A stretch of DNA of 64,000 bases. Origin: an uncultured bacterium (GTDB taxonomy: Bacteria > Armatimonadota > Abditibacteriia > Abditibacteriales > Abditibacteriaceae). Below the pieces are notes generated by a model. It saw nothing but the letters and a program-made list of their open reading frames with translations, had not been told where the DNA came from and made no database searches. Each line of letters starts with the position of its first letter. Position 1 is the stretch's first letter. The position numbers were made by a program, and so were the translations under genes. This document shows, in pieces, positions 1-64,000 of the stretch. The stretch lies in the NCBI GenBank assembly GCA_963843795.1, contig CAWJLW010000006.1, positions 1,736,001-1,800,000 of the forward strand, in the 5' to 3' direction.

Positions 1-994
1 TACGAGTGAGGACATGGCGTGGCTGTGGAATGCACGCGTGAATGGTGGCGGCAGTGCGCCACGTTCCAACGTGCGTTCGGGCACGATTCTACGCGCGATT
101 TGTGCGCGTTACGATGAGAATCGAGAAGAAGCTCAGCGCGTTTTGACCGGTTTGCGTTGGGGTTTAATTCCGCGTACAACGAGCGCAGACGATGTGCGCG
201 CGGGCCATCGATTGGTATGGGCGCGGCGTGAAACCTTAACGCAGCGCGCCTCGTTTCGCAATTCGTTGCGCGCGCGACGTTGCGTGGTTCCGGTCAATGG
301 CTGGTTCGCTCGTGTGCGCGAAAATTTTTCGGATGACGCTGCCATCGAGCATCATTTATGGCTGCGTCCGCGCGATGGGCGAATGTGGTCGCTGGCCGGT
401 TTGTGGGACGAATGGACGGACGAAAACGAACGCGTCCGACGCACCTGTGCTCTGGTTTCGACTGCGCCCAATGCGCGCCTGGAGCGTTTAGGCGTGCGGA
501 TGCCCGCGATTTTGGACGAAAACGCGGCGCGCGTCTGGTTAGACGGACGCGAACACGGCGGCAAGTACTTGCAGACCTTAGCAAGCACCATTTCTTCGCG
601 CGAATTAGACATTTCGGTGGTCGCGTCTCCGCGCTGGCGCGAGCAGGACGACGAAAGTTTGCTGGAAGCCGTGCCCGATTCGGACGAAATTATTCAACGT
701 TTGGGCTTGGCACGCGAGCGCAAAGTTCCCCAGATGAGGCGACAATTGCGGCGCGATTGGCATTCGCCAGATGGTCAGGTTTTCTTCAAAATGCGCTCTT
801 TAACGCGCGATGACGATACGCGCTGGCATCCGGTGGTTGACACCGGTGACGGCCGCGTGTTCTGCGATTGCCCCGATTTTCATTATCGCCACGCGCGCTT
901 TCGACCCGATGTGTGGATGCCGCAGCATTGGTGCAAACACGTCGAGCGCGCGGTCAATAATTGTGTAAAACACGGCGATTTGATTGCAGCTTAA
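1..994 (+). CDS. SRAP (SOS response-associated peptidase, YedK/HMCES-like) domain protein with C-terminal SWIM-type Zn finger; probably 5'-truncated by the window edge
   Basis: SRAP motifs RWGLIP, ARRET, RRCVVPVNG, LAGLWD and RMPAIL. C-terminal CDCPDF...WCKH matches SWIM CxC...CxH. The frame is open back to position 2 and the N-terminal MCGR-type start is not seen. Confidence 0.8.
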   Translation, partial: TSEDMAWLWNARVNGGGSAPRSNVRSGTILRAICARYDENREEAQRVLTGLRWGLIPRTTSADDVRAGHRLVWARRETLTQRASFRNSLRARRCVVPVNGWFARVRENFSDDAAIEHHLWLRPRDGRMWSLAGLWDEWTDENERVRRTCALVSTAPNARLERLGVRMPAILDENAARVWLDGREHGGKYLQTLASTISSRELDISVVASPRWREQDDESLLEAVPDSDEIIQRLGLARERKVPQMRRQLRRDWHSPDGQVFFKMRSLTRDDDTRWHPVVDTGDGRVFCDCPDFHYRHARFRPDVWMPQHWCKHVERAVNNCVKHGDLIAA

Positions 995-998
995 GGCG

Positions 999-1034
999 AA
1001 AAAGCATTGTGCAAGTACTTGCACAATGCTTTTT
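999..1034. terminator. Bidirectional terminator-like 36-bp perfect palindrome centred on the 12-mer
   Basis: AAAAAGCATTGTGCAAGTACTTGCACAATGCTTTTT, between convergent genes, with A/T tracts on both sides. Confidence 0.8.
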
Positions 1035-1121
1035 GACAGGCTGAATCGCTTAGCCATATCAAAATAGAGTTAAAGTCCACAAAACGTTTTCGAAGAAATA
1101 GTGCTAAGCAGCGTGAAATGA

Positions 1122-3194
1122 TCACGCATTTGTACTGTTCTCATCGCTTTCAATGGCTAAAATCGCCACGCCATACGCGGGCATGGCGATCTGGTTTTCA
1201 TATTCTAGTCCACCAATCAAATCAGTGAATTTCGCTTGTGGCAGCGAAACTGTCACCGCAGCGGCATTGTGATTCAACAGATAAAACAAACTTTGGCCAT
1301 CAGACGAAACGCGTTCGGTGATTTCCAGATTGGCAATTGGCGCGATTTGCAGCGGCGGCGCGATATTTTTCTCCGCGCACAGTTGTGCCAAAATTCCTGA
1401 TAAAGCCGCGCTTTCAGGAACTGTCGCCAGATAATACGCGCGCCCTTTGCCGAAATCGTTTACCGTCAGCGCCGCCTCACCTACGTAGAAATTTTCACCA
1501 TAAGTCGCCAAAACCTGCGCACCTTCTGTATGAATGCGGTCGCACAACGTGCCGCAATGATAAGAACCGTTCAGTTCGCCAAATGCCTTATCGAAAACCA
1601 GATGGTTGCTTTCGGCGGGTGAAAGCACATCAAGTTCTTCCGACCAAATTCCCAATAATTTTCGTAGAGGGCCGGGATAGCCACCCAGAAACGCCAGATC
1701 GTTTTCATCGACGATACCGCTGAAATACGTCGTCAAAAACGTGCCGCCGTTAGAAACGAACGCTTCCAGTTTTTCCGCAATGCCCGGCTTGACCATGCAC
1801 AGAACCGGCGCCACCACTAAATCGTAACCGCTTAAATCTGCATCGGGTGAAACCACGTCGGCGCCGATGCCATTTTGGTGCAGTGCGCCGTAGAATTGCA
1901 GGCACTGTGGCACATATTTCATATCGACCGAAGGTCCGGACGCGTTTTCAATCGCCCACCAATTTTCCCAATCAAATAGAAGTGCCACGCGCGATTGAAC
2001 GCGCCCGCCCAGTGTCCGCGCGCCCAAACTTTCCAGTTCGCGCCCTAATTCCGCGACTTCTTGAAACACGCGCGCGTTGGGATTGCCCGAATGCTCGACG
2101 ACTGCGCCGTGAAACTTTTCGCACGCCCCGCGCGAGCGACGCCACTGAAAATACATCACCGTGTCCGCGCCATGGGCCATCGCCTGATAGCTCCACAGAC
2201 GCATCACGCCGGGCGCTTTGAGCATATTATACGCCTGCCAGTTTTGCTGCGAAGGCGTCTGCTCCATCAACATCCACGATTGCCCTTCCTTTAAACCACG
2301 CATCACGCTGTGCTGAAACGCGATTTCAAACGGTTTGGCGCCACGCTGGGGATAACAATCCCACGAAACGATGTCCAGCTCGCGCGCCCATTTGTGATAA
2401 TCGAGCGTTTTGAACGTGCCCATCATGTTAGTCGTGATTGGTAGGGAAATTTCAAACTCGCGCACCGCGTCGCGCTCGGCGCAGCAGCAACCGAGCAAAC
2501 TTTGCGAAGCGAAGCGTTGATAATCGAGCGTCAAACCCTGCATCGAGCCTTCGCCATTGGAAGTCGGCGGCTCAATCTGCGACCAATCGGTATAGGTGTG
2601 GCCCCAAAAACTCGTATACCAACGCCGATTGACTTCTTCCAAACTGCCATAACGTTCTTGCAACCACACCCGAAACGCTTGTCCGCACTTTTCGCAAAAA
2701 CAAGTCGGACCGTATTCATTGCCGATGTGCCACGCGACGATGGCAGGATGATTTCCATAACGCTCGGCCAATTTACGCGCCAGATTCACCGACAATCGCT
2801 GAAAGTTGGGCGAATGCGGGCAAAAAGTATGACGATTGCCATGTTTGAGCTGCTGCCCGTTGTGTGACACGCGCAGCACGTCGGGATATTTTTGGGCCAG
2901 CCATGCGGGAACAGAAGCCGTTGCCGTTGCCATGCAAACACTGACGCCGCCCGCGTGCAATTTGTCGATAATTTGATCGAGCCAATCGAAATCGAATGTT
3001 TCTTCATCGGGCTGTAAAGTCACCCAGCCAAAAACCGGCAGCGTGGCAACGTTAACGTGCGCGCGTTGCATCAATGCGACATCTTCGTCCCAAACTTCGA
3101 CCGGCCATTGTTCGGGATTGTAATCGGCACCGTGCAAAATCGACTTAAAAAATGGCGGTTCGGGCTGTGATAGCGAAGATTCTGAATGATTCAT
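1122..3194 (-). CDS. Beta-galactosidase, GH42
   Basis: GADYNPEQW, WHIGNEY (acid/base), LMEQTP (nucleophile), YFQWRRSRGACEKFHG and a C-terminal trimerisation domain. Confidence 0.95.
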   Translation of the reverse strand: MNHSESSLSQPEPPFFKSILHGADYNPEQWPVEVWDEDVALMQRAHVNVATLPVFGWVTLQPDEETFDFDWLDQIIDKLHAGGVSVCMATATASVPAWLAQKYPDVLRVSHNGQQLKHGNRHTFCPHSPNFQRLSVNLARKLAERYGNHPAIVAWHIGNEYGPTCFCEKCGQAFRVWLQERYGSLEEVNRRWYTSFWGHTYTDWSQIEPPTSNGEGSMQGLTLDYQRFASQSLLGCCCAERDAVREFEISLPITTNMMGTFKTLDYHKWARELDIVSWDCYPQRGAKPFEIAFQHSVMRGLKEGQSWMLMEQTPSQQNWQAYNMLKAPGVMRLWSYQAMAHGADTVMYFQWRRSRGACEKFHGAVVEHSGNPNARVFQEVAELGRELESLGARTLGGRVQSRVALLFDWENWWAIENASGPSVDMKYVPQCLQFYGALHQNGIGADVVSPDADLSGYDLVVAPVLCMVKPGIAEKLEAFVSNGGTFLTTYFSGIVDENDLAFLGGYPGPLRKLLGIWSEELDVLSPAESNHLVFDKAFGELNGSYHCGTLCDRIHTEGAQVLATYGENFYVGEAALTVNDFGKGRAYYLATVPESAALSGILAQLCAEKNIAPPLQIAPIANLEITERVSSDGQSLFYLLNHNAAAVTVSLPQAKFTDLIGGLEYENQIAMPAYGVAILAIESDENSTNA

Positions 3195-3261
3195 AATTTT
3201 GAAAAAGTGCTAATTGAATAGTGCAACTAACTGCGGGGAACAACACGGTAAATCACAACAC

Positions 3262-3293
3262 AAAGGCTTCTGCAAGTACTTGCAGAAGCCTTT
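3262..3293. terminator. Terminator-like hairpin centred on the 12-mer
   Basis: AAAGGCTTCTGCAAGTACTTGCAGAAGCCTTT directly downstream of the GH29 gene. Confidence 0.7.
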
Positions 3294-3308
3294 TTTGAGA
3301 TCATAGGT

Positions 3309-5333
3309 TTAACTCAGAGGAACCAAGCGCAAACCACGCAGATTGATTGCCTGCCAATTTGGCGCATCGGGCCGCACTTCCACCGCAATCGTGCCCGCTT
3401 GTGGAATATTGATTTCGCCAACATCAACGGTTTGATATTTCGTCCAATCGCCCGTGTTTATTGCTTTGAGGTTCAGCGTTTGTCCGGCGATTTTTACTGA
3501 CAATTGCGCGCCATTGTTCACCGCAGCGATTTCCGCACTCAACCGATACTTTCCGGCGCGTTCGATTTTCACTTTTTCCCACGAAATCCACTCGCTCGCG
3601 TTGTCCCAGAAACCGATATTGCGCTTGTCGTCTGGCCCTTCCAAATTCACTTTCTCGCCGTGCAATTGAGCTTTTTCCACGCTCAATTTCAACGCGCCCT
3701 CTTTGCCCGGCACGACGGTTTGATCGGGCGGAGGGAGAAGTACTTGCAGCCATTTTTTGCGCGCTGCCTCATCCAAACGTGCGCTTTTTAAACCAGTGAT
3801 TTTGAAAACTACTGCATGCTGCGTTGGCGCCTTATCTGGCAATTGAATTTCTAAGCCTTGAGCCGTGCGCATCCATTTCACTTTGCCTTTAAAACCCAAA
3901 AGCGTGACTTGATTTGGGCCGCGCGCGACGCCGGGCGAGTCCAACGCGAGCGCTTTGATAAGGGCGCGTTTATCATCGGGCCAGCCCAGCATTATGGCAT
4001 ATAATACGCCATTTTTCGTGGTGAATCGAATGTCTTGCGCAGAATAATTCAGTTTGCTTTCGTTGAAATTTCCGCTGCTAATGGAAGGCGCGCCTTCACC
4101 AAAAACCGTCCACGGGCGCGTGCCAAAAATGGCTTCGCCGTTAGTTGGCATCCACGCAGCCAATTCATCTAAAATGCGGCGCGGTTCGGCGTCCAAGCCG
4201 CCATCGGGACGCTGCACGATATTTAAGAGCAGGTTGCCGTTTTTGCTCACGATGTCGCACAGCATTTGAATCACGGTCGCGGGCGTTTTGTAGCTATCTT
4301 TGCGGCGATAATACCAGTCGCCAATCGAAGTGTCGGTCTGCCACGGCTGCGGATTGATACCGTCCATCACGCCGCGCTCTAAATCCTGCACCCAACGTCC
4401 ATCGCTGCTTTGCTTGCAATTGTAAACCGCCGTCAATTTGCCGCCATTTCGCCGCATATTGGCGTTGTAGAAATGCGCGACGAGCGGCAAACCGGCGTCA
4501 TCGGCAAAGGGAAATCCACTGTCGGAATACAGCAAATCGGGCTGATATTTGTCGACCAAATCTTTGATGCGATTAAACCATTCGCGATGATTGGCCGCGT
4601 TCGTTGTGAGCCAACCTTTGTCATCGGGAGCTGAGGGACGATGATACAAATCCTGCCATTGCACATCTGCGCCATCATAGGGCACGCCCGCCATAACGCC
4701 GGTTCTATCGGATTGATGAGCGACTTGAAACCAGTTGAAGCTCGCGCCCAGATGTTCGGAAACGCCAAATGGCAAGCCACGTTTTTTGGCCGCTTTCTGC
4801 CATTCGCCAACAATATCGCGCTTTGGCCCGATTTTCGTGGCGTTCCAGCGCGGCTGAAATTTGGAGTTCCATAAGTCGAAATTGTCGTGATGCACGCCCA
4901 TCGAAACGAAATAGTGCGCGCCCGCTTTCACGTATAAATCCATCAATTGTTCCGGCTGCCACTGCTCGGCCTTCCACAGCGGAATGATATCTTTATAACC
5001 GCTTTGCGAGGGATGACCATAATCTTTGACGTGCTGCACATACGCATCGCCGTTGGGTTCATACATGCGGCGCGCATACCAATCGCCCATCATCGGCACC
5101 GCTTGTGGCCCCCAGTGCGACCAGATGCCGAACTTGGCATCGCGGAACCAAGGCGGGCATTGATACCCTTGCAGCGAATCGAACGAGGCCGCGAAAGGGC
5201 CGGACGCCATTTGCGCAACAGTTTCTGCACGCACGGTTCGAGTGGAAATTTCTTGTGCCATTGAAGGTTGCGAAGCGAACAGCAGCGATAGCGCAACAGT
5301 GCAGCAGGCGTAGGATTGAGTGATGGAATTCAT
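3309..5333 (-). CDS. Alpha-L-fucosidase GH29 with signal peptide and C-terminal CBM-like beta-sandwich
   Basis: PWFRDAKFGIWSHWG, HHDNFDLW, LLYSD, DIVSKNGNLLLN and NGEAIFGTRPW. The C-terminal IGFW...TGDW pattern is CBM6/35-like. Confidence 0.92.
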   Translation of the reverse strand: MNSITQSYACCTVALSLLFASQPSMAQEISTRTVRAETVAQMASGPFAASFDSLQGYQCPPWFRDAKFGIWSHWGPQAVPMMGDWYARRMYEPNGDAYVQHVKDYGHPSQSGYKDIIPLWKAEQWQPEQLMDLYVKAGAHYFVSMGVHHDNFDLWNSKFQPRWNATKIGPKRDIVGEWQKAAKKRGLPFGVSEHLGASFNWFQVAHQSDRTGVMAGVPYDGADVQWQDLYHRPSAPDDKGWLTTNAANHREWFNRIKDLVDKYQPDLLYSDSGFPFADDAGLPLVAHFYNANMRRNGGKLTAVYNCKQSSDGRWVQDLERGVMDGINPQPWQTDTSIGDWYYRRKDSYKTPATVIQMLCDIVSKNGNLLLNIVQRPDGGLDAEPRRILDELAAWMPTNGEAIFGTRPWTVFGEGAPSISSGNFNESKLNYSAQDIRFTTKNGVLYAIMLGWPDDKRALIKALALDSPGVARGPNQVTLLGFKGKVKWMRTAQGLEIQLPDKAPTQHAVVFKITGLKSARLDEAARKKWLQVLLPPPDQTVVPGKEGALKLSVEKAQLHGEKVNLEGPDDKRNIGFWDNASEWISWEKVKIERAGKYRLSAEIAAVNNGAQLSVKIAGQTLNLKAINTGDWTKYQTVDVGEINIPQAGTIAVEVRPDAPNWQAINLRGLRLVPLS

Positions 5334-5366
5334 GATAATTTCTGTGCGCTTAGAGATTCAAAAGCA

Positions 5367-5404
5367 AAAAAAGTGTTCGACAAGTACTTGCCGAACACTT
5401 TTTT
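5367..5404. terminator. Terminator-like hairpin centred on CAAGTACTTG (one mismatch)
   Basis: AAAAAAGTGTTCG-A-CAAGTACTTG-C-CGAACACTTTTTT downstream of folP. Confidence 0.75.
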
Positions 5405-5430
5405 ATAAGAACCGATTGACAGTTAAATTT

Positions 5431-6309
5431 TCAAACCGAAGGCACTTTTTCCATGTTGGCATCACCAATAATCGCATCGCAAACACGCGCCACGTCGCGC
5501 ATCGCTTTCACATCGTGAACGCGCACGATTTGCGAACCGTTGGCAATCGCGAGGGCAACTGTGGCCGCCGTGCCCATCAAACGCTTTTCAACCGGTGCAT
5601 CATCGAGAATTTTGCCAATCGTCGATTTGCGGCTCGTCGCCGAAACCAGCGGACGACCGCACGCCAGAAGTTCGCGTCCGCGCGCGATGATGGCCAGGTT
5701 TTCTGCGACCGATTTACCAAAACCAAAGCCCGCATCCAAGGCAATGCGCTGGTTCTCAATGCCCGCTGCGCGTGCTGCATTTAATTGCTGGTTCCAGAAA
5801 TCGAGTATTTCCGCGATGACATCGGCGTGCGCGTTTTCAGACTGTTGGCTCCATTGCATGAATTGTGGCGTGCCGCGCAAGTGCATCAAAACCACGCCGC
5901 AAGTACTTGCAGAGAGCGTTTCCAGCATCTTGTCATCGAAAGTCGCGCCGGAAATGTCGTTGATAATATCCGCGCCCGCATTCAAAGCAGCATTCGCGAC
6001 CTGACTTTTCGTAGTGTCAATGGAAATTGCAATTTTTTCTGCGCCCGAATGCGCGCGCAAACGTTCGACAAGTGGCACGACGCGCGCGATTTCTTCTTCC
6101 AGCGAAACCGGCGTCGCTCCGGGTCGCGTGCTTTCGCCACCAATATCGAGAATGTCGGCGCCTTCGTCAATTTGTCGCAGCGCGTGGGTCAGGGCATTTT
6201 CGCGCGAACGCCCGTCGCCGGAAAACGAATCGGGCGCGGTATTAACGATGCCCATCACCAGCGTGCGCTGAGAAGTTTCAAAGCGAAAACGATTACAAAT
6301 CCATTGCAT
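5431..6309 (-). CDS. folP: Dihydropteroate synthase
   Basis: MGIVNTAPDSFS, DIGGESTRPG, INDIS, SRKS and IVRVHDV. Start set at MQWICN (6309). Confidence 0.95.
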   Translation of the reverse strand: MQWICNRFRFETSQRTLVMGIVNTAPDSFSGDGRSRENALTHALRQIDEGADILDIGGESTRPGATPVSLEEEIARVVPLVERLRAHSGAEKIAISIDTTKSQVANAALNAGADIINDISGATFDDKMLETLSASTCGVVLMHLRGTPQFMQWSQQSENAHADVIAEILDFWNQQLNAARAAGIENQRIALDAGFGFGKSVAENLAIIARGRELLACGRPLVSATSRKSTIGKILDDAPVEKRLMGTAATVALAIANGSQIVRVHDVKAMRDVARVCDAIIGDANMEKVPSV

Positions 6310-6344
6310 AATACGGAGGTTGAAATTTCGGAGGTTGAAATTAA

Positions 6345-6380
6345 AAATTTCGCCGTGCAAGTACTTGCACGGCGAAATTT
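6345..6380. terminator. 36-bp perfect palindrome centred on the 12-mer
   Basis: AAATTTCGCCGTGCAAGTACTTGCACGGCGAAATTT between the TPR gene and folP. Confidence 0.6.
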
Positions 6381-6396
6381 CAATTTGTCGTTGATT

Positions 6397-7185
6397 TTAG
6401 TGCATCCGTGGCGGTGGCGGCGTTTCATCGGCGCTGCCGTCCCACACCATTTGGCGCAGCGTTTCGCGCCCACTTTCGCTGAGATAAAACGCGCTTTCGT
6501 TCAGCGTGGCTTCCATGTCGCGTTCGAGATGCAATCCGAAAATGCGCTGTTCGCCCGCGCGCAGCAAAATCTGTTGAATTTGTGCGCGATCCAAGGATTC
6601 AATCGCCGCTTCGGCGTCGCTTGCAAACATCGAATCGGGCGCGAGAGCCAGAACATATTCGAATTCGCGCACCGCTTCACCGCTCTGCCCTTGCGCTTGG
6701 AGCAGAGACGCCAAACGCATACGGTGCAGCGGGTCGCGCGGCGACAAAATCAAAACCCGGCGGACTTCTTCAATCGCCGCCTCAAATTCGCCTTCGTGCG
6801 CTAAAGAAGTTGCTAGCATATCGCGCACGTTGTGCATTCCGCGCATTGGGTGAGGAGCAATTTCCAAAATGTGCTCGCACACTTCGCGCGTCTGTGCCCA
6901 ATCTTGTGTTTCGTATAAGTTTTCGGCCAGCGCCTTCCACAAAGGCAAAGCGTGTGCTTTATCGGCGTGAGTTTCGTCGTGGCACTCGAGCGCGTAGCGC
7001 AGCGTTTTTTGCGCATCTTTGGGCCGCGCATCGCGTGTTTCCCACTGCGCGATTTGCAGCCACAGTTCCAACGCGCCGGGCGCGGCCTCGGCGACGGGCC
7101 TCAAGAGCTGTGCGGCCATCGCCCATTCGTCGCGCTCGGCTAATTCGCGCGCCACATCCAAAATTTCGTTCAGTGATTCCGCCAT
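6397..7185 (-). CDS. Tetratricopeptide-repeat protein
   Basis: Repeated helical TPR-like units (LA..L...G....A...F..VL.LAP). Confidence 0.75.
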   Translation of the reverse strand: MAESLNEILDVARELAERDEWAMAAQLLRPVAEAAPGALELWLQIAQWETRDARPKDAQKTLRYALECHDETHADKAHALPLWKALAENLYETQDWAQTREVCEHILEIAPHPMRGMHNVRDMLATSLAHEGEFEAAIEEVRRVLILSPRDPLHRMRLASLLQAQGQSGEAVREFEYVLALAPDSMFASDAEAAIESLDRAQIQQILLRAGEQRIFGLHLERDMEATLNESAFYLSESGRETLRQMVWDGSADETPPPPRMH

Positions 7186-7194
7186 AACTATCAG

Positions 7195-7803
7195 TTAATC
7201 AAATTCGCTTTCGTATCGCCGCGCCAGTTCATAGGCCACAATGCCAAATGCCACGCTCACGTTCAGCGAATTTTTCAGTCCGCGCATCGGCAAATGCACC
7301 GTCGCATCGCAGCGCGCCATCACATCTTCGCTTAAACCTTCAGCCTCGTTTCCCATCACAATCGCGACCGGAAATTGCAAAGCGAAATTTTTCAACGGCA
7401 CACTATGTTCGCTCAGTTCGATGGCAAGTACTTGCATGCCATTTTCGCGCGCTTCTTCAATGGCATCAAAGACTGATTCGCTGTGTCGCCACGGCACGAC
7501 CTCAGTCGATTCCAAAGCTGTTTTATCCAGATGTTTATGTGGTGGCTGCGGCGTGTATTCGCATAAAACCAATTCGCCCAGATTCGCTCCATCGGCGGTG
7601 CGAAACATCGAACCGACGTTGTGCGCTGAACGAATACGATCCAAAATAGCGCAGATCGGCAAACGTGGCAACGCTTTGGCCTCTGCAAGCTCCATGCGGT
7701 CGCGCCCACATTCGTTGCGCACCCAGAACTGTTCTTGCAAACGCTTGTTCCAATGCGCGGGCGGGCCTTGTGAAGTTTGGGATAGAGGAAAATTTTCGCT
7801 CAT
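7195..7803 (-). CDS. SpoU/TrmH-family RNA 2'-O-methyltransferase
   Basis: HNVGSMFRTAD, VMGNEAEGL and SLNVSVA SPOUT motifs. Confidence 0.9.
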   Translation of the reverse strand: MSENFPLSQTSQGPPAHWNKRLQEQFWVRNECGRDRMELAEAKALPRLPICAILDRIRSAHNVGSMFRTADGANLGELVLCEYTPQPPHKHLDKTALESTEVVPWRHSESVFDAIEEARENGMQVLAIELSEHSVPLKNFALQFPVAIVMGNEAEGLSEDVMARCDATVHLPMRGLKNSLNVSVAFGIVAYELARRYESEFD

Positions 7804-7869
7804 GGTATTCTTTGTCCTGACGCTTTAGAGAAACACAAAAAAGCGAGGGCGAAATCGCCCCCGCTTCGC

Positions 7870-7916
7870 TCCGCAAGCACTTGCAGTCTATTTTCGCACT
7901 GCAAGTACTTGCGGAC
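7870..7916. repeat. Inverted-repeat hairpin built from two copies of the palindrome (one variant), downstream of ftsH
   Basis: TCCGCAAGCACTTGCAGT...ACTGCAAGTACTTGCGGA. Confidence 0.7.
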
Positions 7917-7930
7917 AATATTCGGCGTTT

Positions 7931-9892
7931 TCAAGCGCCCGCCAGGCCGGGCGTTAAACCGCCGGGAGCACGAAAACCTGTTTCAGTTTCGGCGCTCACG
8001 CCCGCATCGGGCGTCGTGGGCGGAGTCGGGGGTTCGCTGGGCGTCAGCGTTGGCGGCTCCGGCTCATTTTTAATCAAACGATCCAATTCGTCGCCCCCAA
8101 TAGTTTCTTTTTCTAAAAGAGCGTTCACGATACGATCCAAGGCCGGACGATATTCGGTCAACATTTCGGTCGCGCGAGCGTAACAGCTATCGACGATCGA
8201 ACGCACTTCATTATCGATTTTGGCTGCGATTTCTTCCGAGTAATTGCGCTCTTCGTGAAAATCTTTGCCCAGAAAAACTGGGCCACTGCGACGACCCAAA
8301 GTCAACGGGCCTAAATTCTCGCTCATACCGAATTCGCACACCATGCGGCGCGCCGTATCGGTGCAGCGCTCAAGATCGTTCTGCGCGCCTGTCGTCACTT
8401 CGTTGAACACTAATTGCTCTGAAACGCGCCCACCCAGCAAGGAAGTCATTTCATCCAACATCTGCGATTGCGAGGTAAGGAAACGATCTTCGGAAGGCAA
8501 ATGTAGCGAGTAACCCAGCGCCATGCCACGCGGCAAAATCGTCACTTTATAAGTCGGATCGACATTCGGCAACAGCTTGCCCAAGAGCGCGTGGCCCGCT
8601 TCGTGATACGCCAGAATCGCTTTTTCGCGCTTTTGAATGATGCGACTTTTGCGTTCCGGACCAGCGACCACGCGTTCCAAACTTTCGTCCAGTTCACTCA
8701 CCGAAATCTGCTGCTTATTGCGGCGCGCCGCCAACAACGCGGCTTCATTGACCAAGTTGGCTAAATCGGCACCGGAAAAACCAGCTGTGCGCTTCGACAA
8801 GCTAACAATATCGACATCCGGACCGAGTGGCTTACCTTTAATGTGAACGTTAAGAATTTCCTGACGGCCTTTGGAATCGGGATTGTCAACAATGATTCGG
8901 CGGTCGAAACGACCGGGACGCGTCAAGGCAGGATCAAGAACGTCAGGACGGTTGGTCGCCGCCATCAAGATCACGCCTAAGTTCGGGTCGAAACCATCCA
9001 TCTCAACCAAAAGTTGGTTTAATGTCTGCTCGCGTTCATCGTGTCCGCCGCCCATACCAGCACCGCGATGGCGACCGACGGCGTCGATTTCGTCGATAAA
9101 TACAATCGCCGGACGATGCGCTTTGGCCTGATCGAACAAGTCGCGCACGCGGCTCGCGCCGACACCGACGAACATTTCAACGAAGTCGGAACCCGAAATA
9201 TGAAAGAAAGGCACGCCCGCTTCACCGGCCACTGCACGCGCCAGAAGCGTTTTACCAGTGCCGGGATTGCCCAGCAGCAGAACGCCGCGCGGGATTTTTG
9301 CGCCCAGAGCTTGGAACTTGTCGGGATTTTTTAAGAAGTCGATGATTTCCTGCAATTCCTGCTTGGCTTCATCGACACCAGCAACATCAGCGAAAGTGAC
9401 TTTAGCAGAAGAGTCGCTCAAACGACGCGCTTTGCTTTTGCCAAAAGACATCGCTTGCCCCGCGCCCGATTGGCTTTGTCTCAAGATAAAAAGCCAAAAA
9501 CCTATCAAAAGCAGAATCGGCAAAAAGGCGATGAGGCCGCTGACTAATGGACCGCTGAACGGCGGATTTTTGACTTCGAGCTTCAAATCCTTGCCGCCTT
9601 CTGCGACCGGCTTAGAGGCGGTTTCCAACATCGCCATTAGATTTTCGCGACCGCGCGCGGGCAGAATGACGTTGTAGGTCGTCTTTTCTTCGCCGGGCCG
9701 TTTGACTTCAGCCTTGTCGTCGATGATGGTGACGGCTGCCAACTTACCGGCAGCGGCCTGAGCATACATCTCGCCGTAAGCCATATCCTTCTCGTTGTTG
9801 TTGCTTTGCATGGTGCGGCTGAACAGCATTGCCGAAAGCAACACCAGCCCCAACAACAATCCCATGGATTTCAAAAAACGTGGTGCTCCCAA
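7931..9892 (-). CDS. ftsH: ATP-dependent zinc metalloprotease FtsH
   Basis: Two TM segments, Walker [22 protein letters not shown] and HEAGH. Confidence 0.98.
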
Positions 9893-10167
9893 AATGCGCC
9901 TCCTCAGGCTATCCTGCGCGCCAACCCACTGGCGCTTTCCAACTGTGTAACGTTATTGTGATGCGGCTAACGCAAGTTGTTCATTATACCATTTGAACGC
10001 ATTGCGGCCCGCCGTTTTCGAATTATTTTGCACACTCGTTTCTCGCATTTTCCGTAAAAATCACGATTTCCGTGCGCCCTCATCCATACTATTCCCAACC
10101 CGATGCGGTTCCCACCATTTGCACGCTTTTCGCCACAGAAAATCGCCGATCCGCCGCCAGTTCTCAC

Positions 10168-11196
10168 TCAGTTCCTTAACTTTTGAAAACGCACGCGCCG
10201 TCCCGAATGAACACCTGTCCATTCAACACGCAAATCGCGCGTCCACATCCACACCGCGCGCCTGCCTTCCTCGACAATTTGCAAACGTGCCGTTTCAACT
10301 TTGTTCGCTTCGACACTTTCGCCAAACTCGCGCGCCGCCAATCGCAACACGCGTCGCGCCAGCGCTGTGCGCAGAAGCGCTAAGTTCGCCCCATCTAAAA
10401 CTAGCAAGTTTGTTTCACGAAGCAAAACCAAACTTTCCAGCTCGCGCGCTGCGATCTCATCCAGAAAATTTAAATCGTCGCCCAGCAGTTGCGCCGCACG
10501 CCGCGTTTGCCGCGCCAGTCGTCCGCGCGCGCTATTGGCATTCAACAAGTTTTCCATCAGTGGTATCAATTCATGCCGCACGCGATTGCGCAGGTACTTG
10601 CCGTCACGATTGCTACTATCTTCGCGCGTTGCCAAATCTAAAACAGCACAAATCGTTTCGCAATCCTTGCGCGCCAAATCTAAAATCGGACGCACTAATT
10701 CAAGCGACAGTGAATTTCCATCCAGCCAACGCCGATTCTCCATGCCGCGCAAACCACTAACCGCAGCCCCGCGCAGCCAGTGCAACAACACAGTTTCCAA
10801 TTGATCGCTCGCTGTGTGTCCGGTTGCGATACGCACACAATTCTGCTCGCGCGCGATCTCGGCCAACGCTTGATAACGCGCCTCGCGCGCCGCCATTTCA
10901 AACGATTGATTCGGACCGACAAGGACTTGCACCGCGCGCGCAACATATGGAATTTCCCATTTTGCACATATTTCGCGCACCCATTTTTCATCTTCATCGC
11001 TTTCCTTTCCGCGCGTTTGATGATTGATATGGCCGACGACCATTTCGCGCTCGCAATATTTCAAGATAGCCAGCAAAGCCAGCGAATCGGCGCCGCCACT
11101 GACCGCGACCAGCACGCGTTCAGATTTCGGCACACAGGTTTCGATGGCCTTTCGCGTGGCGTTCCAGATTGCGGGCGGCAGTGAAAATGGGGTCAT
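10168..11196 (-). CDS. tilS: tRNA(Ile)-lysidine synthase (short form)
   Basis: AVSGGADS PP-loop, HINHQTR, AREARY, TGHTASDQLET, EDSSN and RNRVRH. Lies upstream of ftsH. Confidence 0.93.
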   Translation of the reverse strand: MTPFSLPPAIWNATRKAIETCVPKSERVLVAVSGGADSLALLAILKYCEREMVVGHINHQTRGKESDEDEKWVREICAKWEIPYVARAVQVLVGPNQSFEMAAREARYQALAEIAREQNCVRIATGHTASDQLETVLLHWLRGAAVSGLRGMENRRWLDGNSLSLELVRPILDLARKDCETICAVLDLATREDSSNRDGKYLRNRVRHELIPLMENLLNANSARGRLARQTRRAAQLLGDDLNFLDEIAARELESLVLLRETNLLVLDGANLALLRTALARRVLRLAAREFGESVEANKVETARLQIVEEGRRAVWMWTRDLRVEWTGVHSGRRVRFQKLRN

Positions 11197-11427
11197 GCAA
11201 GTACTTGCAGCGTTGTTTAAGTCGCGAAAACCAACCCAAATGTACCATCGGAAACGCCGCCGCCGATCAAAAACACATGGACTCTTTACCGCCATTGAGC
11301 ATCCTCGATCTCAAATCGCTACTGCCCGACCCGATACCAATGGCAATTAGTGATAACGCCATTTAATGAATTCCGCTGGATGAAATCGTCGATCAAAACG
11401 AAAGCGCGCACCCAAAAAGCCAAATTG

Positions 11428-12309
11428 TTAGCTCTGCCACGTCTGGCCAGTAATGCGCTCATACGCCGCGAAGTATTTGCTTTGGGTTTGCAGCACAATT
11501 GTTGAAGGCAGCGTCGGCGCGGGCGGCGTTTTGTCCCAATCGAGCGCTTCGAGATAATCGCGCACGAACTGTTTATCGAACGAGTTTTGTGCGCGGCCCG
11601 GCGCATAATCCTCAGCGTCCCAGAAGCGTGACGAATCGGGCGTAAAAATTTCATCGACAAGGGTTAATTCGCCATCGACCACGCCAAATTCAAATTTGGT
11701 GTCGGCTAAAATCAAGCCGCGTTCGCGTGCCAAATCGGATGCGAACTGGTACAAGCGCAGCGAAATCTCGCGCACGCGCGCGGCCATTTCTGCGCCCAGA
11801 ATTTCTTCAGTACGCGCGAAATCAATTGGCGCGTCGTGGTCGCCAATTTCGGCTTTGGTGGTCGGCGTAAAAATGGGATGCGGCAACTGCGAACTTTCTT
11901 GCAAACCAGCGGGCAAATTTTCGCCGCATACGCTTTGCGAGCGTTGATATTCTTTCCAACCACTGCCCGCGAGATAGCCGCGCACTACACATTCGACCGG
12001 CAAAACTTCAGCGCGTTTCACCAACATCGCGCGTCCACGCCATTCGTCGTGATTTGTGAAGGGCTCAGGAAATTCCTTGATATCGCTGGACAACAAATGA
12101 TTGGGCACAATGTTCTGCGTGCGCGCAAACCACCAAGCGGACAGCGTAGACAAGACGCGACCTTTTTCAGGAATTGGTGTGGGTAAAATGCAATCGAAAG
12201 CGGAAATGCGGTCTGAAGCCACGATGATGAAATTGTTACCAGCAGCGTAAATCTCGCGCACTTTTCCGGCGCGCAGCGGCTGAGGAATGGAAGGAGAAGA
12301 CGAATTCAT
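11428..12309 (-). CDS. purC: SAICAR synthase
   Basis: GKVREIY, SDRISAFD, ECVVRGYLAGS, DTKFEFG and DEIFTPDSSRFW. Confidence 0.97.
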   Translation of the reverse strand: MNSSSPSIPQPLRAGKVREIYAAGNNFIIVASDRISAFDCILPTPIPEKGRVLSTLSAWWFARTQNIVPNHLLSSDIKEFPEPFTNHDEWRGRAMLVKRAEVLPVECVVRGYLAGSGWKEYQRSQSVCGENLPAGLQESSQLPHPIFTPTTKAEIGDHDAPIDFARTEEILGAEMAARVREISLRLYQFASDLARERGLILADTKFEFGVVDGELTLVDEIFTPDSSRFWDAEDYAPGRAQNSFDKQFVRDYLEALDWDKTPPAPTLPSTIVLQTQSKYFAAYERITGQTWQS

Positions 12310-12364
12310 ATTCCGTCAGTGTAGCCGCGCACTTTAGGTGCGCTGCAAGTACTTGCAACTAAAT

Positions 12365-12604
12365 TTAGCGTTCGTACCACCACTTTGTCGCAGCCAAAGC
12401 GATGATTAAAAACATTAGCATCGGAATCACAACCAACAGCGGCTCCGACCAAATCGAATTTTGCGCCGCATCTTGGTAACTGATCGCCGCGTTTTTGGCG
12501 GCGCGATGAGCGTTCATCTCCATCACCGAAAGCGCACCAAACATCGTCACCGAAAACAAAGCTCCAATGACAAACCAATGGCCGTGATTGTGGCTGTTAT
12601 CCAT
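12365..12604 (-). CDS. Small two-TM hypothetical membrane protein
   Basis: GGAGG Shine-Dalgarno site before ATG 12604 and two hydrophobic segments. Confidence 0.6.
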   Translation of the reverse strand: MDNSHNHGHWFVIGALFSVTMFGALSVMEMNAHRAAKNAAISYQDAAQNSIWSEPLLVVIPMLMFLIIALAATKWWYER

Positions 12605-12643
12605 TTCGCCTCCTGCAAGTACTTGCACTTCTTATTGTAGCTT

Positions 12644-13123
12644 TTAACGCGGAGAAAGTGGGATGAAATTGGTCGGCGGCTGAAATTCTTTTTCGCCGCG
12701 CAAATGGCGCGCGATACTTTCGATGAGCTGCATACCATCTTCAGTTTCGCGCGCGCTGAACTCGAAAATCTCTTCGCCCTCTTTAGCTTTCAAAACCAGT
12801 TTGCCTGCGCGCACTTCGCCTTCCCAATCGGGCCAGCTTAAAACGCGTTCATTGTCGCCATTAATGAGATGCAAGCCATCTTCATCGACGCCAATCATTT
12901 GCGTTGCCGAGCGGCGCGCCTTGAGTTCTAATTGCCAAGCTGCGCGCCCCAAAAGCCAAACCGTGCCCAAACCCGCGCCAATAAGCACGCTGCGAATCAT
13001 CGCGTCGTTCACGCGCCAAACGATAAAGGCCAGCATCAACAACGCCACCAAAGTTCCAGCGAATTGAATGGCAAAAGCGCGCTGTTCTTCGTGAGCGGGC
13101 GCGAAATAACGGAAGATTTGCAT
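12644..13123 (-). CDS. Hypothetical membrane protein (2 TM plus possible PH-like soluble domain)
   Basis: Two TM helices followed by a beta-rich segment (IGVDEDGLHL...LSWPD). Start uncertain. Confidence 0.6.
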   Translation of the reverse strand: MQIFRYFAPAHEEQRAFAIQFAGTLVALLMLAFIVWRVNDAMIRSVLIGAGLGTVWLLGRAAWQLELKARRSATQMIGVDEDGLHLINGDNERVLSWPDWEGEVRAGKLVLKAKEGEEIFEFSARETEDGMQLIESIARHLRGEKEFQPPTNFIPLSPR

Positions 13124-13225
13124 AGTGCAATTATGCACTTTTGCAGCAATAAATATCAATTGATGAAACGAAAAAAACGCTGCAAGTATTTGCAGCGCCT
13201 TTTCATGATTCTATTTAAATTCGAT

Positions 13226-14326
13226 TTAAAAACCAATCGCACGCAGCACATCGTGGTTACGCGCCGCGACAACGGTTGGCTCGCCACCCACCGCAATCGC
13301 GGTGTTCGGATCTTTCAAACCGTGACCGGTCACGACCGAAACCACAACTGGTTTGCGGCCCAGTTTTTCGCGCGCGGCTTTGAAATATCCCGCACGCGAT
13401 AATTTCGCAATGCCCGCAATCGGTGCCGCGCACGCGGGTTCGCCGAAAACGCCCGACAATGAAGCGGCTTGTTTTTGTGCGCGCAAAATTTCTTCATCGG
13501 TTACGCTGTCGATTAAGCCGCCCGATTCGTCGCGCGCTCGCAAGGCTTCCTCGCCGCGCGCTGGATGACCGATGCGAATGGCCGTGGCAACGGTTTCGGG
13601 TTTATCAACGTTGTGGCCGATGACTAAAGGCGCGGCACCTGCGGCTTGAAAACCGATCATCGTAGGCACAGTGTCGATGCGATTCAGTTCGTGATATTCT
13701 CGGTAACCTTTCCAATACGCCGTGATATTGCCCGCATTGCCGACCGGAACCGCGTGAAAATCGGGCGCGTGGCCGAAGTAGTCGCAGATTTCAAACGCGC
13801 CAGTTTTCTGGCCTTCGATGCGATACGGGTTCAGCGAATTCAACAACGCAATCGGATGCGTAGCGGTCAGTTCGCGCACGATGCGCAGGGCGTCGTCGAA
13901 GTTGCCTTCGATAGCCAAAACTAGCGCGCCTTGGATCAACGATTGCGCTAGTTTGCCCAGCGCGATAGCGTTTTGCGGCAACAAGACCACACAACGAATG
14001 CCCGCGACGGCGCAATACGCGGCGGCAGACGCCGAAGTGTTGCCGGTCGAAGCGCAAATAGCGACTTGAGCGCCCTCTTCAGCCGCTTTGGTAACGGCCA
14101 TCGTCATGCCGCGATCTTTGAAACTGCCAGTCGGATTCGCGCCCTCGAACTTCAGCCATAATTCGATATCGGGCGCAATTTCCGCCGCCAAGCGCGGCGC
14201 GTGAATAAGAGGCGTGTTGCCTTCGTGAAGCGTGATGATTTTCGTATTTTCATCGACCGGCAAATGCGCTCTGTATTGGTGAATCAGTCCACGCCACATC
14301 GGTGGCGCTACCATCTCAACTTCCAT
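13226..14326 (-). CDS. thrC: Threonine synthase
   Basis: EGNTPL, NPTGSFKDRG (PLP lysine), CASTGNT, PVGNAGN and TGHGLKD. Adjacent to hom. Confidence 0.96.
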   Translation of the reverse strand: MEVEMVAPPMWRGLIHQYRAHLPVDENTKIITLHEGNTPLIHAPRLAAEIAPDIELWLKFEGANPTGSFKDRGMTMAVTKAAEEGAQVAICASTGNTSASAAAYCAVAGIRCVVLLPQNAIALGKLAQSLIQGALVLAIEGNFDDALRIVRELTATHPIALLNSLNPYRIEGQKTGAFEICDYFGHAPDFHAVPVGNAGNITAYWKGYREYHELNRIDTVPTMIGFQAAGAAPLVIGHNVDKPETVATAIRIGHPARGEEALRARDESGGLIDSVTDEEILRAQKQAASLSGVFGEPACAAPIAGIAKLSRAGYFKAAREKLGRKPVVVSVVTGHGLKDPNTAIAVGGEPTVVAARNHDVLRAIGF

Positions 14327-14458
14327 TTTTCGTTACCTTTGGTGATCGGAGGAAAAGACGAGGGCACAGTGCCGAGAAAATCTCACTGCAAGTACTTGCC
14401 TCTCGAATAAAAGCCACGCATATGTCTTTTCTTCTCGTCTCTTTCGTTCTATCAATTC

Positions 14459-15748
14459 TCAATCAATGCCTTCCACACGCAGCACCGAAGAGACTTCGCG
14501 CACCGCGTCCGAACGGCTAAATTCGTTCAAACTGCGCGCCATCGCGCGTTGATCGGTCGCGTGCGTCATCCAGAAAATTTCTGCTTCGCCTCCATCAGCG
14601 CGCTTTTGCACGATGGATTCCAGGCTCACACCTTTGTCACCAAAAATCGTGGCGATTTCCGCGACGGCTCCGGGACGATCTTCAACTTGTGTACGCACGC
14701 AAAAACGCGTTTTCACTTCGGCAAAATCTAACACCGGTGCGCTTTCGATATCGGCATTTAAACGCCCACGCGCGCCACAGCCCCAGTTGCGCGCCGCTTC
14801 AATTAAATCGGCTACAATCGCCGAACCGGTCGGTTCGCTACCCGCTCCGCGTCCGTAAAACATCACATCGCCGGTTGCGTCGCCGTGCAGTAAAACTGCG
14901 TTGTATACATCGTTCACATTGGCAAGAGGATGTTCGCGCGGTAACAAAGCCGGATGCACGCGCAGTTCGACTTTTCCATCTGCGTGCTGATGCCCCAGAG
15001 CTACCAGCTTAATAACAAAGCCCAGTTCGCGCGCGTATTCGATATCGCGCGCCTCGACGCCGCGAATGCCTTCTCGGTAAATATCACTGAGAGAAACCGG
15101 TGTGCCAAACGCGATGTCGGCCAGAATCGCCAGCTTGTACATCGCGTCGTAGCCATCGACATCGGCGGTCGGGTCAGCTTCAGCATAGCCCAAATCTTGA
15201 GCTTCTTTTAGGACATCCGTGAAGTTACCGCCCTCGCGCGTCATTTTAGTGAGAATATAATTCGTGGTGCCATTGAGAATGCCCATCATGTGCGTGACGC
15301 GATTTCCAATGAGGCTTTCGCGCAGCGGTTTGAGCAGCGGAATGCCGCCACCGACACTGCCTTCGCACAACACATCGACGCCATTTTCGTTGGCGGCGCG
15401 AAAAATTTCGCCGCCATGTTTGGCAATAAGTTCTTTGTTAGCTGTGACCACGGATTTCCCGCTTCGGATCGCGCGCATCACGTAATCCAAAGCCGGTTCT
15501 ACGCCGCCAATCAGTTCGGCCACGATATGAATGTCGGGATCATTCAAAAGCGCTTCGACATCATCCGAAACCAATTTCGGGTCGATATTCCACTGCGTTG
15601 CGCGCGCGGGCGTGCGCGTGGCAATGCGCTTGACGACGACGCGACAACCGGCACGGGCTTCGAGCAAATCGGCGTGGCGTTGCAGAATCTGCACCGCACC
15701 ACCCGCCACTGTACCCAAACCGATAATTCCAATATTGACTACTTGCAT
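14459..15748 (-). CDS. hom: Homoserine dehydrogenase with ACT domain
   Basis: GLGTV, VTANK, GILNGTTNYIL, GYAEADPTADV and C-terminal DRPG ACT. Confidence 0.97.
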   Translation of the reverse strand: MQVVNIGIIGLGTVAGGAVQILQRHADLLEARAGCRVVVKRIATRTPARATQWNIDPKLVSDDVEALLNDPDIHIVAELIGGVEPALDYVMRAIRSGKSVVTANKELIAKHGGEIFRAANENGVDVLCEGSVGGGIPLLKPLRESLIGNRVTHMMGILNGTTNYILTKMTREGGNFTDVLKEAQDLGYAEADPTADVDGYDAMYKLAILADIAFGTPVSLSDIYREGIRGVEARDIEYARELGFVIKLVALGHQHADGKVELRVHPALLPREHPLANVNDVYNAVLLHGDATGDVMFYGRGAGSEPTGSAIVADLIEAARNWGCGARGRLNADIESAPVLDFAEVKTRFCVRTQVEDRPGAVAEIATIFGDKGVSLESIVQKRADGGEAEIFWMTHATDQRAMARSLNEFSRSDAVREVSSVLRVEGID

Positions 15749-15757
15749 AAAAATTTG

Positions 15758-16285
15758 TTAGCGCACCCAAATTAAAGGCGCGCCGGTTTCGACTAAAGTA
15801 GCATTGGGCGCAGCGATAGAAACGACTTCGCCTTCGATTTCGCTGGTGATTTCGTTAAAAGTTTTCATCGCTTCGACTAGACCGACGACCTGACCGATTT
15901 CGATGCGCTCGCCGACTTGCACAAACGGTGGGTCGGCAGGCGTTTTAGCCTGATAGAAGACGCCGACCATCGGCGAGACAATCGCCGTGCCCAACATTTC
16001 GCTATCGTCATTTTCGGTTTCACTTTCCAGTTCGCCGGCTTCAAAAGCCGCCAAAACGGGTGCACTTGAAAGCGCATCCGAAGCCGCGGGCGTGCTTGGA
16101 AGGGTGCCCGGTGGCACCATAGAAGGGCGGCGCGAACGCAAGTTCAGGCTAATGCCATTTTGCTCAATAAACAGTTCGCTGAGTTTTTCATCGCGCACAA
16201 TGTTGGCGAGTCCTCGCAGAAATTCCACCTGCTCGTCCCAGTCAACCGCGTCGCGTTCGATTCTGTCACTATTATCGCTTGTCAT
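15758..16285 (-). CDS. accB: Biotin carboxyl carrier protein
   Basis: SPMVGVFY and the EAMK biotinylation motif. Confidence 0.93.
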   Translation of the reverse strand: MTSDNSDRIERDAVDWDEQVEFLRGLANIVRDEKLSELFIEQNGISLNLRSRRPSMVPPGTLPSTPAASDALSSAPVLAAFEAGELESETENDDSEMLGTAIVSPMVGVFYQAKTPADPPFVQVGERIEIGQVVGLVEAMKTFNEITSEIEGEVVSIAAPNATLVETGAPLIWVR

Positions 16286-16429
16286 ATTTCACTGTCCATT
16301 TTTGGCGTTAAAAGAGGTCCAAAGCGCACTAAATCGTGTTTGCAAACAAACACAACCTAACAAGAACTCGACAATTGTGCAACGAAAGCGGCTCAAAGCG
16401 CGCTGCAAGTACTTGCAGCGCGTTGCAAT

Positions 16430-19153
16430 TCACAAAATGCTCATACAATCCACATCGACAATCAAACCATCGCGTTCATCTCGCGCCAGTTCATCATACG
16501 CTTGTAGCACACGATGCAGACGCGGTCGGCTGCGGTCGCGCAGCAAAAGATGAAAACGATATTTGCCTTTTACGCGCGCAATCGGGCAACTGACCGGCCC
16601 CAAAAGTTCCGTCGCGCCGCCAGCCTTCATGATTTTGGCTTGAAAACGCGCCGCTAACCGGCTTAAACGTTCGCGCGCGACTTGTTCGTTTTCGTCTTGC
16701 GAAAGCACGTTCACTACATACGACCACGGCGGATATGGCAACTCGCGGCGTTGGGCCAATTCCTGCTCGACGAAACTCGCGTAATCGTGATTTTGCGCCG
16801 TCGTAATCGCGTAATGATCTAGAGACAACGTTTGCACTAAAACGCGCCCCGGCTGCTCGCCGCGTCCGGCGCGTCCGGCGACTTGCGACAACAATTGAAA
16901 CGTCCGCTCTGCAGCGCGAAAATCGGGCACGTTTAGCGCGGTATCGGCGGAAATTACGCCGACCAAAGTGACGTTGGGAAAATCCAACCCTTTAGTCACC
17001 ATCTGCGTACCGATGAGCACCTGCGCGCGACCTTTTCGAAACTGTGCCAAGATTTGCGCGTGCGCGCCTTTGCCGCTGGTTGTGTCGCGATCCATACGAA
17101 GTACTTGCACATGTTCCAAACCGCGCTGCGAAAGCAAACTTTCGATTTCGTTTTGCACTTTTTCCGTGCCGCTGCCGCTGAAATTCATCATCGTGCCTGC
17201 GCACTGCGGACATTCGTGCACAACAAGCTTTTCGTAGTCGCAATGATGACATTTCAACAGTTGCGCGCCTCGGTGAAACGTCAAGCTCACATCGCAATTG
17301 GGGCACTGTTCGACGTGACCGCAACCCAAGCATTGAACATAAGTTGCGAAACCGCGCCGGTTGAGAAAGATAATCGCTTGCTCGCCGCGTCCAATAGTTT
17401 CGACCAACGCGTCCTGTAAACGCTGACTGAGAACCGGCAAAGTGCCGCCCTGCGCTTCTTGGGTCATATCGACAATTTCGATTTTGGGCAAAGGGCGCTC
17501 GGCGAAACGCTGGCGCAAATACAGATGGCCATATTCGCCTTTGGTGGCGCGCTGAAAACTTTCCAAAGAAGGCGTTGCCGAACCCAAAACGACCACGCCA
17601 TTTTCCCAACCCGAGCGTTTGGCGGCCACATCGCGCGCGTGATAACGCGGCGTGGCGTCCTGTTTATAAGAGCCATCGTGCTCTTCGTCGATGATAATCA
17701 AACCGACGTTCTGACAAGGAGCAAAAATTGCCGAGCGCGCGCCGACGACAATATCGGCTTCGCCCGAACGAATGCGCCGCCATTCATCAAAACGCTCGCC
17801 TGCGCCGAGTGCGGAATGCAAAATCGCAACTTTTTCTTGAAATCGACGCTGAAAAATCTCGACAGTCTGTGCGGTGAGGGCGATTTCCGGCACCAAAACT
17901 AAAGCGCGCCGCCCCAAGGCCAAACATTTTTCGATGGCGTGCAAATAAACCTCGGTTTTTCCACTCGCCGTCACACCCTGCAACAAAATAATTTCGGAAT
18001 TTTGCTCGCCTTGCGAAGCCGAAACGCGCGCCATCGCCGCGCCAATTTCAGCCACCGCATGAGTTTGCTCGGTGTTCAGTTCGATGCGCCCCCGATCGCT
18101 GGGCGGCAACCGTGTATAACTGGCGCGCGTTTGTTCGATGCTATCGATGCGCACCAAATTTTTCTTTTCCAGCGCGCGCAAAATCGCGCTGTCAATCTTC
18201 CATTCTTTTTGCAAAGCTGCCATTGGGAACCATTCCGGCGCGCCATCTTGATCCGAGAGTTCGCGCAACTGTTGCAAAGCGGCATCTTGTTTGGGGGCGT
18301 TGCGCGTCAATTTCTCGGCTTCTTCATGGCAAGTCTTTGCAACGGCTTCTGCAAGTACTTGCACCGCCAAAACGCGGCGCGGACGCACGTTTGGATTGGC
18401 CAAATGATCTTCGCTTTCGACAATTTCGGCTCTGATAAGCGCACGCAACGCGTTGGCAATGGCGGGCAATTTCAGCGTTGAACTTTCACCAGTCGCTTTT
18501 TCGCGTTTTTGCAGTTGCTTCAAAATATCTTTCTGCGAAAGCGAGGCCTCGCTATTGAGCAACAGTTGCACAATTTGCGCTTGGCGTGGTGAACGCGATA
18601 AATCGCGCAACACGCGCATGGCATCAGGCGCGCACACGAAATATTTGCGCTCGGACGCCACTTGCCAGCCGCCAGGCACCATACCACCCAGACACTCGCC
18701 CAACGAGCAGTGATAATACGCGCTCATCCAGCGCGCCAAACGCAGCGCGGTGCGGTCAAAAACTGGAGCGCTGCCGGTTGTTTGAACAATGGGGCGCAGT
18801 TGAGATGGCTCGCAATCAACGCATTCATCCAGCAATTCAATGACATAACCAGTGATTTGCTGTGCACCAAACGGTACGATGACAGCCATTCCCGGAACGA
18901 CAGCGGCACGCAGTTCATCGGGAATCGCGTAAGTGAGTTCGCGGCCCAAAGCCGATTGGCTGCGGTCGAAAGCGACCACCGCATACGGAGGCTGCCAATC
19001 TCGCGAACTGCGTGGCGAGGAAGCGGCAGCAGGGAAATGTGGTGAAGTTCTGGGAAAAATTGGTTGGGTATTTTCGCGTGCGGCGCGGCGAAAAACGGGG
19101 CGGCGCGGGGCCGAATCACGCGACATAACTGACCTAATTATAACATTTTGCAT
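16430..19153 (-). CDS. priA: Primosomal protein N' helicase
   Basis: GVTASGKTEVY, DEEH, SATP, four CxxC pairs, GTQMVTKGLDFP and QVAGRAGR. Start uncertain. Confidence 0.97.
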   Translation of the reverse strand: MQNVIIRSVMSRDSAPRRPVFRRAARENTQPIFPRTSPHFPAAASSPRSSRDWQPPYAVVAFDRSQSALGRELTYAIPDELRAAVVPGMAVIVPFGAQQITGYVIELLDECVDCEPSQLRPIVQTTGSAPVFDRTALRLARWMSAYYHCSLGECLGGMVPGGWQVASERKYFVCAPDAMRVLRDLSRSPRQAQIVQLLLNSEASLSQKDILKQLQKREKATGESSTLKLPAIANALRALIRAEIVESEDHLANPNVRPRRVLAVQVLAEAVAKTCHEEAEKLTRNAPKQDAALQQLRELSDQDGAPEWFPMAALQKEWKIDSAILRALEKKNLVRIDSIEQTRASYTRLPPSDRGRIELNTEQTHAVAEIGAAMARVSASQGEQNSEIILLQGVTASGKTEVYLHAIEKCLALGRRALVLVPEIALTAQTVEIFQRRFQEKVAILHSALGAGERFDEWRRIRSGEADIVVGARSAIFAPCQNVGLIIIDEEHDGSYKQDATPRYHARDVAAKRSGWENGVVVLGSATPSLESFQRATKGEYGHLYLRQRFAERPLPKIEIVDMTQEAQGGTLPVLSQRLQDALVETIGRGEQAIIFLNRRGFATYVQCLGCGHVEQCPNCDVSLTFHRGAQLLKCHHCDYEKLVVHECPQCAGTMMNFSGSGTEKVQNEIESLLSQRGLEHVQVLRMDRDTTSGKGAHAQILAQFRKGRAQVLIGTQMVTKGLDFPNVTLVGVISADTALNVPDFRAAERTFQLLSQVAGRAGRGEQPGRVLVQTLSLDHYAITTAQNHDYASFVEQELAQRRELPYPPWSYVVNVLSQDENEQVARERLSRLAARFQAKIMKAGGATELLGPVSCPIARVKGKYRFHLLLRDRSRPRLHRVLQAYDELARDERDGLIVDVDCMSIL

Positions 19154-19185
19154 GACTGTTCCGCTTCATTCCGGCAAAAAGCAAA

Positions 19186-19228
19186 AAAGCGGCCCTCAAG
19201 TACTTTTTCAGTACTTGAGGGCCGCTTT
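19186..19228 (-). terminator. Terminator hairpin whose stem ends in two half-copies of the palindrome
   Basis: AAAGCGGCCCTCAAGTACT-TTTTC-AGTACTTGAGGGCCGCTTT downstream of 19265..20338. Confidence 0.75.
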
Positions 19229-19264
19229 ATCGAAAGGCATTGGTTAACCCAACGCATCAATTTT

Positions 19265-20338
19265 TTACATTTTGCCGTCGGTGGTGCCCATCGAATCGGA
19301 ATTCGGAGCCGCCGTCGCGCCCGTGTTGTTGGGGTCGTAGGTGCTGTATCCCATTTTGCTCGCTGATTTTTCTTCGTCGGAGCCACCGATATTCAATTTC
19401 AGCAGCGACGAGCTACGGGTTTTGTCCATAGCGGGAATGCCGACAGCGCCCACAGCGCGACCATTAACAACCAGAACGTTGGCTGCAATGCGCTGAGAAT
19501 AACGCGAAATCGTGCCATATACTGGCGCTTCAGGATAACCGACAACTTCAACAACAGCGCCTTTGAACAGCGGCGTCACACGACGCGTGCCAATACCACC
19601 CGGATTGACGTGACGTTCGGCAAGAGGCACGCGCACCAGCACGTCGCCTTCACCCATCATCATTTTGTTGGTCATCGCGGCTTCGTCCATCACCATAGTG
19701 CTATTCGACATTGTGGTGTCGCTGGCCATCGCTGTGTCGCTTTTCATCGTATCTTTGGACATTTTGCCCATAGCATTCTTCAACTTGACATCGCCTAAAA
19801 CCAAGCCCAAGACTTCACCAGTTGGGCTTGTCACAGTGTCGCGCAACACGCCGGTGAACTGAGCCAGACCGCTGTTGGCCATAATCCACGGTTCAGCGTT
19901 AAGAAGATACAAGTCGGTGGGAACATTCGTAGGCTTTGTGAAGCCGCCAGCGGGCATGGTGTCGCCCATACCAACAACATCATAACGGGTCATGCCCATC
20001 GAGTCGCTGCCGGTCACATAAACCGAAGCTTGGCTACCAACTGGATAAGTCGAATACAAACGCTGGCCCATACCGGGAGCAAAACGCACCATTTTTACGC
20101 CATCCGAACCTTGTACGTCCATCGCAGTGACATATCCAGCACGATCAACGTAGTAACGCAAAACAGTTCCAGTAACTTGCGTCGGCGACATCATCGAACT
20201 TGACGACATCATCGCATTGTCCTGAGCCTGAGCGCCCGTTACGGGAGCAAAGGTCAAAGCGCCAACAGCAGCGCAGCCCAACAAACGTCCAATCGTCTTT
20301 TTCTGCATAATCATGTGTGCCTCCAAGGTTTCCTTCAA
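19265..20338 (-). CDS. Secreted methionine-rich hypothetical protein with two repeated beta-rich domains
   Basis: Signal peptide ending AQAQ, two similar segments (VTGTVLRYYVDRAGYV / FTGVLRDTVTSPTGEV) and a Met-rich linker. Confidence 0.75.
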   Translation of the reverse strand: MKETLEAHMIMQKKTIGRLLGCAAVGALTFAPVTGAQAQDNAMMSSSSMMSPTQVTGTVLRYYVDRAGYVTAMDVQGSDGVKMVRFAPGMGQRLYSTYPVGSQASVYVTGSDSMGMTRYDVVGMGDTMPAGGFTKPTNVPTDLYLLNAEPWIMANSGLAQFTGVLRDTVTSPTGEVLGLVLGDVKLKNAMGKMSKDTMKSDTAMASDTTMSNSTMVMDEAAMTNKMMMGEGDVLVRVPLAERHVNPGGIGTRRVTPLFKGAVVEVVGYPEAPVYGTISRYSQRIAANVLVVNGRAVGAVGIPAMDKTRSSSLLKLNIGGSDEEKSASKMGYSTYDPNNTGATAAPNSDSMGTTDGKM

Positions 20339-20435
20339 AATTCGGTCTTAATTGGTCGATCTTAATTTTTAATAAGACCAAGCCAACTCCACCGCAAAAG
20401 CAAAAGCTATGCCAAAGGAAACAAATGGCGCATTT

Positions 20436-21209
20436 TTACACAGCGCGCCGGTTGCCCCACAACAAAACATGCAACTGCGGTAGCAATAAAACATTCAGCC
20501 AACCATCTCGCGTCACATATTCTAGTAGCCATTCGATTTCACGGGTAGGTGCCGTCGCAAAATTCGCGCCGACTTCAAAGGCAGAAGGCCAATTTTCTGG
20601 CTGTTCGGGCGAAAAGTTACCGACTTGCAAAACCCAACGCACATTGGGAAACCGCGTGTGCAGCAACTCGTACCCTGCGCGCGCGAATTGATAATCGGTT
20701 TCATCGAAAACCACAATTTTTATGGCAATATCGCTGCAAATGCCAGCAGCGATATTGTCACGATTTTGCGCGGCTTCGATACATTCGATCACACGCGCCC
20801 AATCGCAATGCATTTTCGAAGAGGGCGGTTTGGGCGATAAAACCAGATGATCCAATTTCGCAAACCAGTTCTTCGACACACTGCCCTGGGTTTCCAGCGC
20901 GAAAGTGCAACCCTTTTCGCGTCCCAAATCGAGCAACGATTCCAACGGTTGCAAAGCCGGATTACCACCCGAAAGCGTGATAAGAATCGGTTGTTGATGG
21001 GTGAGTGCAAGTACTTGCTCCAGAATTTCTGGCGCGCTCATTTTCTGCCAGTCGTTCTTGAATTGTGGTAAAACGGCATAGAGCGTGTCGCACCAGGCGC
21101 AGCGAAAATCGCAGCCACCGGTACGCACGAACACAGTTGGACGGCCGATAAGCGTGCCTTCGCCCTGAATTGTTGGCCCGAAAATTTCGCTGATTTGAAT
21201 CAATCGCAT
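20436..21209 (-). CDS. queE: 7-carboxy-7-deazaguanine synthase (radical SAM)
   Basis: EIFGPTIQGEG, CDFRCAWCDT, SGGNP, SPKPPSS and PQLH. Confidence 0.95.
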   Translation of the reverse strand: MRLIQISEIFGPTIQGEGTLIGRPTVFVRTGGCDFRCAWCDTLYAVLPQFKNDWQKMSAPEILEQVLALTHQQPILITLSGGNPALQPLESLLDLGREKGCTFALETQGSVSKNWFAKLDHLVLSPKPPSSKMHCDWARVIECIEAAQNRDNIAAGICSDIAIKIVVFDETDYQFARAGYELLHTRFPNVRWVLQVGNFSPEQPENWPSAFEVGANFATAPTREIEWLLEYVTRDGWLNVLLLPQLHVLLWGNRRAV

Positions 21210-21242
21210 CTCAGTAGTGGTGCTGCAAGTACTTGCAGCGCG

Positions 21243-21920
21243 TTACGCTGCATATTTGGTCGGATCGTGCACTTGCGCCAGTTCAAAGGCTTCTTTGCGC
21301 TCAATACAAGTGCCGCATTGGCCGCAATGAAGCGTGCCGCCTTCGTAACACGACCAGGTATTTTCAAACGGCACAGCCAACTGCGCACCAATTCGGACGA
21401 TATCGCTTTTGGTTTTATCGAGAAACGGCGCCAACAATTGCAGATGTTCATCGCCGCAACCTGCGACAGCCAATTGCTGCATCTTGGCAAAGCTTGCGAT
21501 GAAATCGGGACGGCAATCGGGATAGATGAAATGGTCGCCACCATGCACACCAATCGCCACGGCTTGCGCATTTTCGGCAACCGCTGCGGCGTAAGCAATC
21601 GACAGAAAAATCGCATTGCGATTCGGAACAATCGTGACGCTCATCGAAGGCGCAGCATAATGTCCGTGCGGCATTTCAATATCATCTGTTAAAGCCGAGC
21701 CTTTCAATAATGGCTTCAAACCTGATAAATCAATCACATTTAACCGCGCGCTCAAACTTTCGGCGCAAAGGCGCGCGCAATCGAGTTCGCGCTTGTGGCG
21801 CTGACCGTAATCGAAGCCCAACAGATGCAAATTGTAGCCTTGCGATTTAAGCCAAAACGCTAAGGTCACCGAATCCAGACCGCCGCTCACCACGGCAATC
21901 GCACTTTTTGTCTCACTCAT
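21243..21920 (-). CDS. queC: 7-cyano-7-deazaguanine synthase
   Basis: SGGLDS, FDYGQRH, VPNRN, YPDCR and TWSCY...HCGQCGTC. Confidence 0.97.
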   Translation of the reverse strand: MSETKSAIAVVSGGLDSVTLAFWLKSQGYNLHLLGFDYGQRHKRELDCARLCAESLSARLNVIDLSGLKPLLKGSALTDDIEMPHGHYAAPSMSVTIVPNRNAIFLSIAYAAAVAENAQAVAIGVHGGDHFIYPDCRPDFIASFAKMQQLAVAGCGDEHLQLLAPFLDKTKSDIVRIGAQLAVPFENTWSCYEGGTLHCGQCGTCIERKEAFELAQVHDPTKYAA

Positions 21921-22783
21921 TTTCTGCCTTCGTTCGTCTTCAAACGTGACTTAATTTCGTCCAAAATGTCGTCTGGCACGCCTTCGCCGGTTTGTGTGAT
22001 GCCCAACGGATTGACTTTGCGCGCGCCATGAAAATCGCTGCCGCCGCTTTGCAATAAGCCATATTTTTCAGCCATGCGCACTGTCCATTCAGTTTCTTCG
22101 GATGTATAGGTAAAATAGAAAGTTTCCAGTCCGTCCAGACCCCACGAAATCCACTGCTGCAAAATCGCTTCGTATTCTTCCCACGAACGCTCTTTACGAT
22201 CAAACGGCGGATGCGCCCAGATCGCCACTCCGCCCGCATCGTGAATGCCCTTGATCGCAGCTTGCGGAGACAAAACTTTTTTCGGCAAATGTGCAGGTTT
22301 TCCGGCCGCCAGAAGTTCGTCGAACACTTGCTGAATAGTGCCCAAAGCGTTGCTTTTATCTTCTACAAGGACTTGGGCTATGTGCGGGCGGCCAATCTGC
22401 GCTTCACCAGCGACTTTCTTGACTTCCTGTATGCTAATTTTATGGCCCAACGAATTTAATTTCTCGATAATCAATTCGTTGCGATTGGCGCGGGCGCTTT
22501 GAATTTCGGGCAAAATTTGCGTTAAAAGTGGCGCATTTTTGCTCATCCCATAGCCTAATAAATGAAATCGCCCGAGGGAACTTTCGACCGAAAGTTCGAT
22601 ACCAGGCACGACCGAAATCCCTAATTCGCGTCCGGTTTCTATGGCCTCATCCCAACCGGCGATAGTGTCGTGATCGGTAATACCGATCGCGCTCAAACCC
22701 AGTTCGTGAGCCTGAGTTACCAATTGGCGTGGCGTGACCGTGCCATCGGAAGCTGTGGTGTGTGCGTGTAAATCAATCATCAA
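21917..22783 (-). CDS. PHP-domain phosphoesterase (YciV/TrpH-like)
   Basis: DLHAHTTASDG, ITDHD, GRPH, AHP and GGSDFHG. Confidence 0.92.
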   Translation of the reverse strand: MMIDLHAHTTASDGTVTPRQLVTQAHELGLSAIGITDHDTIAGWDEAIETGRELGISVVPGIELSVESSLGRFHLLGYGMSKNAPLLTQILPEIQSARANRNELIIEKLNSLGHKISIQEVKKVAGEAQIGRPHIAQVLVEDKSNALGTIQQVFDELLAAGKPAHLPKKVLSPQAAIKGIHDAGGVAIWAHPPFDRKERSWEEYEAILQQWISWGLDGLETFYFTYTSEETEWTVRMAEKYGLLQSGGSDFHGARKVNPLGITQTGEGVPDDILDEIKSRLKTNEGRK

Positions 22784-23324
22784 TCAAACCCTTTTCACGC
22801 AGATAACTCATAATTTTCTCGAAACCTTCATCGGGCGTTTCGCGTTCGCTATCAATCCAAACTTCGGGGTTTTCCGGTTCTTCATACGGATCGGAAACGC
22901 CGGTAAAATTCGCAATTTCGCCCGCGATGGCTTTTTTATATAAACCTTTGACATCGCGCCGCACGAGTTCATCCAAAGAACAGTGCGTGTGAACTTCGAC
23001 AAAAGCCGCGCCATGACTTTCGACTAATGCACGACAATCAGCGCGCACTTCCTGATAAGGCGAAATCGCGCTGGCAATAGCGATAATTCCATTGCGCGAC
23101 AACAAATCGCACACGAAACCGATGCGTCGCACATTGGTATCGCGGCCTTCTTTATCGAAGCTCAAACCTTTGCTGAGATTGGTGCGCACCACATCGCCAT
23201 CCAACACTTCGACGCGATAATTGCGAGCGCGAAACTCGTTTTCCAACCGGTGCGCCAGTGTGCTTTTGCCCGAACCGCTGAGGCCGGTGAACCAGAGCGT
23301 AAAACCTTTGTGCATAATCTTCAA
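22773..23324 (-). CDS. cysC: Adenylyl-sulfate kinase
   Basis: WFTGLSGSGKST, LDGDVVR, RDVKGLY and FTGVSDPYE. Confidence 0.96.
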   Translation of the reverse strand: MKIMHKGFTLWFTGLSGSGKSTLAHRLENEFRARNYRVEVLDGDVVRTNLSKGLSFDKEGRDTNVRRIGFVCDLLSRNGIIAIASAISPYQEVRADCRALVESHGAAFVEVHTHCSLDELVRRDVKGLYKKAIAGEIANFTGVSDPYEEPENPEVWIDSERETPDEGFEKIMSYLREKGLIDD

Positions 23325-23392
23325 TCTTTAATTTTTTCAATGACCAAGCCACTTAATTTTAGCAAAAACGCCCCGCAAGTACTTGCAGAGCA

Positions 23393-24655
23393 TTATTTAG
23401 CGGCAGGTTTTTCAGTAGATTTCTCCAGCGTTTTGGGATGCTTCAATTCCCATTGATGCGCCATTTGCGAAACCGCGACTGTCGCGATTTCATCGCATGC
23501 CTGCGCTTGCCGAATGCCATCGCCTCGGCCATCGTAGGAATTGGTCGCAATTAACACGGCAAATTCGCGACTGGGAGAAAGCCACGCCGCGCAATAATTC
23601 ATCAGGTTGCTGCCATTATGATACAAAGCGCGACCATCGCTCCAGTCTCGATTGACGATGCGCCAACCGGCCGCGTATTCGCCTTCGCCTCGCCATAATT
23701 CTTGCAAGGTTTCGCGCTTCAATAATGGCGTATCGGCTTGATTGGCTTGCAGTTGCAATTGAATGAATTTGGCCCAATCGCCCAACGAAGCGTGAACGGT
23801 GCCTGCGGGGCCGAGCACCTGCGGATTGTCGCTAAATTTGTCGGGCAGCATCGGACGCCACTGCTCGCGCCTGGCGCTCCAAACGTGCGCCCAAAGCCCG
23901 TCGATTTTTGGCTCGGATTCGTCTTCGCTTGGCACCGTCGCCATGGGGCCAAAACCAGCAGTCGTCATTTTCAACGGTTCAAACAAGCGCTCGCGCATCA
24001 AATCTTCCCAACTTTTTTTGGTCAACCGTTCCAGCATTGTGCCCGCGACTACGAAGTTGATGTTGGAATAAAGCATCTTGGTGCCGGGTTCGTAAACGGA
24101 CGCTTGTTCGAGCATCATGCGCACATAATCCAAGCGTTGTGCGGTCAAGCTGTCGGTGCGCGAGCGCCACAAATCGTAAGTGGTGCCGGGCGGCAGCGAA
24201 TTATCGGTGAAGCCGCCGCGCTGGTCCAAGAGTTGGCGCAGCGTGACGGCGCGATATTCTGCGCGCATCGTCTTCATTTCGGGGAAAATCTCACCGATTG
24301 TGGTTTCCCAGCTCACGATTTTTTCTTCAACCAGCATCGCAGCCAGCGTTGCTGTCATCGCTTTGGTGCAGGAACCCAAATGCCACGCATCGTTATCGGT
24401 AACCAAGTCCGGCGCGCCAACTTTGCGCACTCCAGCAGTCGCGATGTAGGTTTTCTGCGGCGTGACAATGGCCGCGCCTAATGCGGGCAAATCGTATTTG
24501 AGGCGCACGCTTTCGACAAACGGTTGAAATTGCTTGGGATCGAGAATTTGCGCATGCGCTACAGGAGCGCGCAGAGCGAGCAACGGTACGGAAAGAAAAA
24601 GCATAAAGAAAGCGAAAAAACCGCGAACGCTGCAAGTCAAAAAAGAAGTTTTCAT
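23393..24655 (-). CDS. Secreted serine hydrolase, beta-lactamase/AmpC-like family
   Basis: SCTK (SxxK), YSN and HNG motifs. Signal peptide starts at MKTSF (24655). Confidence 0.88.
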   Translation of the reverse strand: MKTSFLTCSVRGFFAFFMLFLSVPLLALRAPVAHAQILDPKQFQPFVESVRLKYDLPALGAAIVTPQKTYIATAGVRKVGAPDLVTDNDAWHLGSCTKAMTATLAAMLVEEKIVSWETTIGEIFPEMKTMRAEYRAVTLRQLLDQRGGFTDNSLPPGTTYDLWRSRTDSLTAQRLDYVRMMLEQASVYEPGTKMLYSNINFVVAGTMLERLTKKSWEDLMRERLFEPLKMTTAGFGPMATVPSEDESEPKIDGLWAHVWSARREQWRPMLPDKFSDNPQVLGPAGTVHASLGDWAKFIQLQLQANQADTPLLKRETLQELWRGEGEYAAGWRIVNRDWSDGRALYHNGSNLMNYCAAWLSPSREFAVLIATNSYDGRGDGIRQAQACDEIATVAVSQMAHQWELKHPKTLEKSTEKPAAK

Positions 24656-24818
24656 AGGGGAAATCCGCTGCAAGTTTAGTATCTCCGACGCCCAGCGCGG
24701 AAACTGGAGCGCGTTTTTCGGTGCAAGTACTTGCCTGAAGTATACTTGCATACGGGGGCGTGAGTGTGTTTATCTCAACCTATTCCGTTTCCACATATTC
24801 TGATTTAAAGGTCATTTA

Positions 24819-25655
24819 ATGAAAATTGCATTGCAAATTGGTCTGATTCCGGGCGACAACAATTCCGATAAAGCCAAATGGGCGCTCGATCACGGCGTCG
24901 AAGGTATCGAGCTTTCCGCGTTTAGTGGTGGCGTTGATAACATGAAGAAAATTGCCGAAGAAATCAATGGCGTCGTGAAAATTTGCAGTGTTTGTGGCAA
25001 CGCCGATTTGGAAGGCAAAAGCGGCTTCGATTTTCTGCATCCCGAAAAATCCAAACGCCGCGCTTCAATTGATGGCTCCAAAGCATTGCTCGGTTTTTGT
25101 GGAGATGTCGGCGCGGTCGGGCAAATTGTGCCACCAATTTTCGGTGGGCCGGTTGTGCCCGATCTGGCACCGTGGATGAGTCCGTTGGAAATCGAAGATA
25201 AGCTGATGCTTGAAGCTCTTAAAGAGCTCGGCCCATTCGCAGCTGAGCACAAAACGCTGTTCATGTTAGAGCCGCTGAACCGCTACGAACAGCATTATCT
25301 GCGCAAGCAAAACGATGGCGTGCGCGCGATTAAAGCGGCGCGCGAAGCTGGCGTCGAAGGCGGTTTGGGCTTGCTGAGCGACTTTTTTCATATGCACATC
25401 GAAGAAACCGATACGCCGCAAGCCTTTCGCGATGCGGGCGATTTCGTTTCGCACATTCACCTGGCCGACAATACACGCATGGAACCCGGGACGGGCGACA
25501 TCGATTTCGTGGCTGGCTTTAAAGCCTTGAAAGAAATTGGCTTCAATGGTTTCATGGCCTATGAATGCGGGATTTCTGGTGAAAGCAAAGAAGAAAAAGC
25601 GGCCAATCTGAGCAAGAGTTTGGACTATGTACGCGCGTGCATTAAAAAAGCTTAA
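24819..25655 (+). CDS. Sugar phosphate isomerase/epimerase (xylose-isomerase-like TIM barrel)
   Basis: LEPLNRYE, DFFHMHIEE, HIHLAD...R..PG and AYE. Confidence 0.9.
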   Translation: MKIALQIGLIPGDNNSDKAKWALDHGVEGIELSAFSGGVDNMKKIAEEINGVVKICSVCGNADLEGKSGFDFLHPEKSKRRASIDGSKALLGFCGDVGAVGQIVPPIFGGPVVPDLAPWMSPLEIEDKLMLEALKELGPFAAEHKTLFMLEPLNRYEQHYLRKQNDGVRAIKAAREAGVEGGLGLLSDFFHMHIEETDTPQAFRDAGDFVSHIHLADNTRMEPGTGDIDFVAGFKALKEIGFNGFMAYECGISGESKEEKAANLSKSLDYVRACIKKA

Positions 25656-25671
25656 TTTGTTCGTGCAAATC

Positions 25672-25703
25672 AAACTGGCCTGCAAGTACTTGCAGACCAG
25701 TTT
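25672..25703 (+). terminator. Terminator-like hairpin centred on the palindrome
   Basis: AAACTGGCCTGCAAGTACTTGCAGACCAGTTT after the epimerase stop codon. Confidence 0.65.
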
Positions 25704-25772
25704 TGTCATTGGAAGCAGCGATTTCGGCATTAGAGTTGCGAGTGTTTCAATTCTCAAAGGAGTCAAAAAGAC

Positions 25773-26405
25773 ATGGCAAACAAAGTAAAAACCAAGAACA
25801 AGTTGCAACCCGAAATCAATGGCCACGCGCGTGACAGTGCGGAAAATAATCAGCCCCTTATGAAGCAGCGTGGCCCCATCGTGCAGGAATATGGAACTGT
25901 GCGAAACCTACCGTTGGGCCTAAGCGCCGACGTGCGTCAGAAATCGGTCGATCAGTTGAATCAAGTGTTGGCCGATACGATCACAATCGCGAGCTTGTAC
26001 AAAAAACATCACTGGCAAATCAGCGGCGCAACTTTTTATCAGTTGCATCTGTTGTTCGACAAACATTACGAAGAACAAAACGTGCTGATCGACGCGCTCG
26101 CCGAACGCGTGCAACTGTTGGGCGGCGTGGCGACCGGAATGCCCGCAGCCGTGGCGAAAATGTCGAAAATTGAAAATCCGCCCGATGGTGTGGAAGAAAT
26201 TCCGGTGCAGATTTCGCGTTTGCTTGAAGCTCACGAATTGATTATGAAAGAGTCGCGCGATTACGCGGGTCAGGCCGATGAAGCTGGGGACGATGGTACC
26301 AACGATTTATTGGTTTCTCAAGTGTTGCGTACTAACGAACTGCAAACCTGGTTCTTGGCCACTCATCTGGTTGATGACCCCCTGGTTGTTGCTGACAAAG
26401 CCTGA
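25773..26405 (+). CDS. dps: DNA starvation/stationary-phase protection protein Dps
   Basis: KKHHWQISG.TFYQLHLLFD, D.LAER and DDGTNDLL. AGGAG Shine-Dalgarno site. Confidence 0.93.
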   Translation: MANKVKTKNKLQPEINGHARDSAENNQPLMKQRGPIVQEYGTVRNLPLGLSADVRQKSVDQLNQVLADTITIASLYKKHHWQISGATFYQLHLLFDKHYEEQNVLIDALAERVQLLGGVATGMPAAVAKMSKIENPPDGVEEIPVQISRLLEAHELIMKESRDYAGQADEAGDDGTNDLLVSQVLRTNELQTWFLATHLVDDPLVVADKA

Positions 26406-26421
26406 AACAGGAAATGAAGCC

Positions 26422-26458
26422 CAAAAGCCCGCTGCAAGTTACTTGCAGCGGGCTTTTG
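26422..26458. terminator. Bidirectional terminator hairpin; palindrome with a 1-nt central insertion
   Basis: CAAAAGCCCGCTGCAAGT-T-ACTTGCAGCGGGCTTTTG between convergent genes. Confidence 0.8.
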
Positions 26459-26469
26459 AGCGTTACCTT

Positions 26470-28857
26470 TTACTTATTCTCGGCGCGTTCGCGTTCCCAG
26501 TTCAAAGCTTTCTGCGCTTGACGCGCGGCTTCAATTTCGTGTTGCGTTAGCGGATGAGGATTGTAGCGAGCTTGCACATACAAATCAATCAAGCGACGCA
26601 GCGGTTCGGAATCGCGCAGTTGCAGCGTTTTTTCGGCGGCGCTAAACCATTCCAATGGCGTTTCCCAATCGGCAACGGGCCGATAACGGCGCGCGATCTG
26701 GCGCGCGGCGCTTCGGTACATCTGATGAATTTCCCGACGCGCCAGAAAATCAGTGCGATCATCCACTTCAAGGTGCATAGCGTTGGCATATTTCCACGCC
26801 TGGCGCCGCCCGCTCCACCACAAACCAATCATCAATAAAGATAACAAGGCGAACGTCACCGAGTAAGGAACGCGACTTTTTTGCAGGCTGAGAACGACAG
26901 CTTCCAAACCGTTTTGGGCGAAATCCTGCCAATTTTGAAACAGAGTGGGAGAATTTTCGCCACGCGAAGCCGGAGGTGTGGCGTCGAGCATCGTCCAACC
27001 CCAGTGGGGCACCCAGATTTCCGTCCACGCGTGCGAACCAGCTTCGCGCAAAATCGCTTCGCTGCCATCAGCCGACCATTCGGGATTAGTGAAGCCAGTT
27101 ACAACACGTGCCGGAATGCCAACAGCGCGACAGGTCACGGCCAGAGCTCCCGCGAAATAGGTACAGTAGCCACGCTTTGAGCCAAACAAAAAGAAATCCG
27201 TAGCATCGCGATTTTCGGGTACGATTGGCGGGCGCAAGGTATAGTTCGCACCACGCTGGATAGCGGTCACCAATAAACGCGCGCGCACATATTCGCTGGC
27301 ATCGGCAGGCGCACCAGCGATCACATTGGACGACCAATCTTTGATGCGCGTGGGCAAAGTGGAAGGTAACTGCAAATAAGCCGCGCGTTCGGACGCACTC
27401 AGTTCCAAGCCGGAAGCGTTGGGTTTACTAGCTGGCAGGCGTTTCAGCGGCGGCCCCAGTTCACTGGCAATTTTCGCCATCTCAGCGGTTTGTTCGTAAC
27501 CCAGCGTGCGGCGCATCAACTCTTCGGTGCCATATTCGGCGACGGCTACGACATCGCTTACCATGTAAACCACATCGGTCTGATTGAGAATTCCAATATC
27601 CAGCGCGGCATCTTCGCGTGCGCGCAAGATTTCGGGAGGCTTGGCCATTCTGGGTATGAGAGTCTGGACGCCGGGTAAAGTTGGAACAAAGCCTGTATTG
27701 GGTACCAACGCTTGAATACTGTACGAAACTTTCGCGCGCGGCCTGCCAAACGCCCGCGCACGAGCCAGTGGTTGCAACCGGCGACTCACATCGTAGCCGG
27801 GAAATCTTTGGCGAATCTGGCTAAAGCGATTATTGGCATCCAAAGTCGATTGTTCGGGCGACAAAAGTTGAATCGGAATACCAACACCCTGTCCGGGCAA
27901 CTGCGACCAGCTTTTGCCATCGTATTTAGTGTAGGTGAACATTCGCCAGTAAGAGGGGCGAATCGGAATGTTATCGTTGTAGCTTTTCGCGAACACACGC
28001 CACAGCGGAGTTCGAGTTGGCAAAGCCGGGCCACTGTTGAAATCGATCTGGCGTTCTGGGCCGTTATTGACCGAGGAATCTTGCAGTTCGCCACCCATGG
28101 AACTCACGCGTGTAAACAAGCGCATCAGCCAGTTGTCGTTGCGCTTGTCCTCGTCGCTGGTCACGCCATAAGAAAACATCACAGCACAAGTCAGCGAAAA
28201 AGCCATCACACCCGCCAAGCTGCGCGATGACAATTTGATTTCCTGATCGGGCACCACCGGCGGCACATGCGCCGCGATGCCGCGTCGCGCTTCGGCCCGC
28301 TGATCCAAAGCCAACAAAAGCGCGGCGGTCACGGCCCACATCAGAAAATACAACACGACTTCAACTTCTTTGTGAACCACAATCAACAACAACAGCACCG
28401 AAAACGATGGCACCGTGCACAAAACGGCGTCTTTATCATTGATAATGGCCAGACAGCGGCACACGCTGAGAACTAAAAACACCTGCATCAAAATCTGAAT
28501 AGTTTGCGTGGCATAAGCCAGTTGAAATAGTCTGTCGATACTGAATCTGGGATCGCTGCCTAGAACCAAAGCCGTTACCAGACAAGTGATGCCCATCATC
28601 AGCGAATTGATCAAAGGACGCGGAATTTTTCGCTCGCCAAACCGCAGACCTGTGCTGCGTAACCACAAAGACACCGGAAGGCCCAGAAGCGTGAGCATAC
28701 CCAGCATCAGTGCCACATCGGTGCGAATTACCAGTTGCGCCGCCGCAACCGCAATCAGGGTGCAACTGTAGGCCGCACCATAACGCAAAACCAAATCCCA
28801 CATCGAACGCGAACGTCCAATTCGAGCGTTCACGCGCACAGGAGGCAAAATTTTCAT
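26470..28857 (-). CDS. Membrane transglutaminase-like protein (TgpA/DUF3488-like, DUF4129-like C-terminus)
   Basis: N-terminal TM bundle. GYCTYFA, GIPARVVTGF and HAWTEIW...W...D supply the catalytic triad. C-terminal ETPLE...Y..ARY. Confidence 0.88.
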   Translation of the reverse strand: MKILPPVRVNARIGRSRSMWDLVLRYGAAYSCTLIAVAAAQLVIRTDVALMLGMLTLLGLPVSLWLRSTGLRFGERKIPRPLINSLMMGITCLVTALVLGSDPRFSIDRLFQLAYATQTIQILMQVFLVLSVCRCLAIINDKDAVLCTVPSFSVLLLLIVVHKEVEVVLYFLMWAVTAALLLALDQRAEARRGIAAHVPPVVPDQEIKLSSRSLAGVMAFSLTCAVMFSYGVTSDEDKRNDNWLMRLFTRVSSMGGELQDSSVNNGPERQIDFNSGPALPTRTPLWRVFAKSYNDNIPIRPSYWRMFTYTKYDGKSWSQLPGQGVGIPIQLLSPEQSTLDANNRFSQIRQRFPGYDVSRRLQPLARARAFGRPRAKVSYSIQALVPNTGFVPTLPGVQTLIPRMAKPPEILRAREDAALDIGILNQTDVVYMVSDVVAVAEYGTEELMRRTLGYEQTAEMAKIASELGPPLKRLPASKPNASGLELSASERAAYLQLPSTLPTRIKDWSSNVIAGAPADASEYVRARLLVTAIQRGANYTLRPPIVPENRDATDFFLFGSKRGYCTYFAGALAVTCRAVGIPARVVTGFTNPEWSADGSEAILREAGSHAWTEIWVPHWGWTMLDATPPASRGENSPTLFQNWQDFAQNGLEAVVLSLQKSRVPYSVTFALLSLLMIGLWWSGRRQAWKYANAMHLEVDDRTDFLARREIHQMYRSAARQIARRYRPVADWETPLEWFSAAEKTLQLRDSEPLRRLIDLYVQARYNPHPLTQHEIEAARQAQKALNWERERAENK

Positions 28858-28987
28858 GACAGAATATCTACACGCGAGCGCTATTTTGCGCTCATTATCA
28901 GGGACAATTTCAAAAAAGTGAGAAACTAAGATCCCAACACTCAGCCGTAAAACTCACTTCATGGCCGCTGCAAGTACTTGCGTCACA

Positions 28988-30730
28988 TCAAACCGCGCTT
29001 TGGGCTGCGGAAGTTTCGTTTGTAGGCATCTCGCCCATCACGGCGCGACCAGTAGGAGAGCTGCGGAATTGCAAAACTTTTTGCAAAGCTTCTTGCAACA
29101 ATTGCATTTGCTGAGCGCCACCGGGAATGCCGTCGTCCTCAACGCGAAACGGGAGGCGCGAACGCGCCGATTGCGGACGCTGCGGTAAACGCAACACACT
29201 GATGCCCACCCGTTTTAAGCGCTCTTCCTGTTCGGCATATTCGTCGCGAACCTGCCGACTGCCGCGCCGTTTACGCGCGTCGCGCACCGCCGAGCCATCG
29301 AAAACCGCGCCATCGACCAGACATACGATAACCGAAGTGCGCTGACGTTGCAGCCAGCGCACGGCTTCGATCAGGTCGGGTGAGGTCGAAGCCGTCACCA
29401 GATAAATATGACCGATACGCGGAGCACGCAACGCCGCCATCAGTGCAGCGGACAAAGGGGAAGAGCGCTCAGCACGCGCGTAAGACAAAATCTCCTGCAC
29501 GCGCGCCAACAATTGTGCCGAAACCGCGCCCTGCACAGGCGGCAATAAATAGGGATGCGCGTCTAAACGGAGCAGCCCACACGAACGCCCGTTCTCGCTC
29601 AAAATACGACACAGCGACGCTGTCAGGCGCAGCGCCCATTCATCGACGGCGCGCGCTTCTTTGCTTTGACTTTTGACGCGAGCCTCAGCGGTTTCTGCTT
29701 GCTGATGAGCAGCCAAACGCTTGGCTTCCCAGTTTTGCAGGAGCTTGAACTGTGCGCCAATTTTCCCCAGTTGCAGGGCGCGCAGAATTTGGCGCTGACG
29801 CGCGCGTTCGCGAGCTGTGGGCACGGCCCCATCCCAGATCACCAGCGTTTGATCTTGCGTGGTGCGCTCCCATTCGCGCACCACAAATTCGCCGCGGCGC
29901 GCCGTCGATTTCCAATGAACCAGGCGCAAATCATCGCCCACTACATATGGCCGCGTACCGCTGAACTCGTCGCCGCGCCCCGAAGAACGCCTTCCGCCCG
30001 CCGCACCCGAAACCGCGCCCGCCAAACCGCGCCCCCGGACATCTTCCAAACCCAACATCGCTGGTCCCACAACAATTTGGGCGCTCAAATTTTCCCGCAC
30101 CACGCCATTATTTTCGAGTTGGCTTTTATTTTCGGGTTGGCTTTCCACCCAAGTGGCGGGATTTTGCTGAGAGGGAATGGTTTTACGAAAGCGGAACAAG
30201 CCCAGCACGTCGCTGCCGCGCAGCAGCACGCTGATTACGCGATAACGCCCGCGCTGCAAATCGTGCAGCGGCAGGGTGACTGCGATTTGCGAACCCGAAG
30301 GCAAAGCTTCGATAAGAAACGCGCGCACCAGACGCTGATCGCGTGTTACTTCGTGCAACTGCACCTCGATGGTAAGATCGGTTTTATTGAAAGTTCCGCG
30401 ATTGACGAGCGTGACTTGCAAGCCACCATGGCCACTGCTATCCCACTCAACCAATTCCTCATCCAATGTTTCGTCCTCATCTTCATCGACGAAAAACGAA
30501 ACCACACGACGTTCGGTGCGCTCAGGCGCTTCAGACACGACAGCGCTTTCTACTGTCCATGTACAGCCAACCCCGAATAGTGACAAAAGTGCCGTGCCTA
30601 GACACGAAGCCAGCACGGCGGCGGAAAGCCAGGTCAGCGCGTAGTAAAAAGTCGGCAGGCCATTGACGAAGGCGATCAAATAGAAACACAAGCCAACGAA
30701 ACCGAATAACAGCGCGCGCGCAGTGAGCAT
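28988..30730 (-). CDS. DUF58-domain protein
   Basis: RGRY, DVLGLF and EFSGTRPYVVGDDLRLVHWKSTARRGEFVVRE. Confidence 0.88.
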   Translation of the reverse strand: MLTARALLFGFVGLCFYLIAFVNGLPTFYYALTWLSAAVLASCLGTALLSLFGVGCTWTVESAVVSEAPERTERRVVSFFVDEDEDETLDEELVEWDSSGHGGLQVTLVNRGTFNKTDLTIEVQLHEVTRDQRLVRAFLIEALPSGSQIAVTLPLHDLQRGRYRVISVLLRGSDVLGLFRFRKTIPSQQNPATWVESQPENKSQLENNGVVRENLSAQIVVGPAMLGLEDVRGRGLAGAVSGAAGGRRSSGRGDEFSGTRPYVVGDDLRLVHWKSTARRGEFVVREWERTTQDQTLVIWDGAVPTARERARQRQILRALQLGKIGAQFKLLQNWEAKRLAAHQQAETAEARVKSQSKEARAVDEWALRLTASLCRILSENGRSCGLLRLDAHPYLLPPVQGAVSAQLLARVQEILSYARAERSSPLSAALMAALRAPRIGHIYLVTASTSPDLIEAVRWLQRQRTSVIVCLVDGAVFDGSAVRDARKRRGSRQVRDEYAEQEERLKRVGISVLRLPQRPQSARSRLPFRVEDDGIPGGAQQMQLLQEALQKVLQFRSSPTGRAVMGEMPTNETSAAQSAV

Positions 30731-30829
30731 AATTTCGAAGATTTGTCAGTCGGGAATCGTCCGTAATCGGGCGCAAGTTACTTGCCCGTTCTCTGTTCGA
30801 TGCTGAAGCGAAGATTTGAAATGGAAGTT

Positions 30830-31321
30830 TCATTCGTTCAGCGCGCGTCGAGCATCACGTTTGAGTTCGCGCTCTTGGATGGCGTGACGCTTATCGTGAG
30901 TTTTGCGACCTTTACCCACGCCCAGTTCGAGCTTCACACGCCCACCCGAAAAATACATTTTAAGCGGAACCAGGGTGTAACCTTTCTGCTGCACGCGTCC
31001 GGCCAACCTGCCGATTTGCGAGCGATGCAGTAGCAACTTGCGTTTGCGGCGCGGGTCGCCCACCCAGGCCGTGCCATTTTCATAAGGCGCGACATGGATA
31101 TTGTAAACCCACACTTCCGGCCCACTGCGGCCCGCCCCGCTTTCCAAACGAGCGAATGCTTCGGCCAACTGCACTTGTCCCAGCCGCGCACTCTTGACTT
31201 CGGTTCCAGTCAAAACTAAACCCGCTTCAAGGGTTTCCTCAACTTCATAATTGAAGCGACCGCGCCGATTAAGCGCAATAGTTTCGTCTTGCAGATATTT
31301 TTTCTTCTTGGATTTCGCCAT
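30830..31321 (-). CDS. smpB: SsrA-binding protein
   Basis: NRRGRFNY, EAGLVLTGTEVKS, RKLLLH and GKGRKTHDKR. Confidence 0.97.
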   Translation of the reverse strand: MAKSKKKKYLQDETIALNRRGRFNYEVEETLEAGLVLTGTEVKSARLGQVQLAEAFARLESGAGRSGPEVWVYNIHVAPYENGTAWVGDPRRKRKLLLHRSQIGRLAGRVQQKGYTLVPLKMYFSGGRVKLELGVGKGRKTHDKRHAIQERELKRDARRALNE

Positions 31322-31333
31322 GAAACTCAATAT

Positions 31334-31373
31334 TAAAATGTGACGGAGCAAGTACTTGCCCCGTCACATTTTA
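31334..31373 (-). terminator. Terminator-like hairpin centred on the palindrome
   Basis: TAAAATGTGACGG-A-GCAAGTACTTGC-C-CCGTCACATTTTA. Confidence 0.7.
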
Positions 31374-31387
31374 GCTTTTAGCCACAA

Positions 31388-33025
31388 TCAATCGTCGCTA
31401 TCCTCACCTTTTTCTTTAGCGACTTGTTTGAGCGCGGCGGCCTGCAAAGCATCGTCGTCCAAAACTTCATCATCGTCGCCTAATTCAGCCAACGCTTCAA
31501 CATCGAGATCGTCATCGCTGAGATTGACATCGAGATCGTCATCATCGCCTTCGGCTTCGTCGGCTTCGGCCATCTCTTTCGAGCGCGCCGCAGCTTTTTG
31601 CGCGGCGGCAGCCTGCGCGGCAGCAATCGCCGCTTTGGGCTTAATGGTCGCCGTGTTAATAACCGGTTGCGGTGTCAGCAAATGTTCGCGACGTGGCTCG
31701 ACTTTACGACCGCGACGCAAACCCGGTAGCACCGCATCGATCATCGCCGTCACCAGATGTTCGTCGCTTTTGCGCTGACGTTCCAGCGCGGGAACTGCGC
31801 GTTTATCGCCCAATCGCCCCAAAGACTCAACGACACTGCGACGCACATTTTCGCGCTTGTCGTTCAAAGCTTTGATTAAGGGAATCACTGCGTCCAAATC
31901 ACCGATTTCGCCCAGCGACAACGAAGCATGAAAACGTACGCTCCACTCATCATCGCGCAAGCGCTCGCACAAATGCGGAACTGCGCGCTTATCGCCCAAT
32001 TCGCCCAAACCCTGCGCAGCTGCCAGACGTACCACCCAGTCGGGATCATCCAACGCCGTGACCAAAGGTTCCAGCGCAGCCTTATTACCAATCGAAGCCA
32101 CGGCTTTAACCGCCGCATAGCGAACGTCTTGAATCGGGTCGCTGAGCAACGATTTCAAATGTGTCGCCGATTTAGCATCACCAATTTTGCCCAGCGCTAA
32201 GGCAGCGTAACGGCGCACACGCACATTTTCATCGTGCAGTGCTTTCACCAATGCTTTCACTGCACGCTTATCGCGCAGTTCGCCCAGCGCTTCGGAAACC
32301 CAGCGCCTTACGTTGTGATTGGGATGTTCGAGAGCTGCAGTCAAACTCGGCACCGCTTGCTCGCCAACGCGCACCAAAGCGTCTGCCGCCGATTTGCGAA
32401 CATCAATCGAAGGCGAATCCAAACATTCGATCAGCGAATCAATTGCACGTTCATCACGCAGTTTGCCCAAAGATTCCGCCGCGAAACGTACCAAATCAAT
32501 GTTGTCGGAATGCAAAAAAGTCAGCAAAGGCTCGGTCGCTTTGGTCGAACCCAGTTCACCCAGCGCGATGACCATCGCTTTTTGCACTTCGGTAGTTTCG
32601 TTGTCCAAACGCCGGATGATGTCGGACGCGACTTTTTTGTCACCCAGTTTGCCCAACACTTCACTGCTCCAACGTCGAACGGAATCATCGGGTGAATCGA
32701 GCGAATCCAAAAGCGGCTGCACAGCGGGCGTTCCCAGAAGAGAAAGCGCGTGCGCCGAAGCGCGCTGCACATTCAGTGAAGAATCGGCCAGCGCTTGCAC
32801 TAAAGGCTCGACGCACTGTTCGGAACCTAATTCGCCTAAAGCGGTGGCCGAAGCCATGCGAACTTGGAATGTGGAACCGGTTGTGAGGGCTTCAGCCAGC
32901 ACGGGAATGGTTTCTTGACCCATCGCGACGATTTCGTCGATAATAGGGCGTTGCGTGGTTTCGCTCTTGCCTTCGAGCTCCACCAAATATTCTTGTAAAC
33001 GAGCGTCTTTTGCCGTTAAGGCCAC
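31388..33025 (-). CDS. HEAT (PBS-lyase-like) repeat protein with acidic C-terminal tail
   Basis: About a dozen VR..AA.ALG.LGD.RAV..L...L.D units. AAGGAGG Shine-Dalgarno site before GTG. Confidence 0.92.
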   Translation of the reverse strand: MALTAKDARLQEYLVELEGKSETTQRPIIDEIVAMGQETIPVLAEALTTGSTFQVRMASATALGELGSEQCVEPLVQALADSSLNVQRASAHALSLLGTPAVQPLLDSLDSPDDSVRRWSSEVLGKLGDKKVASDIIRRLDNETTEVQKAMVIALGELGSTKATEPLLTFLHSDNIDLVRFAAESLGKLRDERAIDSLIECLDSPSIDVRKSAADALVRVGEQAVPSLTAALEHPNHNVRRWVSEALGELRDKRAVKALVKALHDENVRVRRYAALALGKIGDAKSATHLKSLLSDPIQDVRYAAVKAVASIGNKAALEPLVTALDDPDWVVRLAAAQGLGELGDKRAVPHLCERLRDDEWSVRFHASLSLGEIGDLDAVIPLIKALNDKRENVRRSVVESLGRLGDKRAVPALERQRKSDEHLVTAMIDAVLPGLRRGRKVEPRREHLLTPQPVINTATIKPKAAIAAAQAAAAQKAAARSKEMAEADEAEGDDDDLDVNLSDDDLDVEALAELGDDDEVLDDDALQAAALKQVAKEKGEDSDD

Positions 33026-33276
33026 GAGCCGTCCTCCTTCATCTCAGCGCCATTTTTCGCCTGAGATGTTTCGCATGATTGATAGGGGAAATTGAGGCCC
33101 CGCAAGTACTTGCCGCAACTTGCAGAGGCTTTTTAGGTTTCAAATCTGAATTTTGCAGCTTGGTATCGACGCCAAAGTTCTGTGCGCGTGCCTTCAAATA
33201 CCTGCAAAACCGCTTGCATTTTAGCAGATTCGACGATTTGGCGCAGAGAACGAGGAAATCAAGCGTTCCGCGGAAA

Positions 33277-34821
33277 TCAAGAGGTCAATCGAGACGCCGC
33301 TAAAACATTGAATATTTGGTTCTGTACCTCGCGCATCTGTGCGCCACGCCCGAAGTTGCACAGAATCGAAACCGCCAATCGCTGATTATCGGCGGTCGTG
33401 ACATAACCAGACAATGTGGAAACAATGGAAAAAGAGCCGGTTTTGGCGCGCACATTCAACGCGCCCGGCGTGTTTGCAAAGCGTTTGCGAAGAGTTCCAT
33501 CAACGCCCGCGAGCGGCAAACCATCATAAAACGCGCGACCTTCCATCGGACGAAAACGCTCAATCGCCGCCAGCATTTGCGTGGTAGCGCGAGGCGTCAC
33601 CAAGTCGTAACGGCTTAAACCCGAACCATCGCTGAATTGCAAATCGTCGGTTTTTATGGCATTTTGCTCCAGCCACGTCTTGAGCAACCGGTGCCCGTAC
33701 GCGGCATAATCGCTTGTTTTCGTGACCGACTGTGGCCCGTAAAACGCCAGATCGCGCAACAGCATTTCGGCGTATAAATTGTCCGAAGGCTTCAAACAAT
33801 CGCGCACCAAGGTCGATAGCGGCGGCGAGAAATGGCGTGCCACTTCAATTGCTGTTTTGGGCGCTTGCCCGCTGCGCGATGCGCCGATCACTTTAATGCC
33901 GTGCTTCAACAGCGCGCGTTTGAACCACAAAGCGGCACGCAAATTCGCATCGGGCACCGCAACGCCGTCGCTGCGTTTTTCTCCCACGCCAATCGTACCC
34001 GAAATTTTCAGGCGCGGCCCAATCGCCGATTGATGATTGGCGCGGTCGAAAATTACCTGGTTGTCTTTTTGCGCGGTTGTCCGAACGCGCGCATCGATCC
34101 AATTTCGCGCATCCGGCGGCGCGACTTCTATTTTTGCGAGTTGGCCCGCCGATGTACCAGTAATCGTGACATCAACTTGATTGCGGTCAATCGCCAAAGC
34201 CGAAACCATCGGGCCGTAATACCAGATCGTGTCGTCCAAAGTCCAACCATCCGGATAGCGCCCACCCAAGGTTTCCGCTCCAAAGGCGCTGCCGTCACCG
34301 ATCACATCACCGCGAATTTCACGAATGCCGCGCCGATAAATCTGAGCCGCCAACTCGTCCAAATCGCTCCGTTTTAGCGACGGATCGCCGCCGCCGATAA
34401 GGAAAATATCGCCAGTCCAAAGTGCAGCGCGGCGCGTGGCCCGCACAGCGACTCGCGTTCTGATGCGAAAATTCGCGCCCAAATAATGCAATGTGGCCGC
34501 GCAGGTGAAACTTTTGGCATTCGAAGCCGGAATGAAGCGCTTCTCAGAGTCGCGCGCCCAAATTTCTGGCTGCGCGCCATTTTCGTAACTTCGACTGGGA
34601 AATTGTTCGACGTTGGCAACAGTTCCCAGTGCGCGAATCGAAATTCCGATGTGCGCGCTCTGGTTTTGCTCAGCGCCTAAAATCTGCGCGATTTGCGTTT
34701 CGATTGTGGGCGGCAATTTTTGTGGCGCAGATATTTGAGCGCGGGCCGTCGCAGAAACGCAGACAGAAAACAGCAGAAAGTACTTGCAGAAGGTTTGTCG
34801 GAGCATAAGTGAAGAATACAA
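33277..34821 (-). CDS. dacB: D-Ala-D-Ala carboxypeptidase/endopeptidase, peptidase S13 (PBP4)
   Basis: PASNAK, GGGDP, SDN, DGSGLSR, GVDGTL and AKTGS. Confidence 0.93.
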   Translation of the reverse strand: MYSSLMLRQTFCKYFLLFSVCVSATARAQISAPQKLPPTIETQIAQILGAEQNQSAHIGISIRALGTVANVEQFPSRSYENGAQPEIWARDSEKRFIPASNAKSFTCAATLHYLGANFRIRTRVAVRATRRAALWTGDIFLIGGGDPSLKRSDLDELAAQIYRRGIREIRGDVIGDGSAFGAETLGGRYPDGWTLDDTIWYYGPMVSALAIDRNQVDVTITGTSAGQLAKIEVAPPDARNWIDARVRTTAQKDNQVIFDRANHQSAIGPRLKISGTIGVGEKRSDGVAVPDANLRAALWFKRALLKHGIKVIGASRSGQAPKTAIEVARHFSPPLSTLVRDCLKPSDNLYAEMLLRDLAFYGPQSVTKTSDYAAYGHRLLKTWLEQNAIKTDDLQFSDGSGLSRYDLVTPRATTQMLAAIERFRPMEGRAFYDGLPLAGVDGTLRKRFANTPGALNVRAKTGSFSIVSTLSGYVTTADNQRLAVSILCNFGRGAQMREVQNQIFNVLAASRLTS

Positions 34822-34822
34822 T

Positions 34823-35941
34823 TCAAAAATTCAAAAATTCCGTGCTGATTTGGCGCAAAAGCGGAAAGCGATTCGGGCCATCGCGCGTGGGATGCACACG
34901 ATTATTTAAAACCACGCAAACGCGCTGCGTTTCACGATGCAGCCACAACGACGGACCAGTGAAACCAAGATGGCCGATGCTGCCGCGCGGCGCATTTTCG
35001 GTCATATACAGCGGCGAGTCGATTTGCCAGCACCAACCGCGACGCGCGCCAGTTTCGGCATTTTCCAAACGCAAATCTTCAAAGCACGCCGCGATGTCCT
35101 GCGGATAAAAAATCTGTCGATTTTCGTGCGCACCATCGTTCAGCCACAAGCGCGCAAAACGCATTACGCCTTCGGTATCAGCGAAAACTCCGGCGTTGCC
35201 GCAAAAGTCTTCATCGGTCGCGGTGTAAAAACGCGCGGCTTCATCGTGAATTTTTCCACAGAAAGTTTCGCCATTACTTTGCGTTTCAGTTGGCGCAATT
35301 TCACCCGGCAAGTACTTGCCGGGCGCGAATGTCGTGCGCACGCTTTCGTCAGCGTTGTAAAGTGGTTCCATCAGGCGGCGCACGATGAACTGTTCTAAAT
35401 TTCCGCCGATAATTTTCGCCAGCACACGCGCCAGCAGAAAATAGTTGGAACACGAATACAAAACTTCGCTGCCGGGTGCGCTTAACAAAGGCGCCTCAGC
35501 CAATTGTTGAATCCAATCCTCGCCGCAACGTCCTTTAAGTGCGTTGCGGGCATTTGTTTCGTCATTTTCATCCAGTGGCACGAAACTTTGGATGGCGCAC
35601 TCGATACCGCTGCTGTGATCGAGCAAATGCGCGATTTGAACCGTGCTCTTCTCACTGCTTTGAAACGCGGGCAAAAACTCGCCCACAGTTTGCGACGCAG
35701 AAATTTTGTGATCGCGCGCGACAAGAAGCCACGCGGCCAGCGTCCATAATTTCGATAGCGAAGCCAGATCGTAGATCGTGGTTGGTTCGACTGGTAAAGC
35801 GTTTTCGTAGCGCAAATGACCGCGCGCGATTTGCAGATGCCGCGCGCCATGTTGCCATTGAACGACGACGCCGGGAAAAATGCGCGCGCTTATAGCTTCA
35901 TCCAGTAGCGCAGTTATTGAGTTGATAGCAGGTTCTTGCAT
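34823..35941 (-). CDS. Serine hydrolase, beta-lactamase-like family
   Basis: DLASLSK, LLDHSSG, YSCSN, HDEAAR, GNAGVF and GHLGFTG. Confidence 0.88.
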   Translation of the reverse strand: MQEPAINSITALLDEAISARIFPGVVVQWQHGARHLQIARGHLRYENALPVEPTTIYDLASLSKLWTLAAWLLVARDHKISASQTVGEFLPAFQSSEKSTVQIAHLLDHSSGIECAIQSFVPLDENDETNARNALKGRCGEDWIQQLAEAPLLSAPGSEVLYSCSNYFLLARVLAKIIGGNLEQFIVRRLMEPLYNADESVRTTFAPGKYLPGEIAPTETQSNGETFCGKIHDEAARFYTATDEDFCGNAGVFADTEGVMRFARLWLNDGAHENRQIFYPQDIAACFEDLRLENAETGARRGWCWQIDSPLYMTENAPRGSIGHLGFTGPSLWLHRETQRVCVVLNNRVHPTRDGPNRFPLLRQISTEFLNF

Positions 35942-36045
35942 CGAACGCAGTTTGCCCGAATTGGGACGCGCGTTGAAATGCCCTGCGAAAAAGTGCGCTT
36001 CCAGAAACGCTTACAAGTGTGATCATTTGGTGTAAAATCGAAAGC

Positions 36046-36495
36046 GTGTTACCGGCATCATCTTCTTCGAATTATTCGAACTCAAACAGCTTTGTGCGTG
36101 CCACCTTGTGGGGTGCGCTGGCGATATTCATTTACGCGTTGCTGGTCGCTTGGGGCTTGGCGGCGGGCTGGATCGGTCTCGACCGCGCATATGTCCTTCT
36201 CGCCATGCCGTGCCTGGTGCCGGTCGCATGGTATGCGTATGGGTTTTTACAAGTGCGCGACGCTCAAGACGACATCGGCTTGCTGCTTTCGGCTGCCGGT
36301 TGGGCTTTGGTCGCTTTTGGACTGCTGATTAAAGACGCGACGTGGCGCGGCGCTCAAGACGCCCTACGGCGCGGCGTGACCATCGATGACACCAGTGCGC
36401 CCGCGATGGTTTGTTTCGCCCTCGCGCTGGTGTGCATCGTGTCGGGCGCGGCGCTCTCGTTCGACGCGTGGCGCAAAAACACTCCCGATATTTAA
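36046..36495 (+). CDS. Hypothetical four-TM membrane protein
   Basis: Four hydrophobic segments. Start set at GTG 36046, 7 nt after TAAAAT; alternative start 36019. Confidence 0.65.
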   Translation: MLPASSSSNYSNSNSFVRATLWGALAIFIYALLVAWGLAAGWIGLDRAYVLLAMPCLVPVAWYAYGFLQVRDAQDDIGLLLSAAGWALVAFGLLIKDATWRGAQDALRRGVTIDDTSAPAMVCFALALVCIVSGAALSFDAWRKNTPDI

Positions 36496-36612
36496 CAGCG
36501 TTCTCAGCAATTGCGCTGCAAGTACTTGCAGCGGCATTGAAGGCTGAATGTGGTGCACTAACAATACATATTGTGATGCACTGATTAAAATTTGCAATTG
36601 AGGTTTGAAGTA

Positions 36613-37686
36613 ATGGCTTTTGATATTGATGCTTTGCTGACTTTTGCCACCCAGAACAAAGTTTCCGACGTATTTTTGAAAGGCGACGCCCCACCCTACT
36701 TGCGCTTGAATGGTGACGTGCGCAAGCTCGATCATCCGCCAATTTCCGAAGCCGACATGGAAATGTTGGCCAAAAAGATGATGACCGGCGAACAGTGGCA
36801 GATGTTTGAAGAACATCCCGATCACGACGTCGCTTACTCCATTCCCAATGTTTCGCGCTTTCGTGTCAATATCTATCGCACACGCGGCGCGCTCGCGATG
36901 GTGTTGCGCGTAGTGCAGCTTGAAATTCGCGGTTTCGAAGAACTGGGTTTGCCAGAAGTGATCGCCGATTTTACCAAGCATCACGATGGTTTGGTGCTTG
37001 TTACCGGCCCGACCGGAAGCGGCAAATCGACAACCTTGGCGGCCATGATCGACCTCATCAACCGCGAAAAGAAAGGGCACATCGTCACTATCGAAGACCC
37101 AATTGAATATGTGCATCCCGACAAAGGCTGCATCGTGTCGCAGCGCGAAGTCGGCCTCGATACCGCAAAATTCGGCGACGCCCTGCGCGCCAGCTTGCGC
37201 GAAGCGCCTGACGTGATTCTAGTTGGCGAGTTGCGCGATACCGAAACGATGGGCATTTGTTTGCAAGCCGCGGAAACCGGCCACCTTGTTTTCTCGACCT
37301 TGCACACCGCGAGCGCGGCGGAATCAATGGAGCGCATTCTGTCGATGTTCCAGCCGCACGAAAAAGCTCTGGTGCAGCAGCGCTTGAGCAAAACTTTGCG
37401 CGGTATTATCTCGCAAAAATTGGTGCCGACTGTCGATGGTAAAGGCCGCGTCTGCGCCTGCGAAATTCTCAATGTTTCGCCGACCGTCGCGCAATATATC
37501 GAAGAAGGCCGTTCTGGCCAGATTTATCAGGCCATCAAAGAAGGCGCCAGCCAGTGGAAAATGCAAACCATGAATATGGCGCTGGACAAAGCCGCCAAAG
37601 ACGGCAAAATTACCGAAGAAATGGCGATGGAATTCGCCGGAAACCGATCCGAACTGCGCCAGATGCTGCGCCGCGAAGTTGAATGA
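36613..37686 (+). CDS. pilT: Type IV pilus retraction ATPase, PilT/PilU family
   Basis: RFRVN, TGPTGSGKSTT, TIEDPIE, QREVG, LREAPDVILVGELRD and AETGHLVFSTLHT. Confidence 0.92.
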   Translation: MAFDIDALLTFATQNKVSDVFLKGDAPPYLRLNGDVRKLDHPPISEADMEMLAKKMMTGEQWQMFEEHPDHDVAYSIPNVSRFRVNIYRTRGALAMVLRVVQLEIRGFEELGLPEVIADFTKHHDGLVLVTGPTGSGKSTTLAAMIDLINREKKGHIVTIEDPIEYVHPDKGCIVSQREVGLDTAKFGDALRASLREAPDVILVGELRDTETMGICLQAAETGHLVFSTLHTASAAESMERILSMFQPHEKALVQQRLSKTLRGIISQKLVPTVDGKGRVCACEILNVSPTVAQYIEEGRSGQIYQAIKEGASQWKMQTMNMALDKAAKDGKITEEMAMEFAGNRSELRQMLRREVE

Positions 37687-37703
37687 TTTTTAATCGAATT
37701 TGT

Positions 37704-37749
37704 ATGACAAAAAGCGCGCTGCAAGTACTTGCAGTGCGCTTTTTGTCAT
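37704..37749. terminator. Bidirectional terminator hairpin (46 bp, one G-T pair) centred on the palindrome
   Basis: ATGACAAAAAGCGCGCTGCAAGTACTTGCAGTGCGCTTTTTGTCAT between convergent pilT and rfbD. Confidence 0.82.
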
Positions 37750-37839
37750 CTATGAACACATAGAACACATATTTTTGAGTTTTCATAGAGTGGCGAACAC
37801 CTTTTGAGGTGTTACCACGAGGCAATTAACTTCAATTTG

Positions 37840-38721
37840 TCACGGCTGCTCGCTCAAAAATTCTTCCAGCGCACTGCGCCAATCGCGCAAGGGTGTGACG
37901 CCAAACGATTGTGCTTTTTCGTTGTTTAAAGTCGAATACGCGGGGCGCGCGGCGGGTGCGCCGTATTCTGCGCTGGAAACCGATTCGACGCGGCAATTAA
38001 CACCGTCGATTTCAAAAACCGCGCGCGCGTAATCGTCGAAACCGATTTCGCCCGCGTTGGACAAGTGGAACAAACCGCCATGAGCGTTTTGCACCAATTG
38101 CCACGTTGCTTTAGCCAAATCGGGTGTGTAGGTGGGCGTGCCGATTTGGTCGCTGACCACACGTACACTTTCGCGCGCGCGGCCTAATTTCAACATCAAA
38201 AGTGGAAAATTGCCCGCCGGTTTTCCACCCGCGTTTTCGCTCGCGACCGGCCCGAATAAGCGACACACCCGAATAGCGAAGTTACGCTCGTGCGCGGCCA
38301 AAACCGCGTTTTCGCCACCCAGCTTGGCGCTGCCGTAAACGCTGAGCGGATGGGCGCAATCGGTTTCTTTATACGGCGAAGTTTTCTTGCCATCGAACAC
38401 GAAATCGGTTGAGAAATGCACCAGAGGAATTTCGAATTCGGCGCAAATTTGCGCCAGTCGGCAGGGGCCAAGCGCGTTGAAATTCCAGCAATCGTCCATG
38501 CCTTCATTTTGCGCACGATCCACCAAATTATACGCTGCGCCGTTGAAAACAATAGTGGGCTTGATGCGTTCGAAGGCATGACGAATCGAAGCTTCATCAG
38601 CGATGTCGAGTTCGGCGCGCAGCATTAAATGCGTTTCTGTATCAGAGGGCGCAGCGGCGGCCAGAGCGCGCGAAAGTTGGCCGTTGCCGCCCGCGATGAG
38701 AGCCTTGGGAAATTGGTTCAT
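37840..38721 (-). CDS. rfbD: dTDP-4-dehydrorhamnose reductase
   Basis: GGNGQL, STDFVFDG, YGSAKLGGE, DQIGTPT and A.RP.YS. Confidence 0.93.
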   Translation of the reverse strand: MNQFPKALIAGGNGQLSRALAAAAPSDTETHLMLRAELDIADEASIRHAFERIKPTIVFNGAAYNLVDRAQNEGMDDCWNFNALGPCRLAQICAEFEIPLVHFSTDFVFDGKKTSPYKETDCAHPLSVYGSAKLGGENAVLAAHERNFAIRVCRLFGPVASENAGGKPAGNFPLLMLKLGRARESVRVVSDQIGTPTYTPDLAKATWQLVQNAHGGLFHLSNAGEIGFDDYARAVFEIDGVNCRVESVSSAEYGAPAARPAYSTLNNEKAQSFGVTPLRDWRSALEEFLSEQP

Positions 38722-38729
38722 AAAATAAA

Positions 38730-39395
38730 TTAACCCACAGTTTCAGTTTTGTCTTCAGCAATAAATTCTGTGGCCACCAACCATTTGCCTTCCATGATCG
38801 AATCTTTGACCGGACGGCGACCGCTGGGAATTTCGCGCTCTTGGTATTTTTCCGGTAAACGGCTTTTATCGCCGCGATAGCCAATCGCATAAACCGCCAA
38901 TGGCTCGAAATCGGTTGGAATGCCCAAAACGGCACGCGCCATATCGGCATCGAAACCGGCCATGCCGTGCGCTATTAAACCGTTGTGCGTACAAGCCAGC
39001 GTCATGTAGCCTGAAGCCGTGCCGCAATCGAGCGCATAAGTTTTGTTTTCTTTACCGTTGTAAGTGAACGTTTTTTTGCCGACCAAAAGCACCAGAACCG
39101 GCGCGTTCTGCGCCCAGATTTTGTTGGCGGGGGCCAGAAACGAAACGAATTTATCCAAATCTTCGCCCTGGCGCGCGAGGATAAATCGCCACGGCTGCTC
39201 GTTTTGCGACGAAGCCGCCCAGCGCGCCGCCTCGAAAACGCGCATCAAAACGTCGTTTTCAACCGGCTTATTGGAAAAGGCGCGCGGTGACCAGCGTTCT
39301 AAAATCGCGGTGTCGACGAGATGCTCCGCTTCGCGCTCGCTCGCTACTTCGTTCGATAATTTCACCCGAAAATCTTGGACTTTTTTCTCGCTCAT
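38730..39395 (-). CDS. Nitroreductase-family protein
   Basis: RWSPRAF, AARWAASSQNEQPWRF and HGMAGFD. Confidence 0.92.
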   Translation of the reverse strand: MSEKKVQDFRVKLSNEVASEREAEHLVDTAILERWSPRAFSNKPVENDVLMRVFEAARWAASSQNEQPWRFILARQGEDLDKFVSFLAPANKIWAQNAPVLVLLVGKKTFTYNGKENKTYALDCGTASGYMTLACTHNGLIAHGMAGFDADMARAVLGIPTDFEPLAVYAIGYRGDKSRLPEKYQEREIPSGRRPVKDSIMEGKWLVATEFIAEDKTETVG

Positions 39396-39451
39396 TTTCT
39401 CTCTTTCCCGTTATTTTGTTCTACAAGTGCTTGCATCGCGTTTGGCTAATT

Positions 39452-40399
39452 TCAATTGGCCAATGCGCCGCCGCAGCTCGAACCCGCACCCGCTGTGCAG
39501 CCGAAACAATGGCCGCCCGTCCTGACTGCTCCACTCTCTAATTCCTGCAATGACAGTTCCCACAAAAACTCGGCACCGGGGCGCGACATTTTCAGCATCT
39601 GGTTGAAATCGCAATCGTAAACGCGGCCCTGCCAATCGACGTTAATCGTATCGCGACACATCAGGCCGTCAATCGTGGACGCATTGAAGTTTTCAATGAG
39701 TAATTGATTGTAGCTGTCCCATTGATTTTCGCGGCGCAGTTGCGCGGCAAAACGCGCGATAGGCAGATTCGCCAGCGCGAATAAGTGATTAAATTCGATG
39801 CCGAAGTCCTCGCGCAGACGTGTTTTATATTCGCTTTCCAACGCACTTTGCGGCGGCGGCAAATGCGCGCCCAGCGGGTTGTAAACAAGATGCAGCTGTT
39901 GCGTATGGTCGCGCCCATAACCCAACGCATTCAACTTTTGCAGCGCGGCAATGCTTTTTTGGAACACGCCGTCGCCGCGCTGGGCATCGACATTATCCGC
40001 ACCGTAACACGGCAGTGAAGCGACGATTTCGACGCGGTGCGCGCTGAGGAATTCCGGCAAATCTTCGTGGCCCGCTTCAAAGAAAATCGTCAGGTTGCAA
40101 CGATCCATCACATGGCGCTTCATAGCTGTACAGCGCTCGACCAAAGTGCGAAAATTCGGGTTCATTTCGGGTGCACCGCCCGTAATATCGACAACTGGAA
40201 TTGCGGTTTTATCGAGCCAGTTTAAAATGCGGTCAATAGTTGCGCGCGTCATGGCTTCAGTACGCGCGGGGCCTGCATTGACGTGACAGTGCGCGCAGGT
40301 TTGGTTGCATTTTCTGCCGATATTGAGTTGCAAAACGCGCGCAGCGGTGCGCTGCAATTGCAAATCGTGCGCGGCAAGTACTTGCGAGAAGGATTGCAT
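39452..40399 (-). CDS. arsS: Radical SAM protein, ArsS (arsenosugar biosynthesis)/DUF3641 family
   Basis: CNQTCAHCHVNAGP, DITGGAPE, ASLPCY, YDCDFNQ and C-terminal HCFGCTAGAGSSCGG. Confidence 0.85.
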   Translation of the reverse strand: MQSFSQVLAAHDLQLQRTAARVLQLNIGRKCNQTCAHCHVNAGPARTEAMTRATIDRILNWLDKTAIPVVDITGGAPEMNPNFRTLVERCTAMKRHVMDRCNLTIFFEAGHEDLPEFLSAHRVEIVASLPCYGADNVDAQRGDGVFQKSIAALQKLNALGYGRDHTQQLHLVYNPLGAHLPPPQSALESEYKTRLREDFGIEFNHLFALANLPIARFAAQLRRENQWDSYNQLLIENFNASTIDGLMCRDTINVDWQGRVYDCDFNQMLKMSRPGAEFLWELSLQELESGAVRTGGHCFGCTAGAGSSCGGALAN

Positions 40400-40403
40400 G
40401 AAT

Positions 40404-41330
40404 TCAAGGAAGATTTTGGTCGTGAAAAGTGCTTTTTTCGCCCGCGTAGCACAACAGTTCCGCCATCGTCAAAACATCTAAAGCGTTGTGATGAGCAATC
40501 GGTGCCAGTAGATGCGCGCCGCGTCCGCTGGCGCGCAATTGCAGCCAGCGCGCATAAGTTTGTGGAATGCGACCCGAAGCGATATCATCTTGCCGCGTGC
40601 GCCCGCACACGAAAGTTTCCATCGTTTGCAGGCGGCCGTTAGGAATGCGGTCGCGCCACAGTTTGCGGAACAAATAGTAAGTGTCGAAATGTTCGGTCGG
40701 TTGGCTGAAAGTTAAGCCCAGACGTTGGCTGCGGCCTTCGATATAAGGCCAATCGAATCGCAAACCGTTGAACGTGAGCAAATGCTTCCCACGCGCCACG
40801 CGATGATACGCCGCCAGTGCAGCTTTTTCTTCTTGGGGTTCGCGTGATAGAAACCATTCCAATTTGCCGCGCCAATCGCGCTTTGAGTCGCGCTCGAAAC
40901 GCAAAGTGCCGATTAAAAACAGCGGTCCACTGGACGACAAACCCGTAGTTTCGATATCCATGAATAGCAAATCAGATAATTGCGCGCCGCGCAAACGATA
41001 AATGCTGCCGCCGGCAAGTACTTGCTCTAAGCGGGCAGCTAAATTTTGATACGATGGCGCGTAATTTTCGGCTTCGCTTTCTATCGCGTAGTACGCGCCG
41101 TGTCCGGCAAGTAAAACCTCACGGCCCGGAAGCGTATTTTCGAGCGTTGCATCGCGTGGATGAACGGGAACTGGCACGATCAAAGGCGCATCCGGCGGCG
41201 CTAAAAAATGCGCTTGGGCAGCGCTACTTTCGGGTGTTTGAGCAGCGCGACGATTGGCTCCGGTCGCCAGACCGCGCACCGGCGCCGCAGCGGGCGCAAT
41301 TTCATTCGCAATGTCTTCCCAGCTTGCCAT
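40404..41330 (-). CDS. YprB-like RNase H-fold (DEDD) exonuclease domain protein
   Basis: FMDIETTGLS, TFNGLRFDWP and HHNALDV. Confidence 0.82.
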   Translation of the reverse strand: MASWEDIANEIAPAAAPVRGLATGANRRAAQTPESSAAQAHFLAPPDAPLIVPVPVHPRDATLENTLPGREVLLAGHGAYYAIESEAENYAPSYQNLAARLEQVLAGGSIYRLRGAQLSDLLFMDIETTGLSSSGPLFLIGTLRFERDSKRDWRGKLEWFLSREPQEEKAALAAYHRVARGKHLLTFNGLRFDWPYIEGRSQRLGLTFSQPTEHFDTYYLFRKLWRDRIPNGRLQTMETFVCGRTRQDDIASGRIPQTYARWLQLRASGRGAHLLAPIAHHNALDVLTMAELLCYAGEKSTFHDQNLP

Positions 41331-41332
41331 AA

Positions 41333-42241
41333 TTATTCGCTTTCAAACGGCAATTTCACGACGGTGGCGGTTGCGCGCTGCCCGTTCGCAAGTACTTGCA
41401 GCGTAGTACCGGGCGCCGCCCAATCGCTACGCACATATGCCAGCGCAATCGTGCCCAAAACGGGCGAATCGACACACGAAGTCATCATTCCCACATTGCG
41501 TTCTTCGCATTGCAAAAGGGCGTTTTGCCACGTTTCAGCGCTAGCGTCCTCGATTTTCAGACCACTCAAACGCTGCTTGATTTTTTGATAAGTGTTCAAA
41601 CGCGCCACGATTTCCTGACCGTTGTAACATCCTTTGTGCAACGAAATCGAACTGTTCAAACCAGCTTCCCACGGATTAAATTCTTCGCTGATTTCCGCAC
41701 CTGCAATCGGCAAACCCGCTTCGACGCGCAAAACATTATAAGTTGGCCCATCGATTTCGCTTCCGCGCTGATATTCCCTTAAAACGCTTTCGTTTGCACT
41801 CCACAACCACCAGCCGCCAAACGGCCAGCGTGCGTTGTAAAAACCCTGAATTTTCGTAAAATCGGGTTTAATGGTTTGTGATTGGGGGCCGAAAAGCGCG
41901 ATGGCCCGTGTGCTATCGCTGAGATCGTCAATTTTCACGTCTTGCCCGAACAGAATAAATTTGCGTACGTGCGGCGCGAACATTTCACGACGGTTCGGAG
42001 AAGTCCACACGAGGTAGCCGTTTTCGTCGCGCATTACAGAAAGCCAATCCAGCAAACGGCCTTTGGCCGTAATCAAAGCGGCGTTGCACTGTTCGCCAAC
42101 TTTAAGTTTCTTGATGTCGTTGGTTGTGAGATGGTGCAAAAGCGCACCGGCATCGCGACCGCTGAGGTGAAAGCGACCGAAATGCGAGATGTCGCGCCAC
42201 GCGATATGGGCGCGCGCGCTTTGATAAGCGGAAAGGTTCAT
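41333..42241 (-). CDS. ygfZ: Folate-binding YgfZ/GcvT-like protein
   Basis: LRVEAGLP and the KGCYNGQE signature. Start set at MNLSAY (42241). Confidence 0.88.
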   Translation of the reverse strand: MNLSAYQSARAHIAWRDISHFGRFHLSGRDAGALLHHLTTNDIKKLKVGEQCNAALITAKGRLLDWLSVMRDENGYLVWTSPNRREMFAPHVRKFILFGQDVKIDDLSDSTRAIALFGPQSQTIKPDFTKIQGFYNARWPFGGWWLWSANESVLREYQRGSEIDGPTYNVLRVEAGLPIAGAEISEEFNPWEAGLNSSISLHKGCYNGQEIVARLNTYQKIKQRLSGLKIEDASAETWQNALLQCEERNVGMMTSCVDSPVLGTIALAYVRSDWAAPGTTLQVLANGQRATATVVKLPFESE

Positions 42242-42249
42242 AAAAGTTT

Positions 42250-43938
42250 TTACAGCGGCAAAACTAAGGGCGCCAAAGTCGCTGCCATCGTTAAAGTTTG
42301 CGCCGCTTGCAGCAAAATCAAAAGGGTCACGGCAGCCACTAACGCCCGAGCCGCACCTCGCGTGCCCTGCGGCAACAGCACGCTCGCGGCCAGAACGCAA
42401 AATGGCGGCAGCGCAAACATCCACAAACGCTCGGTCTCGCCACGCACACTGCCCATCAGGGTAATCAAGGTCAAAGCGCCCAACATCGCCAGCGCCAGTT
42501 GCAACGTGCGCCAATTTTGTTCGCCGCGCAATCGCCACAACGCGCAAGCGCACGCCGCGACAACCGGCCAGCCGCAGAAGACCGCAAAAATCGGCCCATT
42601 AAACCATAACCAACCACTGCGACTGCGCGTTTCGAGTGTTGCCAGATGATGGGCAGCCATCGCTTTTTGCCACACGAGCGGCACATCGAGCGGAAACATC
42701 AGCCAGATTAAGAACCACATCGCAACAAAACCGCCGCCAACCCACAACAACGCACGCCAGTTTTTCTGCGCGACAAACCACAAAAAACCGACCGCGCCGA
42801 TGACAAGTGCGCCCAGTGAAACCCACGTCGTCAACGCCCATAGCGCGCCCGCCAAAACGAGCCAGTTTTCGGGCTGCAAGTACTTGCGAGAATCCGAAAG
42901 CGAAAATGTGGCTCGCAAGTACTTGCAACACAGCGCAATCGTCCAAGCGATGCCACACGCAACAAGTGCATCCAAGGTGGGCGCGAACAAGCCGACTGTA
43001 GGCGCTAGAACCCACAGCGCAGCCGCGCACAAACCGCGCGCTTCGTCTAGTCGTTTTTCGTCGTCGCAAGTACTTGCAACGCTACAATCGCGCGCCAGAA
43101 TGAACACAGCGGGCACGCTCAAAGCCAGCGCGCTGACTAAACCAATAGCGGCCAGCGCTGCGGTCGCCAATGCGGAAACAGGTAATGGCAAAGCGGCAGC
43201 ATCAGATGGTGCCGCGCCCGCCGAGCGCGCGCCCGCCGTACGAAACGCGTTGAAATCGTTCGTCAGCTGGGTGCGATTATCACCCGCCGCTGCCTCGACG
43301 CCACGGATTAAAAAGCTTTGCAGCGCAGGCGCGCTTTCGACGGCGCGCCGACAAGCATAGTAAAAAAGCGTCGCACCGGGCGGGTGAGTGGCGACATGAG
43401 CGATGGCAGGCGCGGTCGGGTTTTGAGATTGTGTGGCGTAATGGCGCGAAAAGTCGCGCGCGTTATCAATCTGGTAAGCCGCGCCCAGATACTGAGTCGA
43501 TATATCGCTGAATTGAGACGCGACGACATTATAAGCGCCACTGCGCACGCCCTCGATTCCGCTCGATGGGCCGAGCAAACTCCAATGCCATAACACTGAC
43601 ATTAGCATCAGCGCGCCCACACTCATGCGCCGCGAAGTGCGTTGTTCTTTATAGGTTTTAGCACGCCGAAAACGGTCGTAAGCTGAAACTGCAGAAAGGC
43701 CGCCGAAAATGCAAAATACGCCGAGAGGCAGCCACCATGCACCGATATTCCACGGTGCGTGAGGTGAGAGCAACCAGCCATCGCGTCCCCAACCGCCGCG
43801 CGTTCGCAGCAGCCAGTTCGCGGTAATCGCGCTCATAATTAGCGACAAAGCGACGGCTAAAATCGCGCGATAACTGGCGAACTTCGCGGTAGTTACTTGG
43901 GCATTGGCGCTTTCCATCTGCGCGTTTTCTATTGCCAT
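42250..43938 (-). CDS. Polytopic membrane protein, possible GT-C-fold glycosyltransferase
   Basis: More than 10 TM segments, THPPG motif in a large early loop and ETERLW motif. Confidence 0.6.
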   Translation of the reverse strand: MAIENAQMESANAQVTTAKFASYRAILAVALSLIMSAITANWLLRTRGGWGRDGWLLSPHAPWNIGAWWLPLGVFCIFGGLSAVSAYDRFRRAKTYKEQRTSRRMSVGALMLMSVLWHWSLLGPSSGIEGVRSGAYNVVASQFSDISTQYLGAAYQIDNARDFSRHYATQSQNPTAPAIAHVATHPPGATLFYYACRRAVESAPALQSFLIRGVEAAAGDNRTQLTNDFNAFRTAGARSAGAAPSDAAALPLPVSALATAALAAIGLVSALALSVPAVFILARDCSVASTCDDEKRLDEARGLCAAALWVLAPTVGLFAPTLDALVACGIAWTIALCCKYLRATFSLSDSRKYLQPENWLVLAGALWALTTWVSLGALVIGAVGFLWFVAQKNWRALLWVGGGFVAMWFLIWLMFPLDVPLVWQKAMAAHHLATLETRSRSGWLWFNGPIFAVFCGWPVVAACACALWRLRGEQNWRTLQLALAMLGALTLITLMGSVRGETERLWMFALPPFCVLAASVLLPQGTRGAARALVAAVTLLILLQAAQTLTMAATLAPLVLPL

Positions 43939-45302
43939 CGTTTTTGAATGCGGCGCGCCACAGCGCTTTTTCCGGCATCGTTGGATGCGTTCTCATTGCG
44001 CGGATTTTCGCCACGCGAATCCGGTGCTTTGCGCGCATTGATTGCGCTCGACGAGTTGTTAACACGCGAATTGTTGCCTCCGTAAGAACGATTCGCCGTT
44101 GGTCGCGTATCGCGAGAATCGCCGGAGCTAGCGCGATTGTTGGACGGTCGCGAATTTGTCGGACGTGCATTGCCTGGACGAGCGCTTGCCGGACGTTCGC
44201 TAGCTGAGCGCGAATTTGCTGAACGCGCATTATCTGGTCGCGGAGTTGTTGAACGCACGTTCGTCGGGCGCGAGCTTGAGGCGCGATTCGGAGTGCTGCG
44301 CGGAGTGGTGCTGCGCTTAGGCGCATCGATTTCTGGTATTTCGGCTTCAGGCGACTCACGGCGCGTGTAAGGTCTCGCGGTCGATTTGGCGGCGCGAGCG
44401 CTGCGCACGACTTCTTTGCGGCGCGCGCGTTCGGCGGCGGAAATGGGGCTGGCCGGACTTAATTTGCGCGCGCGCGGAGCGAGATTTTTGGCTTTGGCGA
44501 CTTTGGTTTTCGTAGTCGCAGCTTTGCGCAGCATGTGCACTTCGCCGGGCAAAAGTTGCCGATAAGTGCCAATCGCCACGCCTTCGATTTCGATCGGGCC
44601 AAATTTAATGCGGCGCAGTACGGAAACTTGATGACCGACGGCTTCCAGCATCCGTCGCACCTGACGGTTGCGACCTTCGCGCAGAGTGATCTCAACCAGC
44701 GCATTGTTCTGCGTTTGTGCCCGCACGCGCACCCGACACGGCGCGGTCATGCCATCTTCCAAACGCACGCCATCTTGTAACAAACGCACCGTAGCAGCTT
44801 TCACCTGACCGCGCACGCGCGCCTGATAAGTTTTCTCGACGCCGTGCGAAGGATGCGTGAGGAGTTGCGTCAATTCACCATCATCGGTGAGCAGAAGCAA
44901 GCCGGAAGTATCGAAATCCAAACGGCCAATCGGATGCAGATTTTCCCATTTGCGCGGCAAAAGTTCCATTACCGTCGCGCGGTTTTCGGGATCATTGCGC
45001 GTGGTTATCACGCCGCGTGGCTTGTGCAGCATCACGACAACTGATGGACCAGAAGGCAAAGTCAATGGTTTGCCATCGACAACGACACGATCGCGCGACA
45101 AATCGGCTCGAGTGCCTAATTGCGTGATGATGTGGCCGTTCACCGAAACCCGGCCTTCGGCGATTAATTCCTCACAAGCGCGGCGCGAACCCAGCCCGGC
45201 TTTGGCCATTAATTTTTGCAAACGCTCGCCCGCAGATTCGTCTTCGGGCGGCATTTGTTTTTTATCAACATTTTTACTATTTTCAGATTCAGCAGAATTC
45301 AT
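43929..45302 (-). CDS. rluB: 23S rRNA pseudouridine synthase RluB-like with long Arg/Ser/Pro/Asn-rich tail
   Basis: S4 domain RLQKLMA..G..SRR, GRLDFDTSGLLLLT and EGRNRQVRRM. Lies downstream of scpAB. Confidence 0.88.
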   Translation of the reverse strand: MNSAESENSKNVDKKQMPPEDESAGERLQKLMAKAGLGSRRACEELIAEGRVSVNGHIITQLGTRADLSRDRVVVDGKPLTLPSGPSVVVMLHKPRGVITTRNDPENRATVMELLPRKWENLHPIGRLDFDTSGLLLLTDDGELTQLLTHPSHGVEKTYQARVRGQVKAATVRLLQDGVRLEDGMTAPCRVRVRAQTQNNALVEITLREGRNRQVRRMLEAVGHQVSVLRRIKFGPIEIEGVAIGTYRQLLPGEVHMLRKAATTKTKVAKAKNLAPRARKLSPASPISAAERARRKEVVRSARAAKSTARPYTRRESPEAEIPEIDAPKRSTTPRSTPNRASSSRPTNVRSTTPRPDNARSANSRSASERPASARPGNARPTNSRPSNNRASSGDSRDTRPTANRSYGGNNSRVNNSSSAINARKAPDSRGENPRNENASNDAGKSAVARRIQKRWQ

Positions 45303-45399
45303 AGCTTCCAGTATCGGCTGCCACGCGCCACGTTGCGAGTTTTCGGGTTTGAAAGAAGATGAAATTTGGCGCTGCAAGTACTTGCAGCGCCAGCTTGGC

Positions 45400-46815
45400 T
45401 TAGGCTTCGTCGCGCCAGCGTCGCCACGTCGCGCCACCGATTAAAGCTGCGACAATTAACATCAGCGCGCCCACCAACCAGCGCCGCCAATCCACGCCGC
45501 GCGCACGGTTGGCATTTGAAGATATATTTGAAGGCAAGACTTTGGAAAGCAGCGAAGTATGAGCGTCAGAGGCGGCATAGGCTTTGGTCGAAGCGATGAC
45601 GTGGCCGTTTAATATTACCGTTGCGCGCCCCAGATAATCGCCGCGCTCCACTTCCGCGCGGTTTTCACTTGCTGTAGTTGCTTTGTTTTCAACATTCGCC
45701 GGGACGAGTTCGGGCAATAGGCGCACAGTTTTCTGCAACTGCTCTGTTTCGCCGGTGCGAAGTGGGACCCACAAGTCGTTGCCAGATAAGGCTTCGACTT
45801 CGCCCCCAGCGGTTTCAATTGTGCCCAGCGATTCACGCTTGGTGAGCACTTGCTGCGGCTGCCATTTTTCAAAACCCTCGTGCTGCAACAAGTTATAAGC
45901 GTCGCTCCACGAATCGTGCGACTTCATCACCACGGCCAGCAAACGCCAGTCGCGGCCCTGCTCGTCTTTGCGCGTGGCCGCCGCAATCAAGCAGTTGCCA
46001 GCTTGTCGCGTGTAGCCGGTTTTCACACCATCACAAAACTGCCAGCGAAAAAGCAGACGATTGCGATTATACAGATAACGCGACGGCCCAATTTTCCAAT
46101 TGCCATGAATAATATCTTCGCGCGTCGAAGCGATAGTTTGAAAGGGCGTCAAGCTCATCGCGTGGCGCGCGATGAGCGCCAAATCGCGCGCCGTCGTGTA
46201 ATGTCGCGGATCGTGTAAACCGTGCGGATTCATGAAGTGCGTGTTGATTGCGCCCAATTCGTGCGCACGGTCGTTCATTTTTTCGACGAATGCGGGCACG
46301 TTGCCCGATACAGCTTCAGCGATGGCGACACACGAATCATTGGCCGATTTAATCAGCGCGGCTTTGACCAAATCGCGCAGCGCGAACTTTTCGTTTTGCA
46401 TCAGCAAAATGCTCGATTCGCCGATCTGCGGCGGCAAAGAACTGATGGTCGTCATTTCATCCAACCTGCCGCTTTCGACTGCGAGCATCGCGGTCATAGT
46501 TTTGGTCGTCGAAGCCGGAAACATGCGCTTGTCGGGTTCGTGCGCGGCCAGCACACGACCGCTGTCGGCATCCATCAAAATCCACGCTTGCGCCGTGATT
46601 GGGCCAAGCGTAATCGGCAGGTGCGCGGCGCGCTGAGCGTAGCGGTCGTCTTCCAAACCGGTGGGCACCGCAACAACCTGAGTTGGTCGCGGCGTGGCTT
46701 TGACGATAGCCGGTTTTGGGGGTGCGTTGCGTGCAGTTGCGGGAACAGCCAAAGTAAGTGCCACACCTAAAATGGCGCCTGCAAGTAGTTGTAGAGTGGT
46801 TTTTCTCTGGGTCAT
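45400..46815 (-). CDS. D-Ala-D-Ala carboxypeptidase, peptidase S11
   Basis: PASTTK, SAND, NPHGL and KTGYT. Signal peptide and C-terminal TM anchor. Confidence 0.92.
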   Translation of the reverse strand: MTQRKTTLQLLAGAILGVALTLAVPATARNAPPKPAIVKATPRPTQVVAVPTGLEDDRYAQRAAHLPITLGPITAQAWILMDADSGRVLAAHEPDKRMFPASTTKTMTAMLAVESGRLDEMTTISSLPPQIGESSILLMQNEKFALRDLVKAALIKSANDSCVAIAEAVSGNVPAFVEKMNDRAHELGAINTHFMNPHGLHDPRHYTTARDLALIARHAMSLTPFQTIASTREDIIHGNWKIGPSRYLYNRNRLLFRWQFCDGVKTGYTRQAGNCLIAAATRKDEQGRDWRLLAVVMKSHDSWSDAYNLLQHEGFEKWQPQQVLTKRESLGTIETAGGEVEALSGNDLWVPLRTGETEQLQKTVRLLPELVPANVENKATTASENRAEVERGDYLGRATVILNGHVIASTKAYAASDAHTSLLSKVLPSNISSNANRARGVDWRRWLVGALMLIVAALIGGATWRRWRDEA

Positions 46816-47486
46816 TGCGCGCGCTCCTCCGTGTCGCCTTTAGCAAGTACTTGCACCGCGTCGTTCTCGGCAAGGGGCGTGTTCTCGGCAAGGGGCGTGT
46901 TCTCGACGAAAGTATTTTCACCCGGCGCACTCATCGCACCGCGATTGAACAAATTCGAAGCGCGCGCTTCCTGATGCAAGGCGTTCCATTCTTCCAACGA
47001 AGGCAAATCATCGACAGCGCGCAACCCAAAATTTTCCAAAAACAAGGGTGTTGTCGCATAAAGCCACGGACGGCCCGGCGCATCTCTGCGACCGGCGAAG
47101 GTGAGCAACTTTTTTTCTAAGAGCCATTGCAGTGGCCCCGCGCAATCGACGCCGCGCAACTCCTCAATCGTCGCGCGCGTTGCGGGTTGGCGATAAGCGA
47201 CAATGGCCAAAACTTCAAACGCCGCGCGCGACAACTTCTGGCGCGGCACATCGCGCAAACGGCGAATGTGCGCGGCAAATTGCGGCTTGGTGACCAATTG
47301 CCAACCTTCGGCAATTTCGACGAGTTGCAGCGCGCCAATGCGCGATTTTTCGTCCTGCAAAATTGCCAATTCTTCACGCGCCAGTTCCTCACTTAACTCG
47401 GCGGCGCTGGCAATTTTTTCGATAGATAAGGGTTGATCGGCAGCGAACAATAGCGCTTCGATCACATCGGCACCACTTGGATTCAT
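46812..47486 (-). CDS. scpB: SMC-Scp complex subunit ScpB
   Basis: IEALLF, LS.AA.EVLAIVAYRQP, IEELRGV, PGRP..Y.TT and FGL..DLP. Confidence 0.96.
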   Translation of the reverse strand: MNPSGADVIEALLFAADQPLSIEKIASAAELSEELAREELAILQDEKSRIGALQLVEIAEGWQLVTKPQFAAHIRRLRDVPRQKLSRAAFEVLAIVAYRQPATRATIEELRGVDCAGPLQWLLEKKLLTFAGRRDAPGRPWLYATTPLFLENFGLRAVDDLPSLEEWNALHQEARASNLFNRGAMSAPGENTFVENTPLAENTPLAENDAVQVLAKGDTEERAQ

Positions 47487-47538
47487 AACATTTTCGACAT
47501 TTAACGTTTATTTTTGCGGCGAGTACTTGCCGCGCATT

Positions 47539-48384
47539 TTAGCCTTCTAAGCGCGTCATCAGTTCGATTTCGCCAAACGCAACTTCTTGCTGCACGGTCA
47601 AGCGCCCGCGACGGATCAATTCCAATACTGCCAGAAAAGTAATCACAACTTCCAACCGCGATTGGCAATCGTCGCACAATAATTCAAAGTTGGCGCGCGA
47701 TAAATTTTTCAAGCGCGCCCATAAATCGCGCGTACGCGTGCCAATGGTGAACGGTTCACGTTGCACGAGCGCGACTGGCGCTTCCTGCATACGATCCAAA
47801 ACGCGCTGCAAGGCGCGCAGTAAATCGAACGACGAAACGTTTTGTAACGCGACGGTGGGTGGAAGTTCGCCATCACCTAAATCGTCGAGGGTATCGGACA
47901 GCGAAACGTGGCGAGCGAACAGTTGCTCGCGTTCGGTTTTGAGTTCTTGCAACGAGTGCGCGGCACTTTGGAAACGCTGATATTCCAGCAAGCGGTCGAC
48001 AAGTTCGCGGCGCGGGTCATCGGCGCTTTCGGGCTGCATCGAATCTTCGTTGGCCGATTCGTTTTTTGGTAAGAGCATGCGCGATTTGATTTGCATCAAA
48101 GTCGCAGCCGTCACTAAAAAATCGCCCGCTGCATCAACATCTAATAATTCGATGACACGCGCGAATTCTAAAAACTGGCGCGTGATGTCGTGAATCGGAA
48201 TATCGCAGATATCGTAGCGATGCGCGCGCACCAAATAAAGCAGCAAATCGAGCGGCCCATCGAAGGCGTTGTCGTCCCACAATTGCAGACGCACGCGATG
48301 GCCATCGAAACGCTCTGGCTCGCGCACCTGCGGCTGCGTGACTGGCTGCTGCCAGCTTGCAATTTCGGCAGAATATTCGAGCAT
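47539..48384 (-). CDS. scpA: Kleisin ScpA
   Basis: FDGPLDLLLYL, IKSRMLLP, DPRRELV.RLLEY and TFLAVLEL. Confidence 0.96.
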   Translation of the reverse strand: MLEYSAEIASWQQPVTQPQVREPERFDGHRVRLQLWDDNAFDGPLDLLLYLVRAHRYDICDIPIHDITRQFLEFARVIELLDVDAAGDFLVTAATLMQIKSRMLLPKNESANEDSMQPESADDPRRELVDRLLEYQRFQSAAHSLQELKTEREQLFARHVSLSDTLDDLGDGELPPTVALQNVSSFDLLRALQRVLDRMQEAPVALVQREPFTIGTRTRDLWARLKNLSRANFELLCDDCQSRLEVVITFLAVLELIRRGRLTVQQEVAFGEIELMTRLEG

Positions 48385-48391
48385 AGCAAGT

Positions 48392-49117
48392 TCAGTAGCT
48401 CAGCGATTGCCAGCCGAAACCGGTCGCGAAAAGCGACAATTGGATACCGAAAATTTGCACCGGCCTTAGCACCGAACCCAGCAAATCGAAGGGAATGCCC
48501 ATACTGGGCAAATTGATAATCAGCAACAAAATGAGGAATGAGTAAGGCCGAATCATATCGAAAAATTCTTTAACCGAAGGCGGGCCGAGAAATTCCAACA
48601 CGTAATGACCATCCAGCGGCGGAAGCGGCAGCATATTGAACGTGGCCAGAACCAGATTAATGCGCACGCCCAGATAAACCATTTCGACCAGTAAATCGCT
48701 CACATTGAGCGAGGCGGTCTTTTGGCCCAGCAACGCAGCCAGCACACTTTCTTGGCCAGCGATGCGCCCGACAATTGCCAACATCACTAACCAGAACACA
48801 ACCTGCATCAGGTTGGAAATTGGGCCGGCAATGGCGACCAGCATTGCATCGCGGCGCGGCTCTCCAAAGTTGCGTGGCGAAAACGGAACCGGCTTGGCCC
48901 AACCGATGAAAAATCCAACTAGAGCGCCCATAATCATCATCAGCGAACCAATTGGATCGAGATGCTTCATCGGATCGAGCGTTAAACGGCCCAGACGACG
49001 CGCGGTGTCGTCACCGAGACGATTGGCTGTCCAAGCGTGCGCGAATTCGTGAATTGTCAGAGCTGAGACAATCGCCGGAATTGCCAGCAGTAGACTAAAA
49101 ATCCGTGAACTATCCAT
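48392..49117 (-). CDS. Site-2 protease (M50) family protein
   Basis: HEFAH, GRLTLDP, GWAKPVP, AGPISN and FNMLPLPPLDG. Confidence 0.93.
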   Translation of the reverse strand: MDSSRIFSLLLAIPAIVSALTIHEFAHAWTANRLGDDTARRLGRLTLDPMKHLDPIGSLMMIMGALVGFFIGWAKPVPFSPRNFGEPRRDAMLVAIAGPISNLMQVVFWLVMLAIVGRIAGQESVLAALLGQKTASLNVSDLLVEMVYLGVRINLVLATFNMLPLPPLDGHYVLEFLGPPSVKEFFDMIRPYSFLILLLIINLPSMGIPFDLLGSVLRPVQIFGIQLSLFATGFGWQSLSY

Positions 49118-49165
49118 AATTTCGTCTCAATTGCGCTTCAAGGTCACTGCAAGTACTTGCAGCGC

Positions 49166-50506
49166 TTAATTGTCTTTTTCCAGACGATAAGGAATGGCAT
49201 CGTGCGAAATAATGTCGTCCAATGTTTCGCGCTCGACAATGACATCCACATTCCCCTCATTCACCAGAACCACAGCGGGTCGGCAGAAACGATTGTAGTT
49301 CGACGCCATCGCCTGATTATAAGCACCAGTTGAGTAAACCGCCAAAATATCGCCGGTTTGCGGCATTGCAATCTTCGTATCCGGCACCAAAGTATCGGTT
49401 TCGCAATGCTTGCCCGAAACCGTCACTACATCATTCGCTTCTTCATCAGCGCGACTGGCGTTGAGCACAAAATACTGTGCCTGATACAAGGCGGGACGCG
49501 GATTATCGCTGAGGCCGCCATCGACCGCGACATAAGTGCGCTTTTCGGGAATGACCTTGATACCACCCGTCCGATACAACGTCGTGCCCGCTTCGCCGAC
49601 CAGGGAACGGCCCGGCTCGACTGATAAATGCGGCACTTGCAAACCGAGTCGCGCGCAGCATTCCTTGACTTCGCCGACGAGCGTTTGCGCGTATTCTTCC
49701 ATCGAAGGCGGATTATCTTCGGGCAAATAACGAATTCCCAAACCTCCGCCCAAATCGAGTTCGGCCAGTTCCAGTTGGAGATCGTTTTTCAATTCCGCCA
49801 TGAATTCGCACATCAGGCGCGCGGCCAATCGAAAGAAATCGGCTTCGAGAATTTGGCTGCCGATGTGGCTCGATAAACCCACCAGCTCCAAATTCGACAT
49901 TTCCAGCGCCCGCTCGACGCCGCGCCGCGCCAGACCACCAACGATATTGAAACCAAATTTGGTGTCGGCGCGACCAGTCTGAATCAGATGATGCGTGTGC
50001 GGATCGACCGCGGGCGTCAGGCGCAACATGATTTTCTGGCGCTCGCCTTCATCGAGAATTTCGCCCGCAATTTCGTTCAATACGCCAAGTTCATTCTCGT
50101 TATCGACGATAATGCGACCCAGCCCGGCGCGCAAGGCCATTTCCAGTTCTTCGCGCGACTTGTTGTTACCGTGAAACACGATGCGCTCAGCGGGAAAATC
50201 GGCTTTGAGAGCGGTGAACAGTTCGCCAGCCGAAGCCACATCGAGCCATAGGCCTTCCTCATCGGCGATGCGTGCAATGGCCAAACAGGTAAAGGCTTTG
50301 GAAGCGTAGATAATATGAAACGGCACGTTTTGCGCTTTAAACGCCGCAGTCATGGCGCGCATTGTCGAACGAATGTGGGCTTCGTCCATGACATAAAGCG
50401 GAGTGCCGAATTGTTGAGCAAGTTGTGTGGTGTCGCAGCCACCGATTTCGAGATGGCCGTCTGAATTAATTTTCTGAGTACCAAGCGTGAACACGTCTAA
50501 CCTCAA
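49166..50506 (-). CDS. lysA: Diaminopimelate decarboxylase
   Basis: GTPLYV, YASKAF, HGNNK, HIGSQI, EPGRS, HCE.D and MASNYN. Confidence 0.96.
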   Translation of the reverse strand: MRLDVFTLGTQKINSDGHLEIGGCDTTQLAQQFGTPLYVMDEAHIRSTMRAMTAAFKAQNVPFHIIYASKAFTCLAIARIADEEGLWLDVASAGELFTALKADFPAERIVFHGNNKSREELEMALRAGLGRIIVDNENELGVLNEIAGEILDEGERQKIMLRLTPAVDPHTHHLIQTGRADTKFGFNIVGGLARRGVERALEMSNLELVGLSSHIGSQILEADFFRLAARLMCEFMAELKNDLQLELAELDLGGGLGIRYLPEDNPPSMEEYAQTLVGEVKECCARLGLQVPHLSVEPGRSLVGEAGTTLYRTGGIKVIPEKRTYVAVDGGLSDNPRPALYQAQYFVLNASRADEEANDVVTVSGKHCETDTLVPDTKIAMPQTGDILAVYSTGAYNQAMASNYNRFCRPAVVLVNEGNVDVIVERETLDDIISHDAIPYRLEKDN

Positions 50507-50883
50507 TGCTGAAATTTAGAATTTGCGCTGCGAAATAGTTCCGTCAGTGTAGCAGTGCGGCAAATTCGGAACAGAAACCACGAAAGCCAGCGCGAAAATC
50601 AGGGCGAATTACAGCAATGAGCAATTTATTATGCCGGCAAGTACTTGCTGAATACCGAGCGCGTTCTGCTTAACGTTGGTCTTATTTTAACTGCGTACTG
50701 CGCCATTAACCCTGCTTTTCTCATTGATGTCCGAATATATTGCATGCTTCTGGATAAATAATTCGGCGTTTGTGGGCGCAGGTTTTGCCTTAACAGAAAA
50801 CCGCTATTAAAAATATGAAAATAGCCAGAAAAGATTAATGTACAGATTGAAGTCGCATCAGTTAGTCAAGTGAGTTGAACGCC

Positions 50884-51660
50884 ATGAAAAATCACAAGCC
50901 TCAAGAAACTTCTCTCCGCTTTGCCAAGAAAAATGCCCTCGTGACCGGTGGCGGTTCTGGTATTGGCCGCGCTGCCTGTTTGCGCCTGGCCCACGATGGA
51001 GCGCGCGTCGCGATTGTCGATATCGACCAGATCGCGGGCTGCGAAACTTTGGAACTCATTGAAAAAGCCGGCGGTGAAGCCATCTTTTTGCGGGCTGATG
51101 TCGCGCAATCGAGCGATGTTCAAGGCGCCATCAATCGCACCATCGAATTGTGGGAGCGCTTGGATATTCTGGTCAACAACGCGGGAACGATGAGCTTTCA
51201 ACCCGCCGTGAGCTTGCACGAAGACGATTGGGATCGCGTCATTGCAGTTAACCTGCGCGCCGCGTTTTTGTTCTCCAAGTACGCGCTGCCCCACATGAAA
51301 AACCATCGTGGTCGCAAGGGCGGCGCGATTATCAATATTTCAAGCGTTCATGCTCACGCCACCACGCGCAACCTCACTGCTTATGCCGCTTCCAAAGGCG
51401 GATTAGAAGCGTTCACGCGCGCGCTGAGTCTGGAAACTGAAGCCATGAATGTGCGCGTTAACGCCATCGCGCCCGGCGCAGTCGACACGCCTTTATTGTG
51501 GACAAATCCAAACCTCCAATCGGGCGCTGAAAAGCTCGAAGGCAGCATCATTTCGGTTGAAGCCATCGCCGACGCGATCTGCTTTCTGGCCTCGTCCGAA
51601 GCGGCTTATGTCACCGGCACCACACTCGCAGTTGACGCCGGACGGTTGGCCCGATTGTAA
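50884..51660 (+). CDS. Short-chain dehydrogenase/reductase
   Basis: TGGGSGIG, NNAG, YAASK and VNAIAPG. Confidence 0.93.
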   Translation: MKNHKPQETSLRFAKKNALVTGGGSGIGRAACLRLAHDGARVAIVDIDQIAGCETLELIEKAGGEAIFLRADVAQSSDVQGAINRTIELWERLDILVNNAGTMSFQPAVSLHEDDWDRVIAVNLRAAFLFSKYALPHMKNHRGRKGGAIINISSVHAHATTRNLTAYAASKGGLEAFTRALSLETEAMNVRVNAIAPGAVDTPLLWTNPNLQSGAEKLEGSIISVEAIADAICFLASSEAAYVTGTTLAVDAGRLARL

Positions 51661-51711
51661 CCGCCAATTGTGTCAGCAATTACTCGCTGCTCATCCCAAC
51701 TTATTCGCATC

Positions 51712-51747
51712 CAAAAACGCCCTGCAAGTACTTGCAGGGCGTTTTTG
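51712..51747 (+). terminator. 36-bp perfect palindrome terminator centred on the 12-mer
   Basis: CAAAAACGCCCTGCAAGTACTTGCAGGGCGTTTTTG. Confidence 0.78.
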
Positions 51748-51797
51748 TTGGTCTCGCTATGCAAAGCGCAACCATTTCGCAAGACTAAGCTCAAAGC

Positions 51798-51811
51798 GTA
51801 AACCGGTTTAC
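51798..51811. promoter_or_regulatory. Putative LacI-family operator GTAAACCGGTTTAC upstream of the PL11 gene
   Basis: Perfect 14-bp palindrome with central CG, with an identical copy at 56069. A LacI gene is nearby. Confidence 0.7.
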
Positions 51812-51873
51812 ATTTTTCATAACGGCGACAATTGTGCTTTGAATTGATGCTTTAGGGCGCAGGAGAATTTTCT

Positions 51874-54800
51874 ATGAGTTTGCGAAATTTGATGAGGGCG
51901 CTTTTGATTTGCGCCGCGATGCTGCTAAGTTGGATTCCCGTTCGCGCACAGCGACAGATGGAATCGCTGGGGCGCGGCGTGGTGGCGATCAAGCGGGACG
52001 ACGGCAAGATTTTCGTCAGCTGGCGCTTATTGGCAACCGACCCGCAGAATCTGGCTTTCAATTTATATCGGGTCGCTGAGGGCGCGACGACCAAGCTCAA
52101 TACGCAGCCGATCACGGGCGCGACCAATTTCATCGATGGAAACGCAATTTTAGAGCAGATGAATGCTTATTTCGTGCGTCCGATTTCAAATGGCAAAGAA
52201 CAAGCGCCGAGCGCTTCGTTTGTGATTCCAGCCAAATCTGCCGCGCGTCCTTATCTTTCTCTTCCACTTCGAACCCCTGACGGGTACGCGCCCAACGATG
52301 CTTCGGTGGGCGATTTAGATGGTGATGGCGAATACGAAATCGTGCTGCACCAAGCCGGACGCGGCAAAGATAATTCGCAAAGCGGCATCACAGACCCACC
52401 GATTTTGCAAGCTTATAAGCTCGATGGCACGTTGCTATGGACGATTAACCTGGGCCACAACATCCGCGAAGGTGCGCATTACACGCAGTTCATGGTTTAC
52501 GATTTGGATGGGGATGGACGGGCCGAAATCGTTTGTAAAACTGCCGATGGCACAACCGATGGAAAAGGCAGCATCATCGGAGACGCGAAAGCGAATTACG
52601 TCTCGGAAAAAGGCTATATCCTTTCCGGCCCGGAATATTTGACAGTTTTCAATGGTTTGACCGGCGCGGCACTCGCGACAACTAACTACATTCCCTCGCG
52701 AATGCCTGACGATCCCACAAATCTGAAGCCGACCTCCGACCAAATTAAAAAAGTGTGGGGCGATGGTTACGGCAATCGACCCGACCGCTTTTTGGCGTGT
52801 ATCGCCTATCTGGATGGCGTGCATCCCAGTGTCGTGATGTCTCGTGGTTACTACACGCGCACCTTTCTGGCGGCGTGGGACTTTCGTGGCGGCAAAATCA
52901 CTTCGCGCTGGGTTTTCGATTCCAACACGCCGGGTAACGAAAAATATGCCGGACAGGGAAACCATAACCTCAGCGTGGCCGATGTGGACGGCGACGGCAA
53001 AGACGAAATCATCTACGGAGCGATGGCCTTAGACGACAACGGCAAAGGTCTCTACTCGACGGAGTTAGGACATGGCGATGCGATCCATCTTTCCGACCTC
53101 GACCCCAAAAGACCCGGCCTGGAAGTTTTTCGCATTCAGGAACCTTACGCCGATGCTGGAATGCATATGTTTGATGCCAAAACCGGGGAAATTTTGTGGA
53201 AAATTCCACCCGGAAAAGCTGGTGGCGATGGCGAAGGGCCAGGACGCGGTCTGGCTCTGGACATCGACCCGCGCCACGAAGGTTTTGAGTGTTGGGGCGC
53301 AGGTGCGCAAATGTTCGGCAAAGTATTCGATGCCAAAGGCAATCTCATCGACACCAACGGTAAAGCTCCGCCGGTAAACATGGGAGTTTATTGGGACGGC
53401 GATTTATTAAGTGAAACCTTGGATGGCACCACGATTGGCAAATGGGATTGGCTGAATAACCAAACCAATGCGCTGCTGGATGCTAAACAGTTCGATTGCG
53501 TTTCCAATAATGGCACCAAAGCCAATCCGTGTTTGTCAGCCGATATCTTGGGCGATTGGCGCGAAGAAGTGATCTGGCGCACCGCAGACAATAAAGAATT
53601 GCGCATCTTCACGACAACCGAGCCAACTCAACACCGCTTTGTCACATTCATGCACGATCCCGAATATCGTCTGAGCATCGCGTGGCAAAACGTTGGCTAC
53701 AATCAGCCGCCGCACACCAGTTTCTACATCGGCCCGAACATGAAAAATCCGCCGCAAATCGTCATTACCACAGCGCCTAAAAGCAGTTTTCACTTCGCTT
53801 TCGATCCCGCTGCCGAGCAGACTGGCGCGACATTGGTCACATCGGGCACCACTTACAGTACGCAAACCGGTTACGGTTTTGAAAATGCGACCGACAAAAA
53901 TCAGTTGCCCAAGTACTTTTCGGTCGCGCTGCCCGAAGGCAATTATCAAGTCACGCTGCGTATGGGCGCGGAAAAAACCCCAACCGACACCACAGTGAAA
54001 GCCGAAGCGCGGCGTTTGATGCTGGAAGGCGTGCGCACCGCGCCCGGCGAATTTGTCGAGAGCAGCTTTGCAGTCAACGTGCGCACACCACGTTTGGCTG
54101 CGGGCGGCGAGGTGCGCTTGAAAGCTCGCGAAACCGGCGTGCGCCACTGGGACGACAAATTAACGCTGGAATTCAATGGCGCGCGGCCCGGCGTGCAAAG
54201 TTTGAGCATCGTTCCGCTGGAAAACGCCGTGACGGTTTATTTAGCGGGTGATTCGACTGTCACCGACCAACCTGAAGAACCTTGGAGCAGTTGGGGCCAA
54301 ATGCTGCCGCGCTTTTTCAATGCGCAAGTCGCAGTCGCCAATTACGCGGAATCGGGCGAAACGCTCAATAGCTTTCGCAGCGCTCGGAGGCAGGAGAAAA
54401 TTTTGGAGAATATCAAAGCTGGCGATTATTTATTTATCCAATTCGGTCACAACGATCAGAAAGATAAAGCGCCCGGTGCGGGGCCGTTCACCAGTTACAA
54501 AGCCAATTTGAAGCAGTTCGTTGAAGCGGCGCGCGCGAAGAATGCGCTGCCGGTTCTGGTGACGCCCATGGAACGACGGCGTTTTGAAGGCGACAAGCCA
54601 ACGACAACGCTGGCCGATTTCGCCGAAGCGGTGAGACAAGTCGGCAGCGAAGAAAAAGTGCCCGTCATAGATCTCAACGGGATGAGCTTGAAATTTTATG
54701 CCGCTCTAGGGCCGGAAGGCTCGAAAGCCGCTTTTGTGCATTACGCGGCCAACACGTTTCCGGGACAGGACAAGGCGCTGCGCGACGACACTCATTTCAA

Positions 54801-54984
54801 TGCTTACGGCGGCTACGAGTTAGCGAAATCGGTCGTGGAAGGTATCAAAACTCGGGTTCCCGCACTCGGCAAGTACTTGCAAGATGATGTCAAGCCGTTC
54901 GATCCGGCGCATCCCGATGCGGCCAACGATTTCCATCTGCCCACCAGCGCATTAACACCCAGTACGAAACCTGACGGAAGTTAA
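51874..54984 (+). CDS. Secreted rhamnogalacturonan lyase (PL11, YesW/YesX-like) fused to a linker domain and a CE12 rhamnogalacturonan acetylesterase
   Basis: RQMESLGRGVVA, NIREGAHYTQF, RGYYTR, GQGNH and WQNVGYNQPPH. C-terminal SGNH motifs GDSTV, QFGHND and DDTH. Confidence 0.9.
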   Translation: MSLRNLMRALLICAAMLLSWIPVRAQRQMESLGRGVVAIKRDDGKIFVSWRLLATDPQNLAFNLYRVAEGATTKLNTQPITGATNFIDGNAILEQMNAYFVRPISNGKEQAPSASFVIPAKSAARPYLSLPLRTPDGYAPNDASVGDLDGDGEYEIVLHQAGRGKDNSQSGITDPPILQAYKLDGTLLWTINLGHNIREGAHYTQFMVYDLDGDGRAEIVCKTADGTTDGKGSIIGDAKANYVSEKGYILSGPEYLTVFNGLTGAALATTNYIPSRMPDDPTNLKPTSDQIKKVWGDGYGNRPDRFLACIAYLDGVHPSVVMSRGYYTRTFLAAWDFRGGKITSRWVFDSNTPGNEKYAGQGNHNLSVADVDGDGKDEIIYGAMALDDNGKGLYSTELGHGDAIHLSDLDPKRPGLEVFRIQEPYADAGMHMFDAKTGEILWKIPPGKAGGDGEGPGRGLALDIDPRHEGFECWGAGAQMFGKVFDAKGNLIDTNGKAPPVNMGVYWDGDLLSETLDGTTIGKWDWLNNQTNALLDAKQFDCVSNNGTKANPCLSADILGDWREEVIWRTADNKELRIFTTTEPTQHRFVTFMHDPEYRLSIAWQNVGYNQPPHTSFYIGPNMKNPPQIVITTAPKSSFHFAFDPAAEQTGATLVTSGTTYSTQTGYGFENATDKNQLPKYFSVALPEGNYQVTLRMGAEKTPTDTTVKAEARRLMLEGVRTAPGEFVESSFAVNVRTPRLAAGGEVRLKARETGVRHWDDKLTLEFNGARPGVQSLSIVPLENAVTVYLAGDSTVTDQPEEPWSSWGQMLPRFFNAQVAVANYAESGETLNSFRSARRQEKILENIKAGDYLFIQFGHNDQKDKAPGAGPFTSYKANLKQFVEAARAKNALPVLVTPMERRRFEGDKPTTTLADFAEAVRQVGSEEKVPVIDLNGMSLKFYAALGPEGSKAAFVHYAANTFPGQDKALRDDTHFNAYGGYELAKSVVEGIKTRVPALGKYLQDDVKPFDPAHPDAANDFHLPTSALTPSTKPDGS

Positions 54985-55014
54985 ATCCGAAAGAAAATAA
55001 CAAGGAAATTTTTC

Positions 55015-55914
55015 ATGAAAAACCCGCAAAACCATTTTGGGATTTCGGCAACAATTCTGGCCGCTGGCCTGTGTTTGGGTTTGTCAGGTGCCAGCCCAGC
55101 ACAAGACAACGCGGCTGATACAAAAAAAGTCGCAGAAACCGCGCCGACTTTACCCACGCTGTGGATTATCGGCGATTCAACAGTGAAGAACGGAAGCAAA
55201 ATTCAGGTCGGCTGGGGCGACCCGATTGGCGATTACTTCGACGGCAAGCACATTCGCGTAATGAATCGCGCGCGCGGTGGACGCAGTAGCCGCACCTATC
55301 TCACGGAAGGTTTGTGGAAAGACGTCTTGGATCAAATGCAAAAGGGCGATTTCGTTTTGATGCAGTTCGGCCACAACGACGGCGGCTCGCCGCGCACCAG
55401 TTACCGCGCCTCGCTCAAGGGCAACGGCGATGAAACTCAGAACTTTGTTAACCCGCAAAGCAAAGTTGACGAAGCAATTCACTCGTTCGGTTGGTATCTG
55501 CGCCAATATATCGCCAACACAAAAGCCAAAGGTGCCACACCCATTGTGCTTTCGCTCATTCCGCGCAACGATTGGAAAGATGGCAAGGTCATGCGCTCGT
55601 TTCCCGGCTACGCGCAAACCGCGCAGGAAGCGGCGCAACAGGGCGGCGCTCTGTTCGTGGATTTGAACTCGATTACTGCCGACAAATACGATGCGCTGGG
55701 CGAAGAAGCCGTCAAAGCATTTTTCCCCGACGAGCATACGCACACCAATCTCAAAGGCGCTGAAGTTAATGCGGCTTCAGTGGTGGCGGGCCTCAAAGGC
55801 ATCCACGGCCTGGCTTTGAACAATTATTACTCAGCCAAAGCCAACGACATCGCGCCTTACAGAATCGCAGCCTCACCAGATAAAGCAGAGCACGACAAAA
55901 CCACCAATCAATAA
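55015..55914 (+). CDS. Secreted rhamnogalacturonan acetylesterase (CE12, SGNH)
   Basis: IGDSTV, GWG, GGRSSRT, QFGHNDGG and EHTHT. Confidence 0.9.
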   Translation: MKNPQNHFGISATILAAGLCLGLSGASPAQDNAADTKKVAETAPTLPTLWIIGDSTVKNGSKIQVGWGDPIGDYFDGKHIRVMNRARGGRSSRTYLTEGLWKDVLDQMQKGDFVLMQFGHNDGGSPRTSYRASLKGNGDETQNFVNPQSKVDEAIHSFGWYLRQYIANTKAKGATPIVLSLIPRNDWKDGKVMRSFPGYAQTAQEAAQQGGALFVDLNSITADKYDALGEEAVKAFFPDEHTHTNLKGAEVNAASVVAGLKGIHGLALNNYYSAKANDIAPYRIAASPDKAEHDKTTNQ

Positions 55915-55923
55915 CCCAGATTC

Positions 55924-55967
55924 GATTAAGTCCTACGCTGCAAGTACTTGCAGCGTAGGACTTAATC
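55924..55967. repeat. 44-bp perfect palindrome centred on the 12-mer (longest perfect one seen)
   Basis: GATTAAGTCCTACGCTGCAAGTACTTGCAGCGTAGGACTTAATC, 10 nt after the CE12 stop codon. Confidence 0.9.
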
Positions 55968-56056
55968 TCCTTATTCAATTCAAAATGCAAATCGAGCGTA
56001 AGACAAGCACCGCAAAAAAATTGGGCGATAAAGGTTATAAAAAATCTCATAACGGC

Positions 56057-56083
56057 TATAATAATTACGTAAACCGGTTTACG
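56057..56083 (+). promoter_or_regulatory. -10 box TATAAT followed by LacI-type operator CGTAAACCGGTTTACG
   Basis: TATAAT at 56057-56062, a 16-bp palindrome at 56068-56083 over the expected +1, and AAGGAG Shine-Dalgarno site before 56128. Confidence 0.75.
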
Positions 56084-56127
56084 AAACTTAAATCACAGTT
56101 AATTTTCACCGGTAAGGAGAAACCCTC

Positions 56128-56922
56128 ATGCAAAATCGAACTGAAATCAGCCGCACCCAAGCCATCCCGACGCGAAACATTTTTCGCAGCGCCCGCCGAG
56201 GCTTTACGCTCATCGAACTTTTGGTAGTCATAGCAATTATTGCTATTTTAGCGGCGATTTTATTTCCCGTTTTTGCTCGTGCGCGTGAGAACGCGCGCCG
56301 CGCGTCGTGTGCCAGCAACATGAAGCAGATTGGTTTGGGCATTATGCAGTACACGCAGGATTATGATGAGCAGATGGTGCTGATTCGTCAGAACGGCAAC
56401 TGTTCGGCGCCGTGGGGTGAACTGGTGCAGCCTTATCTAAAGAGCAAACAAATTTTCGATTGCCCTTCGAACTCGACAGCTACGGTCGTTTCGTGCAGCG
56501 ACCCGAATGCTCGCGTTTTCACCGATTATCAAGCCAATGGCGCTCGCTACTCAACTGCTACGAGTGGAGGTTTTGGTTATGATCGGCCCTTAGACATGGT
56601 CAAATGGAACGATACGACCGGGACGATTTCGCCTACATCCTTAGCTTCCATTGTAGAGCCTGCCAGAGCGATTGAAGTGGCTGAGTATAAGGGCATCGGA
56701 AACCATGCCAACATCAACTCGACCAGTTCCACCAATGGAATGTTAGACCCCACCAACCACCTGGGCACCAGCAACTATCTTTTTGCCGATGGCCACGTCA
56801 AAGCATTGCGACCCACTGCGACCATCAACGGTGGTAACCAGTGGGCGAGCGACGCAACTAACACTTCGGTACAAACGATTTTGCGAAACGCTTTGGTGTA
56901 TTACGAATCACAGATGCAGTGA
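56128..56922 (+). CDS. Prepilin-type N-terminal cleavage/methylation protein, DUF1559 with H-X9-DG C-terminal motif
   Basis: [45 protein letters not shown] and [15 protein letters not shown]. Confidence 0.93.
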
Positions 56923-57060
56923 TTTCAACTCGCGTCGCAATGGATTTCGCGCAAACAATTATTAGGACTGCGAGAAGTTGAAGATAAAACCACTGAGGAC
57001 AGGCTAAACTGTGGACTGACATAAGCGCAGCACTTTTCTAAGTTTCAGCCTCTATCAAAG

Positions 57061-58137
57061 ATGACCAATCTCGATGCCACTCCTGTGGGCAAACCTCCGA
57101 CCATTCAAGATGTCGCAACGGCGCTGGGCATGCACAAATCGTCGGTTTCGCTGGCCTTGTCGGGCAAGGGTAATATCGCTTCGGCAACGCGGCGCAAAGT
57201 GTTCGAGGCAGCGCGCGAAATGGGATACGAACCCAATCCTCTCGCGCAGCGTTTGGCAACCGGCGTTGGTACAAATCTGGTCGCGCTATGCAGTGGCTTG
57301 TTGGATGTGGGTCTGACGACAGAAAAGATTCTGCTCATCCAAAAAACGCTCACTGGCAATGCACTGGAAACTCCCATCTACACATTCGCAGCAGCGGTGG
57401 GAGCCGATGGAGTTTCGCAGGCGGCGCAGGCGCGTCAAGTGTGTCGTCAGCAGCCGCGCGCCATCGTTTGCGCAACGCCGATGTTAGATGCCGCTGTTTT
57501 TGCCGAACTCGAAGCCTATCAGCGCGAAGGTGGCATCGTAGTGGCTTACGATGTCGCCGCTCCACTTTCCTGCGATCAGGTCATTTTCGACCGCGAAGAC
57601 AACGCTTATCAGGCCGCGCGCTATCTCATTCAACACGGCCATCAGCACATCGGCATCGGCCTGTCGAATCCGCATTTGTGGTCGCTCGATGATCCTCACA
57701 GCCCGCTTTCGGAAAGATTGCGTGGCTTTCGACGTGCGCTCAATGAAGCCAATTTGCCATTTCGAGACGAATGGATTTTCGTCAATTCGACTTATGAACG
57801 CGGTGGCGTCGAAATGGCCGAGCGCTGGCTCGCACTGGCACAACGACCAACTGGGTTATGCATTGTGAACGATTACGTCGCGCTGGCATTTATGACCGAG
57901 GTTATGCGCGCCGGTGTGCGCGTGCCGCAAGATGTCAGCCTCATCGGTCACGATAATCAGCGTGTTGCAGCTTTATGCCCGGTGCCGCTGACTTCGATGA
58001 CCCAGCCCGCCGAAACCATCGCGCAAAACGTGGCCGCCAAGTTGATGAGCCGCATTTCAGGTGATTCGTCACCGCCGCAAACCACAATCATCAAAGGTAG
58101 CCTGATCGAACGCCAAAGCGTCAGCGCAGCGCGCTAA
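57061..58137 (+). CDS. LacI-family transcriptional regulator
   Basis: PTIQDVA...SVSLALS HTH, GYEPNPLAQRL, VPQDVSLIGHD and LTSMTQP. Confidence 0.93.
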   Translation: MTNLDATPVGKPPTIQDVATALGMHKSSVSLALSGKGNIASATRRKVFEAAREMGYEPNPLAQRLATGVGTNLVALCSGLLDVGLTTEKILLIQKTLTGNALETPIYTFAAAVGADGVSQAAQARQVCRQQPRAIVCATPMLDAAVFAELEAYQREGGIVVAYDVAAPLSCDQVIFDREDNAYQAARYLIQHGHQHIGIGLSNPHLWSLDDPHSPLSERLRGFRRALNEANLPFRDEWIFVNSTYERGGVEMAERWLALAQRPTGLCIVNDYVALAFMTEVMRAGVRVPQDVSLIGHDNQRVAALCPVPLTSMTQPAETIAQNVAAKLMSRISGDSSPPQTTIIKGSLIERQSVSAAR

Positions 58138-58218
58138 AGTGCGTTGCAAGAGTAAAACTTTATTGTGCCAAATGCAAAATTGATAAAGGGCACAATAAGA
58201 ATTTTCTTATGAGCCACA

Positions 58219-58254
58219 CAAAAGGCCGGGGCAAGTACTTGCCTCGGCCTTTTG
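58219..58254. terminator. Bidirectional terminator hairpin centred on the palindrome
   Basis: CAAAAGGCCGGGGCAAGTACTTGCCTCGGCCTTTTG between convergent genes. Confidence 0.8.
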
Positions 58255-58266
58255 CATTTAAGGGCT

Positions 58267-60582
58267 TCACGGTGGAGTGGCGAACACAGCTTTGGAATCG
58301 CTCCATTCGCCGGGCGGAATCAGGATCGAACTGCGCCATTGTGTGTAGGGCAAGGTTTCTTCCTGCGCTGGTAATGCTTGTCGGTAAAGCCACCAGCTCA
58401 GCCAGCGGTCCGGTCGCAACGCGGGCCACGAGGCGCGTGGCCAGACGTAATGCACGACAGTTTGTGCATGCCAACCTTGATACTCTGGCTTCTTTTGCAA
58501 CATTTTCCAATCGTCTTCTGTGGTGATAATCAAGCGTGTCGAGCCAGTGGGCGTAGCTCCGCCGTAAACAGCGCCAGAACCGTTCATCAACGGCGAACCG
58601 TTGCGCAGATACCACGCGGGCGGCCACTGCTTGTCATTGTGAACCCAAATCGTGTTGGTGTTGTTCGATGTCTGGTGAAGGTCGTTGACCAAAGCATCGC
58701 GGAAACCTTCCGAAGTCTGGGCGAAGAACATCGGTTCGCGATTCGCCACGGCGCTTTGAAAATTGGTCGCCCAGGTTCCACGCAGCAAATAAATCGCACT
58801 CAGTGCGCAACCGACCGTAAAAGCGACACGCGAAGTCGTGGTTTGCGGTCGCCACTGCGCAATCCACCATCCACCAATCAGGGCGAACGGCACGACGGTA
58901 TGAACCAAGAGCCACGGAACTTTTTCGTTCGCCATCGCATATAGCACCCACGAGGTGAACGCCCACCACAATAGCAAATCACCCCACGCGCTGCGCTTGT
59001 AGCCCAGCCAGACCATCCCGCCTAAAGCAAGCAGAAAAATCGGCAGTTCATACAGCGAAATCAGCACCAGATAATAATCGTGGCGGCTGGGCAGGCGCGG
59101 CGCTTTCTGTTGTCCGGCCCAATACGAAATTAAACGCGGCATCGCCATCGTTACACCATCCCAATCGCCACCGATAGTTTTTTCCATTCCACTACCGGAC
59201 GCGACGGTTTGGGGCAGCGTTAACTTGCTATCTGTCCAATCTTTGTCTGGGCCGGGGGGCACCAATTCGGCGCGCCCAACCGTTGCCAATCCTATTTGTT
59301 TCCAGGAAAGTGAAGTTCTGCGCGCCAGTTCAGCGGGCTGCGTCAGCAAATCGGCAGGTAAGCGCCACCACAAAAAACCGTGACCGAACAGCCACGCAAA
59401 TACCAGAACCGAACTCCACGCCGCGACCAGCGCCGTGCGCCAGGTCGCGGTGCGGCGCGCGCGCCTGATATCGCGATGATTTCCGGCAACGACTTCGGGT
59501 TCAGTGGTCGCAGCTTCGGTTTCGCCACGGGAAAGCTCGTCATCGATAAAATCGGTTTCGGATGCATGGTAGGTTGTGGCGCGCGGCGCAAAAACCAGCC
59601 ACAGCCACAACAAACCGACGGAGGCCACGCTCGCGCCGCGCAGCATCGCCTCGTTACGTTCGCGTACGGTTTCGGGATCGCGCAGTGCGTAAATCGACAC
59701 GATGCTGATGAACGCAAACAACACCACGGGCACAATCGACCAGATAAGTGCCGGAGATTCGACCGGTGCGGCGAGCCAATCGCTATCGCGCAGTTTTTGA
59801 TAAATCCACGTCGCGAACCAGAAGCCAATCAGCATCGCAATAATGAAAAACGCGTTGGCTTTAGTGCATAAGAATAAGGTTAAAAGCAGTGCGACGCCGA
59901 ACCACGCGTTGCGGCCCTGCGGCGTCCACGCAGGGTATTGGCGCGCGCGGTGAAAAAACATCAGTGCGCCCAGCGTCAGCATCAAAACAAGCGAATCGTG
60001 CAACAAACGACGACTGTAGGTAGTGACAGACGGCGAAATCGTGAGTAAGGCCGCGCTCCACAATACGGCGCGCAAACCCATCCAGCGGCGCAACGGGCCG
60101 AATAAAATCAGGGCTAAAAGACCGATGCCCAGCAGCGAAGGCACCAGGCGCGCGGTGTAATCGTTGGCTCCGGGCACATCGAGATGAAGCCAGCGAAAGA
60201 CGAGATCGAAAAAGCCGAAAGTGCCCGCCAGCAGATGATACATCAGCGGCCCATGATACACCGGATCAAAGCTGTAACGTGTAAAACCATCGGCGAACCA
60301 AGCGTGGATCGCTTCATCGGGATGAAAAGGAAAGTCGGCCAGCCACATCTGACGCAGCAGAATTCCCACCAGCAAAACGCCCAGCGCGCTTTGCCAGAAT
60401 ACATCGGCGTCCATTTCTTCCATGCGCGCCACTCGCGCCGTTGCCGAACGCGTGTAGGTTGGCTGTGCAGTTTTCGATGCACCGGTTTTGCCAACAGCGG
60501 GCGTTTCAGTGGCAGCAACGCCATTGGAGACAGATTGTTGCGATTTCGCGTTGGATTTGCGCGAACCAGATTTCTTCGCCAT
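58267..60582 (-). CDS. GT-C-type membrane protein, TIGR03663/Agl23-like
   Basis: FHPDEAIH, Y.FDPVYHGP, YSRRLLHD, LYELP and EKVPWLLVH, with many TM segments. Confidence 0.78.
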   Translation of the reverse strand: MAKKSGSRKSNAKSQQSVSNGVAATETPAVGKTGASKTAQPTYTRSATARVARMEEMDADVFWQSALGVLLVGILLRQMWLADFPFHPDEAIHAWFADGFTRYSFDPVYHGPLMYHLLAGTFGFFDLVFRWLHLDVPGANDYTARLVPSLLGIGLLALILFGPLRRWMGLRAVLWSAALLTISPSVTTYSRRLLHDSLVLMLTLGALMFFHRARQYPAWTPQGRNAWFGVALLLTLFLCTKANAFFIIAMLIGFWFATWIYQKLRDSDWLAAPVESPALIWSIVPVVLFAFISIVSIYALRDPETVRERNEAMLRGASVASVGLLWLWLVFAPRATTYHASETDFIDDELSRGETEAATTEPEVVAGNHRDIRRARRTATWRTALVAAWSSVLVFAWLFGHGFLWWRLPADLLTQPAELARRTSLSWKQIGLATVGRAELVPPGPDKDWTDSKLTLPQTVASGSGMEKTIGGDWDGVTMAMPRLISYWAGQQKAPRLPSRHDYYLVLISLYELPIFLLALGGMVWLGYKRSAWGDLLLWWAFTSWVLYAMANEKVPWLLVHTVVPFALIGGWWIAQWRPQTTTSRVAFTVGCALSAIYLLRGTWATNFQSAVANREPMFFAQTSEGFRDALVNDLHQTSNNTNTIWVHNDKQWPPAWYLRNGSPLMNGSGAVYGGATPTGSTRLIITTEDDWKMLQKKPEYQGWHAQTVVHYVWPRASWPALRPDRWLSWWLYRQALPAQEETLPYTQWRSSILIPPGEWSDSKAVFATPP

Positions 60583-60590
60583 AAGATTAT

Positions 60591-63188
60591 TTACGATTGG
60601 GAACGAGCGTTCGGGTTGAGATTGATAATCAAGACATGATGCGGATCAGAAGCGTCGCCAAAAACGCGCGACTGCGGATAAATCGCTGCCAGCCTCTCGA
60701 CATCGACGCCGTATTCCTGACGTTCCAGTTCGCCGACAACCACATAATCAATATCGTAAGCTTTTGAAATCATGTCGCGCTCGTTTTGGCTGGGCGTTGT
60801 ATAAAAGCGACGCGCATCGGCTTTGCGGCGCGCGACTTCGACCCACATCTGATCGTTATCTTGTTTATCGTGTCCCCATTGAAAAGTATGCGCCGAAGGG
60901 CCGATAATGGTGGGAATTCCGGTCGCGTGAGCGTAGCGCGCAAAGTTGGAATAATCACCGCCCGCTTGCTGCTCGGCTTCGAGTAAAGTGTCGCCGTCAT
61001 GGGCGCGCTCTTGCAACCATTGTGCGGCCTCCTGTTCGGGCGCCGCGAGATGCGCCCACGCGTCCGGCGTTTTCCAGATGCTCTGCCCCGCCGCGCGCAG
61101 TTCCTCGTTGAAGTTGCGCGTGCGACCTTGCAAACACGACCACGAAGCCAGCGCCATCACGCAAAACGCCAGTGCATAACTCAGTTGAACCGGAAACCAC
61201 CAGCGCCGCCACAACGGTTTGTCTAAGCCGTCGCAAGTACTTGCAGGCTCATTTTCCGCATTTTCACGCTGGCAAGTACTTGCAGCCAACAACGCAGCGC
61301 AGGCCGCCGCGATACCGATGAGATACCAGCCTTGCAAACCGAATTTAAAAACCGTGTCCTGACGATGATAAGTCGGGCCACTCGGCGCGGGCACCAAAAA
61401 ACCGGCCCACGTCAATTCGCTCCACATCAACGCCACGAAACCGCAAGTCGCCATGCGACACAAAAGCGAAAAGTGCGGACGCGAAGTGGTAAAAACCGCG
61501 CGCAGCGAAGCGATACCCAAAGTCGCGACTAAAATCGGCACGCTGTAATCGCCATTTTGATACACAACCGGCAAATCGCTCGGCAGCGCGCGCGGCCACG
61601 TCCATCGCCATGACCATTGCGGACCAAACTTTAAAATTCCCCACACCAAAAGCGGCAGTAAAAGCCAGCGCCAACTTCGCCAATCGCGCCCGCTCTGACG
61701 CGCATCGTCCCACAAAGCAAGGCTCCACGCACTCACGATGACGCCCCACATCAGCAACCACGCCAAAAGTGGCGTCGCTGGCAAACTCAGCGGCGATGGC
61801 GAATGCGCATTGGTGTGCAAGCGCAGCAAATACAAGACGGAAAACAGCAGCATCGAAACTGTTAAGAGCGGCCAAGTGACGGCGAACGAACGCCGGTCGA
61901 GTTCGATGACTTCGGGCGTTTGCTGCACAATACGACCCGCTTTTTTATCGGCTTTTTCGGCTTTTTTGCGCGCCGTTTTCGATAGCGTCGGCGCTTCTTC
62001 ACCGGCAAGTACTTGCAGCGCGTTGTGGCGCGATGGCCACAAGCACAAGCTCAAAAACAGCCAGTACGCGGGCACGTCCCAGGTGTTGGTAATCACGAGC
62101 GCAGCCATAACTACGCCTGCCAGCCACACGCGCCATGAAAGTGCGCGCGCCAGCCTAAGGGCAAGTCGTTGCCGCGTCGATTTTTCGCTTTTGGGCACTT
62201 CTTCAAGTGAAATTGTGCGTGGCTGCATTTGCGCGAACAACGCCCAACCCAGCGATAAAATCAGCAAGCAAACCGGAACTGCGAAATAGTGCGCGTGTAA
62301 ATCGGCGTAGGTAAAAGTGAAAAACGGAAATTCGTTGATGGTGTAATTAATGCCGCTACTGTCGCTAATCGGGTTGGGAATCACGCGCGAAGTCGAGAAG
62401 TAATCGAGCGGAAGTTCGCCAAACGGCCAGTGGCGCAAACCATTGACATCGGTTTCGATCCATTGGCGCAGCGGTTCCAACGTGCCCAGAATCAAAACCA
62501 GAAACGCCGCCACAGCGCCGCGCCGCAAGCGTCCGGTAATCGCACCGGCCAACGACATCAGCAGCGTGAAGCACAGCGCGGGCAGCGTCGCGGCCATCAA
62601 ATTGTAAGTCCAGCGAATTGGCGCAGAAATCGCGTCGCTGAGTAAAGCGGTCTGCAAATGGCCCAGATAATAGTAACCGCCCAGCCGCGCGCCCGCGAGG
62701 TAAGGATTGGGCGGAGGTAAATGATCGGCGCGCGCGCAGGCACCAATCAGCGCGATATCCATCGGTTTTTCGCCATTGTCAAAATCGGGCCACAAACACC
62801 GCAGCGCGAAGAAGATCGCGAAAATTAGCAAAAAAGTCACGTCAATGGCGACGATGGCGCGCAGATGGCGACGCAATTGGGCCAGCAACTCGTTTTTTTC
62901 GCACTTCCAGCGCCACAGGGAAAGCGCGGCCAAGAAAATCAGAATGATAGGCGCGAGGCGGACAGGCAAGCCGGCGTTTCCGGCCCAGAACGCACCCAGC
63001 GTCCACAGGGTCAGTAACAAAACGCGACCACACATCCAGCCACCGTCGGGCAAAGTTCCCAGCGTGCTGTCGGCAGAGCGCGCCATCCACAAACGCGCCG
63101 AGAAAGGAAAGGCGATGGGAGCCAGTAGCCACAACAAAAGCAACCAGGAAACGAAAACCGGAATCGGCATAAATGGGGAGCGGCGCAA
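60591..63188 (-). CDS. DUF2298 / Chlor_Arch_YYY (TIGR03662)-like membrane protein
   Basis: GEKPMD, GYYYLGH, TSRVIP, INEFPFFTF...DLHAH, NTWD, DTVFKF and YVVVGELER..YG. Confidence 0.85.
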   Translation of the reverse strand: MRRSPFMPIPVFVSWLLLLWLLAPIAFPFSARLWMARSADSTLGTLPDGGWMCGRVLLLTLWTLGAFWAGNAGLPVRLAPIILIFLAALSLWRWKCEKNELLAQLRRHLRAIVAIDVTFLLIFAIFFALRCLWPDFDNGEKPMDIALIGACARADHLPPPNPYLAGARLGGYYYLGHLQTALLSDAISAPIRWTYNLMAATLPALCFTLLMSLAGAITGRLRRGAVAAFLVLILGTLEPLRQWIETDVNGLRHWPFGELPLDYFSTSRVIPNPISDSSGINYTINEFPFFTFTYADLHAHYFAVPVCLLILSLGWALFAQMQPRTISLEEVPKSEKSTRQRLALRLARALSWRVWLAGVVMAALVITNTWDVPAYWLFLSLCLWPSRHNALQVLAGEEAPTLSKTARKKAEKADKKAGRIVQQTPEVIELDRRSFAVTWPLLTVSMLLFSVLYLLRLHTNAHSPSPLSLPATPLLAWLLMWGVIVSAWSLALWDDARQSGRDWRSWRWLLLPLLVWGILKFGPQWSWRWTWPRALPSDLPVVYQNGDYSVPILVATLGIASLRAVFTTSRPHFSLLCRMATCGFVALMWSELTWAGFLVPAPSGPTYHRQDTVFKFGLQGWYLIGIAAACAALLAASTCQRENAENEPASTCDGLDKPLWRRWWFPVQLSYALAFCVMALASWSCLQGRTRNFNEELRAAGQSIWKTPDAWAHLAAPEQEAAQWLQERAHDGDTLLEAEQQAGGDYSNFARYAHATGIPTIIGPSAHTFQWGHDKQDNDQMWVEVARRKADARRFYTTPSQNERDMISKAYDIDYVVVGELERQEYGVDVERLAAIYPQSRVFGDASDPHHVLIINLNPNARSQS

Positions 63189-63326
63189 TCGTAATTTTTG
63201 CGAAATTCGTTCAAATGTCGGTGTGGAACGCGGGAAACGCCCCGCAAGTACTTGCAGGGCGCTTTGGTTGCTATTTCAAACAACGCGTGCGATCAGAATC
63301 GCGCTTATTTTACCAAAACAGTTCCT

Positions 63327-63749
63327 ATGAAGAATTTTCAACTGCTCCCATTTTTGCGTCGCTTGTCTGCTACCGTCTTTATTTTTGCTGGAATTTTCAA
63401 GCTCGGCCTGCTCATTTTTAGTCTTGTTTCACCGTCGCGTTTGCCTTCGTTCACCGCATTATTAGCGACATTGAACGTACCATTTCCCCAAATTTTCGCA
63501 TTCACAGTGCCGCTACTCGAAATCATCGGCGGCGCGCAATTGTGGCGCAAACAACAAGTGCGAATATGGGCGGCGTTGCTAGCGTGCGATATGAGCGTGG
63601 CGATTGCCCTAGTTGGAATTCCCGCGAAATTCGGGCGCGCGCCGAAAATGGGCGCGCTGAGCGTTGGCGGTGAAAGCTGGCGTTTGCCACTGGAAATTGG
63701 CTTGTTGCTGATGTGCTTGTTTCTCGCGCTGCGCAAAAATGCCAAATGA
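63327..63749 (+). CDS. DoxX-family membrane protein
   Basis: R......FIFAG..K and P.P........EIIGG, with four TM segments. Start set at ATG 63327. Confidence 0.75.
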   Translation: MKNFQLLPFLRRLSATVFIFAGIFKLGLLIFSLVSPSRLPSFTALLATLNVPFPQIFAFTVPLLEIIGGAQLWRKQQVRIWAALLACDMSVAIALVGIPAKFGRAPKMGALSVGGESWRLPLEIGLLLMCLFLALRKNAK

Positions 63750-63821
63750 TAATGATGGAGTGCAAGTACTTGCACCACGCTTTATAGCCAAAACTGAGCG
63801 CGCGATTTAAACTCGCGCGTT

Positions 63822-64000
63822 ATGTCCACAACTCCTTATCAAATGACGAAAACGCGCGTCGCGATGGACGACGGGCGCACTTTGAACTATTACGATTTCG
63901 CTCCACAAACCCAACAGCCGCCGTTCTTGAAAATCCATCAAGAAGCCGCTGAAAAAAATCCCGCGCCCGGCCCGCGCGTGATGCCCAGCCCGCCCGAAAT
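63822..64000 (+). CDS. Partial ORF running off the window; possibly the N-terminus of galactose-1-phosphate uridylyltransferase
   Basis: My translation MSTTPYQMTKTRVAMDDGRTLNYYDFAP...PSPPE resembles the T.L.DGR.L.Y.D start of actinobacterial-type GalT. The catalytic region is not visible. Confidence 0.4.
   Translation, partial: MSTTPYQMTKTRVAMDDGRTLNYYDFAPQTQQPPFLKIHQEAAEKNPAPGPRVMPSPPE

Follow-up and report, generated by a model that had tools for sequence, protein, structure and literature searches.

A 12-bp palindrome that occurs in 43 exact copies between positions 561 and 63773 of a 64-kb stretch of Abditibacteriaceae DNA (hereafter the window) is best understood, with moderate confidence, as a probably methylated self-DNA uptake signal for natural transformation spread by molecular drive. 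Such a tag looks like an undescribed means of recognising and taking up kin DNA, and the evidence at the sequence level comprises its abundance, dialects, substitution origin, recoding of proteins, even spacing, phased flanks, absence from IS/RM islands, competence genes and gene co-occurrence. Sequence-specific self-DNA uptake signals have been described for two proteobacterial families, next to the methylation-linked HIP1 and RAATTY, and the function of HIP1 has been an open question for three decades. Here, a single family includes genomes with dialects of a palindrome, genomes with an asymmetric motif resembling USS, and others that are free of the motif or purged of GTAC, so that the origin, drift and loss of a signal and its link to methylation become directly comparable. 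In practice, the motifs could predict how to transform Abditibacteriaceae and could mark family contigs and mobile elements in metagenomes.

Genomic distribution of the palindrome

The count of 43 given in a preliminary description of the window was confirmed, and 100 dinucleotide shuffles of the same DNA contained no copy. In the source genome (G000, 4.3 Mb), the 12-mer occurs 2,567 times (597 per Mb) against 0.1–7.4 copies expected from Markov models of order 2–5 fitted on the motif-masked genome. The enrichment extends beyond the contig: copies lie on all 11 contigs, and the 3.6-Mb contig has a density of 629 per Mb. No match to the sequence was found in the literature searched, and the genome-wide counts and sequence comparison support the earlier proposal of a chromosome-wide, actively maintained signal unlike HIP1, DUS, USS, matS or parS.

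Except for the first and the end bin, density is uniform at 47–83 copies per 100 kb, which rules out macrodomain or partition sites such as SBS, matS, parS or NBS, with their tens of sites that lie only in, or are kept out of, ori/ter regions. An ori/ter pattern was absent (density near the skew switch is 55–65 sites per 100 kb and does not change at skew switches), and in a crude test the pair-distance correlation was flat from 2 to 100 kb, with no 10–90 kb periodicity seen. The 12-mer is depleted in acquired DNA and rRNA, and the two largest motif gaps are IS/type I RM islands. As previously claimed, the window appears free of transposases, with no transposase family among the 50 ORFs scanned.

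An assembly or adapter artefact is refuted as the source of the motif. Assembly indel errors do exist, with apparent breaks at 32 of 255 orthologous loci, but the codon-frame bias and proteome recoding described below, dialects in separate genomes and a related dialect at 28 metagenome loci from relatives all contradict it, as does one copy found without differences in a short-read contig, although that run may be the source sample.

A separate gene caller reproduced the reported split into 26 intergenic and 17 coding copies in the window. Coding copies are located at 561–572 (SRAP gene), 5899–5910, 7424–7435, 18351–18362 (priA), 21007–21018, 35308–35319, 40374–40385, 41014–41025, 41388–41399, 43066–43077, 46843–46854 (scpB), 54869–54880 and 62005–62016, and as two pairs with copies 39 bp apart at 42876–42926 (starts 42876 and 42915, in helical phase) and 61233–61283 (starts 61233 and 61272). 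Plain intergenic copies are found at 7901–7912, 12345–12356, 12615–12626, 14388–14399, 21225–21236, 23375–23386, 25682–25693, 28970–28981, 33102–33113, 49149–49160 and 63762–63773, and, according to the gene calls, at 63244–63255 and 11197–11208, the latter falling within the longest ORF (10168–11295) if an upstream ATG is used. Two copies lie between divergent genes (24723–24734, by gene calls, and 50637–50648), and one (36518–36529) is intergenic directly upstream of a pilT-type ATPase gene (36613–37686, forward strand). Genome-wide, 70% of the copies are intergenic, which weighs against an uptake signal.

Phased flanks, hairpins and coding copies

The reported flank preference was found again as CT to the left and AG to the right of the motif, but the statement that flanks are otherwise unrelated was wrong: AA/TT tracts are helically phased to ~50 bp on each side of the palindrome (4–5 turns per side), and a large number of intergenic copies sit at the tip of a longer hairpin. 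In coding copies, the dyad-symmetric AA/TT phasing reached z = 14, 8.5, 5.3 and 2.6 for turns 2–5. Phasing of this kind implies that the DNA is bent on a protein. Close motif pairs are in helical phase as well (Rayleigh p = 5e-11, n = 100), which flank compatibility alone can explain. Site spacing is more even than expected (CV 0.77 vs 0.85 ± 0.013), and copies repel one another below 1 kb.

These properties might also be expected of the binding site of a cytoplasmic chromosome protein (such as a nucleoid organiser, a topoisomerase loader or another dimer of this kind) with ~100 bp of DNA wrapped around it, the even spacing of the sites being selected for by chromosome structure. The periodic flanks of strong gyrase sites and nucleosome-like phasing would favour such a site, as would the strict palindrome with dyad-symmetric phasing and the in-phase pairs. 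Moreover, the AGTACT centre of the motif is identical to that of the likewise 12-bp palindromic SlmA site SBS, GTGAGTACTCAC, which has different outer bases and ~50 Ter-excluded sites, compared with 2,567 uniform copies here (PMC3020112). We nevertheless consider this explanation unlikely, since an ori/ter pattern is absent, pair correlation is flat in the crude test, no histone-fold match was obtained in five genomes, 4–105 kb samples of 17 of 27 relatives are free of the motif, sister motifs are asymmetric, pair phasing can come from flank compatibility alone and the link to a restriction-modification (RM) pair is left unexplained. The earlier suggestion of a nucleoid or repair protein site may hold in view of the bending that the flanks imply, but an ori/ter pattern is lacking.

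Hairpins extend at least 4 bp beyond the motif at 658 of 1,788 intergenic copies, and 532 of these 658 have a T-run, giving terminator-like hairpins capped by motif copies. In the window, the copies at 1011–1022 and 55940–55951 form the apex of perfect palindromes of 36 bp (999–1034, arm +12, between convergent genes, T-runs outside) and 44 bp (55924–55967, arm +16), respectively. Further intergenic hairpins surround the copies at 3272–3283 (3262–3293, arm +10, with T-run), 6357–6368 (6345–6380, arm +12, neighbouring gene start uncertain), 16405–16416 (16399–16422, arm +6), 45374–45385 (45367–45392, arm +7) and 51724–51735 (51712–51747, arm +12, with T-run), and imperfect ones are formed at 31348–31359 and, in convergent spacers, at 37721–37732 (with T-run) and 58231–58242.

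Within genes, 754 copies are in frame and show a codon-frame bias. Proteins are recoded by the motif: the tripeptide QVL is 2.6-fold over-represented, with 59% of it motif-coded vs 0.4% expected and reversed controls below 1. The residues encoded at coding sites are poorly conserved (identity 0.26, compared with 0.63; n = 24), and gap-free alignment was obtained for 17 of these 24 sites, occasionally with the other species' dialect at the same position. Copies arise mostly by substitution. An origin as the relics of a REP-like or other small mobile element, or simply as a favoured terminator hairpin, is largely refuted as primary cause and very improbable. The T-run hairpins and a gap within 30 nt at 7 of 24 coding sites (background 8%) would fit such an origin, but the in-frame copies, the mostly indel-free alignments, sometimes opposite another species' dialect, and a similar motif occupancy of divergent (50%) and convergent (63%) spacers do not. 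A shared element body was sought in the copy flanks and none was found, and the 20–100 bp body, insertion origin and near-exclusively intergenic location of a REP/MITE element do not describe the motif.

Dialects and a putative GTAC methyltransferase

Counting in related genomes, as had been suggested, revealed that 7 of the 27 genomes of the family carry palindromic dialects built around AGTACT/GTAC. It also revealed an unrelated asymmetric motif without GTAC (g2) in three more, and samples of 4–105 kb from the other 17 contained no such motif. The asymmetric motif occurs in inverted pairs and without strand bias in 20-kb samples; a polar signal of the Chi or KOPS type is ruled out by this and by the palindrome itself. 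Its AA/TT phasing is confined to the 3′ side (amplitude 0.054, with null values no higher than 0.026; n = 285), and it need not share a mechanism with the palindrome.

The proposed search for a GTAC methyltransferase yielded a candidate, one orphan beta-class enzyme, which is the only type II-like methyltransferase of G000. It is kept in all seven GTAC-motif genomes and in two of seven other nuclease-free genomes, the genomes not being independent. A restriction-enzyme-like partner, of PD-(D/E)xK fold and usually with a signal peptide, is found in none of the seven GTAC-motif genomes and in 13 of the 20 others, where its presence tracks near-total GTAC loss. From this depletion and the co-occurrence, we infer GTAC as the target. 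No homologue of the exported nuclease was detectable in G000, and the PabI family gave no match, though the control was silent as well.

Methylated cores could also act once the DNA is inside the cell, where they would guide recombination or the repair of mismatches (as in Elhai's model, or as a hotspot resembling Chi), so that sites are made and kept without uptake bias as in a HIP1-like signal. The palindrome, a density similar to the 500–2500 per Mb of HIPs (PMC4390886), dialects that extend a methyltransferase-sized core, the retained orphan enzyme and the mutual repulsion of sites are in line with this, but we judge it unlikely. The 3,811 other GTAC sites of G000 are not enriched (O/E 0.66), and a 4-bp methyl mark alone therefore cannot select 12 bp plus a 100-bp phased flank; furthermore, searches of G000 and G001 yielded no C5 methyltransferase, g2 lacks GTAC and genome G016 lacks the methyltransferase. 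Methylation-directed repair, as put forward in the preliminary description, is partly supported by the retained candidate enzyme; the strict palindrome with its phased flanks is unexplained by repair alone.

Uptake model and relation to known signals

An uptake signal, also among the roles suggested earlier, is now the best fit, but the pilT of the window lends it no support, as pilT is present in all 31 class genomes searched. According to our model, the type IV pilus/ComEA path would include a reader of two-fold symmetry that binds the palindrome in extracellular DNA and bends ~100 bp of the DNA about the site, a bend of which the phased AA/TT tracts would be the record. Site-bearing fragments would more often be imported and recombined, and molecular drive would hence spread chance point mutations towards the motif up to a spacing of ~1.6 kb, with sites accumulating mainly in spacers and tolerant codons and being extended into terminator hairpins where useful. 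The orphan enzyme would methylate the core, by parallel with HIP1 and Campylobacter RAATTY, and drifting reader specificity would give rise to the dialects.

G000 encodes ComEA, ComEC, DprA, secretins and a pil operon. The assembly has frameshifts in this operon; the indels concerned are missing from single short-read contigs of low depth. Relatives without the motif have competence genes just as G000 does, which weighs against uptake, as does the requirement for symmetric recognition, unusual for a pilin, that follows from barely enriched half-sites. Minor pilins of the pil operon are not basic and have no motif-linked feature, and none of the 425 secreted proteins screened stood out clearly as a receptor.

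More tentatively, and less likely than not to hold as a whole, Abditibacteriaceae might switch among three modes of self/foreign DNA recognition in transformation, all built on one GTAC RM pair: an exported nuclease destroys incoming GTAC DNA and negative drive purges genomic GTAC; only the methyltransferase is retained after loss of the nuclease, and thousands of copies are driven in by a dimeric reader that recognises methyl-GTAC palindromes and bends ~100 bp; or an unrelated USS-like signal evolves in the GTAC-purged background. If true, this would constitute a new uptake-signal family and a periplasmic restriction enzyme that has been domesticated, and switching would have recurred between sister lineages. 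RM genes would be put to a new use if a restriction enzyme with a signal peptide served as a gate for DNA entering the cell. HpyAXII of Helicobacter pylori is described as a GTAC-directed RM system limiting DNA uptake (cited in PMC12378983) and parallels the GTAC-free relatives, whereas the nuclease here has a PD-(D/E)xK fold and a signal peptide.

HIP1 and alternate HIPs share with our motif the palindrome, a similar density, lineage-specific palindromic extensions and presence in coding sequence (PMC4390886; PMC5861425; 10.1101/2024.09.10.611283); they have an associated orphan methyltransferase, to which the putative GTAC enzyme here may correspond. They differ by a CGATCG/GATC instead of a GTAC core and a cyanobacterial host; the motif described here is neither GCGATCGC nor a described alternate, is 12 bp long, strongly intergenic and helically phased in its flanks, and showed no C5 methyltransferase in G000 or G001 and, in the crude pair-distance test, no 10–90 kb periodicity. 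Palindromic uptake-promoting HIP1/RAATTY tags have been described, and in the RAATTY/CtsM case of Campylobacter an orphan adenine methyltransferase likewise goes together with a self tag that is palindromic, uptake there being methylation-dependent (10.1101/2024.09.10.611283); the word over-represented here far exceeds the putative 4-bp methylation site in length and is ~25 times sparser.

From the USS of Pasteurellaceae and the DUS of Neisseriaceae, the motif is set apart by unrelated sequence, another phylum, a perfect palindrome needing both halves, its 70% intergenic location, a patchy occurrence alongside unrelated motifs, the link to an RM pair and the lack of a ComP/ComN-like receptor candidate among the G000 minor pilins and the 425 secreted proteins; its flanks are phased over 4–5 turns on both sides, compared with two AT tracts in USS. 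Like the motif, both kinds of signal have thousands of copies and family dialects with a conserved core (PMC7811141; PMC3630211; PMC2817400; PMC12616744), lie at poorly conserved residues with even spacing, are depleted in acquired DNA and rRNA, are co-opted in terminators and enrich tripeptides, as QVL here (PMC2817400). AT-rich flanks are shared with USS, and only the dyad arrangement with DUS of Simonsiella and Kingella, in which overlapped dyad DUS pairs occur (PMC3630211). The AA/TT phasing of USS is one-sided, as in the asymmetric sister motif (PMC12616744; PMC7811141).

Abundance and setting of the palindrome

The 43 copies of GCAAGTACTTGC that the preliminary description had counted in the window were recovered exactly, and none appeared in 100 shuffles. 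The excess also held genome-wide, with 2,567 copies in the source Abditibacteriaceae genome (G000) compared to 0.1–7.4 expected (Markov order 2–5, masked genome), and it extends beyond the 3.6-Mb contig harboring the window to all 11 contigs of the 4.30-Mb assembly (density 629 per Mb for the large contig and 74–562 per Mb for the others). Near-matches in G000 are limited to 506 sites with one mismatch and 371 with two, and this scarcity argues for strict recognition requiring both halves. In a gene prediction of our own, which called 3,547 genes (86% coding) and may have trimmed starts, 1,788 copies are intergenic, 754 are coding and 21 lie across a gene end. Rfam gave no match in the window, and matches in a viral collection (six loci, one 12-mer apiece) were put down to chance. 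A search of mainly open-access literature listed no publication on the motif, on uptake sequences in Abditibacteriaceae or on an exported GTAC nuclease.

Along G000, GC-skew switches bring no shift in density, and the pair-distance distribution is flat over 2–100 kb, with a deficit below 1 kb (891 vs. ~1,450) and a spacing CV of 0.77 vs. 0.85 ± 0.013. Intergenic copies are depleted within 750 bp of coding copies, and coding copies are slightly in excess close to one another. The 16S gene carries no copy, and two motif gaps of ~26 kb (G000:C6 56–82 kb and 518–543 kb) represent an IS-rich island and a type I RM/ArdC-like island of low GC. Contig C4 of G000 has a phage-like look and ~40% of the chromosomal motif density. 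A phage/satellite-like contig (L119:1–5083; tape-measure-, primase- and DnaB-like ORFs, as judged by eye) carries 10 AGTACT sites in 5 kb, five of them perfect, and is denser than the chromosome.

The surroundings of the motif in G000 follow the consensus AAAA-(GC-rich 5–6 bp)-motif-(GC-rich)-TTTT. At isolated copies, AA/TT maxima are found at flank positions 8–9, 19–20, 29–30, 40–41 and, weakly, 50–51, symmetrically on either side and alike for coding and intergenic copies; tested against first-tract-matched controls, turns 2–5 reached z = 14, 8.5, 5.3, and 2.6 for coding and 15, 7.6, 7.5, and 2.2 for intergenic copies. Copy pairs 18–70 bp apart are helically phased (n = 100, p = 5e-11), while wider pairs show no phase. 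From the phased flanks and close pairs we therefore infer that ~100 bp would be bent symmetrically around a reader of the palindrome. The flank phase (~5 bp from the dyad, modulo 10.5) is shared by G001, G009/15/19, G012 and metagenome relatives, most clearly in turns 1–2, and is weak around the G006 motif (small sample, n = 26 singles). Such a bend would suit a cytoplasmic wrapping protein reading the palindrome, which we nevertheless regard as unlikely; a histone fold was found in none of five genomes.

Longer palindromes surround 658 intergenic G000 copies, 532 of them with a T-run. Since extensions of at least 8 bp are most frequent between convergent genes (62%), terminator use is secondary. 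Moreover, 13 head-to-tail doubles (spacing 12) were observed in G000:C6, e.g., at 373245, 806237, and 2705917; most sit within perfect hairpins, so that template switching may have duplicated them locally.

Dialects among relatives and the origin of copies

Extended to relatives, the motif of the preliminary description did not hold as an exact 12-mer (0–3 copies in all 40 genomes searched) but did as dialects, i.e., related or different iterated words. AAGTACTT occurs 2,965 times in G000 and 2,725 times in G001 (as CAAAGTACTTTG), with 0–90 copies in the remaining genomes; GAGTACTC reaches 4,077 copies in G012, 3,681 in G009, 3,172 in G015, and 2,650 in G019 (mostly TCGAGTACTCGA), with 0–68 elsewhere. 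The G006 motif is asymmetric (TCGACCGTAC; 1,508 forward, 1,473 reverse) and occurs as singles and fixed inverted pairs; at its loci L041 and L042, the unit TTCGACCGTACT is single in genes, and spacers hold it as a 24-bp palindrome of fixed form around GAATTC/GAAATC. CAGCCACG, with 2,676–3,503 copies in the g2 genomes G007, G016, and G018, has no strand bias, forms inverted pairs (chiefly in G016) and is flanked by phased AA/TT solely on its 3′ side. Two dialects of this asymmetric motif, GACACCAGCCACGTCCT and GCAGCCACG(G/C)CG, were seen (L066, L251–L270); with its inverted pairs and one-sided phasing, it would represent a separate USS-like signal.

Enrichment of RAGTACTY was detected in Abditibacteriaceae alone (5 of 261 phylum genomes sampled, G001 lying outside the sample), and 28 of 33 metagenome loci held relatives of G000 proteins together with NCAAGTACTTGN. 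No comparable motif was present in the 17 remaining family genomes within the 4–105 kb examined per genome. Motif clusters in G012:C48 and on G017 contigs were rejected as a dialect, the AAGTACTT ones among them being local and resembling imported DNA. Runs of foreign dialect (AAAGTACTTTG-like or TCGACCGTAC) in non-user genomes, namely G012:C48 (L018 13.5–20 kb), G017:C26/C30/C50 and G000:C2, are possibly imported DNA or mis-binned contigs.

Coding copies use the reading frames unequally (494/145/115), and the peptides QVLA, ASTC, and KYLQ are over-represented in G000 (15-, 33-, and 21-fold) compared to 0.2–0.8 for the reversed peptides; motif codons make up 553 of 937 QVL occurrences, where 0.4% are expected. 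Of 24 sites aligned to motif-free relatives, 17 were gap-free within 30 nt and seven were gapped, above the 8% background, and identity at these sites was 0.26 vs. 0.63 overall. Among metagenome relatives, the core is conserved in place at 7 of 14 sites, compared to 3 of 7 in G001, 2 of 13 in genomes with GAGTACTC and 0 of 24 in those free of the motif. Because of this frame use, peptide enrichment, the mostly gapless sites of low identity and the partial retention of the core, copies are taken to arise mostly by substitution at tolerant places and then turn over.

GTAC loss and a methyltransferase–nuclease pair

The preliminary description had called for a methyltransferase search, which yielded in G000 an orphan beta-class (DPPY) enzyme with GTAC as its putative target. 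It is the only N6/N4 methyltransferase of G000, compared to 2–12 in relatives; one type I M subunit was found as well, and C5 methyltransferases are absent from G000 and G001. The beta-class enzyme is present in 21 of 27 family genomes and retained in 7/7 genomes with a GTAC-core motif vs. 2/7 other nuclease-free genomes. Naming its target from annotated relatives was unsuccessful, the closest matches (M.RsrI, YhdJ-like enzymes) sharing ~35% identity or less. The DpnI C-terminal m6A reader is absent from G000, G009, and G006, and the EVE domain, present in 5/5 genomes, does not discriminate.

The gene of a 215-aa protein is convergent to the methyltransferase gene outside the phylum as well as in G017, G003, and G020. 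The model of this protein (pLDDT 92) was placed by fold search among PD-(D/E)xK nucleases at no more than Z 5–6.3 (NhoI, MutH, DpnI, PvuII; Z 5.6–6.3), a likeness that does not imply specificity, and its catalytic residues are apparently intact. It is encoded e.g., at L155:8078–8761, L160:4613–5344 and L271–L278 (genomes G017, G003, G011, G041, G005, G042, G018, G013, G024, and G022) and occurs in 13 of 27 genomes, all 13 belonging to the 20 that lack a GTAC-core motif (0 of the 7 that have one); G015 keeps only a C-terminal remnant adjoining the methyltransferase. By hydropathy judgement rather than by a predictor, 10 of the 13 nucleases carry a signal-peptide-like hydrophobic N-terminus, which is missing in G020; the assembled genes of G008 and G014 are broken. 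This leader is found in 0 of the 120 closest homologues outside the family and 22 of 150 more diverse ones. The gene lies near pilT in G008, G011, and G014. G013 has the nuclease without a detected methyltransferase, and the G022 methyltransferase is interrupted by stops.

Among 4-mers, GTAC distinguishes nuclease-bearing from nuclease-free genomes most clearly (mean log difference –1.82; runner-up –0.50). Whole-genome GGTACG/control ratios, hand-calculated from counts, were ≤0.03 in 11 of the 13 genomes with the nuclease (the other two being G017 with 0.05 and G003 with 0.13) and ≥0.08 in 12 of 14 family genomes lacking it, the exceptions G007 and G016 being sisters of nuclease-bearing G018. 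The out-of-family genome G025 has a ratio of 0.04 with no nuclease detected. In a tree of three pilus ATPase genes from 23 genomes (deep nodes weak at 28–33, several rows single-gene; G011, G020, G022, G024, and G041 left out), motif-bearing g1 stands beside nuclease-bearing g5 (99) and G012 beside G017 (92). As related genomes are not independent, no significance is claimed for these patterns. A PabI-family glycosylase as GTAC enzyme was found in 0/31 genomes, with an equally silent control. Judged from GTAC depletion and gene co-occurrence, the methyltransferase/nuclease pair would target GTAC, and the core of the motif would probably be methylated.

GTAC is nearly gone genome-wide in G005 (6 GGTACG vs. 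3,836 control), G008, G011, G014, G013, G022, G024, and G042, and CTAG is also scarce in many family genomes. The phylum families f11 and f34 (RAGTACTY 0–22 vs. controls 9–255) could be further GTAC-avoiding lineages.

Uptake machinery and known systems

For the G000 palindrome, we slightly favor a role as self-DNA uptake signal. DUS/USS are reported to share with it dialects, enrichment of encoded peptides, location at poorly conserved sites, even spacing, AT flanks, absence from new DNA and rRNA, and terminator use (PMC7811141, PMC2817400, PMC3630211, PMC12616744). Its palindromic form is no longer an objection, because DUS can occur as overlapped dyads (PMC3630211) and the methylated HIP1 and RAATTY are reported to enhance transformation (10.1101/2024.09.10.611283). 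The motif would act like a DUS/USS, and is kept outside that class since its sequence type differs and no receptor was found. A HIP-like repair or recombination signal appears slightly less probable still than the wrapping protein; the motif is distinct from HIP1, as from an SBS-type site (PMC3020112). All remaining causes together are improbable.

Of the competence genes that the preliminary description proposed to look for, ComEA and ComEC are present: G000 encodes both, together with DprA, several secretins, PilB, two PilT, PilC, PilD, and pilins, as do motif-free relatives. pilT, which the preliminary description had called consistent with competence, does not discriminate, as the gene occurs in 31/31 genomes, and the gene content of the pil operon does not differ between motif-bearing and motif-free genomes (21 loci). 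The assembled G000 pil operon carries frameshifts; the extra bases are missing at the same places in short-read contigs (one run, possibly from the source sample, a single low-depth contig each). The searches made in G000 and other motif genomes gave no receptor candidate. A diverged nuclease homologue was rejected for this role, with none in G000 (three profiles) or in five motif genomes, as was the sole weak match, the short G015 remnant. A small membrane protein without Pfam match (window 36019–36495) is conserved directly 5′ of pilT at the majority of the family loci inspected. Finally, a predicted lipoprotein with an HNH-like motif, recognized by eye (G000:C6 895975–896631), is possibly a periplasmic nuclease.
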